Assembly (NCBI GenBank): GCA_964469325.1
Contig: CAYXZN010000001.1
Location: 1-47,353 of the forward strand
Direction of reading: 5' to 3'
Origin: an uncultured Steroidobacteraceae bacterium
Lineage (GTDB): Bacteria > Chloroflexota > Limnocylindria > QHBO01
Length of the DNA: 47,353 nucleotides
The translations under genes and the position numbers were made by a program. Positions 1-47,353 of the stretch are shown here, in pieces (within the stretch, counting starts at the first letter, position 1; the number at the start of each line of letters is the position of its first letter). The notes below the pieces were generated by a model that was not told where the DNA came from, ran no database searches, and saw only the letters and a program-made list of their open reading frames with translations.

Positions 1-1013
1 GCCAGCGCGGCGGCGCAGGCGACCGGATTGCCGCCGTAGGTGCCGCCGTGCGTGCCCGGCGCGAACGCCGCCAGCAGGTCGCGCCGGGCGAGGATCCCCG
101 ACAGCGGCAGGCCCGAGGCGATCCCCTTGGCCATCACCACCACGTCGGGGCGCACGCCGCTCCACTCGGTGGCGAAGAAGCGGCCGGTGCGGCCGAAGCC
201 GGTCTGCACCTCGTCCACGACCAGCAGGATGCCGTGGCGGTCGGCGATCTCGCGCAGGGCGGGCAGGAAGCCGTCGGGTGGCACCACGTAGCCGCCCTCG
301 CCGAGGATCGGCTCCACCAGCAGCGCCGCCACGTCCTCGGGGTGGACCAGGGTCGCGAACAGCTCCTCCAGCCCATCCATGGCGTAGCGGAGCGCGGCTT
401 CGGGGTCGCGCCCGGTCGGGTTGCGCAGCGGGTAGGGGTACGGGGCGAAGTGGACGCTGCCGGGCAGCGGCTCGAAGTGGGCCCGGTACTTCACCCCGCT
501 GCTGGTGAGCGCCATCGCCTGCCCGGTACGACCGTGGAAGCCGCCCCGGAAAGCGACCACCACCGGGCGCCGGGTGGCCGCCCGTGCCAGCTTGACGGCG
601 GCCTCGATGGCCTCGGCGCCCGAATTCGACAGGAACAGGCCGACCTCGGCGCCGCCGCCGGGAAAGTGGTGCGGCAGGCGTTCGTGGAGCTCCAGGCCGG
701 GTCGGTGGTAGAAGATGTTCTGCTGGGCGTGGATGATGCGCCCCGCCTGTTCGGCAATGGCGGCGACCACGTGGGGGTGCGCGTGGCCGGTGTTGGTGAC
801 GCCGATGCCGCAGCTGTAGTCGAGGTAGCGCTCCCCCTCGTCGGTGGTCACCCACGATCCCTCGCCGTGGTCGACCACGAGGTCCGTGTAGCGGGCCCAG
901 ACCGGGGCGATGCCCGCCCGCAGCGCGCGCCAGCGCTCGGCGCCGCCCGCCTCCTCGGCGCGCGGCTGGTCGGACCGCCGCTCGCTCAGAACGTCTGTGG
1001 CGTGTTGATCCAT
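1..1013 (-). CDS. Class-III (fold-type I) PLP-dependent aminotransferase, 4-aminobutyrate/putrescine aminotransferase-like; 3' end cut by the window edge
   Basis: This gene is absent from the ORF track because it runs off the left edge. My reverse-strand translation reads MDQHATDVLSERR..WARYTDLVVDHGEGSWVTTDEGERYLDYSCGIGVTNTGHAHPHVVAAIAEQ..LVEPILGEGGYVVPP..LLVVDEVQTGFGRTGRFFATEW..GTHGGTYGGNPVACAAALA. These are classic class-III aminotransferase motifs. The ATG at 1013..1011 overlaps the upstream gene's 3' end by 28 nt. The + ORF 48..1052 is its antisense shadow. Confidence 0.85.
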   Translation of the reverse strand, partial: MDQHATDVLSERRSDQPRAEEAGGAERWRALRAGIAPVWARYTDLVVDHGEGSWVTTDEGERYLDYSCGIGVTNTGHAHPHVVAAIAEQAGRIIHAQQNIFYHRPGLELHERLPHHFPGGGAEVGLFLSNSGAEAIEAAVKLARAATRRPVVVAFRGGFHGRTGQAMALTSSGVKYRAHFEPLPGSVHFAPYPYPLRNPTGRDPEAALRYAMDGLEELFATLVHPEDVAALLVEPILGEGGYVVPPDGFLPALREIADRHGILLVVDEVQTGFGRTGRFFATEWSGVRPDVVVMAKGIASGLPLSGILARRDLLAAFAPGTHGGTYGGNPVACAAAL

Positions 1014-1792
1014 AGCAGGCTGGTCTCCCCGCTGGCCTCGTTGCGCCAGTGATGCGGAAGGGTGGAGGGAAAGGAGAGCGAGTCTCCGGGCTCGAGCCGG
1101 TACGCCTCCCGCTCCCCGATGACGACCGTCAGCTCGCCCTCGAGCAGGTAAAGGAACTCCTCGCCGCCGTGGCTGTAGGCCCCGTCGCTGGAGGCCCCGG
1201 GGGCCAGCCGGAAAAGCTGCGGCTCGAGCTCGGACGCTCCGTCGGCGAGCTGCTCGATCCGCACCCGGCCGTCGTCCAGGTCGAGGGCGCGCCGTTCGCT
1301 GCGTGGCACCAGTCGCCGCTGGCCGCCGGACGGACCGAACAGCTCCAGGACCGTGACGCCGTACGCGTGGGTCAGCCGCTGGAGGGTGGCCACGCTGGCC
1401 CCCGTGGTGCCGCGCTCGAGCGCGCTGATGAAGCTGACCGACAGGCCGGTCCGCTCGCTCGCCTGGCGCAGGGAGAGGCGGTGCTGGTGCCGCAGGGCGC
1501 GGAGGCGGCTGACGCCGTTCGACGCGGTCGGCTCCGCCGCCGGCCGCCGGAGGATCCAGCGGATGCCGGGGGCGTTCACCTGCGCCTCGTGCCGCATCTG
1601 CCGCACCCGCTGCAGCCTGGCAATGTCGTGCTCGCTGTAGAGCCGATACCCGCCGCCGTCGCTGCGCATCGGCTGCACCAGCCCCTGCCGCTCCCAGAGC
1701 CGCAGGGCCGAAGGCGAGACGCCCACCTGCGCGGCGGCCTCGCCGATCCGGTAGCGGCGGCCCCGCGCGGGGCGGCGCTGGCGGGTCGCCAT
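986..1792 (-). CDS. Transcriptional regulator with MerR-type HTH, XRE-type HTH and a C-terminal cupin sensor domain
   Basis: The track ORF 986..2080 has an R/P-rich N-terminal extension that overlaps the potC-like gene. The plausible start is ATG 1792..1790 (MATRQRRPARGRRYRIGEAAAQVGVSPSALRLWERQGL..), which forms an ATGA overlap with the upstream stop. Three modules are readable. MerR HTH: YRIGEAAAQVGVSPSALRLWERQGLV..YRLYSEHDIARLQRVRQMR. XRE HTH: LSLRQASERTGLSVSFISALERG..LQRLTHAYGVTVLELF. Cupin: GEEFLYLLEGELTVV..PGDSLSFPSTLPHHWRN. Confidence 0.8.
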   Translation of the reverse strand: MATRQRRPARGRRYRIGEAAAQVGVSPSALRLWERQGLVQPMRSDGGGYRLYSEHDIARLQRVRQMRHEAQVNAPGIRWILRRPAAEPTASNGVSRLRALRHQHRLSLRQASERTGLSVSFISALERGTTGASVATLQRLTHAYGVTVLELFGPSGGQRRLVPRSERRALDLDDGRVRIEQLADGASELEPQLFRLAPGASSDGAYSHGGEEFLYLLEGELTVVIGEREAYRLEPGDSLSFPSTLPHHWRNEASGETSLLWINTPQTF

Positions 1793-2673
1793 CAGGGTTT
1801 CACCTCCGCGGGCAGGGCCGCCGTCTGGCGCCGCTGGAGGAGGATCCAGCCGAGCATCCCGACCAGCGCGATGACGAAGATGATCGTCCCCATCACGTTC
1901 ACCTGGGGCGGGACGCCGATCCGTGAGGCGCCGTACACCCAGAGGGGGAAGGTGACCGTGTTGCCGGCGGTGAACTGGGTGATCACGAAGTCGTCGACCG
2001 ACAGGGCGAAGGCGAGCAGGGCGGCGGCGAGGATGCCGGGGAAGATGAGCGGGAAGGTCACCTTGCGGAAGGTGGTCCACTCGTCGGCGCCCAGGTCCAT
2101 CGCCGCCTCCTCCAGGGTGCGGCTGAAGCCGGCGATGCGGGCCCGCACCGTCACCACCACGTAGCTGATGTTGAACATGATGTGGGCGAGGATGATGGTG
2201 GGCAGGCCGCGGTCGACCCCCAGCGAGACGAACATCGACAGCAGCGCCGCGCCGAGCACGATCTCGGGGGTGGCGATGGGAACGAAGATGAGCAGGTTCG
2301 TCGGGCCCCGGCCGCGGAACTCGTAGCGGGTCAGGGCGAGGCCGATCAGCGTGCCCAGGACCGTCGCCGCCAGGGTGGCCGCGACCGCGACCACCAGGCT
2401 GTTGATCAGCGAGCTGTTCAGGGCGGGGTAGGTGGAGAAGACGTTGGCCCAGTGGTCGAGGGTGAACCCCTGCCAGGTGAAGTTGAAGCGACCCTGGATG
2501 TCGTTGAAGCCGAAGATGGCCATGACCGCGATCGGCAGGAACAGGTAGCCCACGATCAGAGCGGTGTAGACGGGCAGTACCGCGCGCGACAGCCGCACGC
2601 CGATCGGGACCCGGCGCGGCTGCACGGCGCCGCGAGCGCGCGATGGCATCGGCTCGGCGAGCGTATCGGCCAT
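1792..2673 (-). CDS. potC: Spermidine/putrescine-type ABC transporter permease (PotC-like)
   Basis: 293 aa and multi-TM. The N-terminus VLPVYTALIVGYLFLPIAVMAIFGFND and the EAA-loop region (LEEAAMDLGADEWTTFRKVTFPLIFPG) are typical of the PotC/BPD_transp_1 family. It overlaps the upstream permease gene by 1 nt. Confidence 0.85.
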   Translation of the reverse strand: MADTLAEPMPSRARGAVQPRRVPIGVRLSRAVLPVYTALIVGYLFLPIAVMAIFGFNDIQGRFNFTWQGFTLDHWANVFSTYPALNSSLINSLVVAVAATLAATVLGTLIGLALTRYEFRGRGPTNLLIFVPIATPEIVLGAALLSMFVSLGVDRGLPTIILAHIMFNISYVVVTVRARIAGFSRTLEEAAMDLGADEWTTFRKVTFPLIFPGILAAALLAFALSVDDFVITQFTAGNTVTFPLWVYGASRIGVPPQVNVMGTIIFVIALVGMLGWILLQRRQTAALPAEVKP

Positions 2674-3533
2674 CAGATGGTGAGCTCGCGACCGCGCAGG
2701 ATGCGGGTGTAGAGGAAGATGCTGGCCAGGATGCCCAGCATCAGCATCAGGCTGAGCGCGCTGGCCTGCGGGTAGTCGTTGTTGACCAGGTAGAGCCGCT
2801 GGATGACGTTGCCGATCATCGTCTCGCTGCGGCTGCCGAGCAGCTCGGCGTTCAGGTAGTCGCCCACGGCGGGGATGAAGGCCAGCAGCGAGGCGGCGAA
2901 GACGCCCGGCACCGAGAGCGGCAGGGTCACCCTGAGGAAGGCCTGCCGGCGGCTGGCGTAGAGGTCGTTGGCAGCCTCGATCAGCCGGGGGTCGATCCGC
3001 TCAAGGGCGACGTACAGCGGCAGCACCACGAACGGCAGGAAGTTGTAGGTGATGCCGCTGATCACCGCCACCGGCGTCGCCAGCAGCCGGAAGCCCGGCT
3101 CCAGCAGGCCGACGTCCTTGAGCGTGCCGAGCAGGAACCCCTGGTCGGCGAGGATGAACTTCCAGCTGATGGTGCGGATGATGAAGCTGGTGAAGAAGGG
3201 CATGATCACCAGCAGCAGGAGCAGCGTCTTGTAGCGTCCGCCGCGGAAGGCGATCGTGTAGGCCATCGGGTAGCCGATGAGCATCGTCAGCAGCGTGACC
3301 GTCACCCCGTACTGGAGCGAGCGGATGAACTGATCGTCCCAGCGCGCGATCGCCTCGGGAAAGACCCCGACGTTGAAGGTCAGCCGGAACCCGGTTCCCA
3401 GCGACCCCTCCTGGAGGGAGACGGAGGCGACGGTCAGGATGGGGATGACGAAGAAGAGGAGCAGCCAGACGCCGCCGGGCAGCAGGAAGAGGTACGGGAC
3501 CAGCCCGCGGTGGTGCCTGAGCCAGGCGGCCAT
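2673..3533 (-). CDS. potB: Spermidine/putrescine-type ABC transporter permease (PotB-like)
   Basis: 286 aa. The N-terminus PYLFLLPGGVWLLLFFVIPILTV and the EAA loop (IEAANDLYASRRQAFLRVTLPLSVPG) are typical of PotB-type permeases. Confidence 0.85.
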   Translation of the reverse strand: MAAWLRHHRGLVPYLFLLPGGVWLLLFFVIPILTVASVSLQEGSLGTGFRLTFNVGVFPEAIARWDDQFIRSLQYGVTVTLLTMLIGYPMAYTIAFRGGRYKTLLLLLVIMPFFTSFIIRTISWKFILADQGFLLGTLKDVGLLEPGFRLLATPVAVISGITYNFLPFVVLPLYVALERIDPRLIEAANDLYASRRQAFLRVTLPLSVPGVFAASLLAFIPAVGDYLNAELLGSRSETMIGNVIQRLYLVNNDYPQASALSLMLMLGILASIFLYTRILRGRELTI

Positions 3534-3562
3534 CTGTCCGGCTGCCCCTCAGCCGATCCGGC

Positions 3563-4846
3563 TCAGCCCTGGACGACCTCCTGGAACAGCTCGTTCCACT
3601 GCCGCTCCTCGTCCTCGTCGAGCACCTTGTAGGAGTGGAGCCGGGCCAGCATGTCGTCGGTGGGGAAGACGAGCGGTGACTCCGCCACCGAGCGCAGGTA
3701 CTCGGCGTCCTCCTCGTCGTCGGCCTCCTCGGCGTGCTGGCGGATGATGTCCTGGGCGGCCGGCACCGGGCAGATGAAGTTCACCCACTCGGCGATCTGC
3801 GCCGCGATCTCCGGCTGGTACACGTAGTCCATCATCGCCAGCGCGTCGTTGGGGTGCTCCGCGTTGCGCGGGATGGCCATGTTGTCGACCCACAGGATGC
3901 CGCCCTCGTCGGGCACCACGAACCGCAGGTCCGGGTTGTCGAACTGGAGCTGGAAGACGTCGCCGGACCAGGCCATGGTGATCGCCAGGCTCCCGTCGGC
4001 CAGCCCCTGCGCGTACTCGTTCCCGTAGTAGCCGCGGACGTGCGGGGCCTGTGCCTCCAGGGTCTCTTTGGCCTGCTCGGCATCCTCGACGGTCGCCTCG
4101 GAGGGCACGACGCCGTTGTGGAGCAGGGCCATGCTCATCGAGTCGCGCATCTCCGTGAACATGCCGACCTGGCCGGAGTACTTCTCGATGAAGGCCGGGT
4201 CGAAGAGCTGCTGGAAGGAGCTGATCTCCTCGTCCACCAGGGCGGGGTTGTAGCCGATGCCGGTGATCCCCGACTGCCACGGCACCGAGTGCGCGTTGTT
4301 CGGGTCGTAGGAGGGGTTCTTGTACTTGTCGGCGCCGTTGGCCCCGAAGTTCGGCACGTCGCGGGCGACGTCGATCTGCTCGAGGTAGCCGAGCCGGATC
4401 AGGTTGCCGATCATCCAGTCGGTCATCACGATCAGGTCGAAGCCGGTCGGATTTCCGGCCGCCAGATCGGGCTGGATGATCCCGAAGAAGGACTGGTTGT
4501 CCTCGATGTTCTCGGTGTAGGTGACGTCGATCCCGGTCTCCTGCTCGAACTGCTGGAGGGTCGGGGAGTTCACCTCGTCCTCGTCAAGGTCGATGTAGAG
4601 GGGCCAGTTCGCGAAGTTGAGGGTGCCGCTCGGCTCTCCGCCGCCGACCGGGCTCCGGCTCGGCACCGTCGTCCCGCCGGGGCCGATCCCGCACGCCGCC
4701 AGGATGGCGGGCAATGAGAGGGCGCCGGCAGCGTAGACGCCGCCCCGGCCGGCCTTGTGGAGGAAGGCGCGACGCGAGAGCCGCCCGCCGCGGAAGGCGC
4801 GCGCGATGGCGATCTCGATCTGGGTCCGACGCTGGCGCTCAGTCAT
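3563..4846 (-). CDS. Polyamine (PotD/PotF-family) ABC substrate-binding lipoprotein with Tat-type signal
   Basis: 427 aa. A twin-arginine-like signal (SRRAFLHKAGRGG) is followed by the lipobox LAACG. The mature part (NFANWPLYID.., YTENIEDNQSFF, WMIGNLIRLGYL, WSGDVFQLQ) resembles spermidine/putrescine-binding proteins. It sits between potA and potB. Confidence 0.8.
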   Translation of the reverse strand: MTERQRRTQIEIAIARAFRGGRLSRRAFLHKAGRGGVYAAGALSLPAILAACGIGPGGTTVPSRSPVGGGEPSGTLNFANWPLYIDLDEDEVNSPTLQQFEQETGIDVTYTENIEDNQSFFGIIQPDLAAGNPTGFDLIVMTDWMIGNLIRLGYLEQIDVARDVPNFGANGADKYKNPSYDPNNAHSVPWQSGITGIGYNPALVDEEISSFQQLFDPAFIEKYSGQVGMFTEMRDSMSMALLHNGVVPSEATVEDAEQAKETLEAQAPHVRGYYGNEYAQGLADGSLAITMAWSGDVFQLQFDNPDLRFVVPDEGGILWVDNMAIPRNAEHPNDALAMMDYVYQPEIAAQIAEWVNFICPVPAAQDIIRQHAEEADDEEDAEYLRSVAESPLVFPTDDMLARLHSYKVLDEDEERQWNELFQEVVQG

Positions 4847-5990
4847 CCTGCTCCTCTCCTTCTCCGGTTTCGGTCGGCTCGCTGCTGTCGGTCGAGATGA
4901 CGAATGTGTGCTCGGGCTGCCAGGTCAGGCGGACGCGCTGCCCGCCGGCCAGGGCCTGGCCCGATCCGCTGGTGTCGAGGTTCTGGGAGTACACCGTCAC
5001 GCGGTGCCCGTCGCGTGTCGCGACGAGGTACTGGGTGCTCACGCCGATGTAGGAGGCGTCCAGGATGGTGCCCTCGAGAGAGTTCTGTCCGTCGGTCGGC
5101 GACCGCGGCTCTCCCGACTCTGCCTGGAGCTTCAGCTTCTCCGGGCGTACCCCGACCCGCACGCTGCCCGAGCCGTTGAGCTCGCCGGCCAGCACGTGGA
5201 TGGCGCTGCCATCCGCCAGCCGGAGCTCCGCCAGGCGGCCCTCCCGGCCGACCACCTCCGCCTCGAGGAGGTTCGAGACGCCCAGGAAGCCGGCCACGAA
5301 GTTCGTCCTCGGCCGCTCGTAGAGCTCCTCCGGCGGGCCGAGCTGCTCGATCCGGCCGTGCCGCATCACCGCGATCCGGTCCGACATCGTCATCGCCTCC
5401 TCCTGGTCGTGCGTGACGTACACGAAGGTGACGCCGACCTCGGTCTGGATCCGCTTCAGCTCGATCTGCATCTGCTTGCGGAGCTTCAGGTCGAGGGCTC
5501 CCAACGGCTCGTCGAGGAGGAGGACGCGCGGCTGGTTGATCAGCGCGCGCGCCAGTGCGACCCGCTGCTGCTGGCCGCCGGACAGCTGGGACGGCTTCCG
5601 CTTCTCGTAGCCGGGCAGCTCCACCAGCTCCAGCATCTCGCCCACGCGCCGTCGGATGTCGGCGTCGCTCACCCGCTTGCGCCGCAGGCCGAAGGCGACG
5701 TTCTCGAAGACCGACAGGTGGGGGAAGAGCGCGTAGTTCTGGAAGACGGTGTTGACGTCGCGCCGGAACGGCGGCAGGTCGGTGACCTCCGCCTCGCCCA
5801 GCTGGATCGTGCCCGCGGTGGGCTCCTCGAAGCCGCCGATCATGCGCAGCGTGGTCGTCTTGCCGCAGCCGGACGGCCCGAGCAGGCTGAAGAACTCTCC
5901 GTGCTCGATGTCGAGCGACAGGTCGTCGACGGCGATGATCTCGTGGAAGCGCTTGGTGACGTGCTCGAGCCGAACGTCGATAGGCACCAA
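4839..5990 (-). CDS. potA: Polyamine-type ABC transporter ATP-binding protein (PotA-like)
   Basis: 383 aa. Walker A is [20 protein letters not shown], the ABC signature is [15 protein letters not shown], Walker B is [11 protein letters not shown], and there is a C-terminal TOBE-like regulatory domain. The track start is TTG at 5990; GTG at 5987 is an alternative. Confidence 0.9.
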
Positions 5991-6021
5991 CGCCGTACCT
6001 CGCCCATCTGAGGGATCGGGG

Positions 6022-6039
6022 GCAACGTTGTCGCGTTGC
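6022..6039. promoter_or_regulatory. Inverted repeat GCAACG-N6-CGTTGC upstream of potA; candidate operator
   Basis: GCAACGTTGTCGCGTTGC lies 32-49 nt upstream of the potA start. On the minus strand it sits just downstream of a TATACT -10-like hexamer (plus-strand AGTATA at 6052..6057). I found no convincing -35. Confidence 0.25.
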
Positions 6040-6299
6040 AGTAAGGAACGGAGTATACCTCCGGCACCCGCAACTGCTGGCCCTGTCCGAGCGTCATACC
6101 GGCGTGGCGAAGCTCAACCACCGGAGGCGCACGCCTCCACGCCCCGCTCCCGCTCGGCGGCGCCGCACCTCGCTGGCCCGCGCCGCGGAACGGGAGGCGC
6201 GGCGCAAGCTCGAGCGCTGGCGCCGCTTCTGACCCGGTGCGGCGGGACCGACTCCCGCGCTGACGACATCCGGCGCGATGACCGAGAATCGGGTCGGAG

Positions 6300-7280
6300 A
6301 TGCGACTCTGGCGCGTCCTTCCGCTGGGAGGACTCCTTGGGCTCACGGCGCTCGCTGCGGCACTCGCGTTGCCGGCTGCCGCGCCGTCGGTCGCGGTCGG
6401 AGACCTTCCGGTCGTGACCGCCGGGCCGTTCACGTTCCGTGCCGGCGACCATGCCCTTCGGCCGCTCGCGTGGACCGAGGCACCGTACGGCGGTGCGTCG
6501 CTCGTCCCTCCCTACGGGCCGCCGTACGGTGCGTTGGGCGTCGCCATGTATGTCGCCGCCGATGGGCGGACGTACGACCACCCGGTCAGACAAGCGCAGG
6601 CGGTGGTGAACATGCTGCGCAACCACGCGCTGACCGACGACGAGCGCTACCTCGAGCTGGCGACGGCGAACGCGGAGCGGCTGCTCACACACGCAGACCC
6701 GCTCGACGACGCGATCTTCTTCCCGTACCCGTTCGACTTCTACCTCCACGGCCGCGGGATGCTCCACGCGCCGTGGTACTCCGGAATGGCCCAGGGGATC
6801 GCCCTGTCCGGGTTTGTGCGGCTCTACCGCCTGACCGACGAAGACCGCTGGCTCGACGCGGCGCATGCCACGTTCCGCAGCTTCCTGCAGCCACCCACCG
6901 ACACCCGGCCGTGGGTCACCCTGGTCGCCGGAGACCTGCTGTGGTTCGAGGAGTATCCGTGGCGACCGGCGGATCACACCTACAACGGCCACGTCTTCGC
7001 CATCTACGGTCTGTACGACTACTGGCAGCTGACCGGGGACGAGGACGCTCATCGGCTGCTGATGGGTGGGCTCACCACCGCGCGGGCGGTCGTCCCGCTG
7101 ATGCGAGTCCCGGGAGAGGCCAGCCGCTACTGCCTCGCGCGGTGGTGCCTGGCGGCCGGGGTCCAGAGCGGCAAGTACCACGCGATCCACGTCGGACAGC
7201 TGCGACAGCTGTACCGCATGACCGGCGAGCGGCGGTTCGAGGATCTCGCGGACGTTCTGGAGGCGGACCTTCGCCTCTGA
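6300..7280 (+). CDS. Secreted D-glucuronyl C5-epimerase C-terminal-domain family protein
   Basis: 326 aa with a signal peptide (MRLWRVLPLGGLLGLTALAAALALPAAA). The core PWYSGMAQGIALSGFVRLYRLTDEDRWLDAA..LLWFEEYPWRPADHTYNGHVFAIYGLYDYWQLTGDE matches, as I recall it, the conserved WYSAMAQGQA..WYEEYP..VLNGF.YSL.GLYD block of heparosan/heparan-sulfate C5-epimerases. Confidence 0.7.
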   Translation: MRLWRVLPLGGLLGLTALAAALALPAAAPSVAVGDLPVVTAGPFTFRAGDHALRPLAWTEAPYGGASLVPPYGPPYGALGVAMYVAADGRTYDHPVRQAQAVVNMLRNHALTDDERYLELATANAERLLTHADPLDDAIFFPYPFDFYLHGRGMLHAPWYSGMAQGIALSGFVRLYRLTDEDRWLDAAHATFRSFLQPPTDTRPWVTLVAGDLLWFEEYPWRPADHTYNGHVFAIYGLYDYWQLTGDEDAHRLLMGGLTTARAVVPLMRVPGEASRYCLARWCLAAGVQSGKYHAIHVGQLRQLYRMTGERRFEDLADVLEADLRL

Positions 7281-7342
7281 CCGAGCCCGGCACCGCGCCT
7301 GCTAGACTCGGATGCCGCCCTCTGCCCGCTCCGGGAGGTTCC

Positions 7343-8494
7343 ATGGACTTCGCCCTGTCGCCCGAACACGAGCAGATCCGGCGGACGGTGCGCGAGTTCG
7401 CCGAAGGTCGCATCGCACCGGTCGCCGACGAGCTGGAGCGGAAGGGCGAGTTCCCTCACGACATCATCCGCGAGGCGGCCGGCCTGGGCCTGCTCGGCGT
7501 CCCGTTCCCCGAGGAGGTCGGGGGCACCGGCCTCGACTCGGTCGCGTACGCCATCACCATCGAGGAGCTGGCGCGAGTGTCGGGCAGCGTGGCGATCATC
7601 GTCAGCGCGCACACCAGCCTCGGCTGCAACCCGCTGTACCTGGCCGGCACGCAGAAGCAGAAGGAGCGCTACCTGCGGCCGCTGGCCAGCGGCGAGAAGC
7701 TGGGCGCCTACGGGCTGACCGAGCCGGGAGCCGGGTCGGACTCGCGGGGTACGCGGACCCGGGCGCGACGCGACGGCGACGAGTGGGTCCTCGACGGCGC
7801 GAAGCGCTTCATCACCAACGCCGGCGTGGCAGAGGTCTACATCGTCACCGCGGTCACGGAGGGCCAGGCGGAGAGCGGGAAGATCAGCGCCTTCATCGTC
7901 GAGCAGGGCACGCCCGGATTCTCCATCGGCCGCATGGAGGAGAAGATGGGGCTCCACGCCTCCGCCACGGGTGAGCTGTTGTTCGACGAGTGCCGGATCC
8001 CGGCCGACAACCTGCTCGGCCCGGAGGGGCAGGGGGATCGGCTGTTCCTCCAGACGCTCGACGGCGGCCGGATCGGGATCGGCGCCATGGCGCTGGGGCT
8101 GTCGCAGGCGGCGTACGAGGCGGCATCGGCCTATGCCAGGCAGCGCGAGCAGTTCGGCCGCCCCATCGGTGCCTTCCAGGGGGTCGCCTTCATGATCGCC
8201 GACATGGCGACCGAGATCGAGGCTGCCCGCCTGCTGGTCTACCGCGCCGCCTGGCTGAAGGACGCCGGTCGGCCCTTTTCGACCGAGGCCGCCATGGCCA
8301 AGCTGTTCGCCAGCGAGGTGAGCCAGCGGGCGACCAATGCCGCGGTCCAGGTGCACGGCGGTTACGGCTACATCACCGAGTACCGCGTGGAGCGCTACCT
8401 GCGCGACGCCAAGCTGACCGAGATCGGGGAGGGGACCAGCCAGATCCAGCGGATGGTGATCGCGCGCAACCTGCTCGGCATCCGGGCCATGTAG
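7343..8494 (+). CDS. Acyl-CoA dehydrogenase (short-chain/butyryl-CoA dehydrogenase-like)
   Basis: The real start inside track ORF 6278..8494 is ATG 7343 (MDFALSPEHEQIRRTVREFAEG..), preceded by the GGGAGG RBS at 7333..7338. Motifs present: YGLTEPGAGSD, RFITNAG, GGRIGIGAMALG, QFGRPIGAFQGV, and YRVERYLRDAKLTEIGEGTSQIQRMVIAR with the catalytic Glu. Confidence 0.92.
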   Translation: MDFALSPEHEQIRRTVREFAEGRIAPVADELERKGEFPHDIIREAAGLGLLGVPFPEEVGGTGLDSVAYAITIEELARVSGSVAIIVSAHTSLGCNPLYLAGTQKQKERYLRPLASGEKLGAYGLTEPGAGSDSRGTRTRARRDGDEWVLDGAKRFITNAGVAEVYIVTAVTEGQAESGKISAFIVEQGTPGFSIGRMEEKMGLHASATGELLFDECRIPADNLLGPEGQGDRLFLQTLDGGRIGIGAMALGLSQAAYEAASAYARQREQFGRPIGAFQGVAFMIADMATEIEAARLLVYRAAWLKDAGRPFSTEAAMAKLFASEVSQRATNAAVQVHGGYGYITEYRVERYLRDAKLTEIGEGTSQIQRMVIARNLLGIRAM

Positions 8495-8584
8495 CGCCGT
8501 CCGACGCCGGGCGACCCCAGGCCAATTGCAGGCGGCATCCGCGACTACCTCGGGTGGATCATCGGGGTGAGCGGGAAGAAAGCG

Positions 8585-8617
8585 GAAGGGGCCCTCCATC
8601 GGATGGAGGGCCTCTTC
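8585..8617. terminator. Bidirectional intrinsic-terminator-like hairpin between convergent genes
   Basis: A 13-bp stem is formed by GAAGGGGCCCTCC (8585..8597) and GGAGGGCCTCTTC (8605..8617), with one G-U pair and a 7-nt loop ATCGGAT. It lies between the acyl-CoA dehydrogenase stop (8494) and the binding-protein stop (8646). There is no long T-tract, which is common in high-GC genomes. Confidence 0.55.
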
Positions 8618-8645
8618 GATCTACCTCAGCCAGGCTGTCCGACGG

Positions 8646-10031
8646 CTACCACTCACACTCGTTGGGTGGCTCCCCCGGCGTGCAGTCGGCCGTGACGGCG
8701 ATCTCCTCGATGATCTCCAGCGCGCGCTCGGCGTCGAGGAGCACCGGGTCGCCGGTCGTTCCGTCCGCGTTGAACGGCGTGTAGGCCTGGACCACGTGGT
8801 TGACACCGCCATCGGTGTAGGTGCCCGAGCCGGTGATGCCCTCGTAGTCGATGTCCTGGCCCTCGCGAATCAGAGCCAGGCACTCGGCGTAGGTGTGGCA
8901 CACCTCGCCCGGCGCTTCGCCGACCTCGTGCATGGCCGGCGCCCAGTCACTCGCGTTGTACGAGCCTCCGTACTCGACGGCCAGCGCCGTCTGGACCAGG
9001 AGGTCGTAGGTCGAGAAGTGGTACAGGCCCGTCGCGTCCTCGTCGTTGTACGGCTCCGTGCTCGACCACAGCTCTGAGAAGAACTCCCAGGCGGGAGTCT
9101 GATCGTTGTACGAGAAGGCCGCGAACCCGATCCCCTCTTGTGAGGCGATGGGCTCCGTGCCGAGGGTGTTGATGAACTCTTCCTGGACCCAGCCGGTCTC
9201 GCCGATCCACTCCAGCGACAGGCCGGCCTCGGCCGCCTGCTTGATCAGGGTTGCCGACTCCACCGAGCCGGCCTGGACGATGACGGCGTCCGGCCCGAGG
9301 TCCGCGATCCGCTGCGCCTCGGCCCGGTAGGAGGGCTGCTCGGCTGGGACGTCGATCCGCGCGAGCACCTCGATGCCGACCGCCTCGGCCGCATTCTCGG
9401 CCGCGGCCGCCGCCAGCTGGAAGCCCTCCACCTGGGTTGCGAAGATCACGACCGACTCGGCGCCGATCGTCTCGGCGTACAGGATGCCGGACATTCCCAG
9501 CGCCTCATCGAGGCCCTGGGCGCGGAAGATCGGCTCCGCGGCCTTGCCGCCCAGGTTGCCGGGGATCGCCCCACCGTGGACCGACGGCCCGAGCGGGGAG
9601 TCGTTCTCCTGCCACCACTCGCTCATGAAGTCGCGGTACGTCCGGTACCCGTGAGCGATGCTCACCACGATCTCGGCCCCGTGCTGCTCCAAGCAGGTAC
9701 GAGCGGCCTGGGCCTCGCCCACCGTCCCGAGGTCCTCGTGGAAGAGCTCCCATGGTCGGCCGAGCGGTGGGTCGAGGTTGATCACCTCCTCGATTGGGAA
9801 GATCACGTCCTCGGTGAGGGATTGGCCGAACGCTCCGAACTCGCCTGTGTAGTACGCGAGCTCGCAGACCGCTACCGGGTCACCGGTCGGGTCACCGTTG
9901 CCGTCGCCCGGGCTTCCCGTGGCGTCCGGCGACGTCCCCGGCCCCGTGGGCGTCCCGCACGCGGTGGCGACCAGGGCCAGCACCGCCATCACGACCAGGA
10001 TGCGCCCCCGCTTCATATCCCCGATGCTCAC
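8646..10031 (-). CDS. ABC transporter substrate-binding lipoprotein, Leu/Ile/Val-binding-protein (type I PBP) family; ligand unknown
   Basis: 461 aa. The lipoprotein signal MKRGRILVVMAVLALVATACG is followed by a low-complexity linker. The body (ELAYYTGEFGAFG.., VVIFATQVEGFQ.., DAVIVQAGSVESATLIKQA) resembles Peripla_BP_6 proteins. It is the last gene of the LivHMGF-type operon. Confidence 0.75.
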   Translation of the reverse strand: MSIGDMKRGRILVVMAVLALVATACGTPTGPGTSPDATGSPGDGNGDPTGDPVAVCELAYYTGEFGAFGQSLTEDVIFPIEEVINLDPPLGRPWELFHEDLGTVGEAQAARTCLEQHGAEIVVSIAHGYRTYRDFMSEWWQENDSPLGPSVHGGAIPGNLGGKAAEPIFRAQGLDEALGMSGILYAETIGAESVVIFATQVEGFQLAAAAAENAAEAVGIEVLARIDVPAEQPSYRAEAQRIADLGPDAVIVQAGSVESATLIKQAAEAGLSLEWIGETGWVQEEFINTLGTEPIASQEGIGFAAFSYNDQTPAWEFFSELWSSTEPYNDEDATGLYHFSTYDLLVQTALAVEYGGSYNASDWAPAMHEVGEAPGEVCHTYAECLALIREGQDIDYEGITGSGTYTDGGVNHVVQAYTPFNADGTTGDPVLLDAERALEIIEEIAVTADCTPGEPPNECEW

Positions 10032-10083
10032 TGTGCTACCTCCTCCGGATGTGGTGCCTGTAGGTACGTCGCCAGGTACGTCG

Positions 10084-10800
10084 TCAAATCCTGTATCCCT
10101 CCTTGAGCTGCGTGGTCGTCACGTCGGCTGCGTTGAGGACGGCGAAAGCCTCGCCAAGGCTGAGGACCATCACCCGGTCGGCGACCTGGAGCGCCTTGGT
10201 GGCGTTCTGCTCGGCGAGGACGATCGCGACCCTTCTGGTCGCGCGGATCTCCCTGATCTTGTCGAAGAACGTCTCGACGTAGAGCGGCGACAGCCCGGCC
10301 GTGGGCTCGTCGAGCAGCAGCACCTTCGGGTCCTGCATCAGCGCTCGGGCGCAAGCCAGCATGCGCGACTCACCGCCGCTGAGCGTCCCCGCTCGTTGTG
10401 CCTGCCGGTCGCCCAGATCGGGGAACAGCTCGAAGACCTCGGCAACCCGCTCGTCACGAGGACGGTCACCGATCATCGCCCCGACGCTCAGGTTCTCGAG
10501 CACGGTGAGGTCGGGGAAGGTCCCCTTCTCCTGGGGCACGTAACCGATTCCCCGGCTGGCAGTCTCGTAGGGAGGCAGGCTGGACACGTCCTCGCCCTGA
10601 AACCGGATCCTGCCGGCGATGAGTGGGATGAGACGGGCCAGAGTCCCCAGCAGGGTCGTCTTTCCCGCACCGTTCGCCCCGAGGACGGCGAAGATCTCGT
10701 CGCTGACGGTGAAGTCCAGGCCCTTCAGGACGGTGACCCCGTCGTAGCCGCTCTGCATGCTCTCGACCTCGAGCGTGATCGAGCCCGCCGCCTCAGACAT
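10084..10800 (-). CDS. Branched-chain-amino-acid-type ABC transporter ATP-binding protein (LivF-like)
   Basis: 238 aa. Walker A GANGAGKTTLL, signature LSGGESRMLACARAL, Walker B LLLDEPTAGLSP. Confidence 0.88.
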   Translation of the reverse strand: MSEAAGSITLEVESMQSGYDGVTVLKGLDFTVSDEIFAVLGANGAGKTTLLGTLARLIPLIAGRIRFQGEDVSSLPPYETASRGIGYVPQEKGTFPDLTVLENLSVGAMIGDRPRDERVAEVFELFPDLGDRQAQRAGTLSGGESRMLACARALMQDPKVLLLDEPTAGLSPLYVETFFDKIREIRATRRVAIVLAEQNATKALQVADRVMVLSLGEAFAVLNAADVTTTQLKEGYRI

Positions 10801-11587
10801 GGCCCTCTCCCAGGTACTTCTCGATGACCGTCTTGTTCTCGCGAATCGTCTGGGGATCGCCCTTCAGGATCACCCTGCCCTCGGCCATGAAGGAGACTTC
10901 GTCGCAGAGGTTCCAGATCACGTCGAGGTCGTGCTCCACGATGACCACCGAGGTGCCGGCCGCGGCCAGGTCTCTGATCACCCTCATCACCTTCTCGGTC
11001 AGCTGGTCGGGGAGGCCGGCGGTCGGCTCGTCGAGCAGGAGAAAGGTGGGCTTGAGGAGCAGGCAGCGCACGATGTCCAGCAGCTTCTTCTCCCCAGCCG
11101 AGTTCGCGAACGCGGTTGGGTCAGAGAACCCGAAGTAGTCGAGCCGGTCACGGATCTCCGCCTCGTATCGCTCGAAGATGGTCCCCTCGCTGAAGATCCG
11201 ATACGGCTGCTCGTAGCGCGGCTCGGTGCCGGCGAGCAACAGCGAATCCCAGATCGTCAGCCTGTCGAAGTCGGTGATCACCTGGTTGCTCTTCACGACG
11301 CCGTGGTGCGCCATCCGATCGGTGGACAGCCTCGACAGGACGATCTCGCTCTGCCCAGCGGGGAGCAGCGATATCCTCCCGCGGTCCAGGGGAATCGAGT
11401 GCATGATCATCCGCATCAACGTCGTCTTGCCCGCGCCATTCGGGCCGATGAGGCCCTCGATCGGCCGGTCGCCGAGGACGAGCTCGTCGATGTCCACCAC
11501 GACCCGGCCCGAGAAGCTCTTGACCGCTTCCTCGATCCGGATCTGCGGTCCGGTCACCGCCACCGCCTCGACGACGTCAACGGCCAT
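10793..11587 (-). CDS. Branched-chain-amino-acid-type ABC transporter ATP-binding protein (LivG-like)
   Basis: 264 aa. Walker A GPNGAGKTTLMRMI, signature-like SAGEKKLLDIVRCL, Walker B LLLDEPTAGL. It overlaps the downstream ATPase gene by 8 nt. Confidence 0.85.
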   Translation of the reverse strand: MAVDVVEAVAVTGPQIRIEEAVKSFSGRVVVDIDELVLGDRPIEGLIGPNGAGKTTLMRMIMHSIPLDRGRISLLPAGQSEIVLSRLSTDRMAHHGVVKSNQVITDFDRLTIWDSLLLAGTEPRYEQPYRIFSEGTIFERYEAEIRDRLDYFGFSDPTAFANSAGEKKLLDIVRCLLLKPTFLLLDEPTAGLPDQLTEKVMRVIRDLAAAGTSVVIVEHDLDVIWNLCDEVSFMAEGRVILKGDPQTIRENKTVIEKYLGEGHV

Positions 11588-12527
11588 GCATGCTCCTCAT
11601 CAGTCGGTCGCGTCGCATCTCGCCGAGCACACCCAGCGGGCGGAACAGCAGGACGACGATCAGCGCCGCCCCGAAGACCGCCTCGCGGAGCACGGGGATC
11701 GCCTGCGTGTACCACTCGCGGGGGAGCGGGAGGTAGGACTGGACGACGATGTCGAAGAGGCCCACGGTGAGGAAGACGCCGATCACCGCTCCCCAGACGC
11801 GCGCTGTGCCGCCGAGCACCAGCCCCACGATCGCGGCCAGGGTGATGTCGACCCCGAGGTTGGAGATCTCCAGGAAGCGAACCATCACCCCGAACATCGC
11901 GCCGAGCAGCCCCATCGCCGCAGAGGTGACCGCGAAGAGCCAGAGCTTGGTCCGGTAGGTCGGCTTCCCCAGGCTCCGCGCCAGGGGCTCGTTGGCGCCC
12001 ACGGCGATCAGGAGGCGACCGTACGGGGAGCGGTGCACCCTCCAGACGAAGAACAGGATGGCGCCGACGATGGCGGACAAGATGACGAGCCAGGCGAACT
12101 CGTTGGCCTTGACCGTCCCGAGGTGGTACGGGAAGCCGAGCCCGCCCATCCCGAGCGCGCCGCCGGTGAGGTCCTGCTGGGTTGTGGCCAGGATGAGAAC
12201 GGCGGCGGCAAAGCCGAGCGTCCCGACCAGCATGCCGTCAATGTCCAGGTCGGCGATCAGCCACCCGATCAGCAGACCGGACAGGCCGGCCACGGCCGTC
12301 GCGATGGTGGCGCAGACCAGGAACTGCCAGGGGTCGCCGAACGGCCAGTCCACCTGCACGTACGTGACGCCAAAGGCGTACATCCCGATGCCCCAGAAGC
12401 CCACGACGCCGAAGTTCGCGATCCGCGCAAGCCCGAGCTGCAAGTGAAGCAGCAACGCCAGGCCGATCACCATCACCACCTCGAAGAGGCCGGAGATGAG
12501 GAAGGCGTCGATCCAGTCGAGGGTCAT
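11577..12527 (-). CDS. Branched-chain-amino-acid-type ABC transporter permease (LivM-like)
   Basis: 316 aa and polytopic. The sequence GLARIANFGVVGFWGIGMYA.. is typical of BPD_transp_2 LivM-type permeases. Confidence 0.82.
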   Translation of the reverse strand: MTLDWIDAFLISGLFEVVMVIGLALLLHLQLGLARIANFGVVGFWGIGMYAFGVTYVQVDWPFGDPWQFLVCATIATAVAGLSGLLIGWLIADLDIDGMLVGTLGFAAAVLILATTQQDLTGGALGMGGLGFPYHLGTVKANEFAWLVILSAIVGAILFFVWRVHRSPYGRLLIAVGANEPLARSLGKPTYRTKLWLFAVTSAAMGLLGAMFGVMVRFLEISNLGVDITLAAIVGLVLGGTARVWGAVIGVFLTVGLFDIVVQSYLPLPREWYTQAIPVLREAVFGAALIVVLLFRPLGVLGEMRRDRLMRSMHGR

Positions 12528-12531
12528 GCCA

Positions 12532-13404
12532 TTACACCTTCGCCGCCTCGGTGAGCCGCCGACCGCGCACCTTCAGGATGACGAGAAAGGCGACGATGAG
12601 CGCGAGCTGGGCGTACAGCACCTGGCCGAACTGGAGCGACATGGCTGCCAGCGCCACGCCGGTCGCCACCCCAACCGCGATCACGCCCCGGAGTCCCCAG
12701 ATTCCGCCCACCAGGACCACCAGCAAGATGACGAGGAACTGTCGCCAACCGAGCAGGGGCGCTACGGACGATCCGACGCCGTAGAACGCGCCCGCCAGCC
12801 CGCCGGCCACCCCCGCAATGAACCAGATCAGCACGGTGACGGTCAGCGGCCGAATGCCGCTCGCCTGTGCCAGCGCCTCGTCGCTGGCGAGCGCCCTGAT
12901 CTGCAGGCCGTAGCTCGAGCGCTGGATGAACCAGTACAGCAGCAGCGCGAGCACGGCGACGCTGGCGATGGCGAGGAGTCGGAACGAGGTCACCCCGACG
13001 CCGAGCACCATCAGCGTTTCCGGCGGCGGGACGTCAAAGAATCGGACCGGGTAGCCGAACACGAACTGCAGGCCATGCCGCAGGAAGATCGACAGGCCGA
13101 AGGAGATGATGATCATCTCCAGCAGGCCCACGTTGCGCAGCTTGGCCGGCCGGAAGATGACGAGGTAGGTGGCGACGCTCACCAGACCTGCCAGCAGCCC
13201 GGCCGGGACCAGAGAGGTATAGAAGTCGACGCCGAAGGTGGTGTTGGTCCACATGCCGAAGTAGGCGCCGAGCGTGATCGTTTCCGAGTACGCCACGTTG
13301 ATGAGGCCGGTGAGCCGGTAGAGCAGGGCGAAGCCGATCGCGGCAAGGACCAGGGGTGCATGCTCGGTGAGGCCGATCAGGAGGGCCCGGGTGACGAAAT
13401 CCAT
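12532..13404 (-). CDS. Branched-chain-amino-acid-type ABC transporter permease (LivH-like)
   Basis: 290 aa and polytopic. The sequence YRLTGLINVAYSETITLGAYF.. is LivH-like. It is the first gene of the transporter operon. Confidence 0.82.
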   Translation of the reverse strand: MDFVTRALLIGLTEHAPLVLAAIGFALLYRLTGLINVAYSETITLGAYFGMWTNTTFGVDFYTSLVPAGLLAGLVSVATYLVIFRPAKLRNVGLLEMIIISFGLSIFLRHGLQFVFGYPVRFFDVPPPETLMVLGVGVTSFRLLAIASVAVLALLLYWFIQRSSYGLQIRALASDEALAQASGIRPLTVTVLIWFIAGVAGGLAGAFYGVGSSVAPLLGWRQFLVILLVVLVGGIWGLRGVIAVGVATGVALAAMSLQFGQVLYAQLALIVAFLVILKVRGRRLTEAAKV

Positions 13405-13622
13405 CAGCCATCGCCCCTCGCCATCAGGTCGTCAACCCGCATCCGGGTGCGACACGGCCCGGAGGCGGTCACCTCGCGGAGTTGGCTCACGTACGAGCGT
13501 TCCGTACTCGTTGGTGCGGAGTCCGGCTCTCGGTCCGTCCGGGAGCTGTCGGCGTCGGCACAGGGCAACTCTCCACGCTGCGGGCTGTCGGCCCGACCGG
13601 TTCGGGACGTGGGCTCGGCTCT

Positions 13623-13672
13623 TCGATAATCGATTGTCGATGACGATAGGCTGTCGGGGAGGGCCCAGTCAA
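13623..13672 (-). promoter_or_regulatory. Leftward promoter (TTGACT-N18-TATCGT) fused to a 26-nt TCGAT-heptad operator (box 1, copy A)
   Basis: Box TCGATAATCGATTGTCGATGACGATA at 13623..13648 is identical 26/26 to 26959..26984. Read on the minus strand, the -35 TTGACT is at 13672..13667 and the -10 TATCGT at 13648..13643 with an 18-nt spacer, so the box starts at the -10 and covers the expected start site. It faces the LivH-like operon. Confidence 0.55.
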
Positions 13673-13689
13673 GGCCCGAGGCTCGGCGG

Positions 13690-13733
13690 TTGACTGGCAC
13701 CCCGGCCGTCCCGTATCCTCGATAATCGATGAT
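13690..13733 (+). promoter_or_regulatory. Rightward promoter (TTGACT-N18-TATCCT) fused to a 15-nt operator TCGATAATCGATGAT (box 2, copy A)
   Basis: The -35 TTGACT is at 13690..13695 and the -10 TATCCT at 13714..13719. The final T of the -10 is the first base of TCGATAATCGATGAT (13719..13733), which is identical 15/15 to 27073..27087. The SDR start codon lies 38 nt downstream. Confidence 0.55.
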
Positions 13734-13770
13734 AACCGACGCGTCGCAGCGGTCGTAGCACCATGACGCA

Positions 13771-14562
13771 GTGGCAGTGAGCCGGCTGGACGCGTTTCGC
13801 CTTGACGGGCGGGCGGCCATCGTTCCCGGCGGCGGGGGAGCCATCGGTTCCGCCATAGCCGCGGCGCTGGCATCGGTCGGCGCCGACGTGGCGGTGGTCG
13901 GCCGGTCCAGGGAGCGCCTCGAAGCGGCAGCTGCGGGGATCGAGCAGGCCGGCGGACGCAGCCTCGTCCTCCCCGGTGACGTGACGGTGGACGAAGACGC
14001 CAGGCGGGTCGTCGCCGAGACCGTCGATCGTTTCGGCCGGCTGGACATCATCGTGAACGCGGTGGGCGGCGGCGCCGGCAAGGTGCTCTACCCCGCCGAG
14101 GAGTACCCGCGCGACGCGTGGGACTGGATCATGGAGCTGAACGTGCGCTCCACCCTGCTGCCAACGCAGGCCGCAGTCGGGGCCATGGTGGCTGCCGGGC
14201 GGGGAGGGCGGGTGCTGAACATCAGCTCGGTGCGCGCCTCGCTGGGTATCAACGCAGGCTACTCGGCCTACGTCGCGGCGAAGGGCGCCATCAGCGCCCT
14301 GACCCGGCAGTGGGCGACGGAGTGGGCGAAGCACGGGATCACCGTGAACGCCATATCGCCCACGTTCGTCGACACGCCGCAGGTCGCCATGCTGCTCGGC
14401 GACCCGGAGTTCAGGGCCAATATCGTGAACCGCATCCCGCTCGGCCGCGTGGGCGGAACCGACGACCTCACCGGCGCCGCCATCTTCTTCTGCTCGGACG
14501 CCGCCTCGTTCGTGACGGGCCAGATCCTGGGCATCGACGGCGGGCTGACCGCCACGCAGTAG
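13771..14562 (+). CDS. Short-chain dehydrogenase/reductase (SDR) family oxidoreductase
   Basis: 263 aa. Cofactor loop GGGGAIGSAIAAAL, NAVG motif, catalytic S..YSAYVAAK (YxxxK), and C-terminal FVTGQILGIDGG. The start is GTG at 13771, with GTG at 13777 as an alternative. Confidence 0.88.
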   Translation: MAVSRLDAFRLDGRAAIVPGGGGAIGSAIAAALASVGADVAVVGRSRERLEAAAAGIEQAGGRSLVLPGDVTVDEDARRVVAETVDRFGRLDIIVNAVGGGAGKVLYPAEEYPRDAWDWIMELNVRSTLLPTQAAVGAMVAAGRGGRVLNISSVRASLGINAGYSAYVAAKGAISALTRQWATEWAKHGITVNAISPTFVDTPQVAMLLGDPEFRANIVNRIPLGRVGGTDDLTGAAIFFCSDAASFVTGQILGIDGGLTATQ

Positions 14563-14579
14563 CAACGAGGAGCGTCCTC

Positions 14580-15446
14580 ATGCAGAGGGTGACCGACAAC
14601 GTCTGCACCGATACCACCCTGCGGGGCTGCAACCCGAGCTACGTCGTCACGCGTGACGGCGTGGTGGTCATCGACACGCCGCAGCTGCCGACCAGGGCGG
14701 TTGCCATGCGCAAGGAGGCGGAGGCGCAGGGGCCGATTCGCTTCCTGATCAACACCGAGCACCACGTCGACCACATCTTCGGCAACTACTTCTTCAAGGG
14801 GGCCGGCACGGTGGTCAACCACCGGGGGCTGTACGAGAACTTCATGGTGCCCACTTCCGACCTCGATCCCTACGAGTACGCGAAGGAGGCGATCCCGACC
14901 GACGATCCAGAAGGTGCGTCCATCTTTCCCGAGCGGGACGGGTACTACGCCGATCCCAACAAGGGGAAGATCGTCTTCACCGGTGACCTGATGCTCCGCG
15001 TCGGCGAGCACACCTTCCACCTGCTGCACACGCCCGGGCACACGCCAGGACAGCTGGCCGTCCACGTACCCGAGGAGCGGGTGGCCTTCACCGGGGACAC
15101 GATCTTCAACGAGTGCCAGACGTGGCTGATGACCTCGAACGTCGACGAGTGGCTGGTGGCGCTCGACCGGATCAAGGCGCTGGACGTCGACCACGTCGTC
15201 CCCGGTCATGGCCCGGTGACCACGCTGGACTACCTCGACACCCAGCGGGCCGTGCTCCTCGAATGGAAGGCGGCCGTGGCGGCCGCGATCGCGAAGGGCT
15301 GGAGCCGTGAGGAGACGATCGAGCGCGTGAGCTTCGCCGATCGCTACCCGGTCGACGTGGGGCAGGGATACATGATGGACCACATCCAGACGCTCAACGC
15401 CGGCTCGCTGTACGACAAGCTCACCGCCGTCCCCGCGAAGGGCTGA
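14580..15446 (+). CDS. Metallo-beta-lactamase-fold hydrolase
   Basis: The real start is ATG 14580 (MQRVTDNV..) inside track ORF 14118..15446, preceded by the RBS GAGGAG. The HxHxDH motif appears as NTEHHVDHIFG; later metal ligands are HTPGHTPG and VVPGHGP. Confidence 0.85.
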   Translation: MQRVTDNVCTDTTLRGCNPSYVVTRDGVVVIDTPQLPTRAVAMRKEAEAQGPIRFLINTEHHVDHIFGNYFFKGAGTVVNHRGLYENFMVPTSDLDPYEYAKEAIPTDDPEGASIFPERDGYYADPNKGKIVFTGDLMLRVGEHTFHLLHTPGHTPGQLAVHVPEERVAFTGDTIFNECQTWLMTSNVDEWLVALDRIKALDVDHVVPGHGPVTTLDYLDTQRAVLLEWKAAVAAAIAKGWSREETIERVSFADRYPVDVGQGYMMDHIQTLNAGSLYDKLTAVPAKG

Positions 15447-15457
15447 GGGTGGCCGGA

Positions 15458-16516
15458 ATGTCAACCTCGACCATGGAGGCGCTCGTCGTCGTCGAGCCGC
15501 AGCGCCTGGAGATCCAGCAGGTCCCGATTCCCGAGCCTGGCCCCAACGAGGTGCTGGCACGCGTGCGCGCCGTCTCGATCTGCGGGACCGATGCGCACCT
15601 GATCCACGGCGACTACGCCGGCTTCTGGCCGCCCAGCTTCCCGTTCGTGCCGGGGCACGAATGGGCCGGGGAGATCGTGTCCCTGGGTTCGGGCGCCGAG
15701 CGCCTGGGCTGGAAGGTGGGGGACCGCGTGGCCGGAACCTCGCATGACGCGTGCGGGGTGTGCCAGAAGTGCGTCGAGGGTCGCTACAACCTGTGCGAGA
15801 ACTACGGCAAGGAGGGCCTGCACCGCCAGTACGGCCACAACTACCAGGGCGCCGACGCGACCTACGTGGTGCAGGGAGTGAAGTCGATCTTCCGCCTGCC
15901 CGACGCGCTGAGCTTTGCCGAAGGTGCCCTGGTTGACCCCGCCTCGATCGCGCTCCACGTGGCGAATCGCGGGGGAGTGCAGCCCGGTGACACGGTGGCC
16001 ATCACCGGTGCCGGCGCGATCGGCCTGCTGGGGGGCGACGCGGCGCGTATCCGGGGTGCCGGGCGCGTGATCGTGGTTGGGCGCGGCCGGCGCCTGGACA
16101 AGGCCGCCGCTCTCGGCTTCGAGACGGTCGACTCCACCGCCGGCGATCCGGCGGCCGCGGTGCGCGAGCTGACCGACGGGCTGGGCGCCGACGTGGTGCT
16201 CGAGTGCGCAGGCGTGCCGGAGACGACGGTATGGGCCCTGGAGATGCTGCGTCGCGGCGGCCGGTGCGCGGTGGTCGGGATTCCCACCGTCCCGGTGGAG
16301 ATTCCGCTTCAGAGGCTGGTGCTGGACGAGCTGGAGCTGGTCGGGTGCCGCGCGTCTGCCGGGGAGATGCGCCGGGTCATGCCCCACGTCGAGCAGGGCC
16401 GGATGCGCGTCCGGGAGGTGATCACGCACCGCTTCCCGCTGGCCCAGTACCAGCAGGCCATCGACACCTTCAACGACAAGGCGAGCGGCGCGATCAAGAT
16501 CATCGTCGAGCCCTGA
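15458..16516 (+). CDS. Zn-dependent medium-chain alcohol/polyol dehydrogenase (sorbitol/threonine dehydrogenase-like)
   Basis: The catalytic-Zn region is ICGTDAHLIHGD..PFVPGHEWAGEIV. The structural-Zn Cys cluster is CGVCQKCVEGRYNLC. The Rossmann loop is ITGAGAIGLL. The track start is GTG 15449, but ATG 15458 has better spacing to GAGGGTGG. Confidence 0.88.
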   Translation: MSTSTMEALVVVEPQRLEIQQVPIPEPGPNEVLARVRAVSICGTDAHLIHGDYAGFWPPSFPFVPGHEWAGEIVSLGSGAERLGWKVGDRVAGTSHDACGVCQKCVEGRYNLCENYGKEGLHRQYGHNYQGADATYVVQGVKSIFRLPDALSFAEGALVDPASIALHVANRGGVQPGDTVAITGAGAIGLLGGDAARIRGAGRVIVVGRGRRLDKAAALGFETVDSTAGDPAAAVRELTDGLGADVVLECAGVPETTVWALEMLRRGGRCAVVGIPTVPVEIPLQRLVLDELELVGCRASAGEMRRVMPHVEQGRMRVREVITHRFPLAQYQQAIDTFNDKASGAIKIIVEP

Positions 16517-16559
16517 GCGCCCCCCGTTGCGGCCGGAGGCGCTCCTCGGCGCCGGCGCC

Positions 16560-18686
16560 TCAGGCTCGGCCTGCGGCCACTTCCTCGGCGCGGGTTCGGC
16601 TGCACAGCCGGATGAGGTCCTCGTGCAGCTCGAACCAGATGCTGTGGTAGCTGTCGACGCGGGGTGAGGCGACGTAGGCGGTGTCGCCGTCGCGAGCGGA
16701 GTCGCCGGCTCGCTCCAGCCGGTTGCGATACGTGCCGAGGCGCGGCAGCGCCTCGACGAGCGGGTCGATCCAGGCCAGGACGTCGTCGTGCAGTGCAGCC
16801 AGGCGCTCGAGCACCCCGCCGTCGTACGCCTGGTCGCTGTGGTCGTTGACGGTCTGCTCGCCGTCCACCTCCCGCATCTGCCACTCGGTCACGGTCAGCT
16901 TCATGCGTGCGTCGAGAGCCAGGAAGGCGTCCAGGGCGCGCTCCGCGGCTTCGTGTCCCCACGCCTCGCGGTCGGCGGCGACCAGCTCTGCCGCGGCCGC
17001 CTTGCCATCCGCGGTCAGACGGAACGACCCCGCCGACACCTCCGCCAGGCCGTCGGCGACGAGGCGGTCCAGGACGGCCCCTGCATGGTCGGCGGTGCAG
17101 AACATCGATGCCGCCAGCATGTCCGCGGTCGCATAGCCCTTGATCAGCAGCGCGCGCAGCACCTCCTCGCGGTTCGTCTGCTCCGAGCCTGCCGGCTTCC
17201 CGCCGCGCTCGCTGCCCGTACCAGCCGGGATCTCGATCCCGAGCTCGCGGGCCCAGGAGAGCAGCACCTCGGCTTCCGGCACCGGCTGTCGGGCTGAGGC
17301 GACCTCCCCGGCATACACGCGGCCGGAGGTGCCGTCGATGGTGATCACCTCCCCGGCGGCGAGCTCACGGCCGTGGACGGTGATGCCCGCCGCCGCCACC
17401 CCGATGCCGTCGGCGCCGACAACTGCCGGGATGCCCCATCCGCGGGCGACGACGGCGGCGTGGCTGGCCAGCCCCCCGCTGGCCGTCAGCACACCGGCCG
17501 AGCAGGCCATGCCGTGCACGTCGTCGGGCGACGTCTCGGAGCGAACCAGGATGACGCGGCGACCCTCCTGAGCCGCCGCCGCGGCGGCGTCGGCGCTGGT
17601 CACGATCTCGCCACAGGCGACTCCCGGCGACGCACCCAGGCCGGTGGCGAGCAGCCGAGCGTCCACCGGCGGGGTGCTCCGCACCGCGGGCGGATCGGCG
17701 AGCAGGTGTGCCACCCGTCGCACCGCGGCGTCGCGCTCCAGTGGGAACGTCGCGTCTTCCGCCATCTCGACCGCCACCCGCAGCGCCGCCTGCGGACTGC
17801 GCTTGCCGACGCGCACCTGCAGCAGCCAGAGCCGGCGGCGCTCGATGGTGAACTCGATGTCGCAGAGGTCGGCGTAGTGCCGCTCGAGCCGATGGGCGAC
17901 GTCGTGGAGCTCGCGGGCCACCTGGGGCATCCGCTCGTCCAGGACGCCGATCGGCTCGGTGCGGTGGTCGCCGGCCACCACGTCCTCACCCTGCGCACCG
18001 AACATCACGTCGCCGTACGGCGTCGCCTCCCCGGTGGCCGGATTTCGGGTGAACAGGACCCCCGTCCCGGAGTCCGGACCGAGATTGCCGAAGACCATGG
18101 CCTGCACCGTGACGGCCGTCCCGAGGTCGTCGGCGATGCCCTCGTGCTGCCGGTACTTTCGGGCGCGCGGGCTGTCCCACGAGCGGAAGACCGCGTCCAC
18201 CGCCCCACGCAGCTGCACCCACGGGTCGTCGGGGATCGACTCGACCCCCACGATCGCGCAGTACATCGCCCCGAATCGGCGCCAGCAGTCGTCGGCGAAG
18301 GTCGGGTCGCCGGTCGTGGCGGCGAGGCCCTCGACCGCCGCCGGCGTGAGGCCGAGGTTGAGGATGGTGTCCATCATCCCGGGCATCGAGACCGGGGCGC
18401 CGGACCGAACGCTCACCAGCAGCGGGTTGGTGGGATCTCCGAACCTGCGGCCCACCGCCTCCTCCAGCCGCCGCATGTGCTGCCGCAGCTCCTCCTCCAG
18501 CCCATCCGGCCAGCGTCCGGACAGGGAGGCGAGGCAGGCCTGCGTGGAGACGGTGAACCCGGGTGGGACGGGCAGCCCGAGGCGCGTGACCATGGTGCTG
18601 ATGTTCGCTGCCTTGCCACCGATCAGCCGCTTCAGGTCCTCCGGCGGCAGGTCATGTCGGTGCTCGAAGGCGAAGACGTAGCTCAA
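16560..18686 (-). CDS. Atypical PEP-utilizer: PPDK-type ATP-grasp N-domain plus phosphohistidine swivel domain plus an unrecognised ~200-aa C-terminal domain; no PEP/pyruvate TIM-barrel
   Basis: 708 aa. N-terminal PPDK_N motifs are present (LIGGKAANISTM..GLPVPPGFTVST, LVSVRSGAPVSMPGMMDTILNLG, GTAVTVQAMVFGN, DIEFTIERRRLWLLQVRVGKR). The swivel domain is SGGLASHAAVVARGWGIPAVVG, with catalytic His409 at codon 17462..17460. Residues ~505-708 (nt 16563..17174) lack any GTNDL-type TIM-barrel motif and look like a winged-helix segment followed by a helical domain. Confidence 0.8.
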   Translation of the reverse strand: MSYVFAFEHRHDLPPEDLKRLIGGKAANISTMVTRLGLPVPPGFTVSTQACLASLSGRWPDGLEEELRQHMRRLEEAVGRRFGDPTNPLLVSVRSGAPVSMPGMMDTILNLGLTPAAVEGLAATTGDPTFADDCWRRFGAMYCAIVGVESIPDDPWVQLRGAVDAVFRSWDSPRARKYRQHEGIADDLGTAVTVQAMVFGNLGPDSGTGVLFTRNPATGEATPYGDVMFGAQGEDVVAGDHRTEPIGVLDERMPQVARELHDVAHRLERHYADLCDIEFTIERRRLWLLQVRVGKRSPQAALRVAVEMAEDATFPLERDAAVRRVAHLLADPPAVRSTPPVDARLLATGLGASPGVACGEIVTSADAAAAAAQEGRRVILVRSETSPDDVHGMACSAGVLTASGGLASHAAVVARGWGIPAVVGADGIGVAAAGITVHGRELAAGEVITIDGTSGRVYAGEVASARQPVPEAEVLLSWARELGIEIPAGTGSERGGKPAGSEQTNREEVLRALLIKGYATADMLAASMFCTADHAGAVLDRLVADGLAEVSAGSFRLTADGKAAAAELVAADREAWGHEAAERALDAFLALDARMKLTVTEWQMREVDGEQTVNDHSDQAYDGGVLERLAALHDDVLAWIDPLVEALPRLGTYRNRLERAGDSARDGDTAYVASPRVDSYHSIWFELHEDLIRLCSRTRAEEVAAGRA

Positions 18687-18714
18687 CGTCGGGTTCTCCT
18701 CGGGCTCGGTGGGC

Positions 18715-19605
18715 TCAGATGACGGCCACCGGGTCCACCATGGACCCTGTGGCCCCGCGGATCTTCAGCGGCAGGGCCACGAACAGGAACTCGTAGATCC
18801 GCTCGTGCGCCAGCTCCTCCAGATCCAGGCTCTCCATCAGGTACACGCCGCTCTCGATGAGCAGGAGCGTGTGGACCGGCTGCGGGTTGCCGGATGGGCC
18901 GGGATCCGGCGCCGGCTGCACCTCGTACGTCTCGGTGTCGGTCCCGGTGCCGACGACGCCCTTCTCCAGCAGCCAGCGCGCGGCCGAGATGTCCGGCCCG
19001 GGAGTCTTGTTGGCGGCCATGGCGTCCACATCGGGCCAGAGGCTCATGTAGCCGGTGCGGATCAGGACGACGTCCCACCGCTCGACGCTCACGCGCTGGG
19101 CGGCGCAGATCGCGTCGAGCTCGGCCGCGTCGATGGGGGAGCCTTTGGGGAGGCAGCCCAGGCCGCGGTGACCGGCGGCATCCAGGAGCACGCCGCGGGT
19201 GAAGAACGGTGGCAGGCTGGAGGCGTCGAGGTGCGTCGGCCCGAAGTCGGTCAGGTGCTCGTCGGCGCGCCCGCCGCCGTACCAGTGCATGTCGTCGCCA
19301 ACCGTCATGTGGGCCAGGGCGTCGACGTGGGCGCCCGAGTGGCTGGTGGCCATCACGTACTCCGCCATGTAGCCGAGGCCCGCGTCGTTGATCGGGCCCC
19401 AGGGTTGGGCGCGGGTGACCCGGATCCCCCGCGGGGTCCGGTAGTTCAGCACCTGGAAGGGCGGATGGCCCGGGAACAGCGGCATGCCGGGGTAGCGCGT
19501 GGCCGCCAGCGAGATCATGCGCCCCTGCCGCACCAACCGGGCGGCGCGAACCACCTGCTCAGCGGGCAGCTCACGGGCAGGCCCCGGCCCGGTTGGGGCG
19601 GTCAT
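18715..19605 (-). CDS. Cyclase-family metal-dependent hydrolase (kynurenine formamidase / isatin hydrolase-like)
   Basis: The real start is ATG 19605 (MTAPTGPGPAREL..), which forms an ATGA overlap with the upstream stop at 19602..19604. The His/Asp metal motif appears as SHSGAHVDALAHM (HxGxHxDxxxH pattern). 296 aa. Confidence 0.75.
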   Translation of the reverse strand: MTAPTGPGPARELPAEQVVRAARLVRQGRMISLAATRYPGMPLFPGHPPFQVLNYRTPRGIRVTRAQPWGPINDAGLGYMAEYVMATSHSGAHVDALAHMTVGDDMHWYGGGRADEHLTDFGPTHLDASSLPPFFTRGVLLDAAGHRGLGCLPKGSPIDAAELDAICAAQRVSVERWDVVLIRTGYMSLWPDVDAMAANKTPGPDISAARWLLEKGVVGTGTDTETYEVQPAPDPGPSGNPQPVHTLLLIESGVYLMESLDLEELAHERIYEFLFVALPLKIRGATGSMVDPVAVI

Positions 19606-21872
19606 GACACCACCTCCATCCTCGCTGAGCGGCGCCGCTCCTCGAGCGCCTGCCAGACCCGCTGCGGGGTGAGCGGCAGGTCGCGAATCACGACTCCGCA
19701 CGCCTGGTGGACGGCGGCCGCCACGGCCGGGGCAACGCACAGCAGCGCGCCCTCGCTCATGCCCTTGGCACCGTAGGGACCGGGGCCGTCCTCGTTCTCG
19801 ACGACCGCGCTCACCATCTCCATCGGCAGATCCTTACTGGTGGGGATGCGATAGTCGATGGCACCCAGGTTCCGGATGCGCCCGGCGTCGTCGAAGATGT
19901 AGTGCTCCATCAGGGTGTGGCCCAGGCCCATGATCGCCGCTCCCTCGTCCTGCATCCGCACCTGCAGCGGGTTCAGCGCCCTGCCGACGTCGGAGACGGT
20001 CACGTGGCGCTGGATCACCAGCTCACCGGTGCCCTCGTCGACCTCCACCTCCACCGCGGTGCAGTTGAACTCGTAGAAGGCCGCCGGACCGCCCAGCGGG
20101 TGGCCCGGCACGTCCTCCTTCCGCGCCGTGCCGTTGCCGATCAGCTCGCCGCCCAGCCGACCCAGCCCGGCGATCAGCACATCGGCCAGCGGCAGCTCCT
20201 GCCCGCGCACCCGCGCCACGCCGCGCCCGATCTCGACATCGCTCTCCGGGGTTTCGTGCAGGCGAGCAGCCATGGCGCGCAGCTGGGCCTGCAGCTGGTG
20301 GCAGGCGTCCAGCACCGCGTTACCCATCAGCACGCTCGATCGGCTGGCGGACGTCTGCTGGTCGTAGGGAGCCACGAAGGTGTCGCCGGAGATGACGTTG
20401 ATCCGGTCCAGCGGCACACCCAGCTCCTGGCTGGCGATCTGGGCGAAGATCGTCCGGGACCCCTGGCCCATGTCCGAGGTGCCGGTGTAGACGAGGACGC
20501 TTCCGTCACCCAGGAACCGCACCGTCGCGTACGAGAGCCCCGTCGTGGGTCCCAGCTTGATCCCGACCGCGATGGCGCGGCCATGGCGCGGCGGCGGGGG
20601 CGTTCCCCAGCCGATCAGCTCGGCGGCGCGCCGCACGCTCTGCTGCCAGTCACCGTCGGCGGGCAGGTCGGTCGGGATGAACCGCTCGCCCTGCCTGGCC
20701 AGGTTGCGCAGCCGGATCTCGAGACCGTCCAGGCCGAGCCGACGGGCCGCCTCGTCCAGGTTCGACTCCACCGCCCAGTTGACCTGGGGCGCCCCGAAAC
20801 CTCGAAAGGCCGTCGACGGCGGGGTGTGCGACAGGATGGCGCGTGCCACGATGCGCGCGGAGGGAACCCGGTACGGACCGTTTCCCGGATAGGAGCCCTT
20901 GCCGACGACCCGGTCGGAGATGTCCGCGTAGGCTCCGAGCAGGTAGTCGGCGAGGATCTCGCGGAAGGCGACTCTCCCGTCCGATCGGAACCCGGTGCGG
21001 ACCCGGATCGCCGAGGAGTTGCGGCGAGCGGCCTGGAACGTCTCCTCCAGCGTCAGGATGAGCCGAACCGGACGGCCGGTGAGCAGCGCCATGAAGGCCA
21101 CCAGCGGCTCGAACTTGACGTGCTGCTTCCCGCCGAAGGCACCTCCGGGGTCGGGCGCCAGCACGCGCACCTTGCTCAACGGCAGCTCGAGGATCGTGGC
21201 CATCATCCGCTGCAGCCAGTACGGGTGCTGGATCGAGCTCCACACCGCGATCCCGTCGCCATCGGGCGCGGCGATGAATCCGTGCGGCTCGATGGCGAAG
21301 TGGGTGACCATCGGAAAGTCGTAGGTCCCCTCCACCACCACGTCGGCCTCGGCCCCGTCCACGTCGCCCCACTCGTAGCGGTGCTCGCGCAGCACGTTGG
21401 TACCGGCCAGCGGGTCGTCCGGCCGCAACGTGGGATCCTGGACCAGCGGTGCGTCGGCTGCCAGCGCTCCGGCTATGGTGAAGACCGCCGGCAGCTCCTC
21501 GTACTCGACCCGGACCAGGCGGGCTGCGGCCTCAGCGGCGTCCTTCGTGTCGGCGGCCACGGCGGCGACGGGCTCGCCGTGGTACTTGACCTCGTCGAGC
21601 GCGATCACCGGCCGATCGGCGAACTGCGGGCCGAACCGCGGAACCGGCTGCGGCAGGTCGGCGGCGGTGAGCACCAGGTGCACGCCCGGGACGCGCTCCG
21701 CCTCCTTCGTGTCGATGGAGACGATCCGCGCGTGCGCGGCGTCCACGGTGACCAGGCGGGCGTGCAGCATGTCCGGCAAGCGCACGTCGGCCACGTACTG
21801 CTGCAGGCCGGTCACCCGGGGGTGTCCGCCCCCTCGCCGCGGAGACGTGCCGACTCCACCGCCGCCGCTCAT
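19602..21872 (-). CDS. Molybdopterin-binding large subunit of a xanthine dehydrogenase/aldehyde oxidase-family hydroxylase
   Basis: The real start is ATG 21872 (MSGGGGVGTSPRR..), overlapping the small-subunit stop as ATGA. 756 aa. Motifs include PRVTGLQQYVADV and AFRGFGAPQVNWAVES (XDH-family RGFG.PQ type, not the CO-dehydrogenase AYRCSFR loop), plus a C-terminal YGAKGMSEG. Confidence 0.85.
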   Translation of the reverse strand: MSGGGGVGTSPRRGGGHPRVTGLQQYVADVRLPDMLHARLVTVDAAHARIVSIDTKEAERVPGVHLVLTAADLPQPVPRFGPQFADRPVIALDEVKYHGEPVAAVAADTKDAAEAAARLVRVEYEELPAVFTIAGALAADAPLVQDPTLRPDDPLAGTNVLREHRYEWGDVDGAEADVVVEGTYDFPMVTHFAIEPHGFIAAPDGDGIAVWSSIQHPYWLQRMMATILELPLSKVRVLAPDPGGAFGGKQHVKFEPLVAFMALLTGRPVRLILTLEETFQAARRNSSAIRVRTGFRSDGRVAFREILADYLLGAYADISDRVVGKGSYPGNGPYRVPSARIVARAILSHTPPSTAFRGFGAPQVNWAVESNLDEAARRLGLDGLEIRLRNLARQGERFIPTDLPADGDWQQSVRRAAELIGWGTPPPPRHGRAIAVGIKLGPTTGLSYATVRFLGDGSVLVYTGTSDMGQGSRTIFAQIASQELGVPLDRINVISGDTFVAPYDQQTSASRSSVLMGNAVLDACHQLQAQLRAMAARLHETPESDVEIGRGVARVRGQELPLADVLIAGLGRLGGELIGNGTARKEDVPGHPLGGPAAFYEFNCTAVEVEVDEGTGELVIQRHVTVSDVGRALNPLQVRMQDEGAAIMGLGHTLMEHYIFDDAGRIRNLGAIDYRIPTSKDLPMEMVSAVVENEDGPGPYGAKGMSEGALLCVAPAVAAAVHQACGVVIRDLPLTPQRVWQALEERRRSARMEVVS

Positions 21873-22345
21873 CGTCGCGCCGCCTCCGCCGCGGCGACCA
21901 CCGCCTCGGTGATCTGCTCGTAGCCCGAGCAGCGGCACAGGTTGCCGGCCAGCGCTTCGTGAATCTCTTCCACCGTTGGATCGGGGTTGCGCTCCAGGAG
22001 CGCCTGCGCAGCCATGAGCTGCCCGGGGATGCAGAAGCCGCACTGGGTGGCCCCCTTGTCCAGGAAGGCCTGCTGAAGCTCGGTCAGCTCACCACCGGCG
22101 GCCAGCCCCTCCACCGTTCGCACCTCGTGCCCGTCGGCCTCCACCGCCAGCATCAGGCACGAGTTGACCGACCGGCCCTCGATGATCACGGTGCACGCGC
22201 CGCACTCGCCCACCACGCAGCACTCCTTCGAACCAGTCAGCCCGAGCTGGTCGCGCAGCACCTCGAGGAGCGTGTGGTGGACCGCGACCTCCAGCTGGCG
22301 CTGCCGGCCGTTCAGGGTGAGCTGGATGGCGAGACTCCTGGTCAT
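21869..22345 (-). CDS. [2Fe-2S]-binding small subunit of the molybdenum hydroxylase
   Basis: 158 aa. It carries both Cys clusters (GSKECCVVGECGACTV and CGFCIPG..CRCSGY), typical of CoxS/XdhC-iron-sulfur subunits. Confidence 0.92.
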   Translation of the reverse strand: MTRSLAIQLTLNGRQRQLEVAVHHTLLEVLRDQLGLTGSKECCVVGECGACTVIIEGRSVNSCLMLAVEADGHEVRTVEGLAAGGELTELQQAFLDKGATQCGFCIPGQLMAAQALLERNPDPTVEEIHEALAGNLCRCSGYEQITEAVVAAAEAARR

Positions 22346-23211
22346 GCTCCTGGCTCCCCGGACAGCCGAGCGGCCGCGGTCTCGAGTGCGCGCATGGCCA
22401 GCACCCGCAGCATCGCCACCCGGTACTCGGGACTGGCCCGCAGCGAGGTGGCCGACGGCGAGGCCGCGGACAGCATCTCCTCCAGGAGCGCGTCGCGTTC
22501 GGACTGCGCTGCGTCGGGATCCGCCAGGGTGCCCGACGCGTCGGTGAAGAGCAGCGGACGGGGGCCGACGCTCCCGTAGGCCAGCCGCACCACGCGGTCG
22601 GCGTCGACGGTGGCGGCCAGCGTGATCGAGGCGAGGTCGGTGCCCCGCCGCCGGGTGAGGCGGGTGTAGGCCCCGCCGGTCGGTCGTGCTTGGAACGGTA
22701 GCTCGATGGCGGTCACCAGCTCGCCCCGGCGCATCGTCGTCTGGCCGGATCGCACGAAAAAGTCGTCGATCGGGATCCGGCGCTCGCCGCCGCTGCCCAT
22801 GACGACCACATCGGCGCCGTAGACGAGCAACGGTGGCGCGGTGTCGGCGGCGGGGGAGGCGTTGCAGATGTTGCCGGCCAGGGTTGCGCGATTGCGGATC
22901 TGAACCGATCCGACCACCGCCGCGGACTCAGCCAGCGGCCGGAACCGCTCGAGCACCACCGGATGGCTCTCGATCTCGCCCATGACGGTGCCCGCGCTGA
23001 TCACCAGCCGCCGCTCTGAGATGCGGATGGCGGGGGCCAGCTCCGGGATGCGCTTGAGGTCGACCACCACATCGGGCTGCAGGGCGTAGTCGCGGAGACC
23101 GATGACCAGGTCCGTCCCACCGGCGATGATCTGCGCCTGCGGCCCGAGCTCCTCCAGGAGCGCGACCGCCTCGTCGAGGGTGGACGGCCGCTGGTAGCTG
23201 AAGGGGTGCAT
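22342..23211 (-). CDS. FAD-binding medium subunit of the molybdenum hydroxylase
   Basis: 289 aa. MHPFSYQRPSTLDEAVALLEE..IIAGGTDLV and RNRATLAGNICNASPAADT are typical of the CoxM/FAD_binding_5 family. It overlaps the small-subunit gene by 4 nt. Confidence 0.88.
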   Translation of the reverse strand: MHPFSYQRPSTLDEAVALLEELGPQAQIIAGGTDLVIGLRDYALQPDVVVDLKRIPELAPAIRISERRLVISAGTVMGEIESHPVVLERFRPLAESAAVVGSVQIRNRATLAGNICNASPAADTAPPLLVYGADVVVMGSGGERRIPIDDFFVRSGQTTMRRGELVTAIELPFQARPTGGAYTRLTRRRGTDLASITLAATVDADRVVRLAYGSVGPRPLLFTDASGTLADPDAAQSERDALLEEMLSAASPSATSLRASPEYRVAMLRVLAMRALETAAARLSGEPGA

Positions 23212-23236
23212 CGGTCTGGCGCCTTGCCTTTCGCCG

Positions 23237-24142
23237 TCAGAGGATCCTGTCCACCTCGTCCATCAGCACCTGGGGGTTGGCAGCACGGACGAAGTAGTAG
23301 GGACGATCGCAGAAGCGTGCCACGAAGTCGGCGCGTGCGCGCCGCAGCGGCTCGCTGTCGATGATCGGCATCGGCCAGTGAGGTGCGAGCAGCTCGTTGA
23401 GCAGGAAGTAGTTCTGCAGCGAATGCAGCGTCTGGAACTGGCGCTCGAAGGGGATCATCTCCACCAGGCTGGGGTCGAAGTTGCCGTCGATGGCCGGAAC
23501 GACCACCACGTCCACGTTGCTCGGGCCCTGGAAGGTCTCCCAGCCTGGCATCTCCCCGAAGAACTTTTCAACGCCGCGGTTGGGCGCCGCCTTGTCGGCG
23601 CGCTCGGTCCCCTCCGCACGCTTCTTGATGAAGACGTCCTTGGACCCCATCACCGCGGTCCCACTCTCGTCCACCACCGTCGTCTCGGTCGAGACCAGGA
23701 GGCCGCCACGGCGGCAGGCCTCGATCTGTCCCATGCTCTTGCCGTGGTTTGACTCGCCGCCCAGGAACATGATGGTGCGATCGCGGTAGCGGACGGCCGA
23801 GGCGTGGAACGGGTGCAGGCCCTGGCCCTCCATGCGCAGCGCAAGCATGGCGACCACCACCTTCTGCAGGGGTCCGGCCGCCCATGGCCCGCTGAACGTC
23901 ACGGCGTGGCCGTCGTACGAGACGGACTTCTCGCCCGTCGTGTGCCACACGATGTCCGGGTCGGACAGCGTCACCTCGGGTGACTGGCGCACATCGGCCA
24001 GGCGGTAGTTGAGGAAGTTCATGTCCTCCAGGACGTGGTCCCGCGGCTCGTCGCCGTGGACGTCGATGCGCAGCCTGGCGCGGCCGGCCGTGAGCTCCTC
24101 GGAGAGCTGGAGGGAGGGGGAGGCCTTGAGAGCGTTCATCAT
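23237..24142 (-). CDS. HPr-kinase/phosphorylase C-domain-like P-loop protein (function unknown)
   Basis: 301 aa. HASAVRYRDRTIMFLGGESNHGKSMGQIEACRRGGLLVSTETTVVDESG parallels the HprK C-domain pattern H-G-x-L-V-x(4,6)-G-x-L-I-x-G-x-S-G-x-GKS..ALEL..G..L..DD. I recognised no other domain. Its start overlaps the GntR gene stop. Confidence 0.5.
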   Translation of the reverse strand: MMNALKASPSLQLSEELTAGRARLRIDVHGDEPRDHVLEDMNFLNYRLADVRQSPEVTLSDPDIVWHTTGEKSVSYDGHAVTFSGPWAAGPLQKVVVAMLALRMEGQGLHPFHASAVRYRDRTIMFLGGESNHGKSMGQIEACRRGGLLVSTETTVVDESGTAVMGSKDVFIKKRAEGTERADKAAPNRGVEKFFGEMPGWETFQGPSNVDVVVVPAIDGNFDPSLVEMIPFERQFQTLHSLQNYFLLNELLAPHWPMPIIDSEPLRRARADFVARFCDRPYYFVRAANPQVLMDEVDRIL

Positions 24143-24834
24143 GTCCTTTCGGCTGGCGTGGGCTGCAGCGGAGCATCGGCGCGGTCCCAGGAGTCGTGGA
24201 GCATCGCGCCGGCAGTCGCGTAGTGCTGCTCCAGAGCCGTCATGGCCGATTGCACGTCGCGCGCGCGGAGCGCGTCGAGCACCGGCTGGTGCAGGTCGGC
24301 GATCCGGTGCCGGTCGGCTCCGGGTGCGACCAGCGTGATGTAGGTGCGCGAAAACGGCTCGAGCAGCCGCCAGACGCGCTGGAGGGTGGAGTTGCCGGAC
24401 AGCGCGACGATGCGCCCGTGGAAGAGGGCGTCGGCGACCGCCTCGGCGTGCAGGTCGTTGGCTCGTGCCGCGCGCCGCATCTCACCCAGGTGGTCGGTCA
24501 GCTCCTGGAGCTCGCCGCCGGTCAGCCTCGGCAGCGCGAGCCGGATCGCGAGCGACTCCAGCTGGACGCGGATGGCGAACGCCTCGAGGAGCTCGTCGGC
24601 CGTCGGGTGGCGGACGCGAGCTCCTCGAAACGCGGAGGTCTCCACGAGCCCGAGGGCCTCGAGGTCGCGCAGGGCTTCCCGCACCGGGGCCTGGCTGGTG
24701 CCGAGCTCGCGGGCGACGCGGGTCTCCACGATCCGCCCGCCCGGCGGGTAGCGGCCGTCCAGGATCGCCTGGAGCAGGTGATCCTTGACCTGGTCGCTCA
24801 GGATCATGCGCGAGATCGAGGCCTCGTGGCTCAT
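24139..24834 (-). CDS. GntR-family transcriptional regulator, FadR subfamily (FCD ligand domain), paralogue 1
   Basis: 231 aa. The wHTH is RIVETRVARELGTSQAPVREALRDLEALGLVE. The FCD-like helical C-domain includes FHGRIVALSGNSTLQRVW. It is closely similar by eye (identity not computed) to the product of 30459..31184. Confidence 0.9.
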   Translation of the reverse strand: MSHEASISRMILSDQVKDHLLQAILDGRYPPGGRIVETRVARELGTSQAPVREALRDLEALGLVETSAFRGARVRHPTADELLEAFAIRVQLESLAIRLALPRLTGGELQELTDHLGEMRRAARANDLHAEAVADALFHGRIVALSGNSTLQRVWRLLEPFSRTYITLVAPGADRHRIADLHQPVLDALRARDVQSAMTALEQHYATAGAMLHDSWDRADAPLQPTPAERT

Positions 24835-24847
24835 GGTCGCGGGTCGC

Positions 24848-26638
24848 TCAGGCCACGAACTCGGCCTGCGGGGTCGGCTCCTTGGGGCCGGTGGCCTCGA
24901 TGATCTCGACCACGCCGCGGGTTCCGTCGACGCGGATCCGATCGCCGGACTTGATCTTCTGGGTCGCCACGGACGAGCCGATGACGGCCGGGATCCCGAA
25001 CTCGCGCGACAGCACGGCCGGGTGCGAGACGGTGCCGCCGGCGTCGGTCACGAGCCCGACGATCTTGGTGAACAGGACCACCCAGGCGGGGTTCGTCATC
25101 TGGCAGACCAGGATGTCGCCGGCCCGCACCTCGTCGAATTGGTCCTCGGTCAGCACCACTCGCGCGATCCCTTCGACCACGCCCGGTGAACCGCCGATGC
25201 CGGTCACCTCGCCCGCCACCGTGGACTCCTTGCGGTGGAACTTGTCGGGGAAGCCCCACAAGTTCAGGTACGGGAAGTCCAGCTGCGACTGGGTGACCGT
25301 GCCGATCCAGTCCTTCGGGCGCTTCTGGTAGGACGCCTCACGCTCCGCCCGCCGCTGCTGGACGATGGCCGGGCCCTCCAGGACCGACGCGTCGCCCATG
25401 ATCACCCGCAGCTCGTTGTAGCGCAGCAGGACCACGTCGTCGGGCTGGTCCAGGACACCCTGCTCCACCAGCTTCTTGCCGATGGCGATGAGGACCAGGC
25501 GCACGTGCGCGTTGGCGCCCTGGTCGATGTAGAAGTGGTGGTCCGGTGTCAGAGGCGCCATCCGGAGGTTGATCTCGTTGGCGGCGCGCATCTCCTCGAG
25601 CGCCTCGCCCTCGAGCCCCTCGAGGATCTCTTTGGCCGCCTTCTCGATGTCCTCGGCGACCGCGGCGATCGTCTTGGGGTAGTCGTAGTTGGTCTCGATG
25701 TATCCGCGGATGAGCTCGAGCACCGGCTCCTTCTGCTCGTAGACGGTCGGGAAGATGAACTCGTGGCTCCAGACCGCGTGCCAGCCGAACTCCTTCTGGT
25801 ACGGCTCCACCCGCTCGGCGAGGAACCGCTGGCCGCGATCGGACGCCCTGAGCGCCTTCAGGATGTCGCCGGCGGTGTCGTGCTTGAACGCTTCCGACAG
25901 CTCGGGATCCGCCTTCGCCTCCTCCTTCATCTTCCACAGGGCCTCGATCGAGTCCCAGTTGCGGTCCTTGGCCGAGTTCTGCAGCCGACCGAGCAGGGCC
26001 TCGTCGACCTTGCCGTGAGTCTTCTCCATGATTGCGCGCAGGTTCAGCGTCGCCGACAGCTGCGCGAAGTTCAGCATCCAGTGGATCTTCCAGTGCCGGT
26101 CGTGGATGTCGATGGCGTCCTCGAGCAGGCAGGCCAGCTCCATGAGCGTCATCTGGTCCGCCTGGTCGAGCTTCTCCTCGAGGTAGTCGAAGTTGCGCCG
26201 CATCTCCGGCACCAGCCGGTCGCGCCACCAGTCGGCGAACTGCAGCCCGTAGGTCGGCAGGACCGCGTTGAGGTACGAGCCGATCCTCTCCGGGTAGCTC
26301 TCCATCAACGGGGTGCGCGCTCCGTAGCGGGCCTGGTACTCCATCGAGTCCATGGCCCACGCCGGGTCGGCCGGGATGGCCGCGGTGTACAGGTAGCCGT
26401 TCACGTTCTTGGCGAGCCAGTCACAGGCGAACGGCGTTCCGAAGCGGCGGAACATGTGGTCACAGGTCAGCCACCAGCCGCCGATGTCGAAGTACATCGG
26501 GCTGAGCGGGTGGGGACAGTGCAGGTCGTCGTAGACCCAGAAGAGCGCCTTCTCCTTCTCGGACGCCCACTCCACGGGGAATTTCTCATCCCCCAGGAAC
26601 TGGCCGAGAATGGGTTCGTTGGTCGCCACCGTGTTCAC
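24848..26638 (-). CDS. PEP-utilizer phosphohistidine (swivel) domain protein with a large unrecognised N-terminal domain; phenylphosphate synthase alpha / rifampicin phosphotransferase-like architecture without ATP-grasp
   Basis: 596 aa. The C-terminal swivel domain is GSPGVVEGIARVV..GDILVCQMTNPAWVVLFTKIVGLVTDAGGTVSHPAVLSREFGIPAVIG, with His539 at codon 25024..25022. The N-terminal ~470 aa is rich in Trp, Tyr, Lys and Glu and has no GGK ATP-grasp motif. The track start is GTG 26638; GTG 26629 has a better-spaced GGAGGTG RBS. Confidence 0.75.
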   Translation of the reverse strand: MNTVATNEPILGQFLGDEKFPVEWASEKEKALFWVYDDLHCPHPLSPMYFDIGGWWLTCDHMFRRFGTPFACDWLAKNVNGYLYTAAIPADPAWAMDSMEYQARYGARTPLMESYPERIGSYLNAVLPTYGLQFADWWRDRLVPEMRRNFDYLEEKLDQADQMTLMELACLLEDAIDIHDRHWKIHWMLNFAQLSATLNLRAIMEKTHGKVDEALLGRLQNSAKDRNWDSIEALWKMKEEAKADPELSEAFKHDTAGDILKALRASDRGQRFLAERVEPYQKEFGWHAVWSHEFIFPTVYEQKEPVLELIRGYIETNYDYPKTIAAVAEDIEKAAKEILEGLEGEALEEMRAANEINLRMAPLTPDHHFYIDQGANAHVRLVLIAIGKKLVEQGVLDQPDDVVLLRYNELRVIMGDASVLEGPAIVQQRRAEREASYQKRPKDWIGTVTQSQLDFPYLNLWGFPDKFHRKESTVAGEVTGIGGSPGVVEGIARVVLTEDQFDEVRAGDILVCQMTNPAWVVLFTKIVGLVTDAGGTVSHPAVLSREFGIPAVIGSSVATQKIKSGDRIRVDGTRGVVEIIEATGPKEPTPQAEFVA

Positions 26639-26958
26639 CTCCAGGGGTCTGGTGTGGAGCTGATCAGGACGCTCGGGTACGGAACGGCGATCGCGCGCGA
26701 CGGGCGGCCCCGTCCGGTTTCATGAAGGCTGGCGTTACCAGGCTGGCGGCCACTGTCGGCGCCAGCGAATCGAGGCCAGCGGGTGCGCTGCGGAGTCCCG
26801 GTGCTCGGGAGGTCGACCGTCCCTGGCTCCTTCCGGCGGGGGGTGGTTGGGGCGTGAGCGTGCCGAGCGTCTCGTGCGTTACCCGGCTCATCGAGATCGG
26901 CGATGGACACCTCCGAGTAGCGAGTTACCGTCGAGACGCGCACCGTGCGCGGTGCTGC

Positions 26959-27007
26959 TCGATAATCGATTGTCGATGACGATATTGGCCCAGCGTAGCG
27001 GAGTCAA
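26959..27007 (-). promoter_or_regulatory. Leftward promoter (TTGACT-N17-TATCGT) fused to the 26-nt TCGAT-heptad operator (box 1, copy B)
   Basis: Box TCGATAATCGATTGTCGATGACGATA sits at 26959..26984. On the minus strand the -35 TTGACT is at 27007..27002 and the -10 TATCGT at 26984..26979, with a 17-nt spacer. The architecture matches copy A. It faces the 8-gene operon. Confidence 0.55.
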
Positions 27008-27072
27008 GGGCGCGTGCCCGTGCTCTTCGTCATCGCCCAAGGGGGACGTGCGGCCCTGTTGCCATATCGGGA

Positions 27073-27087
27073 TCGATAATCGATGAT
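27073..27087 (+). promoter_or_regulatory. Operator TCGATAATCGATGAT (box 2, copy B) upstream of the transaldolase operon
   Basis: It is identical 15/15 to 13719..13733 and lies 46 nt upstream of the transaldolase ATG. A TTGCCA -35-like hexamer sits at 27058..27063, but the -10 assignment is ambiguous (ATGATT or GATTAT). Confidence 0.5.
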
Positions 27088-27132
27088 TATGGAGATCGCC
27101 AGCAGCCGAAGCGACCGGAGGAGGTACCGGCC

Positions 27133-28227
27133 ATGACCATCGCCACCACCGACAGCCCGCTTCTGCGCATGGTGCAGGAGACGCCGACCGACTACTGGAA
27201 CGACTCGTGTGCGGTGACGGAACTGGAGTACGCGGTCGAGCGGGGCGCCACCGGGGCCACCTCGAACCCGACCATCGTCCACGAGGTCCTCAAGAAGGAG
27301 TCGGAACACTGGGTCCCGCGCGTGCACGAGATGGCGGCGGCCAATCCGCGCTGGAGCGAGGTGGAGCTGACCTGGGCGCTGGTGGAGGAGATGGCGGCCC
27401 GAGGCGCCGGCGTACTGCAGCCGGTGTTCGATCGCGAGCGGGGGCTCAAGGGTCGCCTGTCCGTCCAGCTGAACCCCGCGAACTACCGCGATCCGCAGCG
27501 CATGGTCGAGCAGGCGGTGCGCTTCGACCAGCTGGCGCCGAACATCCTGGTCAAGTTTCCGGCCACCGCTGCGGGCATCGCCGGCATCGAGGAAGCCACG
27601 TCCCGCGGGATCAGCATCAACGCCACGGTGAACTTCACGCTGCCCCAGGCGGTTGCGGTGGCCGAGGCGGTGGAGCGCGGCCTGGAGCGCCGTGAGCGCG
27701 CCGGCGGCGACACCTCGGCGATGACTCCCATCTGTACGCTCATGATCGGCCGGCTGGACGACTGGGTGAAGGTGCTGGTGGAGCGTGATGACATCGCGCT
27801 GCACCCGGACGCCGCCAACTGGGCCGGCATCGCCGTCTTCAAGCGTGCCTACGCCCTCTTCCGCGAGCGCGGCTACCGTCCTCGGCTGCTGGCGGCCGCC
27901 TACCGCCACCGGCTGCACTGGACCGAGCTGGTCGGCGGTGACGTGGCCATGACCATGCCGCACGCCTGGCAGGTGCGCTTCAACAAGAGCGGCATGGTGC
28001 CGGAGCCGCGGATGGACGTGCCGGTCGACGCCGCCATCGTCGACGATCTGCTGGAGCGGGTACCCGACTTCCGGCGGGCCTACGAACCCGATGGGATGCG
28101 TCCGGACGAGTTCGAGGGATTCGGCGCCTCGGTACGGACCCTCCGCTCCTTCATAAAGTCCTACCACGACCTGATGGCCGCCGTGCGGGACCTTGTCCTG
28201 CCCGACCCCGACAAGCGGCCGAGCTGA
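27133..28227 (+). CDS. Transaldolase-family protein
   Basis: 364 aa, with the RBS GGAGGAGG upstream. Motifs include GATGATSNPTIV, the Schiff-base Lys context ILVKFPATAAG, and SINATVNFTL. Confidence 0.88.
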   Translation: MTIATTDSPLLRMVQETPTDYWNDSCAVTELEYAVERGATGATSNPTIVHEVLKKESEHWVPRVHEMAAANPRWSEVELTWALVEEMAARGAGVLQPVFDRERGLKGRLSVQLNPANYRDPQRMVEQAVRFDQLAPNILVKFPATAAGIAGIEEATSRGISINATVNFTLPQAVAVAEAVERGLERRERAGGDTSAMTPICTLMIGRLDDWVKVLVERDDIALHPDAANWAGIAVFKRAYALFRERGYRPRLLAAAYRHRLHWTELVGGDVAMTMPHAWQVRFNKSGMVPEPRMDVPVDAAIVDDLLERVPDFRRAYEPDGMRPDEFEGFGASVRTLRSFIKSYHDLMAAVRDLVLPDPDKRPS

Positions 28228-28250
28228 GCGAGGCCCACGAGGAGGCAGGC

Positions 28251-28619
28251 ATGATCAAGCGCGTGGCTCGAGCCGAGGCGCAGCACCTCCCGCTGGCCGG
28301 CCGCGACTGGTACACCTACATCTCGCCGGATAACAGCCCGGCGCGGAACGTCTCGGTCGGCGTGTCGGTCTTTCCACCCGGATCGAAGCCGGAGGGACAC
28401 GTTCACCCGGCCGAGGAGGAGACGATCTACGTCACCTCCGGTCGTGGCCGGTTGGTGACGCCCGAGGCGACCGCCGGGCTGGAGCCGGGCGTATCGGTCT
28501 TCATCCCGGCCGGGACCTTCCATGCCACCGAGTCCGACGGGCCCGAGCCGCTCGAGCTGGTCTGCCTCTTCTCGCCGCCGGTGGTGCCCGGCTCGTACGA
28601 GACGAAGGGTCGAGAATGA
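28251..28619 (+). CDS. Cupin-domain protein (possible sugar isomerase or small-molecule-binding protein)
   Basis: 122 aa. Cupin motifs are GSKPEGHVHPAEEETIYVTSG and PGVSVFIPAGTFHATE. It is ATGA-coupled to the transketolase N-terminal subunit gene. Confidence 0.75.
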   Translation: MIKRVARAEAQHLPLAGRDWYTYISPDNSPARNVSVGVSVFPPGSKPEGHVHPAEEETIYVTSGRGRLVTPEATAGLEPGVSVFIPAGTFHATESDGPEPLELVCLFSPPVVPGSYETKGRE

Positions 28620-29494
28620 CGGCCTCGCAGCCGACGACCCTCGACCGTGCCGAGATCGAGCGCCTGGAGGAGGCGGCGCGGCGCATCCGGGTCGAGGTCA
28701 TCCGGACCGTCAACCACTGCCAGGTCGGGCACGTCGGAGGTCCGCTGTCGGCGGCGGACCTGCTGGCCGCCCTCTACTTCCGCGTGCTGCGCATCCGACC
28801 CGATGATCCGCACCGGCCCGAGCGCGACCGCTTCATCCTGTCCAAGGGCCACTCTTCGCTCGTCCAGTACGCCGCCATGGCCCTCCGCGGCTACTTCCCG
28901 GTGGATGAGCTGCGCACCTTCGACTCACGAGGCTCGCGTCTCCAGGGTCACCCCGACATGAATCTGCTGCCGGGGATCGACATGTCCACCGGATCGCTGG
29001 GGATGGGGCTGTCGGCCGGTCTGGGCATGGCGCTCGGCGCCCGCTTCGCGCAGCGCGACGTGCGCGCCTGGGTCCTGCTGGGCGACGGCGAGTGCCAGGA
29101 GGGGCAGGTCTGGGAGGCCGCCTTCGTCGCCGCCCGCTACCGCGTCGACAACCTGATCGCGATCATCGACCACAACAAGCTCCAGCAGTACGGCTGGCCG
29201 GGGGAGACCGCGGAGCACCGGCTGCCGCCCGAGGAGCCGGGCGAGCTGGTGGCCAAGTGGAGCGCCTTCGGCTGGCGCGTCCTCGAGACCGACGGCCACT
29301 CTGTCGCTGACGTGGTGGGCACCCTCGAGCAGGCGGCGGAACCGACGGGCCGGCCGACGGCGGTGGTCGCCCACACCGTCAAGGGACGAGGCGTGTCGTT
29401 CATGGAGGGCGAGTACCGCTGGCACTCCAAGCCGATCAAGACCGAGGAGTTCGCCGCCGCCATGCGCGAGCTCGGCGAGGAGGTGGCGACGTGA
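28616..29494 (+). CDS. Transketolase, N-terminal (TPP/PP-binding) subunit of a split enzyme
   Basis: 292 aa. Motifs include GHVGGPLSAADLLAALY, DRFILSKGHSS, STGSLGMGLSAGLGMA, LLGDGECQEGQVWEA and IIDHNKLQ. Confidence 0.9.
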   Translation: MTASQPTTLDRAEIERLEEAARRIRVEVIRTVNHCQVGHVGGPLSAADLLAALYFRVLRIRPDDPHRPERDRFILSKGHSSLVQYAAMALRGYFPVDELRTFDSRGSRLQGHPDMNLLPGIDMSTGSLGMGLSAGLGMALGARFAQRDVRAWVLLGDGECQEGQVWEAAFVAARYRVDNLIAIIDHNKLQQYGWPGETAEHRLPPEEPGELVAKWSAFGWRVLETDGHSVADVVGTLEQAAEPTGRPTAVVAHTVKGRGVSFMEGEYRWHSKPIKTEEFAAAMRELGEEVAT

Positions 29495-30438
29495 CCCTGC
29501 CCATGGGGCGCCCGATGCGCGAGGTGTTCGGGGAAACCGTGGCGGACCTCGCCAACGACGACCCGCGCATCCTGATGCTGGACGGCGACCTGGGCAGCTC
29601 CACCAGGGCCGATATCTTCGAGCACGCGCACCGGGACCGCTTCCTCCAGATGGGGATCGCCGAGCAGAACATGATCGGCGTGGCGGCGGGGCTGGCGAGC
29701 ATGGGCTTCATGCCCTTCATCAGCACCTTCGTCTCGTTCGCGGTGGTGCGACCGCTGGACCAGGTGCGCGTCCTCGTCGCCCAGACCGGCCTGAACGTGA
29801 AGCTGACCGCCGGCTACGCCGGGCTCTTCACCGGCATGGCGGGCAAGACCCACCACATCGTCGACGACATCTCGATCATGCGCGCGATGCCCGGCATGAT
29901 CACCGTCTCGCCCGCCGACGACGTGGAGGCGGACCGGGTGCTGCGCTGGGCGGCCAGCTACGAGGGGCCGGTCTACGTGCGGATCGTGCGCGACGCCACC
30001 CAGCGCCTGTTCGGCGAGGATCACTCGTTCCAGCCCGGCCGGGCGGTGGTGGTCCGGGAGGGGAGCGACGTGACGCTGATCGCGACCGGCGCCCAGACGC
30101 CGCGGGTCGTTGACGCAGCGGACCTGCTCGCCGAGCAGGGTATCGGCGCCCACGTCGTCCACCTGCCGACCCTCAAGCCCCTGGACACCCAAGGGATCGT
30201 GGAGGCCGCCGAGCGCACCGGCCGGGTGGTCACCGTCGAGGAGCACAGCGTCATCGGCGGGCTGGGCGGGGCGGTGGCCGAGACGCTGGGCGAGCAGCGG
30301 CCAACGCCGATGCGGCGAATAGGGCTCAACGACATCTACACCGAGTCGGCGCCGAACGACGTGCTGCTCGACCTGTACGGCCTCTCCGCCCGAGCGGTCG
30401 CCGAGCAGGTGCAGGCGATGCGCTGGGAGAGCAGCTGA
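29491..30438 (+). CDS. Transketolase, C-terminal (pyrimidine-binding plus C-domain) subunit
   Basis: 315 aa. The GTG start overlaps the upstream stop as GTGA. Motifs include FLQMGIAEQNMIGVAAGLA, YVRIVR and VVTVEEHSVIGGLG. Confidence 0.9.
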   Translation: MTLPMGRPMREVFGETVADLANDDPRILMLDGDLGSSTRADIFEHAHRDRFLQMGIAEQNMIGVAAGLASMGFMPFISTFVSFAVVRPLDQVRVLVAQTGLNVKLTAGYAGLFTGMAGKTHHIVDDISIMRAMPGMITVSPADDVEADRVLRWAASYEGPVYVRIVRDATQRLFGEDHSFQPGRAVVVREGSDVTLIATGAQTPRVVDAADLLAEQGIGAHVVHLPTLKPLDTQGIVEAAERTGRVVTVEEHSVIGGLGGAVAETLGEQRPTPMRRIGLNDIYTESAPNDVLLDLYGLSARAVAEQVQAMRWESS

Positions 30439-30439
30439 C

Positions 30440-30458
30440 CGCGGTGCCGCCCACCGCG
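30440..30458. terminator. GC-rich hairpin between convergent genes (candidate bidirectional terminator)
   Basis: CGCGGTG (30440..30446) pairs with CACCGCG (30452..30458) around the loop CCGCC. The hairpin fills nearly the whole 20-nt gap between the transketolase stop and the GntR stop. Confidence 0.4.
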
Positions 30459-31184
30459 TCAGCCCGCGCCGTCCCCGCCGCCCGTCTCCCCGTGAGCCAC
30501 ATCCGGCGCGACGGGCGCGTCGGGCAACGCCTCCTCCCAGCCGGCGCCGATCTTCGAGCTCGCGCGATCGAAGTGCAGGCGCAGCGCGTGCACCACCGCC
30601 TGGGGATCACCCTGCCGGAGGGCGTCGAGGATGGGCCAGTGGAGCGCCGCGGTCCACTGCACGTCCACGCCGGGGATTCGGGCGGTGATGTACGTGCGCA
30701 GGAAAGGCTCCAGCGACTGCCAGACGCGGCGCAGGGTTGCGTTCCCGCTGAGCTCGACGATGCGACCGTGGAAGGTGGCGTCCGCAAGCGCAAGCGCATG
30801 CGCATCGCCGCTCTCGGCGGCCCGACGCAGCGCCTCCCCGTGAGCCAGCAGGTCGTCCAGGTCCGCCTGGGTCATGCGCGACACGGCCAGGCGCGCGGCC
30901 AGCGACTCAAGCTCGGCTCGGACGGTGATCGCCTCCAGCAGCTCGGCGGTGCTGGGACGGCGGACCCGGGCGCCCCGGAACGGCAGGATCTCCACCACAC
31001 CGGTGGCCTCCAGTCCGCGCAACGCCTCTCGCACCGGCGCCTGGCTGATCCCCAGCTCCCGCGCGACCGTCGTCTCCACGATCCGCGCATGGGGCGGATA
31101 GCGGCCCGACAGGATGTCGCTCAGCAGTCGATCCTTGACCTCGTCGGCCAGGACGCTTCGCGACAGGGCCTCCTGCTCAGCCAT
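30459..31184 (-). CDS. GntR-family transcriptional regulator, FadR subfamily, paralogue 2
   Basis: The real start is ATG 31184 (MAEQEALSRSVLADEVKDRLL..), with the RBS GGGAGG a few nt upstream; the track ORF extends to 31421. The wHTH RIVETTVARELGISQAPVREALRGLEATGVVE is nearly identical to paralogue 1, and the FCD C-domain includes FHGRIVELSGNATLRRVW. Confidence 0.88.
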   Translation of the reverse strand: MAEQEALSRSVLADEVKDRLLSDILSGRYPPHARIVETTVARELGISQAPVREALRGLEATGVVEILPFRGARVRRPSTAELLEAITVRAELESLAARLAVSRMTQADLDDLLAHGEALRRAAESGDAHALALADATFHGRIVELSGNATLRRVWQSLEPFLRTYITARIPGVDVQWTAALHWPILDALRQGDPQAVVHALRLHFDRASSKIGAGWEEALPDAPVAPDVAHGETGGGDGAG

Positions 31185-31345
31185 CCACCCTCCCATTCGA
31201 TCCCCGGTGATGGAGCGGTGGCTCCGGGACCGCGGCGAATTGTAGCGTGGCGACCGCCGCCGGCCGGTCACCGATGAGGCAGGCGACGAGTGACGAGGGC
31301 ACTGACCCGCGGCCGGGCGACCATTGGCGTCGGCTCCCGACCACC

Positions 31346-32230
31346 ATGACCGGCGAGCCGATCGCGAGGGTGCCGGACGACTGGCGGGTCTGGGCCTTCT
31401 CCGATCCGCACGGCGTGGCAACGGGCCTGGAGGCGGCTCTCCGGGAGTCCGGCCTGGTGGACGACGATCTCCACTGGGCGGCGCCCCCCCGCACCGCGCT
31501 GATCGGCTGCGGCGACTACCTGGACCGTGGCTCCAACAGCCGGCGAGTGCTGGCGCTGCTGCGCCGGCTCCAGGCCGAGGCGGATTCCGCGGGTGGCTGC
31601 ATCATCCTGGCGCGCGGCAACCACGAGGAGATGGTGCTGCACCTGCGAGCGGGACGGGAGGAGTGGCTGCCGGTGTGGCTCGCTTACGGCGGGCACGCGA
31701 CGCTGGAGTCCTTCGGCTGCGCGCCGGACGACCCCGGCCGCGACGCCGCCGCGTTGGCCGTCGTCGGGGTCCGTGAGCCGGGGCTCTTCGAATGGCTGGC
31801 GGGGATGCCGCAGGCCGCCCGCTGGCGAGACGTCCTGTTCGTTCACGGTGGCCTGCCGGCGGGCGCAGCGCCGGGCGACCTCGGGTCCAGCACCGACCGC
31901 CACCTCTGGGTGCGTGCCGAGTTCTTCGAGACACCGTGGTCCACCGGGGACTTCGACCGCTTCGTGGCGGCCGGGGTGGAGCGGGTCGTCTTCGGGCACA
32001 CGCCGGGCCCGGCGGGAATCCGCGTGCTCCAGGGCGGGCGCCTGCTGGCGATCGACTCCAACGCGTGCGGCAACCCGCGCATGCCGGCCGACGCCCGTCG
32101 GCTGGTGACCCTCGTCGAGGTCGGTGATGGCATTTTCGACGATGCCCGGACCGTCGTGGTGCCGACCGAGCACGCCCCCGATCTCGCGTTGTACCCGGAC
32201 GCCACCGACCCTATGCTCGATCATCGATGA
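31346..32230 (+). CDS. PPP-family metallophosphoesterase (PrpE/ApaH-like Ser/Thr or diadenosine-polyphosphate phosphatase)
   Basis: All signature blocks are present: SDPHG, GDYLDRG, GNHE, VHGG and FGHTP. The start is uncertain: ATG 31346 (MTGEPIARV), ATG 31274, or GTG 31247 as in the track. The stop codon lies inside operator copy C. Confidence 0.78.
   Translation: MTGEPIARVPDDWRVWAFSDPHGVATGLEAALRESGLVDDDLHWAAPPRTALIGCGDYLDRGSNSRRVLALLRRLQAEADSAGGCIILARGNHEEMVLHLRAGREEWLPVWLAYGGHATLESFGCAPDDPGRDAAALAVVGVREPGLFEWLAGMPQAARWRDVLFVHGGLPAGAAPGDLGSSTDRHLWVRAEFFETPWSTGDFDRFVAAGVERVVFGHTPGPAGIRVLQGGRLLAIDSNACGNPRMPADARRLVTLVEVGDGIFDDARTVVVPTEHAPDLALYPDATDPMLDHR
32189..32230 (+). promoter_or_regulatory. 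Rightward promoter (TTGTAC-N17-TATGCT) fused to operator TCGATCATCGATGA (box 2-like, copy C)
   Basis: The -35 TTGTAC is at 32189..32194 and the -10 TATGCT at 32212..32217. As in copy A, the last T of the -10 is the first base of the box (32217..32230 by itself; over 15 nt it matches TCGATAATCGATGAT at 13/15). It lies 22 nt upstream of the E1 start. Confidence 0.45.
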
Positions 32231-32251
32231 CCGGACTGGAGCGCTGACGAC

Positions 32252-34567
32252 ATGGCCACCCCCGTCAGGGATACGACCTACCTGAGCGACGCGCGTCCCG
32301 ACTTCGCACCGTTCGAGGAGCCCTGCGGGACGATCGTGGGCTTCCGCTACGCCGGCACGCTGGCCGGCGAGCTCGAGAGCGGCCGGCTGACCGCCGCGGA
32401 CGCCTTCGCCATGCTGGACGACATGCTCGCCATCCGGGAGCTGGAGGAGATGATCGTTCGGCTTCGCTCCGGCGGCTACGAACCGCTGGCGGGATTCGAC
32501 TACCGCGGGCCGACCCACGTTTCGATCGGCCAGGAGGCGACGGCCATCGGTGCCGCGACCGCGCTGCGCCCGGACGATGCGATCACCAGCTCGCACCGTG
32601 GCCACGGGGACGCCGTCGCCAAGGGGTTCGCCGCGATCCGCCGCATGGACGCCGACCGGCTCCGTGCCCGGCTGCCGAGCGCTGGCAGCGGAACGCGAGA
32701 CGAGCTGCTCGCCGCCGCCCTCGAGGAGCACCTCTTCCGGGTCGTGGCAGAGCTGTTCGGCAAGGACGAGGGCTACTGTCGCGGGCGCGGCGGCGGGATG
32801 CACATCGGCGACTTTTCGACCGGGCACCTCGGCGCGAACGCCATCGTGGGGGGCAGCGTCCCGATCGCGACCGGCGCCGCCATGGCCTTCCGCTACCAGC
32901 GCACCGACCGAGTGGTGTGCTGCATGGCCGGCGACGGCGCCTACGCCAACGGCGTGGTGCTGGAGTCACTGAACTGGGCGACGCAGCACCAGTGGACGAA
33001 CCACCTGGCGGGCGACCACCGCTACGGGCTGCCGATCGTGTACCTCATCCAGAACAACCACTACGGCATGACCCATCGGACCGATGAGGAGGTGATGGGG
33101 GTCCGTCACCTCGCGCGCCGCGCAGCGGGGTTCGATGACGACAACATGCACGCCGAGGTGGTCAACGGCATGGACGTGCTGGCCGTGCGCGACGCCATGG
33201 AGCGTGCCGCCGCTCGGTGCCGCTCCGGCGAGGGACCGGTGCTGATCGAGGCCAGCACCTACCGCTACTACGGCCACTCCCTGTCCGACCCGAGGAACGA
33301 GTACCGGACCCGCGACGAGGAGGCGGCCTGGCGCGCCATCGATCCGGTGGAGCAGCTGAAGCGTCAGATGCTGGAGGCGGGAATCGCGGACGGGGACCGG
33401 CTGGCGGCAATCTCCGGCGCCGCCCGCGAGCGCAACGCGCGCGCGGCGCAGCGGGCCGCGGCAGCCACCGATCCCGACCCGGCCGAGCTGCTGCGGTTCC
33501 TCTACACCGACACCCGCGCGGACGAGGTACCGCCCCAGGCACACCAGGTGGTGACGTACGGCGACCCGCCGCTCGCCAAGCGTGACGACCAGGGCAACGT
33601 CACCTACCGCGACGCCATCCGAGAGGCGCTGGTGGAGGAGATGCTGCGCGACGGCCGGGTGGTCGTCTACGGGGAGGACATCGCGGACTACGGCGGCGCG
33701 TTCAAGCTGACCAAGGGGCTGCTGGAGGCGTTCGGCCGCCACCGAGTCTTCAACACGCCCATCTCCGAGGCGTGCATCTGCGGGACCGCGGTGGGAGCCG
33801 CCATGGTCGGCACGCGCCCGGTGGTGGAGCTGATGTACATGGACTTCGCGCTCATGGCCTCCGACCAGATCGCCAACCAGGCCGGCAAGTGGCACTACAT
33901 GAGCGGGGCGCAGGTCGAGGTGCCGCTGGTCATCCGCGCGTCGGTCGGTGCGGGCAAGGGCTACGGCGGCCAGCACTCGCAGTCGCTGGAGAGCCTGTTC
34001 ACCCACATCCCGGGCCTGTACGTCCTCTATCCCGCCACCCCGGCGGACGCCAAGGGTCTGCTGAAGTCGGCGATCCGCGACAACAACCCGGTGCTGTTCG
34101 TCGAGAGCCAGGGGCTCTACCCCACCAAGGGCCCGCTGCCCGAGGGGGACGACCGGTTGGTGGAGATCGGCACCGCGCGCGTCGCGCGCGAAGGGGCGGA
34201 CACGACGCTGGTGGCGTGGGGGCCGGCGGTCATCGACGCGCTCGCCGCCGCCGATCGCCTCGCTGCCGAGCACGGCATCTCGGCGGAGGTGATCGACCTG
34301 CGCAGCCTGGTGCCGCTGGACATGGAGACGGTACTGGCGTCGGTGCGGAAGACGGGCCGCTGCCTGGTCGCCAGCCAGGCGGTCCTGATCGGCTCGTTCG
34401 TCAACGAGATCGTCGCTCGGATCCAGTCCGAGGCGTTCGACGACCTCGACGCGCCGGTCGGGCGCATCGGCGCCGCCAACGGCATATCGCCCCAGGCCGA
34501 AGGGCTGGAGAAGGCCTTCCTGCCGCAGCCGGACGACATCGTCCGCGCCGTCCTGGCCGCCGGGTAG
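32252..34567 (+). CDS. TPP-dependent 2-oxoacid/acetoin-type dehydrogenase E1 component, fused alpha-beta
   Basis: 771 aa. The alpha part shows YRGPTHVSIGQEA, GGGMHIGD, GGSVPIATGAA and MAGDGAYANGVVLESLNWA. The beta part shows VTYRDAIREAL, VYGEDIADYGGAFKLTKGL, FNTPISEA and GGQHSQSLES. The two halves are in one continuous frame. Confidence 0.88.
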   Translation: MATPVRDTTYLSDARPDFAPFEEPCGTIVGFRYAGTLAGELESGRLTAADAFAMLDDMLAIRELEEMIVRLRSGGYEPLAGFDYRGPTHVSIGQEATAIGAATALRPDDAITSSHRGHGDAVAKGFAAIRRMDADRLRARLPSAGSGTRDELLAAALEEHLFRVVAELFGKDEGYCRGRGGGMHIGDFSTGHLGANAIVGGSVPIATGAAMAFRYQRTDRVVCCMAGDGAYANGVVLESLNWATQHQWTNHLAGDHRYGLPIVYLIQNNHYGMTHRTDEEVMGVRHLARRAAGFDDDNMHAEVVNGMDVLAVRDAMERAAARCRSGEGPVLIEASTYRYYGHSLSDPRNEYRTRDEEAAWRAIDPVEQLKRQMLEAGIADGDRLAAISGAARERNARAAQRAAAATDPDPAELLRFLYTDTRADEVPPQAHQVVTYGDPPLAKRDDQGNVTYRDAIREALVEEMLRDGRVVVYGEDIADYGGAFKLTKGLLEAFGRHRVFNTPISEACICGTAVGAAMVGTRPVVELMYMDFALMASDQIANQAGKWHYMSGAQVEVPLVIRASVGAGKGYGGQHSQSLESLFTHIPGLYVLYPATPADAKGLLKSAIRDNNPVLFVESQGLYPTKGPLPEGDDRLVEIGTARVAREGADTTLVAWGPAVIDALAAADRLAAEHGISAEVIDLRSLVPLDMETVLASVRKTGRCLVASQAVLIGSFVNEIVARIQSEAFDDLDAPVGRIGAANGISPQAEGLEKAFLPQPDDIVRAVLAAG

Positions 34568-34576
34568 GACCCGCCC

Positions 34577-35830
34577 ATGGCCCACCCCATCCTGATGCCG
34601 CGTCCTGGACAGATGACGGAGGAGTGCACGCTCCTCGCCTGGCGCAAGGACGAAGGGGAGCCGGTCCGCAAGGGCGATGTCCTGTTCGAGATCGAGACCG
34701 ACAAGGCCACCATGGAGGTCGAGGCCTTCGTCGAGGGCGTCCTCCTGCAGCAGCTGGTGGAGGCGGGGCAGACCGTTCCGGTCAACTCGGTGTGCGCGTA
34801 CGTCGGCGAGCCGGGCGAGCGCCTCCCGGAGACCGACGCTGCTGGCGCCGTGCCCGACGATCGGAGCGCGCCCGAGGTGACACAGCCTCCGCCGGGTGGC
34901 GCTGCCGCTGATGGCGCGGCCCCCCGGGGCCGGGACCGGGTGCGCACCAGCCCGCGTGCCCGGCGCCTGGCGGTGGAGGCGGGCATCGACCTCGCGTCCG
35001 TGGCGGGCACCGGCCCGGCGGGGCGCATCGTGGAGCGCGACGTTCGGGCGGCGGTCGAGCGGCTCGCGGCCGGCCAGGCGGGGACCGCCGCCGCGCCGCC
35101 GGTCGTACGGGAGCCCCCGGCGGCACCGCCGGTCGAGGCGGAGGACGAGTCGCGCCAGCCGCTGTCGCGAATGCGGCGCGTGATCGCCGATCGGATGTCG
35201 CTGAGCACCGGCACCGCACCCCAGTTCACGGTCACGATATCGGTCGACGTCACCCGTCTGATGGCTCTGCGGCAGCGCCTGAAGGAGGCTGGGCGAGGCC
35301 TCAGCGTGACCGACTTCCTGGTGCTGGCCGCCGCCCAGAGCCTGGTCGAGTTCCCGCTGGTCAACTCGCGGACCGACGGCGCCGACGTGTGGCTCCGGCG
35401 CCGGGTGCATGTCGGTCTCGCCGTGTCGGTTCCCGACGGCCTGGTGGTGGTTGTCCTGCGCGACGCCGACCACCTGACCCTCGACGAGATCCACGAGCGC
35501 TCGACGGCGTTGATCCAGGCCGCTCGCGCCGGCACCCTGAAGCCCGACGACATGTCCGGCAGCACCTTCTCCATCTCCAACCTGGGCATGTACGGCGTGG
35601 AGCAGTTCACGGCCATCATCAATCCGGGCGAATCGGCCATCCTGGCGGTGGGCAGCGCGGTCCCGCGGCCGGTGGTCATCGGCGATGGGATCGGGGTTCG
35701 GACCAGCATGCGGGTCACCCTCACCGCCGACCACCGGCTGATCGACGGCGAGCTGGCAGCCCGTTTCCTGGACGACCTGCGGCGGCGGCTGGAGGCCCCC
35801 GACGCGCTCGCCTCGCGATCGCTGACCTAG
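34577..35830 (+). CDS. Dihydrolipoamide acyltransferase E2 component (lipoyl, E3/E1-binding and catalytic domains)
   Basis: 417 aa. The lipoyl-Lys context is LFEIETDKATMEVEA. The subunit-binding domain is SPRARRLAVEAGIDLASVAGTGPAGRIVERDV. The catalytic motif is LTADHRLIDG. Confidence 0.9.
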   Translation: MAHPILMPRPGQMTEECTLLAWRKDEGEPVRKGDVLFEIETDKATMEVEAFVEGVLLQQLVEAGQTVPVNSVCAYVGEPGERLPETDAAGAVPDDRSAPEVTQPPPGGAAADGAAPRGRDRVRTSPRARRLAVEAGIDLASVAGTGPAGRIVERDVRAAVERLAAGQAGTAAAPPVVREPPAAPPVEAEDESRQPLSRMRRVIADRMSLSTGTAPQFTVTISVDVTRLMALRQRLKEAGRGLSVTDFLVLAAAQSLVEFPLVNSRTDGADVWLRRRVHVGLAVSVPDGLVVVVLRDADHLTLDEIHERSTALIQAARAGTLKPDDMSGSTFSISNLGMYGVEQFTAIINPGESAILAVGSAVPRPVVIGDGIGVRTSMRVTLTADHRLIDGELAARFLDDLRRRLEAPDALASRSLT

Positions 35831-35879
35831 CTGATCGGCGGGCGGCCGGTGCCGGTGCTGAAGGCGGGGCGAGCCGGGC

Positions 35880-37832
35880 CTAGCCCTTCCCCTGCGCCAG
35901 CTCCACGAACGCGTCCAACGCCTCGGGGTTGGCCAGCGAGCCGCGGGAGGCGGCTGCCTCGGGCGGAGTGCCGGTCAGGATCCGTTTCACCGGCACTTCG
36001 AGCTTCTTGCCGGAGAGGGTGCGCGGCACGGCGGGCACGGCGGCGATCCGATCCGGGACGTGCCGCGGCGAGAGCGCCGAGCGCAGCTCGGCGCGGATCC
36101 GGTCCCGCAGCGCCTCGTCCAGCTCCTCTCCCTCGCGAAGCGCCACGAACAGCAGCAGCCGGTCCCCGTCCTCGAGGTGAACCACCACCGAGTCGGCGAC
36201 CTCGGGCAGCGACTCGACAACGGCGTAGAACTCGGCGGTGCCGATCCGTACCCCGCCCCGGTTCAGGGTGGCGTCCGACCGCCCGCTGATGACGCACGAC
36301 CCGCGCTCCGTGATGGTGATCCAGTCGCCGTGGCGCCAGACGCCCGGGAAGACGTCGAAGTATGCCGCGCGGTAGCGCGAGCCATCGGGGTCGTTCCAGA
36401 ACCGCACCGGCATCGACGGCATGGGCGCGGTGAGGACCAGCTCGCCCTGCTCACCGATGAGGGAGCGCCCATCCGGCGAGAAGGCCTCCACCGCGGCTCC
36501 CAGGCCGCGGCAGCTGATCTCGCCCTCCCAGACGGGCACCAGCGGGGCTGCCAGCGCGAAGCCGCTGCACACGTCGCTGCCGCCCGAAACGGACTCGAGG
36601 TGGACCGATGGCGAGACGTGCTCGTACACGAAGCGGAAGCCCTCCGGCGGCAGCGGGGCGCCGGTCGAGCCGACGGATCGAAGCGCCGAAAGATCGCAGG
36701 CCGTGCCCGGCTGGATCTCGGCCTTGCGGCAGGCCATCAGGTACGGCGCGCTGGTGCCGAACACGCTGATCCGCTCCTCGGCGGCCATCCGCCACAGCTC
36801 GAGCAGGTCCGGATGGCCCGGGGAGCCGTCGAACGTAACCAGGGTCGCATCCACCAGCAGGCCGCTCACCAGGTAGTTCCACATCATCCAGCCGGTGGTC
36901 GTGAACCAGAAGAACCGATCGGCCGGTCCCAGGTCGTGGTGCAGCGCGAGGATCTTGAAGTGCTCAAGCAGGATGCCGCCGTGGCCGTGAACCATCGCCT
37001 TCGGCAGGCCGGTGGTGCCCGACGAGTAGAGGATGAAGAGCGGATGGTCGAACGGGACGCGGTCGAAGGCCAGCTCGCCCGGCTCGGCGAGCAGCTCGTC
37101 CCAGGTGAGGGCATCGGGAACCCGGGCTTTCGGCTCGAGGTAGGGGAGCAGCACCGTGGCGGCGAGGTCGGGGATCGCCGCCCGGATGTCGGCCAGCTCA
37201 TCGGTCCTGGGAACCGCACGCTCGCCGTACCGGTAGCCGTCGACGCCGATCAGGACCTTCGGCTTCACCTGGCTGAAGCGGTCCACCACGCTGCGAGTCC
37301 CGAATTCCGGAGCACAGCTGGTCCACACCGCGCCCAGGCTGGCGGTGGCGAGCACGGCCACGATCGTCTCCGGCACGTTGGGCAGGATGGCCGCCACCCG
37401 GTCGCCGGGGCCCACCCCCAGGCGTTGCAGGCCGGCCCGGCAGCGCGCGACCTGGTCGCGCAGCTCAGCGACGGTCAGCGTGACGCGCTCGCGGGACTGC
37501 GAGCGGCCGATCACCACCACCTCGTCCTCGGCGCGCTGCGCGAGGCGGAGGGCGTGCTCCGCCCAGTTCAGTCGGACTCCCGGGAACCACCGGGCGCCGG
37601 GCATGCGAGCGTCGGCCAGGGCCGCCGACGGCTCGCCGGACGCCTCCACCGCGGCGAAGTCCCAGATGGAGCGCCAGAACGCATCCAGCTCGGTCACCGA
37701 CCAGCGCCAGGCGGCGTCGTAGTCCGCGAGCGATACCCCTCGCGCATCGGCCAGCCAGTCCAGGTAGCGGCCCATCTGCGTCGTCTGCCGCGCGTCGTCG
37801 GGCGGCTGCCACAGCATGTGCGGATGCTCCAT
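35880..37832 (-). CDS. Acetoacetyl-CoA synthetase (acetoacetate-CoA ligase)
   Basis: 650 aa. The N-terminus LWQPPDDARQTTQMGRYLDWL...WRWSV.ELDAFWRSIWDF is characteristic of acetoacetyl-CoA synthetases. AMP-binding motifs are ILYSSGTTGLPK and TTGWMMWN, with SGKK near the C-terminus. Confidence 0.88.
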   Translation of the reverse strand: MEHPHMLWQPPDDARQTTQMGRYLDWLADARGVSLADYDAAWRWSVTELDAFWRSIWDFAAVEASGEPSAALADARMPGARWFPGVRLNWAEHALRLAQRAEDEVVVIGRSQSRERVTLTVAELRDQVARCRAGLQRLGVGPGDRVAAILPNVPETIVAVLATASLGAVWTSCAPEFGTRSVVDRFSQVKPKVLIGVDGYRYGERAVPRTDELADIRAAIPDLAATVLLPYLEPKARVPDALTWDELLAEPGELAFDRVPFDHPLFILYSSGTTGLPKAMVHGHGGILLEHFKILALHHDLGPADRFFWFTTTGWMMWNYLVSGLLVDATLVTFDGSPGHPDLLELWRMAAEERISVFGTSAPYLMACRKAEIQPGTACDLSALRSVGSTGAPLPPEGFRFVYEHVSPSVHLESVSGGSDVCSGFALAAPLVPVWEGEISCRGLGAAVEAFSPDGRSLIGEQGELVLTAPMPSMPVRFWNDPDGSRYRAAYFDVFPGVWRHGDWITITERGSCVISGRSDATLNRGGVRIGTAEFYAVVESLPEVADSVVVHLEDGDRLLLFVALREGEELDEALRDRIRAELRSALSPRHVPDRIAAVPAVPRTLSGKKLEVPVKRILTGTPPEAAASRGSLANPEALDAFVELAQGKG

Positions 37833-37873
37833 GGACCGATGATGGCACGCCCCCGGGTATCCTGACCGGACCC

Positions 37874-40048
37874 ATGGCAGCGCCGAGGCTTCTTCCAGGG
37901 CGGTTCGCCCGCGCCGCGGCTGCCTGCCTGCTGCTCGCCGGCGCCGTGCCGCCGGCGGCGGATGCCCTGGAGACGGGGACCATCGCCCTCGAGGGGATCG
38001 CGTACGGCGGGATGGTGGCCGACGTGGACGGCGACGGCGCCCGCGAGGTGCTGCGGCTGATCCGCGATCCCGGCGGGACGGGCCACCTGGCGGTCGACGG
38101 GTGGCGCCTGGTCGACGGCGAGTGGCGGTCGCTGGGCATCGTCCCCCTGCGGCGTGGCATCGTCGTGCCCGACGAGATCCAGTTCAGGGACGACGACCTG
38201 ATGCGCCCGCTGCTGGTCGGCGAGCCGGCGCGGCTGATCCGCTGGCGGCACGGCGGCCGGGATAGGGTGGTGGTGGCCACGATCGGCACCAGGGAGCTGG
38301 CCGGCCGCTGCTGCCTGTCGCTGTTCGAGGTGCGCGAGGGTCGCGGCGGGCTCGAGCTGCGCGTGCTGCGCGGGACGGATGGGAGCACCGGCTTCGGCAC
38401 GGCGCTGGCCGTCCACCCCGCCGACCTCGACGGGGACGGGAACGAGGAGCTGGTCGTCACCGAGCCCCCGCGCGCGGGGGGCCTGGGCGGCATCCGGGTC
38501 CTGCACTGGACGGCGGCTGGCTGGGAGTCGGCTCGGATGGCCCCTGCCGGCCCGATGGGCTCGGTGCTGCCGTCGTACATCGGGGAGCTCGATGGCGAGC
38601 GTGGTGAGGAGGTCGTGTACGTCATCGACCTGCCGGGCGACACGACGCCCGGCATTCGTCTGATGCGGATCGGCGGTCCGCCCTCTGACCCGCGGATCGA
38701 GATCGCCGAGCTCGATGCCGTCCGGCCGCTGGTCGCGCCGGGGATCACCCTGCGTGGCGTGCCTGCCATGCTCGCCCAGACCACCCGCGACACGGTCCAG
38801 CGCCTGGGGTGGCCGCGGGGTGGGAGAGTGGAGCTGGGCGACGGGAGGACCATGTTCGCGTGGCTGGCCGGCTCCATCGGCCGGGGGGCGGGCACCCGGT
38901 ACCTCTTCGTCCAGCCCGAGGTGCATCCCGCGGGGGTCCTGCCGAACGTCCACATCGAGGTCGTCGGGCCGGCCCTCGAGCCGTTCGGGATCGTGAGGCC
39001 GTCCAGCGTGGCGGCGCGGCTGGACGACCTGACCGAGCGCCTCATTGGCAGCCGGATCCAGAACGTCGCCCCGCCGCGGGCGTACTCCGGGCCGTTTCCG
39101 GGTGGCGTGGGCGGCCGGGACGCGTTCGTCTTCAGGGGACGCCTGGTGGTGCAGGGCTCGCCGCAGGCGGAGGCTCGTGAGATTGCCACGCTCACCGATG
39201 TCACGCCGCTCGGCCTGGCCGGTCCGGGCGAGGCGTGGCTTGTTCTCGCCACCGGGCGGATCGGCGACCCTGAGCCGCGCGGCGGCTCGCTCGACTCATT
39301 CGCCGGAGCGGCCGGCGAGGTGCGGCTGGTCGAAGCCGCGCTGGCGCTCCTGCCCGAGAGCCGTCGGCCGGTCGATCTGCCCGGGGAGCTGGCGGGCGCG
39401 ATCTCGGCGGAGCCGGCATCCACGGTGTACGCCCCGCGGGCCGGATTCGACGTCCGGCTCGAGCTCCCCGCCGGGGCGCGCGTGCTGAGCATGATGGGTC
39501 GTCTGGTCCGCGAGCACCTTCCCGACCCCGACGGGGAGGTCACGATCCGTATCGCGCCCCCCGAGTCGCAGCAGGACGCGCCGGGCTACGAGGCGGTCCT
39601 CATCGTCATCGGCCCCTCCGGACGGGCCTACCTGCACAGCTGGCAGGTCGAGGTGCTGGCCGAGGTGCCGCAGCTCGACGTGCTGGCCGAGACCGAGCCG
39701 TTCAGCCTCTCGGCGCGCGTCGACGGTACGGTCAGCGGTCCGGCGGCGGTCACGGTTGATGGGTCGGCTGTCAGCGTGACCAACGACGGCTCGTTCCGCG
39801 CGTCGGTCAGCGCCCTGCCGTGGCCGCGTCCGGTCCGCGTGGAGGCGACCGACCCGCTGGGGAACCGGTCGGTGACCGTGGTGCACGTGGTGGGGCTGGT
39901 CGACTACCGCGAGTGGCCGTGGGCGCTGATCGTCACCGTGCTGACGCTGGCCGCCGGGCTGTTCCTGTACCTGCGAGGCGCGGAGCTCCGGCCGCGGCCG
40001 CGCGAGGAGACGGAGGTGGCGACGCTGGAGGAGATCGAGCGCCGCTGA
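37874..40048 (+). CDS. Signal-peptide exoprotein with FG-GAP/VCBS-like D-x-DGDG repeats and a single C-terminal TM anchor (hypothetical)
   Basis: 724 aa. The signal is RFARAAAACLLLAGAVPPAADA. Repeats are ADVDGDGAREVL, ADLDGDGNEELVV and IGELDGERGEEVV. The C-terminal TM is WPWALIVTVLTLAAGLFLYL, followed by a charged tail. I recognised no enzyme motif. Confidence 0.6.
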   Translation: MAAPRLLPGRFARAAAACLLLAGAVPPAADALETGTIALEGIAYGGMVADVDGDGAREVLRLIRDPGGTGHLAVDGWRLVDGEWRSLGIVPLRRGIVVPDEIQFRDDDLMRPLLVGEPARLIRWRHGGRDRVVVATIGTRELAGRCCLSLFEVREGRGGLELRVLRGTDGSTGFGTALAVHPADLDGDGNEELVVTEPPRAGGLGGIRVLHWTAAGWESARMAPAGPMGSVLPSYIGELDGERGEEVVYVIDLPGDTTPGIRLMRIGGPPSDPRIEIAELDAVRPLVAPGITLRGVPAMLAQTTRDTVQRLGWPRGGRVELGDGRTMFAWLAGSIGRGAGTRYLFVQPEVHPAGVLPNVHIEVVGPALEPFGIVRPSSVAARLDDLTERLIGSRIQNVAPPRAYSGPFPGGVGGRDAFVFRGRLVVQGSPQAEAREIATLTDVTPLGLAGPGEAWLVLATGRIGDPEPRGGSLDSFAGAAGEVRLVEAALALLPESRRPVDLPGELAGAISAEPASTVYAPRAGFDVRLELPAGARVLSMMGRLVREHLPDPDGEVTIRIAPPESQQDAPGYEAVLIVIGPSGRAYLHSWQVEVLAEVPQLDVLAETEPFSLSARVDGTVSGPAAVTVDGSAVSVTNDGSFRASVSALPWPRPVRVEATDPLGNRSVTVVHVVGLVDYREWPWALIVTVLTLAAGLFLYLRGAELRPRPREETEVATLEEIERR

Positions 40049-40052
40049 GCGG

Positions 40053-42965
40053 TCAGGTCCCGCCGCGGCGGCGCCGGGCCAGGCGCTCCGCCAGCGTCTC
40101 TCCGGGGGGCTCTGCCCGCTCGGCGTGCGGTTCATCCGGGACGGGAGGCGGCTCCGGTGCCGGGATCCGCCCGGCACCCGCTTCTCGGGCCGATGGTGGC
40201 TCGTCCCCTGGCGGCTCCGGCCGAGCGGTCATCGCCACCCGGGCGTTCCGCGCCCCGGTGCGCTCCCTGGCGGCGCGGAGCTCGGCCAGGCCGGGCAGCG
40301 GCTGGGCCGCCGGCGCCGACAGCCCCAGCCGTCGCCAGAGCCAGCCACGCGCTGTGGCGAAGTCGCTGCGGGCGATGGCCACGCGTCGTACCCCGATGTC
40401 CACCGGAACCAGCAGCAGGGCCACCACGAGCAGCCAGGGCCAGATCGGCGCCGGGAACGAGGCGGCCTCGATGTCGTGCCGCCAGACCGGCTCGATCTCG
40501 TCGAGCCTCAGCTGCCGACCGCCCCCAGCGGCGGCCATCCCCGCCAGCGCCTCGCGATCGACGCCCAGGCGCCGGTACTCATCCGCTGTCGGGCTGACGA
40601 TCCCCAGGGTGCGGCTGGCGGGCTGTGCCCCCTCCCGCGTCTGGGCCACCCGGACCAGGTACGCACCGGGGTCATCGGCCTGGATGGTCCCGGCGTACCG
40701 GCCCGGCCCGACCTGCTCGAGGACGGCCTGGACCGGCGCGAGATCGGGACCGACCAGGCGCAGAACCGTCCGGTAGAAGTTGCGCGGCGTCCCTTCGTCG
40801 TCGAGCGAGGTGACCTCGACGTGGAGACGGCCCTCGCTCCCCGGCGTGAACTGCACGTCGATCCCCTGCGCGTCCTGTGGAGGCAGCGTCCACGACACCA
40901 GCTGGGCGGCGAGGGTGCCGAACGACTCGGTCCCGATCCACTCGGTCGCCCACTGCTGCCGCGCGTCCGAGGTCCACGCCGCCGCGCGTCCCAGGCCGTA
41001 CTGCCACTGGGCCAGCAGCGGGTCCTCGCGTCCCGTCAGCAGCGCAACGCTGGCCGTCCCCTTGGCGGTGGTGGCGTTGTAGCCGAGCAGCGGCGGCAGG
41101 CGGCCCGCGTCGAGCCCGCGCAGGATCTCCGACGGGGCCGATGGGATCGGCTGGAACGGCTCCTCTACGATCTGCTCGCCCGCGGTGCGGATCGTCTCTC
41201 GCAGGAAGATGTCGGGGATGGTGGTGGCGTCGGCGGCGTCGTAGTACCGGCCCCCCGACTGCTGCGCCAGCCGCTCCAGCACGCCCGCCGACCCGCCGCC
41301 GGTGCCGATGGTGGACAGGGTGATCCCCGCCTCGCGCATGTCGGCCAGCAGCTGGTCGTAGGCCCCTGACTGCGACCAGCCGTCGGTGATGAGGATGATG
41401 TGCCGCAGCTTGGCCGGGTTGCGGACCAGGTCGTCGTAGGCGGCCTTCAGCCCGGCGTAGATGTTCGTCTGGCCATCGGCTGCGAAGCCAAGGGAGGCCT
41501 GGAGGACGGCCGGGTCGATCGGCCCGGTACGCAGTGCCCAGTGCGCCTGCTCGTCGAACGCGACCACGCCGATCTGGTCGCTCGGCGCCAGCGCGTTCGC
41601 CGCGCGCAGGATCGCCTCCTTGGCGATGTCCACCTTCTCGAACCCGCGCGTGCCGCTCGGGTTGGCGAGGTCGCGGTCGTCCCCGGTGCAGTGGCAGTCG
41701 GCCATCGAGCCGCTCTTGTCGACGACCGCCACCAGCGCCACGTCCGGCGACCGCTCGCGGTCGCGGACCGTCATGTACACCGGGAGCGTCTCCTCCAGCG
41801 GGGTGTTCAGGTAGCCGCCCGCCCCGTAGCTGTTCCGGCCGCCCAGCATCACCAGCCCCTTGCCGAGGTCGCGGACGAAGACCTGCAGGGCGGCCATCGC
41901 GTCGATGCCCAGCTGCGCGGCGGTCACGTTGTCGAGCACCACCGCGTCGTAGCCCGCCAGCGTGGCCAGCGAGGCGGGGACGCCGCCCGCCGTCACCACC
42001 GTCACGTCGTGCCGGGCCGCTTCAAGCGCGGCGACCAGGTCGCCGGCGCGTGCGACGTCGTCGGTGGCGAGGAGCACCTGCGGCGGACCGTGCACCAGCA
42101 CGTAGGCGTCGGCGGCGTTGTTCTCGGCGAAGTGGTCCGTGCCCGACTCGATGACGGCGCGGAAGACGTGGAAGCCGGGCTCGTCGAGCCGCACGCGGAA
42201 CGTCAGCGCTTCGCTGCCCGGAACCAGGTCGAGCTGCTCGGACGCCTGGGTGCGCCCGTCGGCCAGCAGGCGCAGGGTGGCCGCTGCCTCGACCGTCGTG
42301 CGCAGCCGGACGGTCACGTCCACCGTCTCCCCGACCCGCGCTCCGGCCGGAGCGTCCACGGCATCGACCAGGACCTCGGCGTGGGACGCCCGGCCGGGGA
42401 GCGCCACGTCGAGGCGGATCCCGGCCGCGGCCGCCGCCAGGATCGCGTCGCCCGCCTGTCCCGCGGTGTCGTTGCCATCGGAGAGGAGCACGATCCGGCG
42501 CTGGGTGCCGGCCGGGAAGATGGCTGTCGCCAGCCGGACCGCAGCTCCGATGTCGGTCGCGCCGGCGACCGGCAGCGACTCGGGCGGCCCCAGCTCGGGT
42601 ACGTCGCTGGGAAGCCGATCGACCAGCGCGTTGCCCCCGAAGACCACCACGCCGGCGAGGTCGGCCTCCGGCATCTGCGCGACCGCGTCGCGCGCGAACT
42701 CCACCAGCTCCTCGCGGGTCCCGTCGGGCATGGAGTCCGAGCCGTCGACCAGGAAGACCACGCTCAGCCGATCCGACGGGAGCGTCAGCCGAGCCCCCGC
42801 CAGCGCGCCGACCAGGCAGGTGACCAGTAGCAGGCGCAGGACCAGCGAGGCGGCCCGACGGCCGGGCGGCAGCATGCGTGAGGCGACCAGCCAGCCCGCC
42901 ACCACCACGCCGACGGCGGGCAGCAGCAGCCAGAGCCAGATCGGCTCGGCGAAGCCGATCGGCAT
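40053..42965 (-). CDS. Large membrane protein with two vWA domains (Bat-operon-type, possibly with a GATase1-like module)
   Basis: The real start is ATG 42965 (MPIGFAEPIWLWLLLPAVGVV..), overlapping the upstream stop by 1 nt (TGATG). 970 aa. There are N-terminal TMs, two MIDAS-type motifs (VVFLVDGSDSM and VAVVDKSGSM), a late TM (PIWPWLLVVALLLVPVDIGV) and a Pro/Arg-rich tail. Confidence 0.75.
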   Translation of the reverse strand: MPIGFAEPIWLWLLLPAVGVVVAGWLVASRMLPPGRRAASLVLRLLLVTCLVGALAGARLTLPSDRLSVVFLVDGSDSMPDGTREELVEFARDAVAQMPEADLAGVVVFGGNALVDRLPSDVPELGPPESLPVAGATDIGAAVRLATAIFPAGTQRRIVLLSDGNDTAGQAGDAILAAAAAGIRLDVALPGRASHAEVLVDAVDAPAGARVGETVDVTVRLRTTVEAAATLRLLADGRTQASEQLDLVPGSEALTFRVRLDEPGFHVFRAVIESGTDHFAENNAADAYVLVHGPPQVLLATDDVARAGDLVAALEAARHDVTVVTAGGVPASLATLAGYDAVVLDNVTAAQLGIDAMAALQVFVRDLGKGLVMLGGRNSYGAGGYLNTPLEETLPVYMTVRDRERSPDVALVAVVDKSGSMADCHCTGDDRDLANPSGTRGFEKVDIAKEAILRAANALAPSDQIGVVAFDEQAHWALRTGPIDPAVLQASLGFAADGQTNIYAGLKAAYDDLVRNPAKLRHIILITDGWSQSGAYDQLLADMREAGITLSTIGTGGGSAGVLERLAQQSGGRYYDAADATTIPDIFLRETIRTAGEQIVEEPFQPIPSAPSEILRGLDAGRLPPLLGYNATTAKGTASVALLTGREDPLLAQWQYGLGRAAAWTSDARQQWATEWIGTESFGTLAAQLVSWTLPPQDAQGIDVQFTPGSEGRLHVEVTSLDDEGTPRNFYRTVLRLVGPDLAPVQAVLEQVGPGRYAGTIQADDPGAYLVRVAQTREGAQPASRTLGIVSPTADEYRRLGVDREALAGMAAAGGGRQLRLDEIEPVWRHDIEAASFPAPIWPWLLVVALLLVPVDIGVRRVAIARSDFATARGWLWRRLGLSAPAAQPLPGLAELRAARERTGARNARVAMTARPEPPGDEPPSAREAGAGRIPAPEPPPVPDEPHAERAEPPGETLAERLARRRRGGT

Positions 42966-44908
42966 CAGCGGTCTCCGCCGCCGGCCGCGCGCGTCGGCAG
43001 GCGTCGCAGGCTGCCGAAGCGGCGAGCCGTGCGCTCGAGGCTGCGGCGCGTCGGCCGGTGGAAGAGCAGCCACTCGGCGGACAGCAGCAGCAGCACGGCG
43101 AGCGCGAACGGCCACCACCACTCGAGGCGAGCCGGCTGCCCGGCCTCGTCGGGATCGGCGGGACGGCCGAGGTCGGCGATTCCGGTCGGGTCGCCGGGGG
43201 CGACGTCCGACTCGGTGGCGTCGAACAGGTTGGCGGCGACCCGTCCGACGAGCTCCCCGCCGGCCGTGCGCACCTCGCGGATCCCGACCGCCGTCGCACC
43301 GGGGAGCGTTCCTCGCCCGCCGACCAGGGCCACCTCGCGGTCAGCACCCGCCTCGCGCAGGGTGACCGATCCGATGGCGGGGTCGAGCGCGATGGCGATC
43401 GGCTGGCCGAGCGCGGCCGATGGCGGCAGGACGCCGTCGGTCGGCGGGACCAGGAAGTCGACCAGGTTGCTGACCAGCAGCGGAAACGCGACCTGGAGCG
43501 GCAGATCGGACTCGCCGAGGGCGAAGGTCACCACCGCGAGACTGCGGCCATCGACCCGACCCACCGCCAGCAGCGGCTCGCCGCGCGGGGTCTCGACCAC
43601 CGGCCGCATCCCCTCGGCCAGCGTCACCTGCCGGGCACGTCCGACGTGGACGGCGGCCAGATCGACGAAGCGGAGCAGCGGCTCCGCCGGATCGGTCTGC
43701 CCGATCGCCGGCGAGGCGAGCGTGCGTCCCACCTCTCCGTAGGGTCCGTCGTCGTCGGGCCCGACGTAGAGCGCGGCTGCCTCGGGCGGCTGGGGCGGGA
43801 CGAAGCGGTCGAACACGACCAGGGCGTAGGGGCTATCGGCCTCGGTGGCCTCCTCCAGCGCATCGGCGTAGCCGGTCGGCCCGACCGCGTACAGCTCGAG
43901 ACGGGGGAGGAGGGCGAGAGCGCTCTCGAGGTAGGCGTTGCCATCGCTGACCAGCAGCGCCCGCATCGGCGCCGACTGCGGCACCAACGCGAAGGCGCGG
44001 TCGTCGACGGCCAGGGCGTCCGTCCCGGCCAGCCGAGCCTCGACCACGCGCGCCGCCGCCGGCACGCTCGCGACGATCGCCTCGCTCCGCTCGCCCGCCG
44101 GGATGGCCAGGTCGCGCGCGTCCACCAGCACGTCATCCGCGTAGATCTCGAGTCGACGCACCGCCTCGCCGGCCGACGGGTTGGAGACCGCCACGAAGAG
44201 GTCGAGCTGGGCGCCGCCGGCGCGGCGCAGCACCGACAGGGCCGCCACCGCCTGGTTCGCGTCGCTCTCGCCGACACGCTCCACCAGCACCGGGGCCCCG
44301 ACACCGCCGCCCGGAAGGCGGGCGACGTTCGCATCGCTCACCACCACCACGGTCGAGTCCGCGTCGCGCGCCGCGAGCGCTGCGGCGAGGGCGAAGGCGT
44401 CGCTCAGGTCACCGGGCAGCTGGCTCGCCTCCAGCCGGCCGATCGCGTCGTGCGCGGCGGAGCGGTCGTCGGTCTCCGACACCAGCACGTGCGCGGTGTC
44501 GTCCGCGGCCACCACCGTTACCCGCCCGCCCTCCGGCAGACGGTCCACCACGCGGTGCGCGGCCGCTCTCGCCAGCGCCATCCGTTCACCGGAGCGGTCG
44601 ACCGTGCCCATCGAGGCGCTGGTGTCGACGATCAGGACCACGTTGGCGGCGAGGTCCGAGACCGCGGTGGTGAACGGCCGCACCGCCGCCAGCACGAGCA
44701 GCAGGGCGAGGAGGAGCTGGATCAGCAGCAGCCAGCTGAACCGGAGCCGCTGCCACGGGGCGTTGGCCTCGGTGTCGTGGAGCAGCTGCTGCCACAGGAA
44801 GGTGGACCCGACCGGCACGTCGCGGCGGCGCAGCCGCAGCATGTAGAAGGCGATGATCACCGGCAGGGCCAGCAGGCCCAGCAGGGCGAGGGGCGCCGCG
44901 AGGCTCAC
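42965..44908 (-). CDS. BatA-like protein: aerotolerance-regulator N-terminal TM domain plus vWA domain
   Basis: 647 aa. The N-terminus MSLAAPLALLGLLALPVIIAFYMLRLRRRDVPVGSTFLWQQLL matches the BatA_N pattern. The vWA MIDAS motif is VVLIVDTSASMG. There is a C-terminal TM (WWWPFALAVLLLLSAEWLLF). Confidence 0.78.
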   Translation of the reverse strand: MSLAAPLALLGLLALPVIIAFYMLRLRRRDVPVGSTFLWQQLLHDTEANAPWQRLRFSWLLLIQLLLALLLVLAAVRPFTTAVSDLAANVVLIVDTSASMGTVDRSGERMALARAAAHRVVDRLPEGGRVTVVAADDTAHVLVSETDDRSAAHDAIGRLEASQLPGDLSDAFALAAALAARDADSTVVVVSDANVARLPGGGVGAPVLVERVGESDANQAVAALSVLRRAGGAQLDLFVAVSNPSAGEAVRRLEIYADDVLVDARDLAIPAGERSEAIVASVPAAARVVEARLAGTDALAVDDRAFALVPQSAPMRALLVSDGNAYLESALALLPRLELYAVGPTGYADALEEATEADSPYALVVFDRFVPPQPPEAAALYVGPDDDGPYGEVGRTLASPAIGQTDPAEPLLRFVDLAAVHVGRARQVTLAEGMRPVVETPRGEPLLAVGRVDGRSLAVVTFALGESDLPLQVAFPLLVSNLVDFLVPPTDGVLPPSAALGQPIAIALDPAIGSVTLREAGADREVALVGGRGTLPGATAVGIREVRTAGGELVGRVAANLFDATESDVAPGDPTGIADLGRPADPDEAGQPARLEWWWPFALAVLLLLSAEWLLFHRPTRRSLERTARRFGSLRRLPTRAAGGGDR

Positions 44909-45840
44909 GACACGACCCTCCGCCGGCGCAGGACGTCGAACAGCAGGTCGGACAGGTCGCCGTCGCTGGGCACGCTGACGTAGGCGCCGCCGCGCCGCGC
45001 GCAGAAGGCGGCGATCTCCGCCTGCCAGTCGGCGAGGCGGGACCGGTAGCGGTCGACCAGGTCCGCGTCGCCGCTCACCTCCACCGTGGCGCCGGTCTCG
45101 CTGTCGACCAGCCGTGCATCGGCGGGCACATCGGGGTCCAGCTCCTCGGGAGCCAGGACGTGGAGCACCGACAGCTGGCAGCGGGTCCCGGCCAGGTCGC
45201 GCAGCGCGTCGAGGTAGCCGGGGTCCATCAGGTCGCTGATCAGCAGCAACGGGCCGCGTCCCCGGAGTCGCGCGGCGTAGTCGCGGGCCGCGTCGGCCAG
45301 ACCCGTCAGCCGCATGGCCGGGGGTGCGGCCAGGAACCCGAACAGGTCGAAGACCCGGCCCTTGCCGCGGATCGGGCGCCCCATGCTGGCCGCCCCGTCG
45401 CCCAGGAAGGCCAGGCTGACGCGGTCGAGGTGCGCCAGGCCGATGTACGCCAGAGCCGCAGCGGCTCGCCGCGCGAAGTCGAGCTTGTTCGGCTCGCCGA
45501 AGTCCATCGATCGACTGGCGTCGACCAGGACGTGGACGGTGACGTCCTCCTCCTCGACGAAGAGCTTGATGAAGAGCCGCTCCAGCCGCGCGTACACGTT
45601 CCAGTCGAGCTGGCGCAGGTCGTCGCCCGACGCGTAGTTGCGGTAGTCGGCGAACTCGACGCTCTGCCCGCGACGCACGCTGCGCCGCTCGCCCTTCATG
45701 CGTCCCGCGGTGAGACGCCGCGAGGCGAGCTCGAGCTGCTCGAGGCGTCGCAGGAAGGCCTCGTCGAAGAGCCGATCTGCCTCGCCGCCGACGGTGGAGG
45801 CGGCGCGATCGAGCGCCGGAGGGCGAGTGGGCGCGCTCAT
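44905..45840 (-). CDS. DUF58-family (vWA-like) protein, MoxR partner
   Basis: 311 aa. The block GERRSVRRGQSVEFADYRNYASGDDLRQLDWNVYARLERLFIKLFVEE..VLVDASRSM is the canonical DUF58 core. It overlaps the BatA-like gene by 4 nt. Confidence 0.88.
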   Translation of the reverse strand: MSAPTRPPALDRAASTVGGEADRLFDEAFLRRLEQLELASRRLTAGRMKGERRSVRRGQSVEFADYRNYASGDDLRQLDWNVYARLERLFIKLFVEEEDVTVHVLVDASRSMDFGEPNKLDFARRAAAALAYIGLAHLDRVSLAFLGDGAASMGRPIRGKGRVFDLFGFLAAPPAMRLTGLADAARDYAARLRGRGPLLLISDLMDPGYLDALRDLAGTRCQLSVLHVLAPEELDPDVPADARLVDSETGATVEVSGDADLVDRYRSRLADWQAEIAAFCARRGGAYVSVPSDGDLSDLLFDVLRRRRVVS

Positions 45841-45847
45841 CGGCGCC

Positions 45848-46861
<1,014 letters not shown>

Positions 46862-46868
46862 GGTTCGG

Positions 46869-47353
46869 TCACTCCAGCGGTTCGAGGCGGGTGAAGTAGT
46901 CGCGCACGAGATCCTTCAGCGTGATCGGCACCTGCTGGCGCTCCAGCTGGCCGTTGGCGAAGTCGCGGAAGAGGTCGAAGACCGCCCGGTAGGGGACCAG
47001 GCTGTCATTGTCGAAGCCGGTGCCGCTCCCACTGCCGGTCTGGTCGGTGCCGCCGTCGCCTCCCTGGCCGGCCACGAAGCTCGGCTCGCCCGGGCGGCCG
47101 ATCCGGTCGAACGGCGCGTAGAAGTCGGTCTCGCCGACGTCGAACGGCTTGTTGTCCTGCGTCGGGCCATCGAAGCCACCCGTTCGCTGGCCCCCGCTTG
47201 GGATGCGCCGCACGGTCGCGCCGCCGCCGGAGCCGGGCTGGTTGCCAGTGCCGGGCTGCGTCCCCGGCTGGTTGCCGGTCCCCGGCTGGTTGCCGGTCCC
47301 CGGCTGGCCCGATGAGCCCGGCTGGCCCGATGAGCCCGGCTGGCCCGATGAGC
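46869..47353 (-). CDS. Partial CDS (5' end outside window): Gly/Pro/Gln-rich hexapeptide-repeat protein with a conserved-looking C-terminal tail; first visible gene of the MoxR operon
   Basis: The track lists 46869..47213, but I translated the same frame upstream and it stays open to the window end (..SSGQPGSSGQPGSSGQPGTGNQPGTGNQPGTQPGTGNQPGSGGGATVRRIPSGG..). It ends ..VPITLKDLVRDYFTRLEPLE, 7 nt before the moxR start. Confidence 0.6.
   Translation of the reverse strand, partial: SSGQPGSSGQPGSSGQPGTGNQPGTGNQPGTQPGTGNQPGSGGGATVRRIPSGGQRTGGFDGPTQDNKPFDVGETDFYAPFDRIGRPGEPSFVAGQGGDGGTDQTGSGSGTGFDNDSLVPYRAVFDLFRDFANGQLERQQVPITLKDLVRDYFTRLEPLE
47232..47353. repeat. In-frame 18-nt tandem repeat array (at least 6 units, continues past window end)
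   Basis: The unit CCCCGGCTGGTTGCCGGT occurs at 47262..47279 and 47280..47297 (identical). The variants (C/G)CCCGGCTGGCCCGATGA occur at 47298, 47316 and 47334. Degenerate units occur at 47232..47261. On the minus strand they encode GTGNQP and GSSGQP hexapeptides. Confidence 0.9.

Follow-up and report, generated by a model that had tools for sequence, protein, structure and literature searches.

A conserved palindromic box at operon heads points to a GntR-controlled catabolic regulon in Limnocylindria

Introduction

The 47,353-nt stretch of DNA analysed here (the window) comes from a Chloroflexota bacterium of the class Limnocylindria and carries five short AT-rich boxes among operons for an importer and an unusual mix of enzymes, raising the question of whether these boxes are operators through which the operons are switched together and, if so, which protein reads them. 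The reading favoured here, drawn from sequence comparison and held with a probability of roughly 0.78, is that a GntR repressor of the FadR/FCD type, encoded at the locus itself, uses the boxes as its operators. The regulon appears to be genuinely new and of an ordinary regulatory kind, while the pathway it would serve is possibly novel.

Five boxes share a palindromic core

Exact copies of the core TCGAT-N-ATCGA are found at only five places in the window, and the perfect palindrome TCGATNATCGA is confined to positions 13623, 13719, 26959, 27073 and 32217. With up to one mismatch allowed, TCGATMATCGAT gave eight matches at five loci (0.30 expected by chance in the window) and none of 100 shuffles reached eight, while two-mismatch variants of the core are spread through its coding DNA. 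A weight matrix derived from orthologous sites scored 23.6-32.9 bits at the five loci alone (seven registers), and the runner-up in the window reached 10.3 bits. The mismatch count and matrix scan bear out the AT-rich core that the original prediction had seen at five sites, and direct reading confirmed the identities it had reported: the boxes at 13623-13648 and 26959-26984 are the same 26 nt (TCGATAATCGATTGTCGATGACGATA), those at 13719-13733 and 27073-27087 are the same 15 nt (TCGATAATCGATGAT), and the copy at 32217-32231 (TCGATCATCGATGAC) matches the 15-nt box at 13 of 15 positions. The TCGAT unit stands as the shared core but its description as a heptad repeat does not, since two ATCGAT units forming a palindrome describe it better; orthologous loci extend this to a 19-bp palindromic consensus, aTnATCGATnATCGATnAt. 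In both 26-nt boxes TCGA recurs every 7 bp to give three units, of which the third is degenerate in orthologues (TCGA, TCGG, TCAA or AGAA), and this third half-site, 7 bp away, is better described as an optional addition to the two-unit palindrome.

Promoter context of the boxes

Promoter scans upheld the claim that four of the five sites lie at the edge of a sigma70-like -10 hexamer with a 17-18-nt spacer, each of boxes A to D abutting or overlapping such a hexamer. Operator A (13623..13648) is composite, with two palindrome registers that overlap at an offset of 7 bp (26.1 and 23.6 bits), and its last six nucleotides form the -10 hexamer of the LivHMGF-SBP importer promoter (13643..13672, minus strand; TTGACT at 13667-13672, an 18-nt spacer and TATCGT at 13643-13648), from which a leader of about 232 nt (about 220 nt in orthologous loci) runs to the LivH ATG. 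Operator B (13714..13734; core TCGATAATCGA at 13719-13729) has the top matrix score in the window, 32.9 bits, and the first T of its core is also the T that closes the -10 hexamer in the SDR-MBL-ZnADH promoter (13690..13719, plus strand; TTGACT-18-TATCCT). Operator C (26959..26984), the second 26-nt box, takes in the -10 hexamer of an eight-gene operon (promoter 26979..27007, minus strand; TTGACT-17-TATCGT), and its orthologous counterpart, (TCGA)CAATCGATTATCGA, stands upstream of the gene for Pps596 in many loci. Operator D (27068..27088; core TCGATAATCGA at 27073-27083) falls within the spacer/-10 stretch of the TAL-cupin-TK promoter (27059..27087, plus strand; TTGCCA-17-GATGAT). The promoters at A and C have only the -35 and the -10-plus-box in common, with differing spacers and flanks, suggesting that selection has kept the functional elements and arguing against a recent duplication.

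Operator E (32212..32232; core TCGATCATCGA at 32217-32227) is weaker than the other four, as it overlaps coding sequence and is kept only in the closest relatives. The original prediction was right about its core box (27.3 bits, second in the window), but its placement had to be corrected to within the 3' end of the ORF for a calcineurin-like metallophosphoesterase (31346..32230, plus strand), where it overlaps the final five codons and stop and lies some 25 nt upstream of the E1 ATG. Only four units may be controlled, with this box a coding coincidence and E1/E2 read from the phosphoesterase promoter, a possibility that we consider real if somewhat doubtful. The end codons overlapped by the box encode a conserved peptide (MLD[HY]R*), the box has C at its centre, as chance matches in coding DNA do, and TCGATGATCGA also occurs inside the cyclase and ALDH genes of other loci; no promoter at the site exceeded the scan threshold, and by a rough count ~0.1 perfect cores would be expected by chance in the window. 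Such a coincidence is harder to reconcile with the second-highest score in the window and with the junction between -10 hexamer and box, in which TATNCT runs directly into CGAT exactly as at B, preceded by a weak TTGTAC (32189-32194) at a 17-nt spacing from TATGCT (32212-32217). Moreover, these last 18 nt of the gene are kept in the two related loci L002 and L081 while the remaining C-terminal tail varies (the operator is kept in L002 and has lost one core base in L081), and the E1/E2 genes adjoin cluster genes in other genomes; in orthologous loci where other genes precede E1, the site is absent.

Conservation in related genomes

A set of 80 orthologous loci of Limnocylindria and related bacteria (1.33 Mb) contains 116 perfect cores, compared with about 12 in fourth-order Markov simulations; for 84 of the 116, a cluster gene begins within the next 450 nt. 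A background test inside these loci was confounded by unlabelled related genes. Sites scoring at least 15 bits were present upstream of TAL in 36 of 39 orthologous loci (median distance 55 nt), of LivH in 7/7, of Pps596 in 39/68, of the cupin in 5/8 and of the SDR in 12/38, while the internal genes (unk301, FAD, FeS, Mo, cyclase, PPDK708 and MBL; ~400 in all) had a single one, at MoL (1/72). The gene order of the eight-gene operon is conserved across the 80 loci, and the genomes with the boxes comprise dozens of related Chloroflexota, mostly uncultured, from soil and freshwater. The original prediction had proposed looking for the sites and their gene neighbourhood in related genomes, and both are kept there, the sites specifically at operon heads.

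This conservation extends beyond the class to the cultured Thermomicrobium roseum, whose megaplasmid holds a homologous cluster with the motif at two promoters. The first site overlaps a Liv-type operon promoter (TTGACA-17-TATGAT), and the second lies just 3' of a TTGACG-17-TAAGCT promoter ahead of a GntR gene, the product of which, WP_012642902.1, is 41% identical to GntR1 of the window and has the same SQxPVREALRDLE helix. In T. roseum RNA-seq data, trd_A0073-A0079 rise 1.8-2.6-fold in stationary phase, only a modest joint change, and the genes for the Mo subunit and ABM are unchanged in that phase.

As the boxes are AT-rich, repeated and in part identical over 26 nt, they could in principle be copies of a dispersed REP- or MITE-like element with no regulatory role, but this is effectively refuted. 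The identity is limited to the functional promoter parts named above, the position at operon heads is maintained in at least 60 species-level genomes, and no further sites occur in 20 kb of window flanks. The T. roseum megaplasmid, scanned over 276 kb, has no comparable intergenic match outside the homologous cluster, and the single match of 12 bits or more beyond that cluster (15.4 bits) is coding.

Candidate regulators and mode of control

Two FadR-type GntR paralogues with near-identical recognition helices had been proposed within the block; the helices are as described, and the second gene has been reassigned to the minus strand at 30459..31184. GntR1 (24139..24834, minus strand; Pfam GntR and FCD) is encoded within the eight-gene operon. 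GntR2, the FCD-type paralogue, has its own promoter with a conserved TACAAT, and no TCGAT box was found upstream of its gene or of the phosphoesterase gene. The two proteins are 57% identical, with near-identical wHTH domains including the recognition helices, suggesting that both are likely repressors at the boxes and that GntR2 probably binds the same sites as GntR1, possibly in response to another effector. The core shares an 11-bp frame with the canonical FadR-subfamily site, TKGT-N3-ACMA, and lacks the canonical GntR GT/AC, so the GntR assignment is argued from co-occurrence and geometry only.

That lack (PMC4494728) would also suit a regulator encoded elsewhere, such as a global one for carbon or stress, which would bind the boxes as real operators while the GntR proteins use other sites, and two loci do carry sites with no GntR homologue detected. 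This is nevertheless unlikely, given that 61 of 62 GntR-bearing loci have a site, that one T. roseum site directly precedes the GntR gene and that the core retains the FadR-type frame T.G.....C.A. In addition, the regulated promoters showed no second conserved palindrome, and across orthologous loci the cluster keeps no further regulator gene.

From this pattern we infer the binding protein, its repressing action and an effector. Each operator abuts or overlaps a -10 hexamer or transcription start, so a GntR dimer bound there should block RNA polymerase. The repressor would let go once a small molecule, be it the substrate of the importer or an intermediate of the pathway, occupied its C-terminal FCD domain, and the LivHMGF-type ABC importer and four enzyme operons would then be turned on together. 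GntR1 would repress its own operon, negative autoregulation being predicted because it is encoded inside that operon, and GntR2 would be made from an operator-less promoter. Some FadR-family proteins activate transcription, as FadR does at fabA, and the boxes might accordingly serve activation or form part of alternative-sigma promoters. This seems quite improbable, since the box abuts the -10 hexamer downstream at A, B, C and E yet lies inside the spacer and -10 at D, a variability that argues for operators rather than promoter elements; good -35 and -10 hexamers are already in place, and all boxes overlap the footprint of RNA polymerase, the classical geometry of repressors. The operator interpretation of the original prediction is thus supported by operon-head conservation, GntR co-occurrence and non-dispersal.

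Encoded proteins and a tentative pathway

By Pfam, the importer operon (8646..13404, minus strand) encodes LivH, LivM, LivG and LivF with a Peripla_BP_6 substrate-binding protein. The next operon (13771..16516, plus strand) encodes an SDR nearest to gluconate 5-dehydrogenase, a metallo-beta-lactamase-fold (MBL) hydrolase and a Zn-ADH nearest to IolM/Tdh, with all NCBIfam matches below curated cut-offs. The minus-strand operon at 16560..26638 encodes, in transcription order, Pps596, GntR1, unk301, FAD, 2Fe-2S and Mo subunits, a cyclase-family hydrolase and PPDK708. The ORF at 26635-26943 was rejected as spurious; this phosphotransfer/Mo-hydroxylase operon hence does have the eight genes first counted, with a non-coding leader of ~330 nt between promoter and first gene. 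The remaining operons encode a divergent transaldolase-family protein, a small cupin and the N and C subunits of a split transketolase (27133..30438, plus strand), and a fused E1 (alpha-beta, 771 aa) with a lipoyl-E2 of a PDH/acetoin-dehydrogenase-type complex (32252..35830, plus strand).

In Pps596 an RPH-type substrate-binding region (Rph_4th) precedes a His-swivel domain with GGTVSH at the C-terminus, and PPDK708 (708 aa) consists of an ATP-grasp, a swivel (GGLASH) and a 230-aa C-terminal domain that has no Pfam match. The FAD, 2Fe-2S and Mo subunits form an XDH-family enzyme of L/M/S organisation, in which the solved structures nearest to the Mo subunit are the HcrA alpha subunit 1rm6 (full length, E 3e-103) and quinoline oxidoreductase (2e-73). 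The orphan P-loop protein unk301 (23237..24142, minus strand; Walker A GESNHGKS) has no Pfam match even at E<=5 and 2822 homologues, the best 120 of the 2822 being 76-99% identical; its AlphaFold2 model (pLDDT 70.6) has ATP-dependent PEPCK (E 3e-6) and HPr kinase/phosphorylase as top Foldseek matches, suggesting a PEPCK/HPr-kinase-like fold.

This enzyme mix had been described as outside any nameable pathway, and it fits none of the known pathways checked. A catabolic, phosphorylation-first scheme is offered tentatively. In it, the two-component Pps596-PPDK708 dikinase would phosphorylate a phenolic or enolic hydroxyl at the expense of ATP; the SDR, Zn-ADH and Mo-hydroxylase would supply redox steps, the cyclase-family hydrolase and MBL hydrolytic steps, and TK, TAL and E1/E2 TPP- or Schiff-base-dependent C-C cleavage, before a final dephosphorylation by the metallophosphoesterase.

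Comparison with known systems

In domain layout the phosphotransfer module resembles HpeHI, CreHI and PpsAB (phenol/cresol/hydroxyphenylethanone dikinases) and rifampin phosphotransferase: Pps596 shares its order of domains with HpeH, CreH and PpsA, and the ATP-grasp is on a separate protein as in HpeHI, CreHI and PpsAB. In contrast to HpeI and PpsB, PPDK708 has its own swivel and the additional C-terminal domain, while the T. roseum cluster encodes a stand-alone 323-aa ATP-grasp that is HpeI/PpsB-like. No biotin carboxylase (Hpe/Acv), P450 (Cre) or UbiD-type carboxylase (Pps) appeared in the Pfam assignments of the window ORFs examined. Similarly, the Mo enzyme is like 4-hydroxybenzoyl-CoA reductase HcrABC in its three subunits and in having HcrA as nearest solved relative of its Mo subunit, but its NCBIfam score is 458 bits against an equivalog cut-off of 995, and its FAD subunit, at 289 aa with a single Cys, lacks the additional [4Fe-4S] loop by which the reductase is defined. 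The cyclase-family hydrolase shares the Pfam Cyclase domain (PF04199) with isatin hydrolase (a weak PDB match), kynurenine formamidase and dihydrophloroglucinol cyclohydrolase, a family of both C-N and C-C ring-opening hydrolases (PMC10470551), and no close characterised homologue was among its PDB matches, which are led by the uncharacterised 5ibz.

The proposed regulators resemble PdhR, LldR, DgoR and GlcC, FadR/FCD-type GntR proteins, in combining a wHTH with an all-helical FCD effector domain, and the second paralogue with the same DNA-reading head recalls the redundant GntR1/GntR2 pair of Corynebacterium glutamicum (PMC2230225). No regulon of this kind in Limnocylindria or Thermomicrobia was found described in a literature search, and these Chloroflexota hosts set the system apart from the known FadR-subfamily repressors, as does a core of GAT-N-ATC where theirs is GT-N3-AC. 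Sites of the FadR subfamily are palindromic and A/T-rich, their TKGT and ACMA boxes separated by 3 nt (PMC4494728), and the operators here are likewise A/T-rich palindromes that keep the 11-bp frame, with T..A on the outside and G..C on the inside, placed over promoters of divergent catabolic operons, with one regulator gene inside a controlled operon. The three-TCGA array of boxes A and C could recruit more than one dimer, as with the tandem-repeat readers of the NanR type, but the conserved part here is the two-unit palindrome. With its degeneracy in orthologues, the third unit is closer to the additional half-sites 7-12 nt away that are common at GntR sites (PMC4494728) than to a NanR-type direct-repeat operator.

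Predicted operator boxes and promoters in the window

Across the window, which has a G+C content of 65-75%, the core TCGATMATCGAT is matched eight times at no more than one mismatch, at five loci, compared with an average of 0.30 matches in shuffled versions of the window, none of which (0 of 100) reached eight. The perfect palindrome TCGAT-N-ATCGA occurs in the window only at 13623, 13719, 26959, 27073 and 32217 (boxes A to E), exactly the five places to which the original prediction had assigned a shared core, and the one- and two-mismatch variants of the core are of the GC-rich type, as expected of coding DNA. The box identities it had claimed were recovered by direct reading: positions 13623-13648 and 26959-26984 hold the same 26 nt, TCGATAATCGATTGTCGATGACGATA, positions 13719-13733 and 27073-27087 the same 15 nt, TCGATAATCGATGAT, and positions 32217-32231 match the 15-nt box at 13 of 15 positions. 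A weight matrix scan of the kind proposed with that prediction, with the matrix derived from orthologous sites and then run over the window, scored these five loci only (seven registers, 23.6-32.9 bits; next best 10.3 bits), and the remaining 20 kb of the window, on either side of 8646-35830, contain no match of at least 10 bits.

Genes were mapped by codon-position GC together with Pfam and NCBIfam matches, and promoters were located by a consensus scan, which found four sigma70-like promoters, a pair for each of the two divergent intergenic regions, with the predicted 17-18-nt spacers. Transcription is predicted to begin at about 13636 (minus strand), 13726 (plus), 26972 (minus) and 27094 (plus), and, for box E, at about 32224 (plus). 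Box A takes in the -10 hexamer of the promoter to the Liv operon (TTGACT-18-TATCGT) and extends into the transcribed region, as box C does at the promoter to Pps596 (TTGACT-17-TATCGT), while box B begins on the last T of the -10 hexamer of the SDR operon promoter (TTGACT-18-TATCCT) and box D lies within the spacer and -10 hexamer of the TAL promoter (TTGCCA-17-GATGAT). When aligned, the Liv and Pps promoters share just two identical stretches, CCTTGACT and the 26-nt segment holding the -10 hexamer and box, and their spacers and flanks are unlike; because the identity is confined to promoter and box elements, it points to selection on functional elements rather than to recent duplication.

The divergent promoters head an importer (13404 down to 8646, minus strand) encoding LivH, LivM, LivG, LivF and a Peripla_BP_6 binding protein; the SDR operon (13771-16516, plus strand) encoding an SDR, an MBL-fold hydrolase and a Zn-ADH; an eight-gene operon (26638 down to 16560, minus strand) encoding Pps596 (a substrate-binding and His-swivel dikinase component), the regulator GntR1, the orphan P-loop protein unk301, the FAD, 2Fe-2S and Mo subunits of an XDH-family enzyme, a cyclase-family hydrolase and PPDK708 (an ATP-grasp and swivel protein); and the TAL operon (27133-30438, plus strand) encoding a transaldolase-family protein, a cupin and a split transketolase. 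Beyond these lie the second regulator gene, GntR2 (30459-31184, minus strand; the plus-strand ORF opposite is spurious), a metallophosphoesterase gene (31346-32230, plus strand) and a fused E1 plus E2 (32252-35830, plus strand). The ORF at 26635-26943 ("unk102") was rejected as a gene, having no homologues and a GC3 of 0.75 versus ~0.9 in real genes, so the predicted eight-gene operon is right and carries a leader of ~330 nt. The window flanks are functionally unrelated to the regulon genes and include an FG-GAP repeat protein (37874-40048) and a Bat/MoxR-VWA-type module of a MoxR-type AAA ATPase, a DUF58 protein and a large VWA-domain protein (40053-47353).

Both minus-strand operons have unusually long untranslated leaders, at 26639-26972 and at 13405-13636 (~232 nt), and a Liv leader length of ~220 nt recurs in orthologous loci. 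Because alignment showed the Liv and Pps leaders to be poorly conserved across loci apart from the operator, a riboswitch-like element could not be proposed, and scanning the entire window against Rfam gave no match. The Pps596 leaders of several more distant loci (L042, L068, L079, L011 and L014) share a short conserved stretch, TTCCGACGGAGGTGGCGAKCACGGAGAAC, that is absent from the window.

Conservation in orthologous loci

Relatives of unk301 are encoded in 386 candidate stretches of the species-representative genome collection, and with unk301 as anchor 80 loci with 10-kb flanks were taken from species-representative genomes, 1.33 Mb in all. Both gene neighbourhood and sites proved to be conserved in these loci, a check that the original prediction had called for. 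The conserved order is Pps596-GntR-unk301-FAD-FeS-Mo-(cyclase)-(ZnADH)-PPDK708, with TAL divergent from Pps596, and around this core the position of the SDR-MBL, Liv, TK and E1/E2 modules varies from locus to locus. The perfect operator core is present in 116 copies, distributed over 63 of the 80 loci, against ~12 in fourth-order Markov simulations. Sites scoring at least 15 bits within 420 nt upstream of a gene lie at operon heads, that is, before TAL in 36 of 39 loci, LivH in 7 of 7, the cupin gene in 5 of 8, Pps596 in 39 of 68 and the SDR gene in 12 of 38 (an SDR gene without its own site usually lies behind TAL in the same operon). Among internal genes, such a site precedes the Mo subunit gene MoL in 1 of 72 loci and none precedes unk301, FAD, FeS, cyclase, PPDK708 or MBL (together more than 300). 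Site density far from cluster genes is confounded, since the tblastn filter of the density count left alternative Liv-type transporters and frameshifted Pps genes unlabelled, and most of the far sites stand in front of one of these. The sequence TCGATGATCGA also recurs within conserved cyclase and ALDH coding segments of many loci (for example, L005 15388 and L007 3940); these copies are coding coincidences, which a scan for the core only would miscall as sites.

The extended consensus across loci is a 19-bp palindrome, aTnATCGATnATCGATnAt. The boxes had been described as built of heptads; boxes A and C include a third heptad, which orthologues conserve only in part, as TCGA, TCGG or TCAA. This third heptad matches the additional half-site 7-12 nt away that has been reported for many GntR sites (PMC4494728).

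The cluster in Thermomicrobium roseum

A tblastn search of plasmids with Pps596 found a homologue (48.5% identity over 95% of the query) on the 918-kb megaplasmid of Thermomicrobium roseum DSM 5159, within a related cluster (L083; NC_011961.1 44300-75952) that has sites at 2550 and 9626 of the locus. An SDR and a VOC-family protein are encoded divergently from LivH, LivM, SBP, LivG and LivF, followed by a Tm-1-like (UPF0261) protein, a PEP-hydrolase-like protein, a GntR regulator and a cyclase-family protein, then by a stand-alone ATP-grasp protein, a hypothetical protein, the FAD subunit and FAH- and ABM-family proteins, and finally by the Pps596 homologue, an XDH-family Mo subunit and a 2Fe-2S protein. 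Compared with their window counterparts, the Mo subunit is 38% identical, the 2Fe-2S protein 52%, the FAD subunit 35% and GntR (WP_012642902.1, old locus tag trd_A0077) 41-43%, and the recognition helix SQ(A/T)PVREALRDLE is conserved between the T. roseum and window regulators.

One T. roseum site, GATAATCGATAATCGTAGATC (25 bits), lies over the -10 hexamer of the promoter that heads the Liv-type operon, a perfect TTGACA-17-TATGAT, and the other, GAGAATCGATTCTCGATATTC (18.6 bits), just downstream of TTGACG-17-TAAGCT, before the GntR gene. When 276 contiguous kb of the megaplasmid were scanned with the matrix, the only further match of at least 12 bits, overlapping registers aside, was one of 15.4 bits inside a 3-hydroxyacyl-CoA dehydrogenase gene. 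A dispersed repeat of the REP or MITE type, unrelated to promoters, had been named as the outcome that would overturn the original prediction; with a single other match in 276 kb, and no many-copy spread in the window or its flanks either, this explanation was rejected. In RNA-seq of T. roseum comparing exponential with stationary phase, trd_A0073-A0079, which comprise the FAD subunit, ATP-grasp, cyclase, GntR and hypothetical genes, rise together by 1.8-2.6-fold, and expression of the Mo subunit and ABM genes is unchanged (PMC6776052, Table S1). This pattern is weak evidence in agreement with two predicted units, and so modest a co-variation neither proves nor refutes co-regulation.

Regulators and the mode of control

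GntR1 (24139-24834, minus strand) has the GntR winged-helix and FCD domains (PF00392, 2e-14; PF07729, 1e-24) and is 57% identical to GntR2 over 227 aa, with a nearly identical wHTH (RIVETxVARELGxSQAPVREALRxLEA), consistent with the earlier description of two paralogues sharing their recognition helices. The nearest solved structures are the FCD regulators 7xp0, 3c7j and McbR (4p9f). As GntR1 lies inside the operon headed by box C, it should be autoregulated. The intergenic region between GntR2 and the phosphoesterase gene (31185-31345) contains no TCGAT box; it does conserve ATTGTAGC, whose minus-strand reading, TACAAT, is likely the -10 hexamer of GntR2, so this second regulator appears to be made constitutively.

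The operator consensus of the FadR subfamily is TKGT-N3-ACMA (PMC4494728). Aligned in frame with it, the 11-bp core keeps the outer T/A, the G at position 3 and the C at position 9, but departs from it in having GA/TC where the consensus has GT/AC. Operators off the canonical consensus exist in the GntR family, for example those of NanR and BioR. Given the frame of the core and the co-occurrence of gene and operator, with at least one intergenic site in 61 of 62 GntR-bearing loci, GntR1 and GntR2 are, from sequence comparison, by far the most likely binders of the boxes. All boxes fall within the RNA polymerase footprint and vary in position relative to the -10 hexamer, which favours repression.

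The case is less direct for box E, which scores 27.3 bits and, judged by eye, shares its -10/box junction with box B (TATGCT followed by CGAT) and has a 17-nt spacer to TTGTAC, and at which the consensus scan found no promoter above threshold. The 18-nt segment reads ATGCTCGATCATCGATGA in the window, ATGCTCGATTATCGATGA in L002 and, with one core mismatch, ATGCTCGACTATCGATGA in L081, L002 and L081 being the two closely related loci that keep the phosphoesterase-to-E1 arrangement; 5' of this segment, both the DNA and the protein tail diverge. Against an operator, the same 18 nt also encode MLD[HY]R-stop, and in more distant genomes E1 simply lies behind another cluster gene with no box. On balance, we consider E probably a functional operator.

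An orphan P-loop protein

The unk301 gene (23237-24142, minus strand), which always lies between the GntR gene and the Mo-enzyme genes, encodes a 301-aa protein with the Walker A motif GESNHGKS. It has 2822 homologues, of which the best 120 listed are 76-99% identical, with only Limnocylindria or Chloroflexota MAGs as source names among the matches listed, and its family is compact, amounting at 50% identity to only 196 clusters among 1.84 billion representatives. No Pfam family matched it even at E<=5, no homologue was found in the plasmid collection, and sequence searches of the PDB gave only insignificant matches for unk301 (best E 1.1) and none for the importer substrate-binding protein. 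Its AlphaFold model (pLDDT 70.6) resembles ATP-dependent PEPCK (E 3e-6, TM ~0.45) and HPr kinase/phosphorylase, and on this modelled fold unk301 may be an enzyme of phosphotransfer or (de)carboxylation with a phosphorylated intermediate as its substrate, or else a protein kinase. A role as a PDRP-like dikinase regulator is unsupported, as the place of the regulatory Thr of PPDK is taken by Ala in PPDK708 (GGLASH), and in Pps596 Thr stands one position off.

Candidate pathways

No known pathway fits the regulon, in line with the earlier remark that it corresponded to none that could be named, and the clues point two ways. A phenolic or enolic substrate is suggested by the architecture of Pps596, which is that of HpeH, CreH and PpsA, by the kinship of the Mo subunit with 4-hydroxybenzoyl-CoA reductase (see below) and by the FAH, VOC and ABM genes added in T. 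roseum. The cyclase family, moreover, includes a C-C ring hydrolase for dihydrophloroglucinol (PMC10470551). In many related clusters, UPF0261 and PEP-hydrolase-like genes lie directly upstream of Pps596 or GntR (for example, L006 5264-7347, L053 at about 5140 and L083 7490-9593). UPF0261 is the domain of the aromatic kinase MarK (PMC12624787), a further clue to such a substrate, and in those genomes two different kinase systems may share one regulon.

The other clues point to a cyclitol or sugar acid. The nearest matches, both below the curated cut-offs, are scyllo-inosose 3-dehydrogenase or Tdh for the Zn-ADH (best NCBIfam match IolM, 219 bits versus 450) and gluconate 5-dehydrogenase for the SDR, and TAL, cupin, split TK and PDH/acetoin-type E1/E2 genes are present. 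Relatives insert an MMSDH/IolA-type CoA-acylating ALDH (TIGR01722, above cut-off) after TAL or directly behind an operator (L081 4570-6105, L030 3396-4928, L055 at about 2126), which hints at a 3-oxopropanoate-type product; the window has no TIGR01722-type CoA-acylating methylmalonate/malonate-semialdehyde dehydrogenase gene. As stated in the original prediction, it has no FGGY, ROK or PfkB kinase by Pfam either. The only sugar-kinase-like gene seen adjoining a site is in one relative, L020, where at about 7479 a 27-bit operator separates Pps596 from a divergent ROK-family (glucokinase-like) gene.

Four named pathways or enzymes were rejected. The Hpe/Acv acetovanillone pathway has a biotin-dependent carboxylase (HpeCBA/AcvCDE) beside its kinase, and no biotin-carboxylase or carboxyltransferase domain occurs in the Pfam-scanned window ORFs or L081 genes. 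Similarly, the scanned window ORFs include no UbiD-like gene, as the anaerobic phenol pathway (PpsABC, phenylphosphate carboxylase, 4-HBCR) would need, and no IolE, IolD, IolC or IolJ domains, leaving only loose analogues of the myo-inositol (Iol) pathway, which comprises IolG, IolE, IolD, IolB, IolC, IolJ and IolA and is here largely missing. The Mo enzyme has the domains of the XDH/CoxLMS family in its Mo-pterin large subunit with hammerhead and two MoCoBD domains (PF01315, PF02738, PF20256), its 2x[2Fe-2S] small subunit (PF00111, PF01799) and its FAD medium subunit (PF00941, PF03450). Among solved structures, the alpha subunit of 4-hydroxybenzoyl-CoA reductase (4-HBCR) is far ahead of any other as a relative of the Mo subunit. 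However, the FAD subunit (289 aa, 1 Cys) is without the reductase-specific [4Fe-4S] loop, and identity with 4-HBCR was rejected.

By analogy with the Cre and Hpe pathways, we tentatively suggest a "protect by phosphorylation" catabolism, in which the substrate would be imported, O-phosphorylated by the dikinase, oxidised in its side chain or ring via SDR, ADH, Mo enzyme and ALDH, and then hydrolysed (cyclase, MBL) and cut by TPP- or Schiff-base-dependent C-C cleavage (TK, TAL, E1/E2), before the metallophosphoesterase removed the phosphate. The boldest reading, to which we give a probability of roughly 0.3, is an undescribed catabolic route widespread in Limnocylindria, with relatives of unk301 in at least 386 species-level genomes. 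The dikinase would start it on a phenolic or enolic compound, perhaps a hydroxylated N-heterocycle, a polyphenol or a phenylpropanoid from lignin or humic matter. The PEPCK/HPr-kinase-fold orphan unk301 and the 4-HBCR-like Mo enzyme would follow, acting on the phosphorylated intermediate, and TK, transaldolase and E1/E2 would have been co-opted for cleaving ring-fission products or alpha-hydroxyketone side chains of a non-sugar kind, which, if true, would be new chemistry for these families.

Significance and comparison with known systems

Soils and freshwaters harbour abundant Limnocylindria (formerly Ellin6529), most of them uncultured, and to our knowledge almost nothing is known of their regulation and diet. 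The specific motif, regulon and host lineage appear to be undescribed, and literature searches for Limnocylindria with these enzymes, or for a GntR operator with ATCGAT, found nothing relevant. As a regulatory device, a locally encoded repressor of the FadR type whose palindromic operator covers promoters is nothing unusual; the pathway under its control is uncharacterised, conserved across a large uncultured class, and holds an orphan enzyme family. What is gained is a regulator-operator pair, with binding predicted, and a defined co-controlled gene set conserved across the class that includes a highly conserved protein family without annotation. As the same cluster and operator occur in the cultured T. 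roseum, the regulon, its inducer and its substrate are experimentally tractable.

Two-component dikinases of the HpeHI/CreHI/PpsAB type phosphorylate phenols (PMC12167813). Pps596 resembles HpeH, CreH and PpsA in joining an RPH-like binding domain to a C-terminal swivel His (GGTVSH). Residues 681-866 of rifampin phosphotransferase align with Pps596, which has a PEP-utilizers domain at 505-575 and the motif TDAGGTVSH, and whose orthologue carries Rph_4th. Characterised members of this type are ~45% identical and have a separate ATP-grasp (PPDK_N) component of ~340 aa. The ATP-grasp of PPDK708 (16560-18686, minus strand) is likewise separate from Pps596, yet it is fused to a swivel of its own and a C-terminal domain to give 708 aa, unlike the stand-alone 323-aa ATP-grasp protein of T. 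roseum. Its ATP-grasp and His-swivel match NF004531 (truncated "pyruvate, phosphate dikinase") above cut-off, and the C-terminal domain, of 230 aa and with no Pfam match, replaces the PEP/pyruvate TIM barrel. If the substrate is a lignin- or humus-derived phenolic, the regulon would provide a sensor-promoter pair for Chloroflexota and a third architecture for phosphorylation-initiated aromatic pathways.

Follow-up and report, generated by a model that had tools for sequence, protein, structure and literature searches.

A molybdenum hydroxylase encoded with a histidine-relay kinase system and an unnamed kinase-like protein in a conserved gene cluster of uncultured soil Chloroflexota

Which reaction is served by an operon that combines phosphohistidine proteins of a dikinase with a molybdenum hydroxylase? 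The question is raised by the stretch of 47,353 nucleotides analysed here (the window). An earlier note had described an eight-gene operon on its minus strand, running from 26638 to 16560, with domains that our domain searches reproduced. All eight ORFs were confirmed, co-directional and with the same coordinates:

24848–26638, minus strand: 596-aa HpeH/PpsA-like dikinase component with RPH-type substrate-binding domain and C-terminal swivel phosphohistidine domain
24139–24834, minus strand: GntR/FCD transcriptional regulator (PF00392 and PF07729)
23237–24142, minus strand: 301-aa orphan P-loop protein ‘K301’, PEPCK/HprK fold
22342–23211, minus strand: FAD-binding medium subunit of an XDH-family Mo hydroxylase, 289 aa (FAD_binding_5 PF00941 and CO_deh_flav_C PF03450)
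21869–22345, minus strand: 2x[2Fe-2S] small subunit (FeS; Fer2_2 PF01799 and Fer2 PF00111)
19602–21872, minus strand: molybdopterin-binding large subunit (Moco; Ald_Xan_dh_C PF01315, MoCoBD_1 PF02738, MoCoBD_2 PF20256)
18715–19605, minus strand: cyclase-family metal hydrolase, an optional member (PF04199, HxGxHxDxxxH motif)
16560–18686, minus strand: 708-aa protein with PPDK-type ATP-grasp, swivel His409 (GGLASHAAVVARG) and a new C-terminal winged-helix and helical domain

Operon structure and synteny

The recomputed junctions, in the order of the list, are 13, −4, 25, −4, −4, −4 and 28 nt, with an ATGA overlap at four of them. Two start sites were revised, that of the cyclase most likely being 19605 (ATG, in an ATGA overlap) and that of the Moco subunit 21872. 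Sigma-70-like sites were found only in the divergent intergenic region 5′ of the first gene, and within the operon the coding strand showed no terminator-like site.

About 80 species-level genomes, most of them of Candidatus Limnocylindria, share the core order 596-aa, GntR, 301-aa, FAD, FeS, Moco, and the FAD gene directly follows the 301-aa gene in 76 of 80 loci. Presence was counted in the 49 loci with enough flanking sequence: the three hydroxylase genes occur in all 49, the 596-aa gene in 47, the GntR gene in 46 and the 708-aa gene in 37. This arrangement is far beyond chance, and synteny, which had been set beforehand as a test of the operon, is decisively present. The FAD/2Fe-2S/Moco hydroxylase of the XDH family is thus shown to be genetically locked to the dikinase and 301-aa genes, in a cluster that is strongly conserved in uncultured soil Chloroflexota.

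The phosphotransfer proteins

The N-terminal domain of the 596-aa protein (470 aa) had been taken as unknown, which proved wrong: it is the substrate-binding domain of HpeH/PpsA, which is also that of rifampicin phosphotransferase. RPH/PigC/PRK08296 proteins align with it in their rifampicin-binding region. NCBIfam PRK08296.1-5 covers residues 26–581, and the RedH, PigC and RPH-like models begin to match near residue 140; the PDB structure of RPH (5fbs) aligns over residues 380–580, and homologues carry a precomputed PF27448 Rph_4th annotation. The swivel domain (PF00391) spans residues 505–575, with His539 in the motif GGTVSHPAV. These matches show the 596-aa protein to be, by homology, the predicted substrate-binding and swivel-His part of a PpsA/HpeH/CreH/RPH-type dikinase, which has two components and acts on small molecules. 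Given the RPH-type N-domain, the frame adopted earlier, in which phosphate passes from ATP via phosphohistidine to a small molecule as in phenylphosphate synthase or RPH, is the right one. For HpeHI, the same architecture and mechanism have been published, including phosphotransfer by HpeH alone (PMC12167813). A gene for a UPF0261 protein adjoins the 596-aa gene in 12 of the 49 well-flanked loci and also in Thermomicrobium roseum. UPF0261 is the MarK aromatic kinase family (PMC12624787), and its presence hints at a phenolic substrate.

The 708-aa protein contains PPDK_N and PF00391 domains, passes NF004531 (512 bits; cut-off 456 bits) and matches PPDK (1ggo) over residues 17–480 (E 3e-121). 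Its C-terminal domain (residues ~505–708) has invariant NDHxDxxYD, ASPRVDSYHxxWFELHEDLI and AAGRA motifs in the alignment. An AF2 model (pLDDT 87) folds this domain as a winged helix and a helical bundle, with no significant fold match in the PDB. It is thus shown that the protein contributes a PPDK-type ATP-grasp domain, fused in this lineage to its own His and a new winged-helix/helical domain. The ATP-grasp partners of other lineages are bare proteins of 270–370 aa that lack the His domain and the winged helix, and even there the 301-aa gene is adjacent.

Domain searches of the scanned ORFs of the window revealed no PEP-utilizers_C/TIM-barrel domain, and neither profile searches nor the predicted 708-aa structure uncovered a divergent PEP/pyruvate barrel in the two domains formerly called unknown. 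The assertion that the two swivel-His proteins are neither PEP synthases nor PPDKs therefore holds, and the catalytic positions His409 and His539 were correct on recheck.

For the 301-aa protein, no match was found in Pfam or NCBIfam. Its motifs are FHASA (His113), GGESNHGKS (residues 128–136) and RGGLLVSTE. The 2822 homologues, all unnamed, form 179 representatives at 50% clustering. Foldseek with the AF2 model (pLDDT 85) returned ATP-PEPCK on top (E about 1e-7; a remote match, TM about 0.44) and HprK/P next (3e-5); the former ‘HprK-like’ call is right at the superfamily level. The family profile reaches PEPCK 1j3b in the PDB with E 0.013, and Pfam PEPCK_ATP weakly matches 4 of 12 family members. 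Among the syntenic proteins the 301-aa protein is one of the most conserved (74–86% identity), and distant homologues in Gaiellaceae, Nitrososphaerales and Thermococcus remain beside dikinase genes. This PEPCK/HprK-fold protein is thus shown to be a conserved third partner of dikinase genes across phyla.

The hydroxylase, the cyclase and a predicted regulon

In the Moco subunit, the catalytic Glu (motif GAKGMSEG) aligns with that of nicotinate dehydrogenase, 4-hydroxybenzoyl-CoA reductase (4-HBCR) and KDH. Its best PDB match is the alpha subunit of 4-HBCR (349 bits), followed by quinoline oxidoreductase (Qor; 251 bits), whereas the aldehyde oxidoreductases PaoC and Mop score about 196–204 bits. 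Its nearest plasmid relatives (37–40% identity) lie in clusters reading as N-heterocycle (pyridine-ring) degradation. Because of the 4-HBCR and Qor matches, the plasmid relatives and the catalytic Glu, the subunit appears to have its affinity with ring hydroxylases rather than aldehyde oxidases. All three subunits are matched by models of archaeal Mo glyceraldehyde dehydrogenase. The beta subunit of 4-HBCR has a [4Fe-4S] insert of ~35 residues, for which the FAD subunit (289 aa), judged by length alone, looks too short; it scores 187 bits with the XdhB model versus 117 bits with that of 4-HBCR beta.

The cyclase matches 5ibz (E 6e-25) and isatin hydrolase (2e-4) in the PDB. Its gene is present in 23 of the 49 well-flanked loci, about half of the related loci, and co-occurs with that of a Zn-dependent ADH, found in 29 of 32 cyclase-bearing loci. 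Since its family also includes a C–C hydrolase, dihydrophloroglucinol cyclohydrolase, and the gene is optional, amide hydrolysis, to which the cyclase had been thought to point, is not implied.

The operon is flanked by operator-like motifs and further operons (gene assignments by Pfam and NCBIfam, for the transporter by Pfam):

26960–27084: repeated CGATAATCGAT operator-like motifs within the divergent promoter region that separates the eight-gene operon from the transaldolase gene
13624–13730: the same CGATAATCGAT operator-like motifs between the ABC-transporter and SDR-MBL-ADH operons
27133–30438, plus strand: divergent operon TAL/cupin/transketolase
27133–28227, plus strand: divergent transaldolase-family protein (TAL)
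28251–28619, plus strand: cupin
28616–29494, plus strand: split transketolase, N part
29491–30438, plus strand: split transketolase, C part
13771–16516, plus strand: convergent operon SDR/MBL/ADH
13771–14562, plus strand: SDR
~14562–15446, plus strand: metallo-beta-lactamase-fold hydrolase (MBL)
15449–16516, plus strand: Zn-dependent alcohol dehydrogenase (ADH)
8646–13431, minus strand: branched-chain-amino-acid-type ABC transporter (two permeases, two ATPases, Peripla_BP_6 binding protein)

The operator-like 11-mer has nine matches in the window versus 0.18 expected, and other loci keep it in their equivalent intergenic region; promoter-like hexamers lie at 26979–27087. The predicted operator, 5′ of four operons, would tie the transporter, SDR-MBL-ADH and transaldolase-transketolase operons to the eight-gene operon as a regulon. 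Among the well-flanked loci, SDR is present in 43 of 49, MBL in 32 and TAL in 28. The ABC transporter, which is directly upstream of the 596-aa gene on the same strand in four loci (L008, L011, L036, L042), is probably the uptake system.

Possible function and known systems

The reading that we favour, and to which we give an even chance, is a GntR-controlled catabolic regulon around a phosphorylation-coupled Mo hydroxylase, acting on a phenolic or N-heteroaromatic substrate that is then broken down non-oxygenolytically. ATP would pyrophosphorylate a swivel His. The 596-aa protein would bind a phenolic, enolic or hydroxy-N-heteroaromatic compound, whose hydroxyl would receive the beta-phosphate, possibly after a His-to-His transfer. 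The Mo-OH of the hydroxylase would attack the phosphate ester, a weaker electron donor than the phenolate, in a water-derived oxidation, and electrons would exit via 2Fe-2S and FAD. The phosphoryl group would later be removed or recycled: it might go back to fresh substrate by way of the 596-aa protein, or to ADP or Pi by way of the 301-aa protein. Breakdown of the hydroxylated ring without oxygenases would fall to the co-regulated SDR and MBL hydrolase, to ADH and the cyclase-type ring hydrolase where present, and to the TAL-family protein, perhaps in the role of an aldolase. Many sister loci, unlike this window, add a CoA-acylating (methyl)malonate-semialdehyde dehydrogenase, which may take part there.

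Functional coupling of dikinase and hydroxylase is indicated by the synteny, by an HpeH-like gene that in Nitrososphaerales lies embedded between the genes for FeS and Moco, by the interleaving of both gene sets in T. roseum and by their adjacency on a Gaiellaceae-type contig. Points against the favoured reading include that it does not account for the own swivel His and winged helix of the ATP-grasp protein, and that transaldolase together with transketolase is, to our knowledge, not typical of aromatic catabolism.

The Mo enzyme might instead oxidize an aldehyde released in an aldol cleavage by the TAL-family enzyme (in anaerobes an IPMS/HMGL-like one), while the dikinase and 301-aa protein phosphorylate a separate sugar-like or enolic intermediate bound for the pentose-phosphate pathway via transketolase and transaldolase. 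We consider this rather unlikely. In Thermococcus-type anaerobes, two tungsten AFOR-family enzymes and a polyferredoxin replace the XDH-type hydroxylase and an HMGL/IPMS-like aldolase/synthase replaces TAL, which favours it, as aldehyde oxidation is common to the AFOR and XDH families. It also accords with one locus (L091) in which TAL shares an operon with the Mo-hydroxylase genes, with the glyceraldehyde dehydrogenase matches, and with a regulon of split transketolase, cupin, gluconate/glucose-dehydrogenase-like SDR and an MBL-fold hydrolase, possibly a lactonase. However, PaoC and Mop score below Qor and 4-HBCR, a sugar dehydratase and a classical sugar kinase are absent, and all characterized HpeH/PpsA/RPH substrate domains use aromatic or polyketide-like hydroxyls. 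The HpeH-like gene interleaved with hydroxylase genes and the 3hpd genetics described below argue for direct coupling.

Improbable, in our judgement, is a regulatory phosphorelay, in which the 708-aa and HprK-like 301-aa proteins form a PTS/HprK- or PDRP-like signalling device that controls transcription or catabolic enzyme activity rather than phosphorylating a substrate. The regulatory kinases HprK/P and PDRP/PSRP do target phosphocarrier or swivel-His proteins, the 708-aa C-domain contains a winged helix resembling those of MarR/DtxR and, after it, helices with many invariant His, Asp and Glu residues, and the high conservation of the 301-aa protein fits a protein–protein interactor. Yet of 32 homologues of the 708-aa protein, 27 have Ala in place of the Thr that PDRP targets two residues ahead of the His, and this Thr is not conserved in 301-aa-linked HpeH-like proteins (some have GGVLAHPAI). 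The bare ATP-grasp partners of other lineages still adjoin the 301-aa gene, and a dedicated GntR regulator with a predicted operator is already there.

A carboxylation following PEP-synthase and PEPCK logic is distinctly improbable: the dikinase would make an enol or aryl phosphate, the 301-aa protein would carboxylate it with ATP regeneration, and the Mo enzyme would act on the product. In fold as well as profile searches the 301-aa protein matches ATP-dependent PEP carboxykinases best, with G..G.IQK, HASA and P-loop motifs aligned, but the fold match is remote and the protein is little over half the PEPCK length. In anaerobes its gene is translationally coupled to that of the HMGL-superfamily TIM-barrel protein; this superfamily includes pyruvate/oxaloacetate carboxyltransferases, although the protein itself is closest to isopropylmalate/citramalate synthases. 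Anaerobic phenol degradation uses phenylphosphate synthase and carboxylase and then 4-HBCR, to which the Moco subunit is closest in the PDB; against this stand the FAD subunit, with its length and XdhB-like scores, and the lack of a conserved CoA ligase in the loci.

Chance juxtaposition, or ordinary central-metabolism PPDK/PEP synthase genes beside an unrelated xanthine dehydrogenase, is refuted by synteny over 80 species genomes in four phyla and by the domain analyses (no PEP/pyruvate domain in the window, a 708-aa C-domain that is not a TIM barrel) and is practically out of the question, even if NF004531, like the JGI annotation of homologues, would label the 708-aa protein ‘pyruvate, phosphate dikinase’.

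The composition of the favoured phosphorylation-coupled system is not, as had been supposed, undescribed: besides the interleaved T. roseum cluster there is 3hpd of Ensifer adhaerens HP1, whose hydroxylase is a four-subunit Mo enzyme acting on 3-hydroxypyridine (bioRxiv 10.1101/2020.01.08.898148). There, hpdA1-4 alone leave 3-hydroxypyridine unconverted, addition of orf9 (PPDK-like) and orf10 (PEP-utilizing) restores conversion, and knockout of either abolishes growth; a phosphorylated intermediate was not detected, which counts against our reading (bioRxiv 10.1101/2020.01.08.898148). The proposed logic of phosphorylation plus Mo hydroxylation has this one published genetic precedent. A further point against is that 3hpd has an SRPBCC subunit and maleamate-pathway genes, both missing from the cluster here. 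As it works with hpdA1-4, orf9 and orf10 only, a 301-aa-type protein is not required there; a search confined to PLSDB found no homologue in any plasmid. Thermococcus-type anaerobes, despite the exchange of hydroxylase and TAL, have the same dikinase, 301-aa, cyclase and cupin genes as the locus described here.

Operon structure and regulon

Eight ORFs with high third-position GC lie on the minus strand between positions 26638 and 16560 of the window, whose G+C content is about 70%. In order they encode a 596-aa protein with a swivel histidine, a GntR regulator, a 301-aa P-loop protein, the FAD, FeS and molybdenum cofactor (Moco) subunits of a molybdenum hydroxylase, a cyclase-family hydrolase and a 708-aa protein with an ATP-grasp domain. 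The recomputed junctions are 13, −4, 25, −4, −4, −4 and 28 nt, four of them being ATGA overlaps. All domain calls of the earlier note were reproduced by Pfam and NCBIfam, and the catalytic histidines it had named, His539 in the 596-aa and His409 in the 708-aa protein, are both right. Between 15.5 and 27.4 kb, sigma-70-like hexamer pairs are confined to the divergent intergenic region that precedes the first gene, and no terminator-like sites were found on the coding strand within the operon. A 102-aa ORF (26635–26943, minus strand) which shares 4 nt with the beginning of the 596-aa gene was discarded as non-coding (GC3 0.75, GC2 0.66; no homologues). A riboswitch in the operon leader of about 340 nt was rejected, as Rfam gave no match.

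The 11-mer CGATAATCGAT, with at most one mismatch allowed, is present in nine copies in the window compared with 0.18 expected. It forms clusters in two divergent promoter regions.

Clusters of the CGATAATCGAT motif
26960–27084, divergent promoter region between the operon and a transaldolase-cupin-transketolase operon
13624–13730, divergent promoter region between an ABC-transporter operon and an SDR-MBL-ADH operon (MBL, metallo-beta-lactamase-fold hydrolase)

The motif is also found at the equivalent position in other homologous loci. Judged by sequence, this putative operator is probably that of the GntR/FCD regulator and marks a regulon of four operons. As it occurs in both divergent promoter regions, the functional unit comprises about 22 kb (8646–30438). 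The gene association described in the earlier note is real and non-random, and considerably larger than the 10 kb assigned to it there. A PDB search with the binding protein of the ABC transporter gave no relative that might provide a clue to the ligand.

A second GntR/FCD gene (30462–31601, minus strand) is located between the transketolase genes and a group of genes for a metallophosphoesterase and fused E1 and E2 2-oxoacid dehydrogenase components (31211–35830); a one-mismatch copy of CGATAATCGAT lies just before the E1 gene (32218–32228). Elsewhere in the window, a Bat-like aerotolerance-type cluster (40053–46861, minus strand; MoxR-type AAA ATPase, DUF58, BatA/VWA and a large VWA protein) is apparently unrelated to the operon. 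A single long ORF on the plus strand (6278–8494) contains a D-glucuronyl C5-epimerase-like region (6282–7280) and a complete acyl-CoA dehydrogenase (residues 361–733), and may be a fusion or two neighbouring genes read as one.

The phosphotransfer proteins

The N-terminal 470 residues of the 596-aa protein, previously taken for an unknown domain, belong to a known type: they align end to end with NCBIfam PRK08296 proteins, the solved structure of rifampicin phosphotransferase (RPH) aligns with the protein, and the more recent Pfam family PF27448 (‘Rph_4th’) is assigned to its homologues. From about residue 140 the protein also aligns with the C-terminal halves of the RedH, PigC and RPH-like models, and all these model alignments together cover residues 26–583. 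A RIF-binding-like substrate domain is thus followed by a C-terminal swivel domain (PF00391, residues 505–575) with the catalytic His539 in GGTVSHPAV. According to these alignments the architecture is that of HpeH, PpsA, CreH and AcvA, the substrate-binding and swivel components of two-component small-molecule dikinases, a class defined only recently (PMC12167813). In these homologues the phosphoryl group passes from ATP via His pyrophosphate and His phosphate to substrate-O-phosphate, and the HpeH component alone catalyses reversible phosphotransfer (PMC12167813). The two domains of the 596-aa protein and the separate ATP-grasp partner are shared with PpsAB (phenol), CreHI (4-cresol), HpeHI/AcvAB (hydroxyphenylethanones) and the single-chain RPH.

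The ATP-grasp (PPDK_N) partner encoded in the same operon, the 708-aa protein, is atypical. Residues 17–480 match PPDK (1ggo) with an E-value of 3e-121 and comprise both the ATP-grasp nucleotide-binding and the central phosphohistidine domain, and the protein clears the NCBIfam model for truncated ‘PPDK’. Unlike the HpeI/PpsB-type partners in PpsAB and HpeHI, it is therefore nearest to genuine PPDK and has a phosphohistidine domain of its own, which results in two His carriers. The residue two positions before the catalytic His is a regulatory Thr in PEP synthase and PPDK but Ala in the 708-aa protein; in the 596-aa protein the swivel motif reads SHPA, in comparison with (T)(S/C)HAA in PEP synthase (PMC12167813).

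The PEP/pyruvate TIM barrel (PF02896) was detected neither in the two swivel-His proteins nor in any other scanned ORF of the window, and the C-terminal domain of the 708-aa protein is not a divergent form of it; the proposed absence of such a domain from the window thus holds. The last approximately 200 residues (16563–17170) form a distinct, highly conserved domain with the invariant sequences NDHxDxxYD, ASPRVDSYHxxWFELHEDLI and a C-terminal AAGRA. The AlphaFold model (pLDDT 87) consists of a winged helix followed by a helical bundle, for which Foldseek returned weak matches to winged-helix regulators alone (all E > 0.03). On the basis of this model we consider it a new domain, which is predicted to stand in the place of the TIM barrel of PPDK and PEP synthase. 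In some assemblies it is encoded by a separate ORF of about 200 codons (e.g. 18120–18722 in the related locus L001), and in the loci L031 and L070 the domain comes after the Moco gene, with no PPDK-like part detectable. Proteins with this type of C-terminal domain are currently mis-annotated by pipelines as ‘pyruvate, phosphate dikinase’.

For the 301-aa protein, sequence searches of Pfam, NCBIfam and PDB were all without a match. Each of its 2822 homologues is annotated as ‘hypothetical’, the best 120 of the 2822 being at least 76% identical. Clustering at 50% leaves 179 representatives, the majority of which are below full length; the shorter ones are probably fragments. A profile built from 12 sequences gave a weak match to ATP-dependent PEPCK (E 0.013), a motif-level alignment over G..GEIKK, HASA and the P-loop which spans residues 69–132 only. 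In a relaxed Pfam scan of the 12 members, PEPCK_ATP was found in four (E at least 0.023) and Hpr_kinase_C in one (E 0.26). Foldseek analysis of the AlphaFold model (pLDDT 85) placed 35 ATP-PEPCK structures on top (E about 1e-7, TM about 0.44), followed by HPr kinase/phosphorylase (HprK/P; E 3e-5 to 1e-3). When read by eye, the residues that follow the P-loop, GKSMGQIEACRRGGLLVSTE, are similar to what we take to be the HprK pattern (GKSE..LEL..RGH.LVADD). Taken together, the fold matches, the weak profile and Pfam matches and this likeness justify the former designation ‘HprK-like P-loop’ at the superfamily level, that is for fold and motif order, whereas the protein represents a distinct orphan family.

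With HprK/P and ATP-PEPCK it shares the predicted fold and the order of motifs (a conserved His, Walker-A GxxxxGK[ST] and an RGxxLVx[DT][DE]-like strand), but it has no significant sequence similarity to either and its N-terminal beta domain differs. Membership in HPr kinase/phosphorylase is not indicated, as Pfam gave no match, HPr or EI genes were not seen and the likeness is one of fold only. ATP-dependent PEPCK is a two-domain enzyme of about 530 residues, in contrast to the 301 residues found here, and both the weak PEPCK_ATP signature and the TM value argue against membership. While HprK/P and PEPCK occur in PTS or gluconeogenic contexts, dikinase genes always accompany the 301-aa family. 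The family has thousands of members and neither a Pfam nor an NCBIfam model; the cluster provides a context for it and hence testable hypotheses.

The molybdenum hydroxylase, its partner enzymes and their conservation

The hydroxylase belongs to the XDH family, with FAD (CODH-type flavoprotein), 2x[2Fe-2S] and Moco subunits whose Pfam domains all score above the gathering thresholds. In the PDB, the Moco subunit matches best the alpha subunit of 4-hydroxybenzoyl-CoA reductase (4-HBCR; 349 bits), followed by quinoline 2-oxidoreductase (251 bits). Its motif GAKGMSEG, in which the Glu is presumably catalytic as established for the family, aligns with GAKGVGEP of nicotinate dehydrogenase, GAKEASEG of 4-HBCR and GAKGLGEI of KDH. 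The scores against the 4-HBCR models are far from membership, at 458 bits for alpha (cut-off 995 bits) and 117 bits in two fragments for beta (cut-off 405 bits). Judged by its length of 289 residues, the FAD subunit is apparently not long enough to accommodate the additional [4Fe-4S]-binding insertion of 4-HBCR. The nearest plasmid-borne relatives of the Moco subunit (37–40% identical) are located in Variovorax and Arthrobacter clusters, which we read as putative clusters for the degradation of N-heterocycles (pyridine rings).

The cyclase has the metal motif HxGxHxDxxxH; its structural matches are isatin hydrolase and a PF04199 protein that is uncharacterised. The amide hydrolysis formerly suggested for it is not implied, because the cyclase family also includes a C–C hydrolase, dihydrophloroglucinol cyclohydrolase (PMC10470551). 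The enzyme families of the phloroglucinol pathway (phloroglucinol reductase of the SDR type, the cyclase-family cyclohydrolase, an aldolase and malonate-semialdehyde dehydrogenase) recur in the regulon as SDR, cyclase, class-I aldolase fold and CoA-acylating MMSDH, a likeness at the level of families only; the aldolase of the Collinsella pathway is listed as a deoxyribose-phosphate aldolase (EC 4.1.2.4), whereas a transaldolase-family protein is found here. Degradation of vitamin B6, with the SDR as pyridoxal 4-dehydrogenase, the MBL hydrolase as 4-pyridoxolactonase and a 3-hydroxypyridine core, was considered and rejected: none of the PDB entries listed as matches bears either name, and solved structures of both enzymes are presumably in the PDB.

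A genome scan with the 301-aa family as marker revealed relatives in 457 species-level genomes. The best 80 of these, in which the operon core is conserved, are nearly all metagenome-assembled genomes of Candidatus Limnocylindria/Limnocylindrales (Chloroflexota), an abundant, uncultured class from soil and freshwater, to which the DNA of the window very probably belongs as well. All proteins of the window were compared with the 80 loci by tblastn. The FAD gene directly follows the 301-aa gene in 76 of the 80; gene contents refer to the 49 loci with enough flanking sequence.

Genes present among the 49 related loci
FAD, FeS and Moco subunits: 49
596-aa protein: 47
GntR regulator: 46
SDR: 43
708-aa protein: 37
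MBL hydrolase: 32
transaldolase-family protein: 28
Zn-ADH: 24
CoA-acylating MMSDH-type aldehyde dehydrogenase: 24
cyclase: 23
UPF0261: 12

Across the loci, genes for cyclase and Zn-ADH are present or missing together. A crude all-versus-all clustering of ORFs, which merged neighbouring ORFs and was used solely for spotting additional neighbours, pointed to DUF1097 and a GMC oxidoreductase. The DUF1097-like small integral membrane protein, which may be a substrate permease, is encoded near the cluster in 17 related loci (e.g. L048, 6239–6973; L093, 399–926) from Limnocylindria and of the Thermococcus type.

More distant members of the 301-aa family (38–57% identity) are found in a Nitrososphaerales archaeon, Gaiellaceae, Thermococcus species, WOR-3 and Thermotogota. 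In Nitrososphaerales, the FeS gene and the Moco gene have the HpeH-like gene between them, and after the 301-aa gene comes a bare ATP-grasp gene. A Gaiellaceae-type contig has the order HpeH-like, GntR, cyclase, ATP-grasp and 301-aa gene, this set being convergent with an operon for FAD, FeS, Moco and transaldolase proteins and a BCAA-type transporter. On subsurface and Thermococcus-type contigs, the 301-aa gene is flanked by IPMS/HMGL-like and cupin genes, with HpeH-like, ATP-grasp, cyclase, UPF0261 and E1/E2 genes nearby; two tungsten enzymes of the AFOR family and a polyferredoxin occur there, and no XDH-type enzyme. The Thermococcus-type loci L093 and L094 (1–20891), which also contain DUF169 and DUF1097 genes, look like an anaerobic counterpart in cultured archaea; these distant versions in cultured Thermococcus species could be studied directly. 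From the comparison of lineages, the 301-aa protein always travels with dikinase genes, whereas the types of pterin oxidoreductase and aldolase differ between aerobes and anaerobes.

A UPF0261 gene (MarK-family ATP-binding kinase) is paired with one for a PF09370 ‘PEP hydrolase-like’ TIM-barrel protein (L001, 5276–7359; L084, 6490–8593). In several Limnocylindria loci and in Thermomicrobium roseum this pair is located directly upstream of the HpeH-like gene, and its proteins are 68–75% identical between both. A literature search for the Thermococcus-type cluster and the UPF0261/PF09370 partners found nothing beyond MarK.

Proposed function and comparison with known systems

In the usual view, Mo hydroxylases depend on nothing but substrate, water and an electron acceptor. 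A subclass that relies on kinases would introduce a new principle, the covalent activation of an electron-rich ring by phosphate before nucleophilic attack of Mo-OH. The domain identities, the lack of a TIM barrel, the structure of the operon, the regulon motif and the linkage of the genes across phyla are direct observations. A phosphorylation-coupled Mo hydroxylation, with later removal or recycling of the phosphoryl group and breakdown of the ring, has in our estimate an even chance of being the function behind them. By analogy with the dikinases, a His-phosphate relay would convert ATP to AMP and Pi and transfer the beta-phosphate onto a substrate hydroxyl, and the Mo hydroxylase would in fact act on the phosphorylated, less electron-rich ring. 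The phosphoryl group would later be removed or recycled, perhaps by the 301-aa protein, in a reaction modelled on PEPCK (enol phosphate to ADP) or on HprK/P (phosphorolysis to PPi). Breakdown of the ring to acyl-CoA and products at the level of sugar phosphates would then fall to SDR/MBL, ADH/cyclase, the transaldolase-family protein and MMSDH. UPF0261 represents the MarK aromatic kinase family, a functional substitute for HpeHI/AcvAB in acetovanillone catabolism (PMC12624787), and this speaks for a phenolic or enolic hydroxyl as the site of phosphorylation. On this reading, the operon would encode a degradation route, apparently free of oxygenases, for a hydroxylated aromatic compound, probably of plant or humus origin.

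The main rival reading, in which the aldolase would supply an aldehyde for oxidation by the Mo enzyme, draws on the anaerobes, where AFOR replaces XDH and HMGL replaces the transaldolase-family protein; we regard it as rather unlikely. A broader proposal is just as doubtful in our view: HpeH-like protein, ATP-grasp protein and 301-aa protein could be an unrecognised three-component phosphoryl-cycling machine of Bacteria and Archaea, in which a phosphate placed on a hydroxyl provides transient, recyclable activation for a metallopterin oxidoreductase and the 301-aa protein regains the phosphoryl group in the form of ATP or PPi, or uses it for a carboxylation. If so, the oxidoreductase would be of the XDH type (Mo) in aerobes and of the AFOR type (W) in anaerobes, and electron-rich aromatic rings could be hydroxylated (or, in reverse, dehydroxylated) independently of O2 at little net ATP cost. 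Two observations weaken the idea that the 301-aa and 708-aa proteins are purely regulatory: no Ser/Thr is conserved beside the catalytic His, and other lineages have a bare ATP-grasp partner (L085, L091, L093 and T. roseum). Control of the swivel His by the 301-aa protein in the manner of PDRP/PSRP was rejected, as the adjacent Thr/Ser positions are not conserved in the 301-aa-linked proteins.

With respect to phosphorylation-coupled hydroxylation, known two-component dikinase and RPH systems have a carboxylase or P450 as downstream partner, whereas a Mo hydroxylase is found here. An uncharacterised cluster on the megaplasmid of T. roseum DSM 5159 (TRD_RS09580–09660) encodes proteins with 48.5% (596-aa), 38% (Moco), 52% (FeS) and 36% (FAD) identity to those of the window, and GntR, cyclase, the pair of UPF0261 and PEP-hydrolase-family proteins and a BCAA-type ABC transporter are also shared. 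Its HpeH-like, bare ATP-grasp and Mo-hydroxylase genes are interleaved with those for cyclase, GntR and the UPF0261/PEP-hydrolase-family proteins. It differs in having a bare ATP-grasp partner of 323 residues and no 301-aa homologue, and in FAH-family and ABM-monooxygenase genes which replace those for the transaldolase-family protein, SDR and MBL. A 205-aa hypothetical protein of T. roseum was ruled out as an equivalent of the 301-aa protein or the 708-aa C-terminal domain, having no similarity to either. The ATP-dependent C26 hydroxylation of Sterolibacterium, considered as a possible combination of a PEPS-like kinase with an XO-family hydroxylase, is unrelated and was dismissed as a precedent.

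The single published case of a kinase-dependent Mo hydroxylase that we know of is the 3-hydroxypyridine cluster (3hpd) of Ensifer adhaerens HP1, in which the role of the kinase has to our knowledge been unexplained since 2020. There, the 3-hydroxypyridine dehydrogenase HpdA1-4 depends on co-expression of orf9 (PPDK-like) and orf10 (PEP-utilising mobile subunit) for the conversion of 3-hydroxypyridine into 2,5-dihydroxypyridine, and knockout of either orf9 or orf10 abolishes growth; the authors did not detect an intermediate and left the role of the kinase pair open (Wang et al., bioRxiv 10.1101/2020.01.08.898148). A precedent for such a composition had thus been published, of which the earlier note was not aware. 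By gene content and description, both systems share an XDH-family Mo hydroxylase beside PPDK-like and PEP-utilising (swivel) genes, GntR and an ABC transporter, and the linkage of the hydroxylase with the PPDK-like and swivel genes is strongly conserved across our loci. Since hpdA1-4, orf9 and orf10 suffice in 3hpd, a protein of the 301-aa type is not needed there (bioRxiv 10.1101/2020.01.08.898148), and no 301-aa homologues were found among PLSDB plasmids. The separate SRPBCC subunit and the oxygenolytic maleamate pathway of 3hpd are absent from the operon, whose downstream enzymes are non-oxygenolytic; tblastn queries for SRPBCC, NicX-like, NicD-like, NicF-like and monooxygenase proteins gave nothing in the window and one weak match across L001–L095. 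A further difference is the ATP-grasp protein, which is of the PPDK type here and has a separate His domain and the new C-terminal domain fused to it, so that there are two His carriers in total. The operon is a far broader and better-defined system than 3hpd for finding out what the kinases do. Since dikinase-dependent Mo hydroxylation and two-component dikinases are already published, it does not constitute a new category; it stands as a separate variant, widespread and uncharacterised, that is marked by its orphan third component and its new domain and belongs to a soil lineage both abundant and uncultured.
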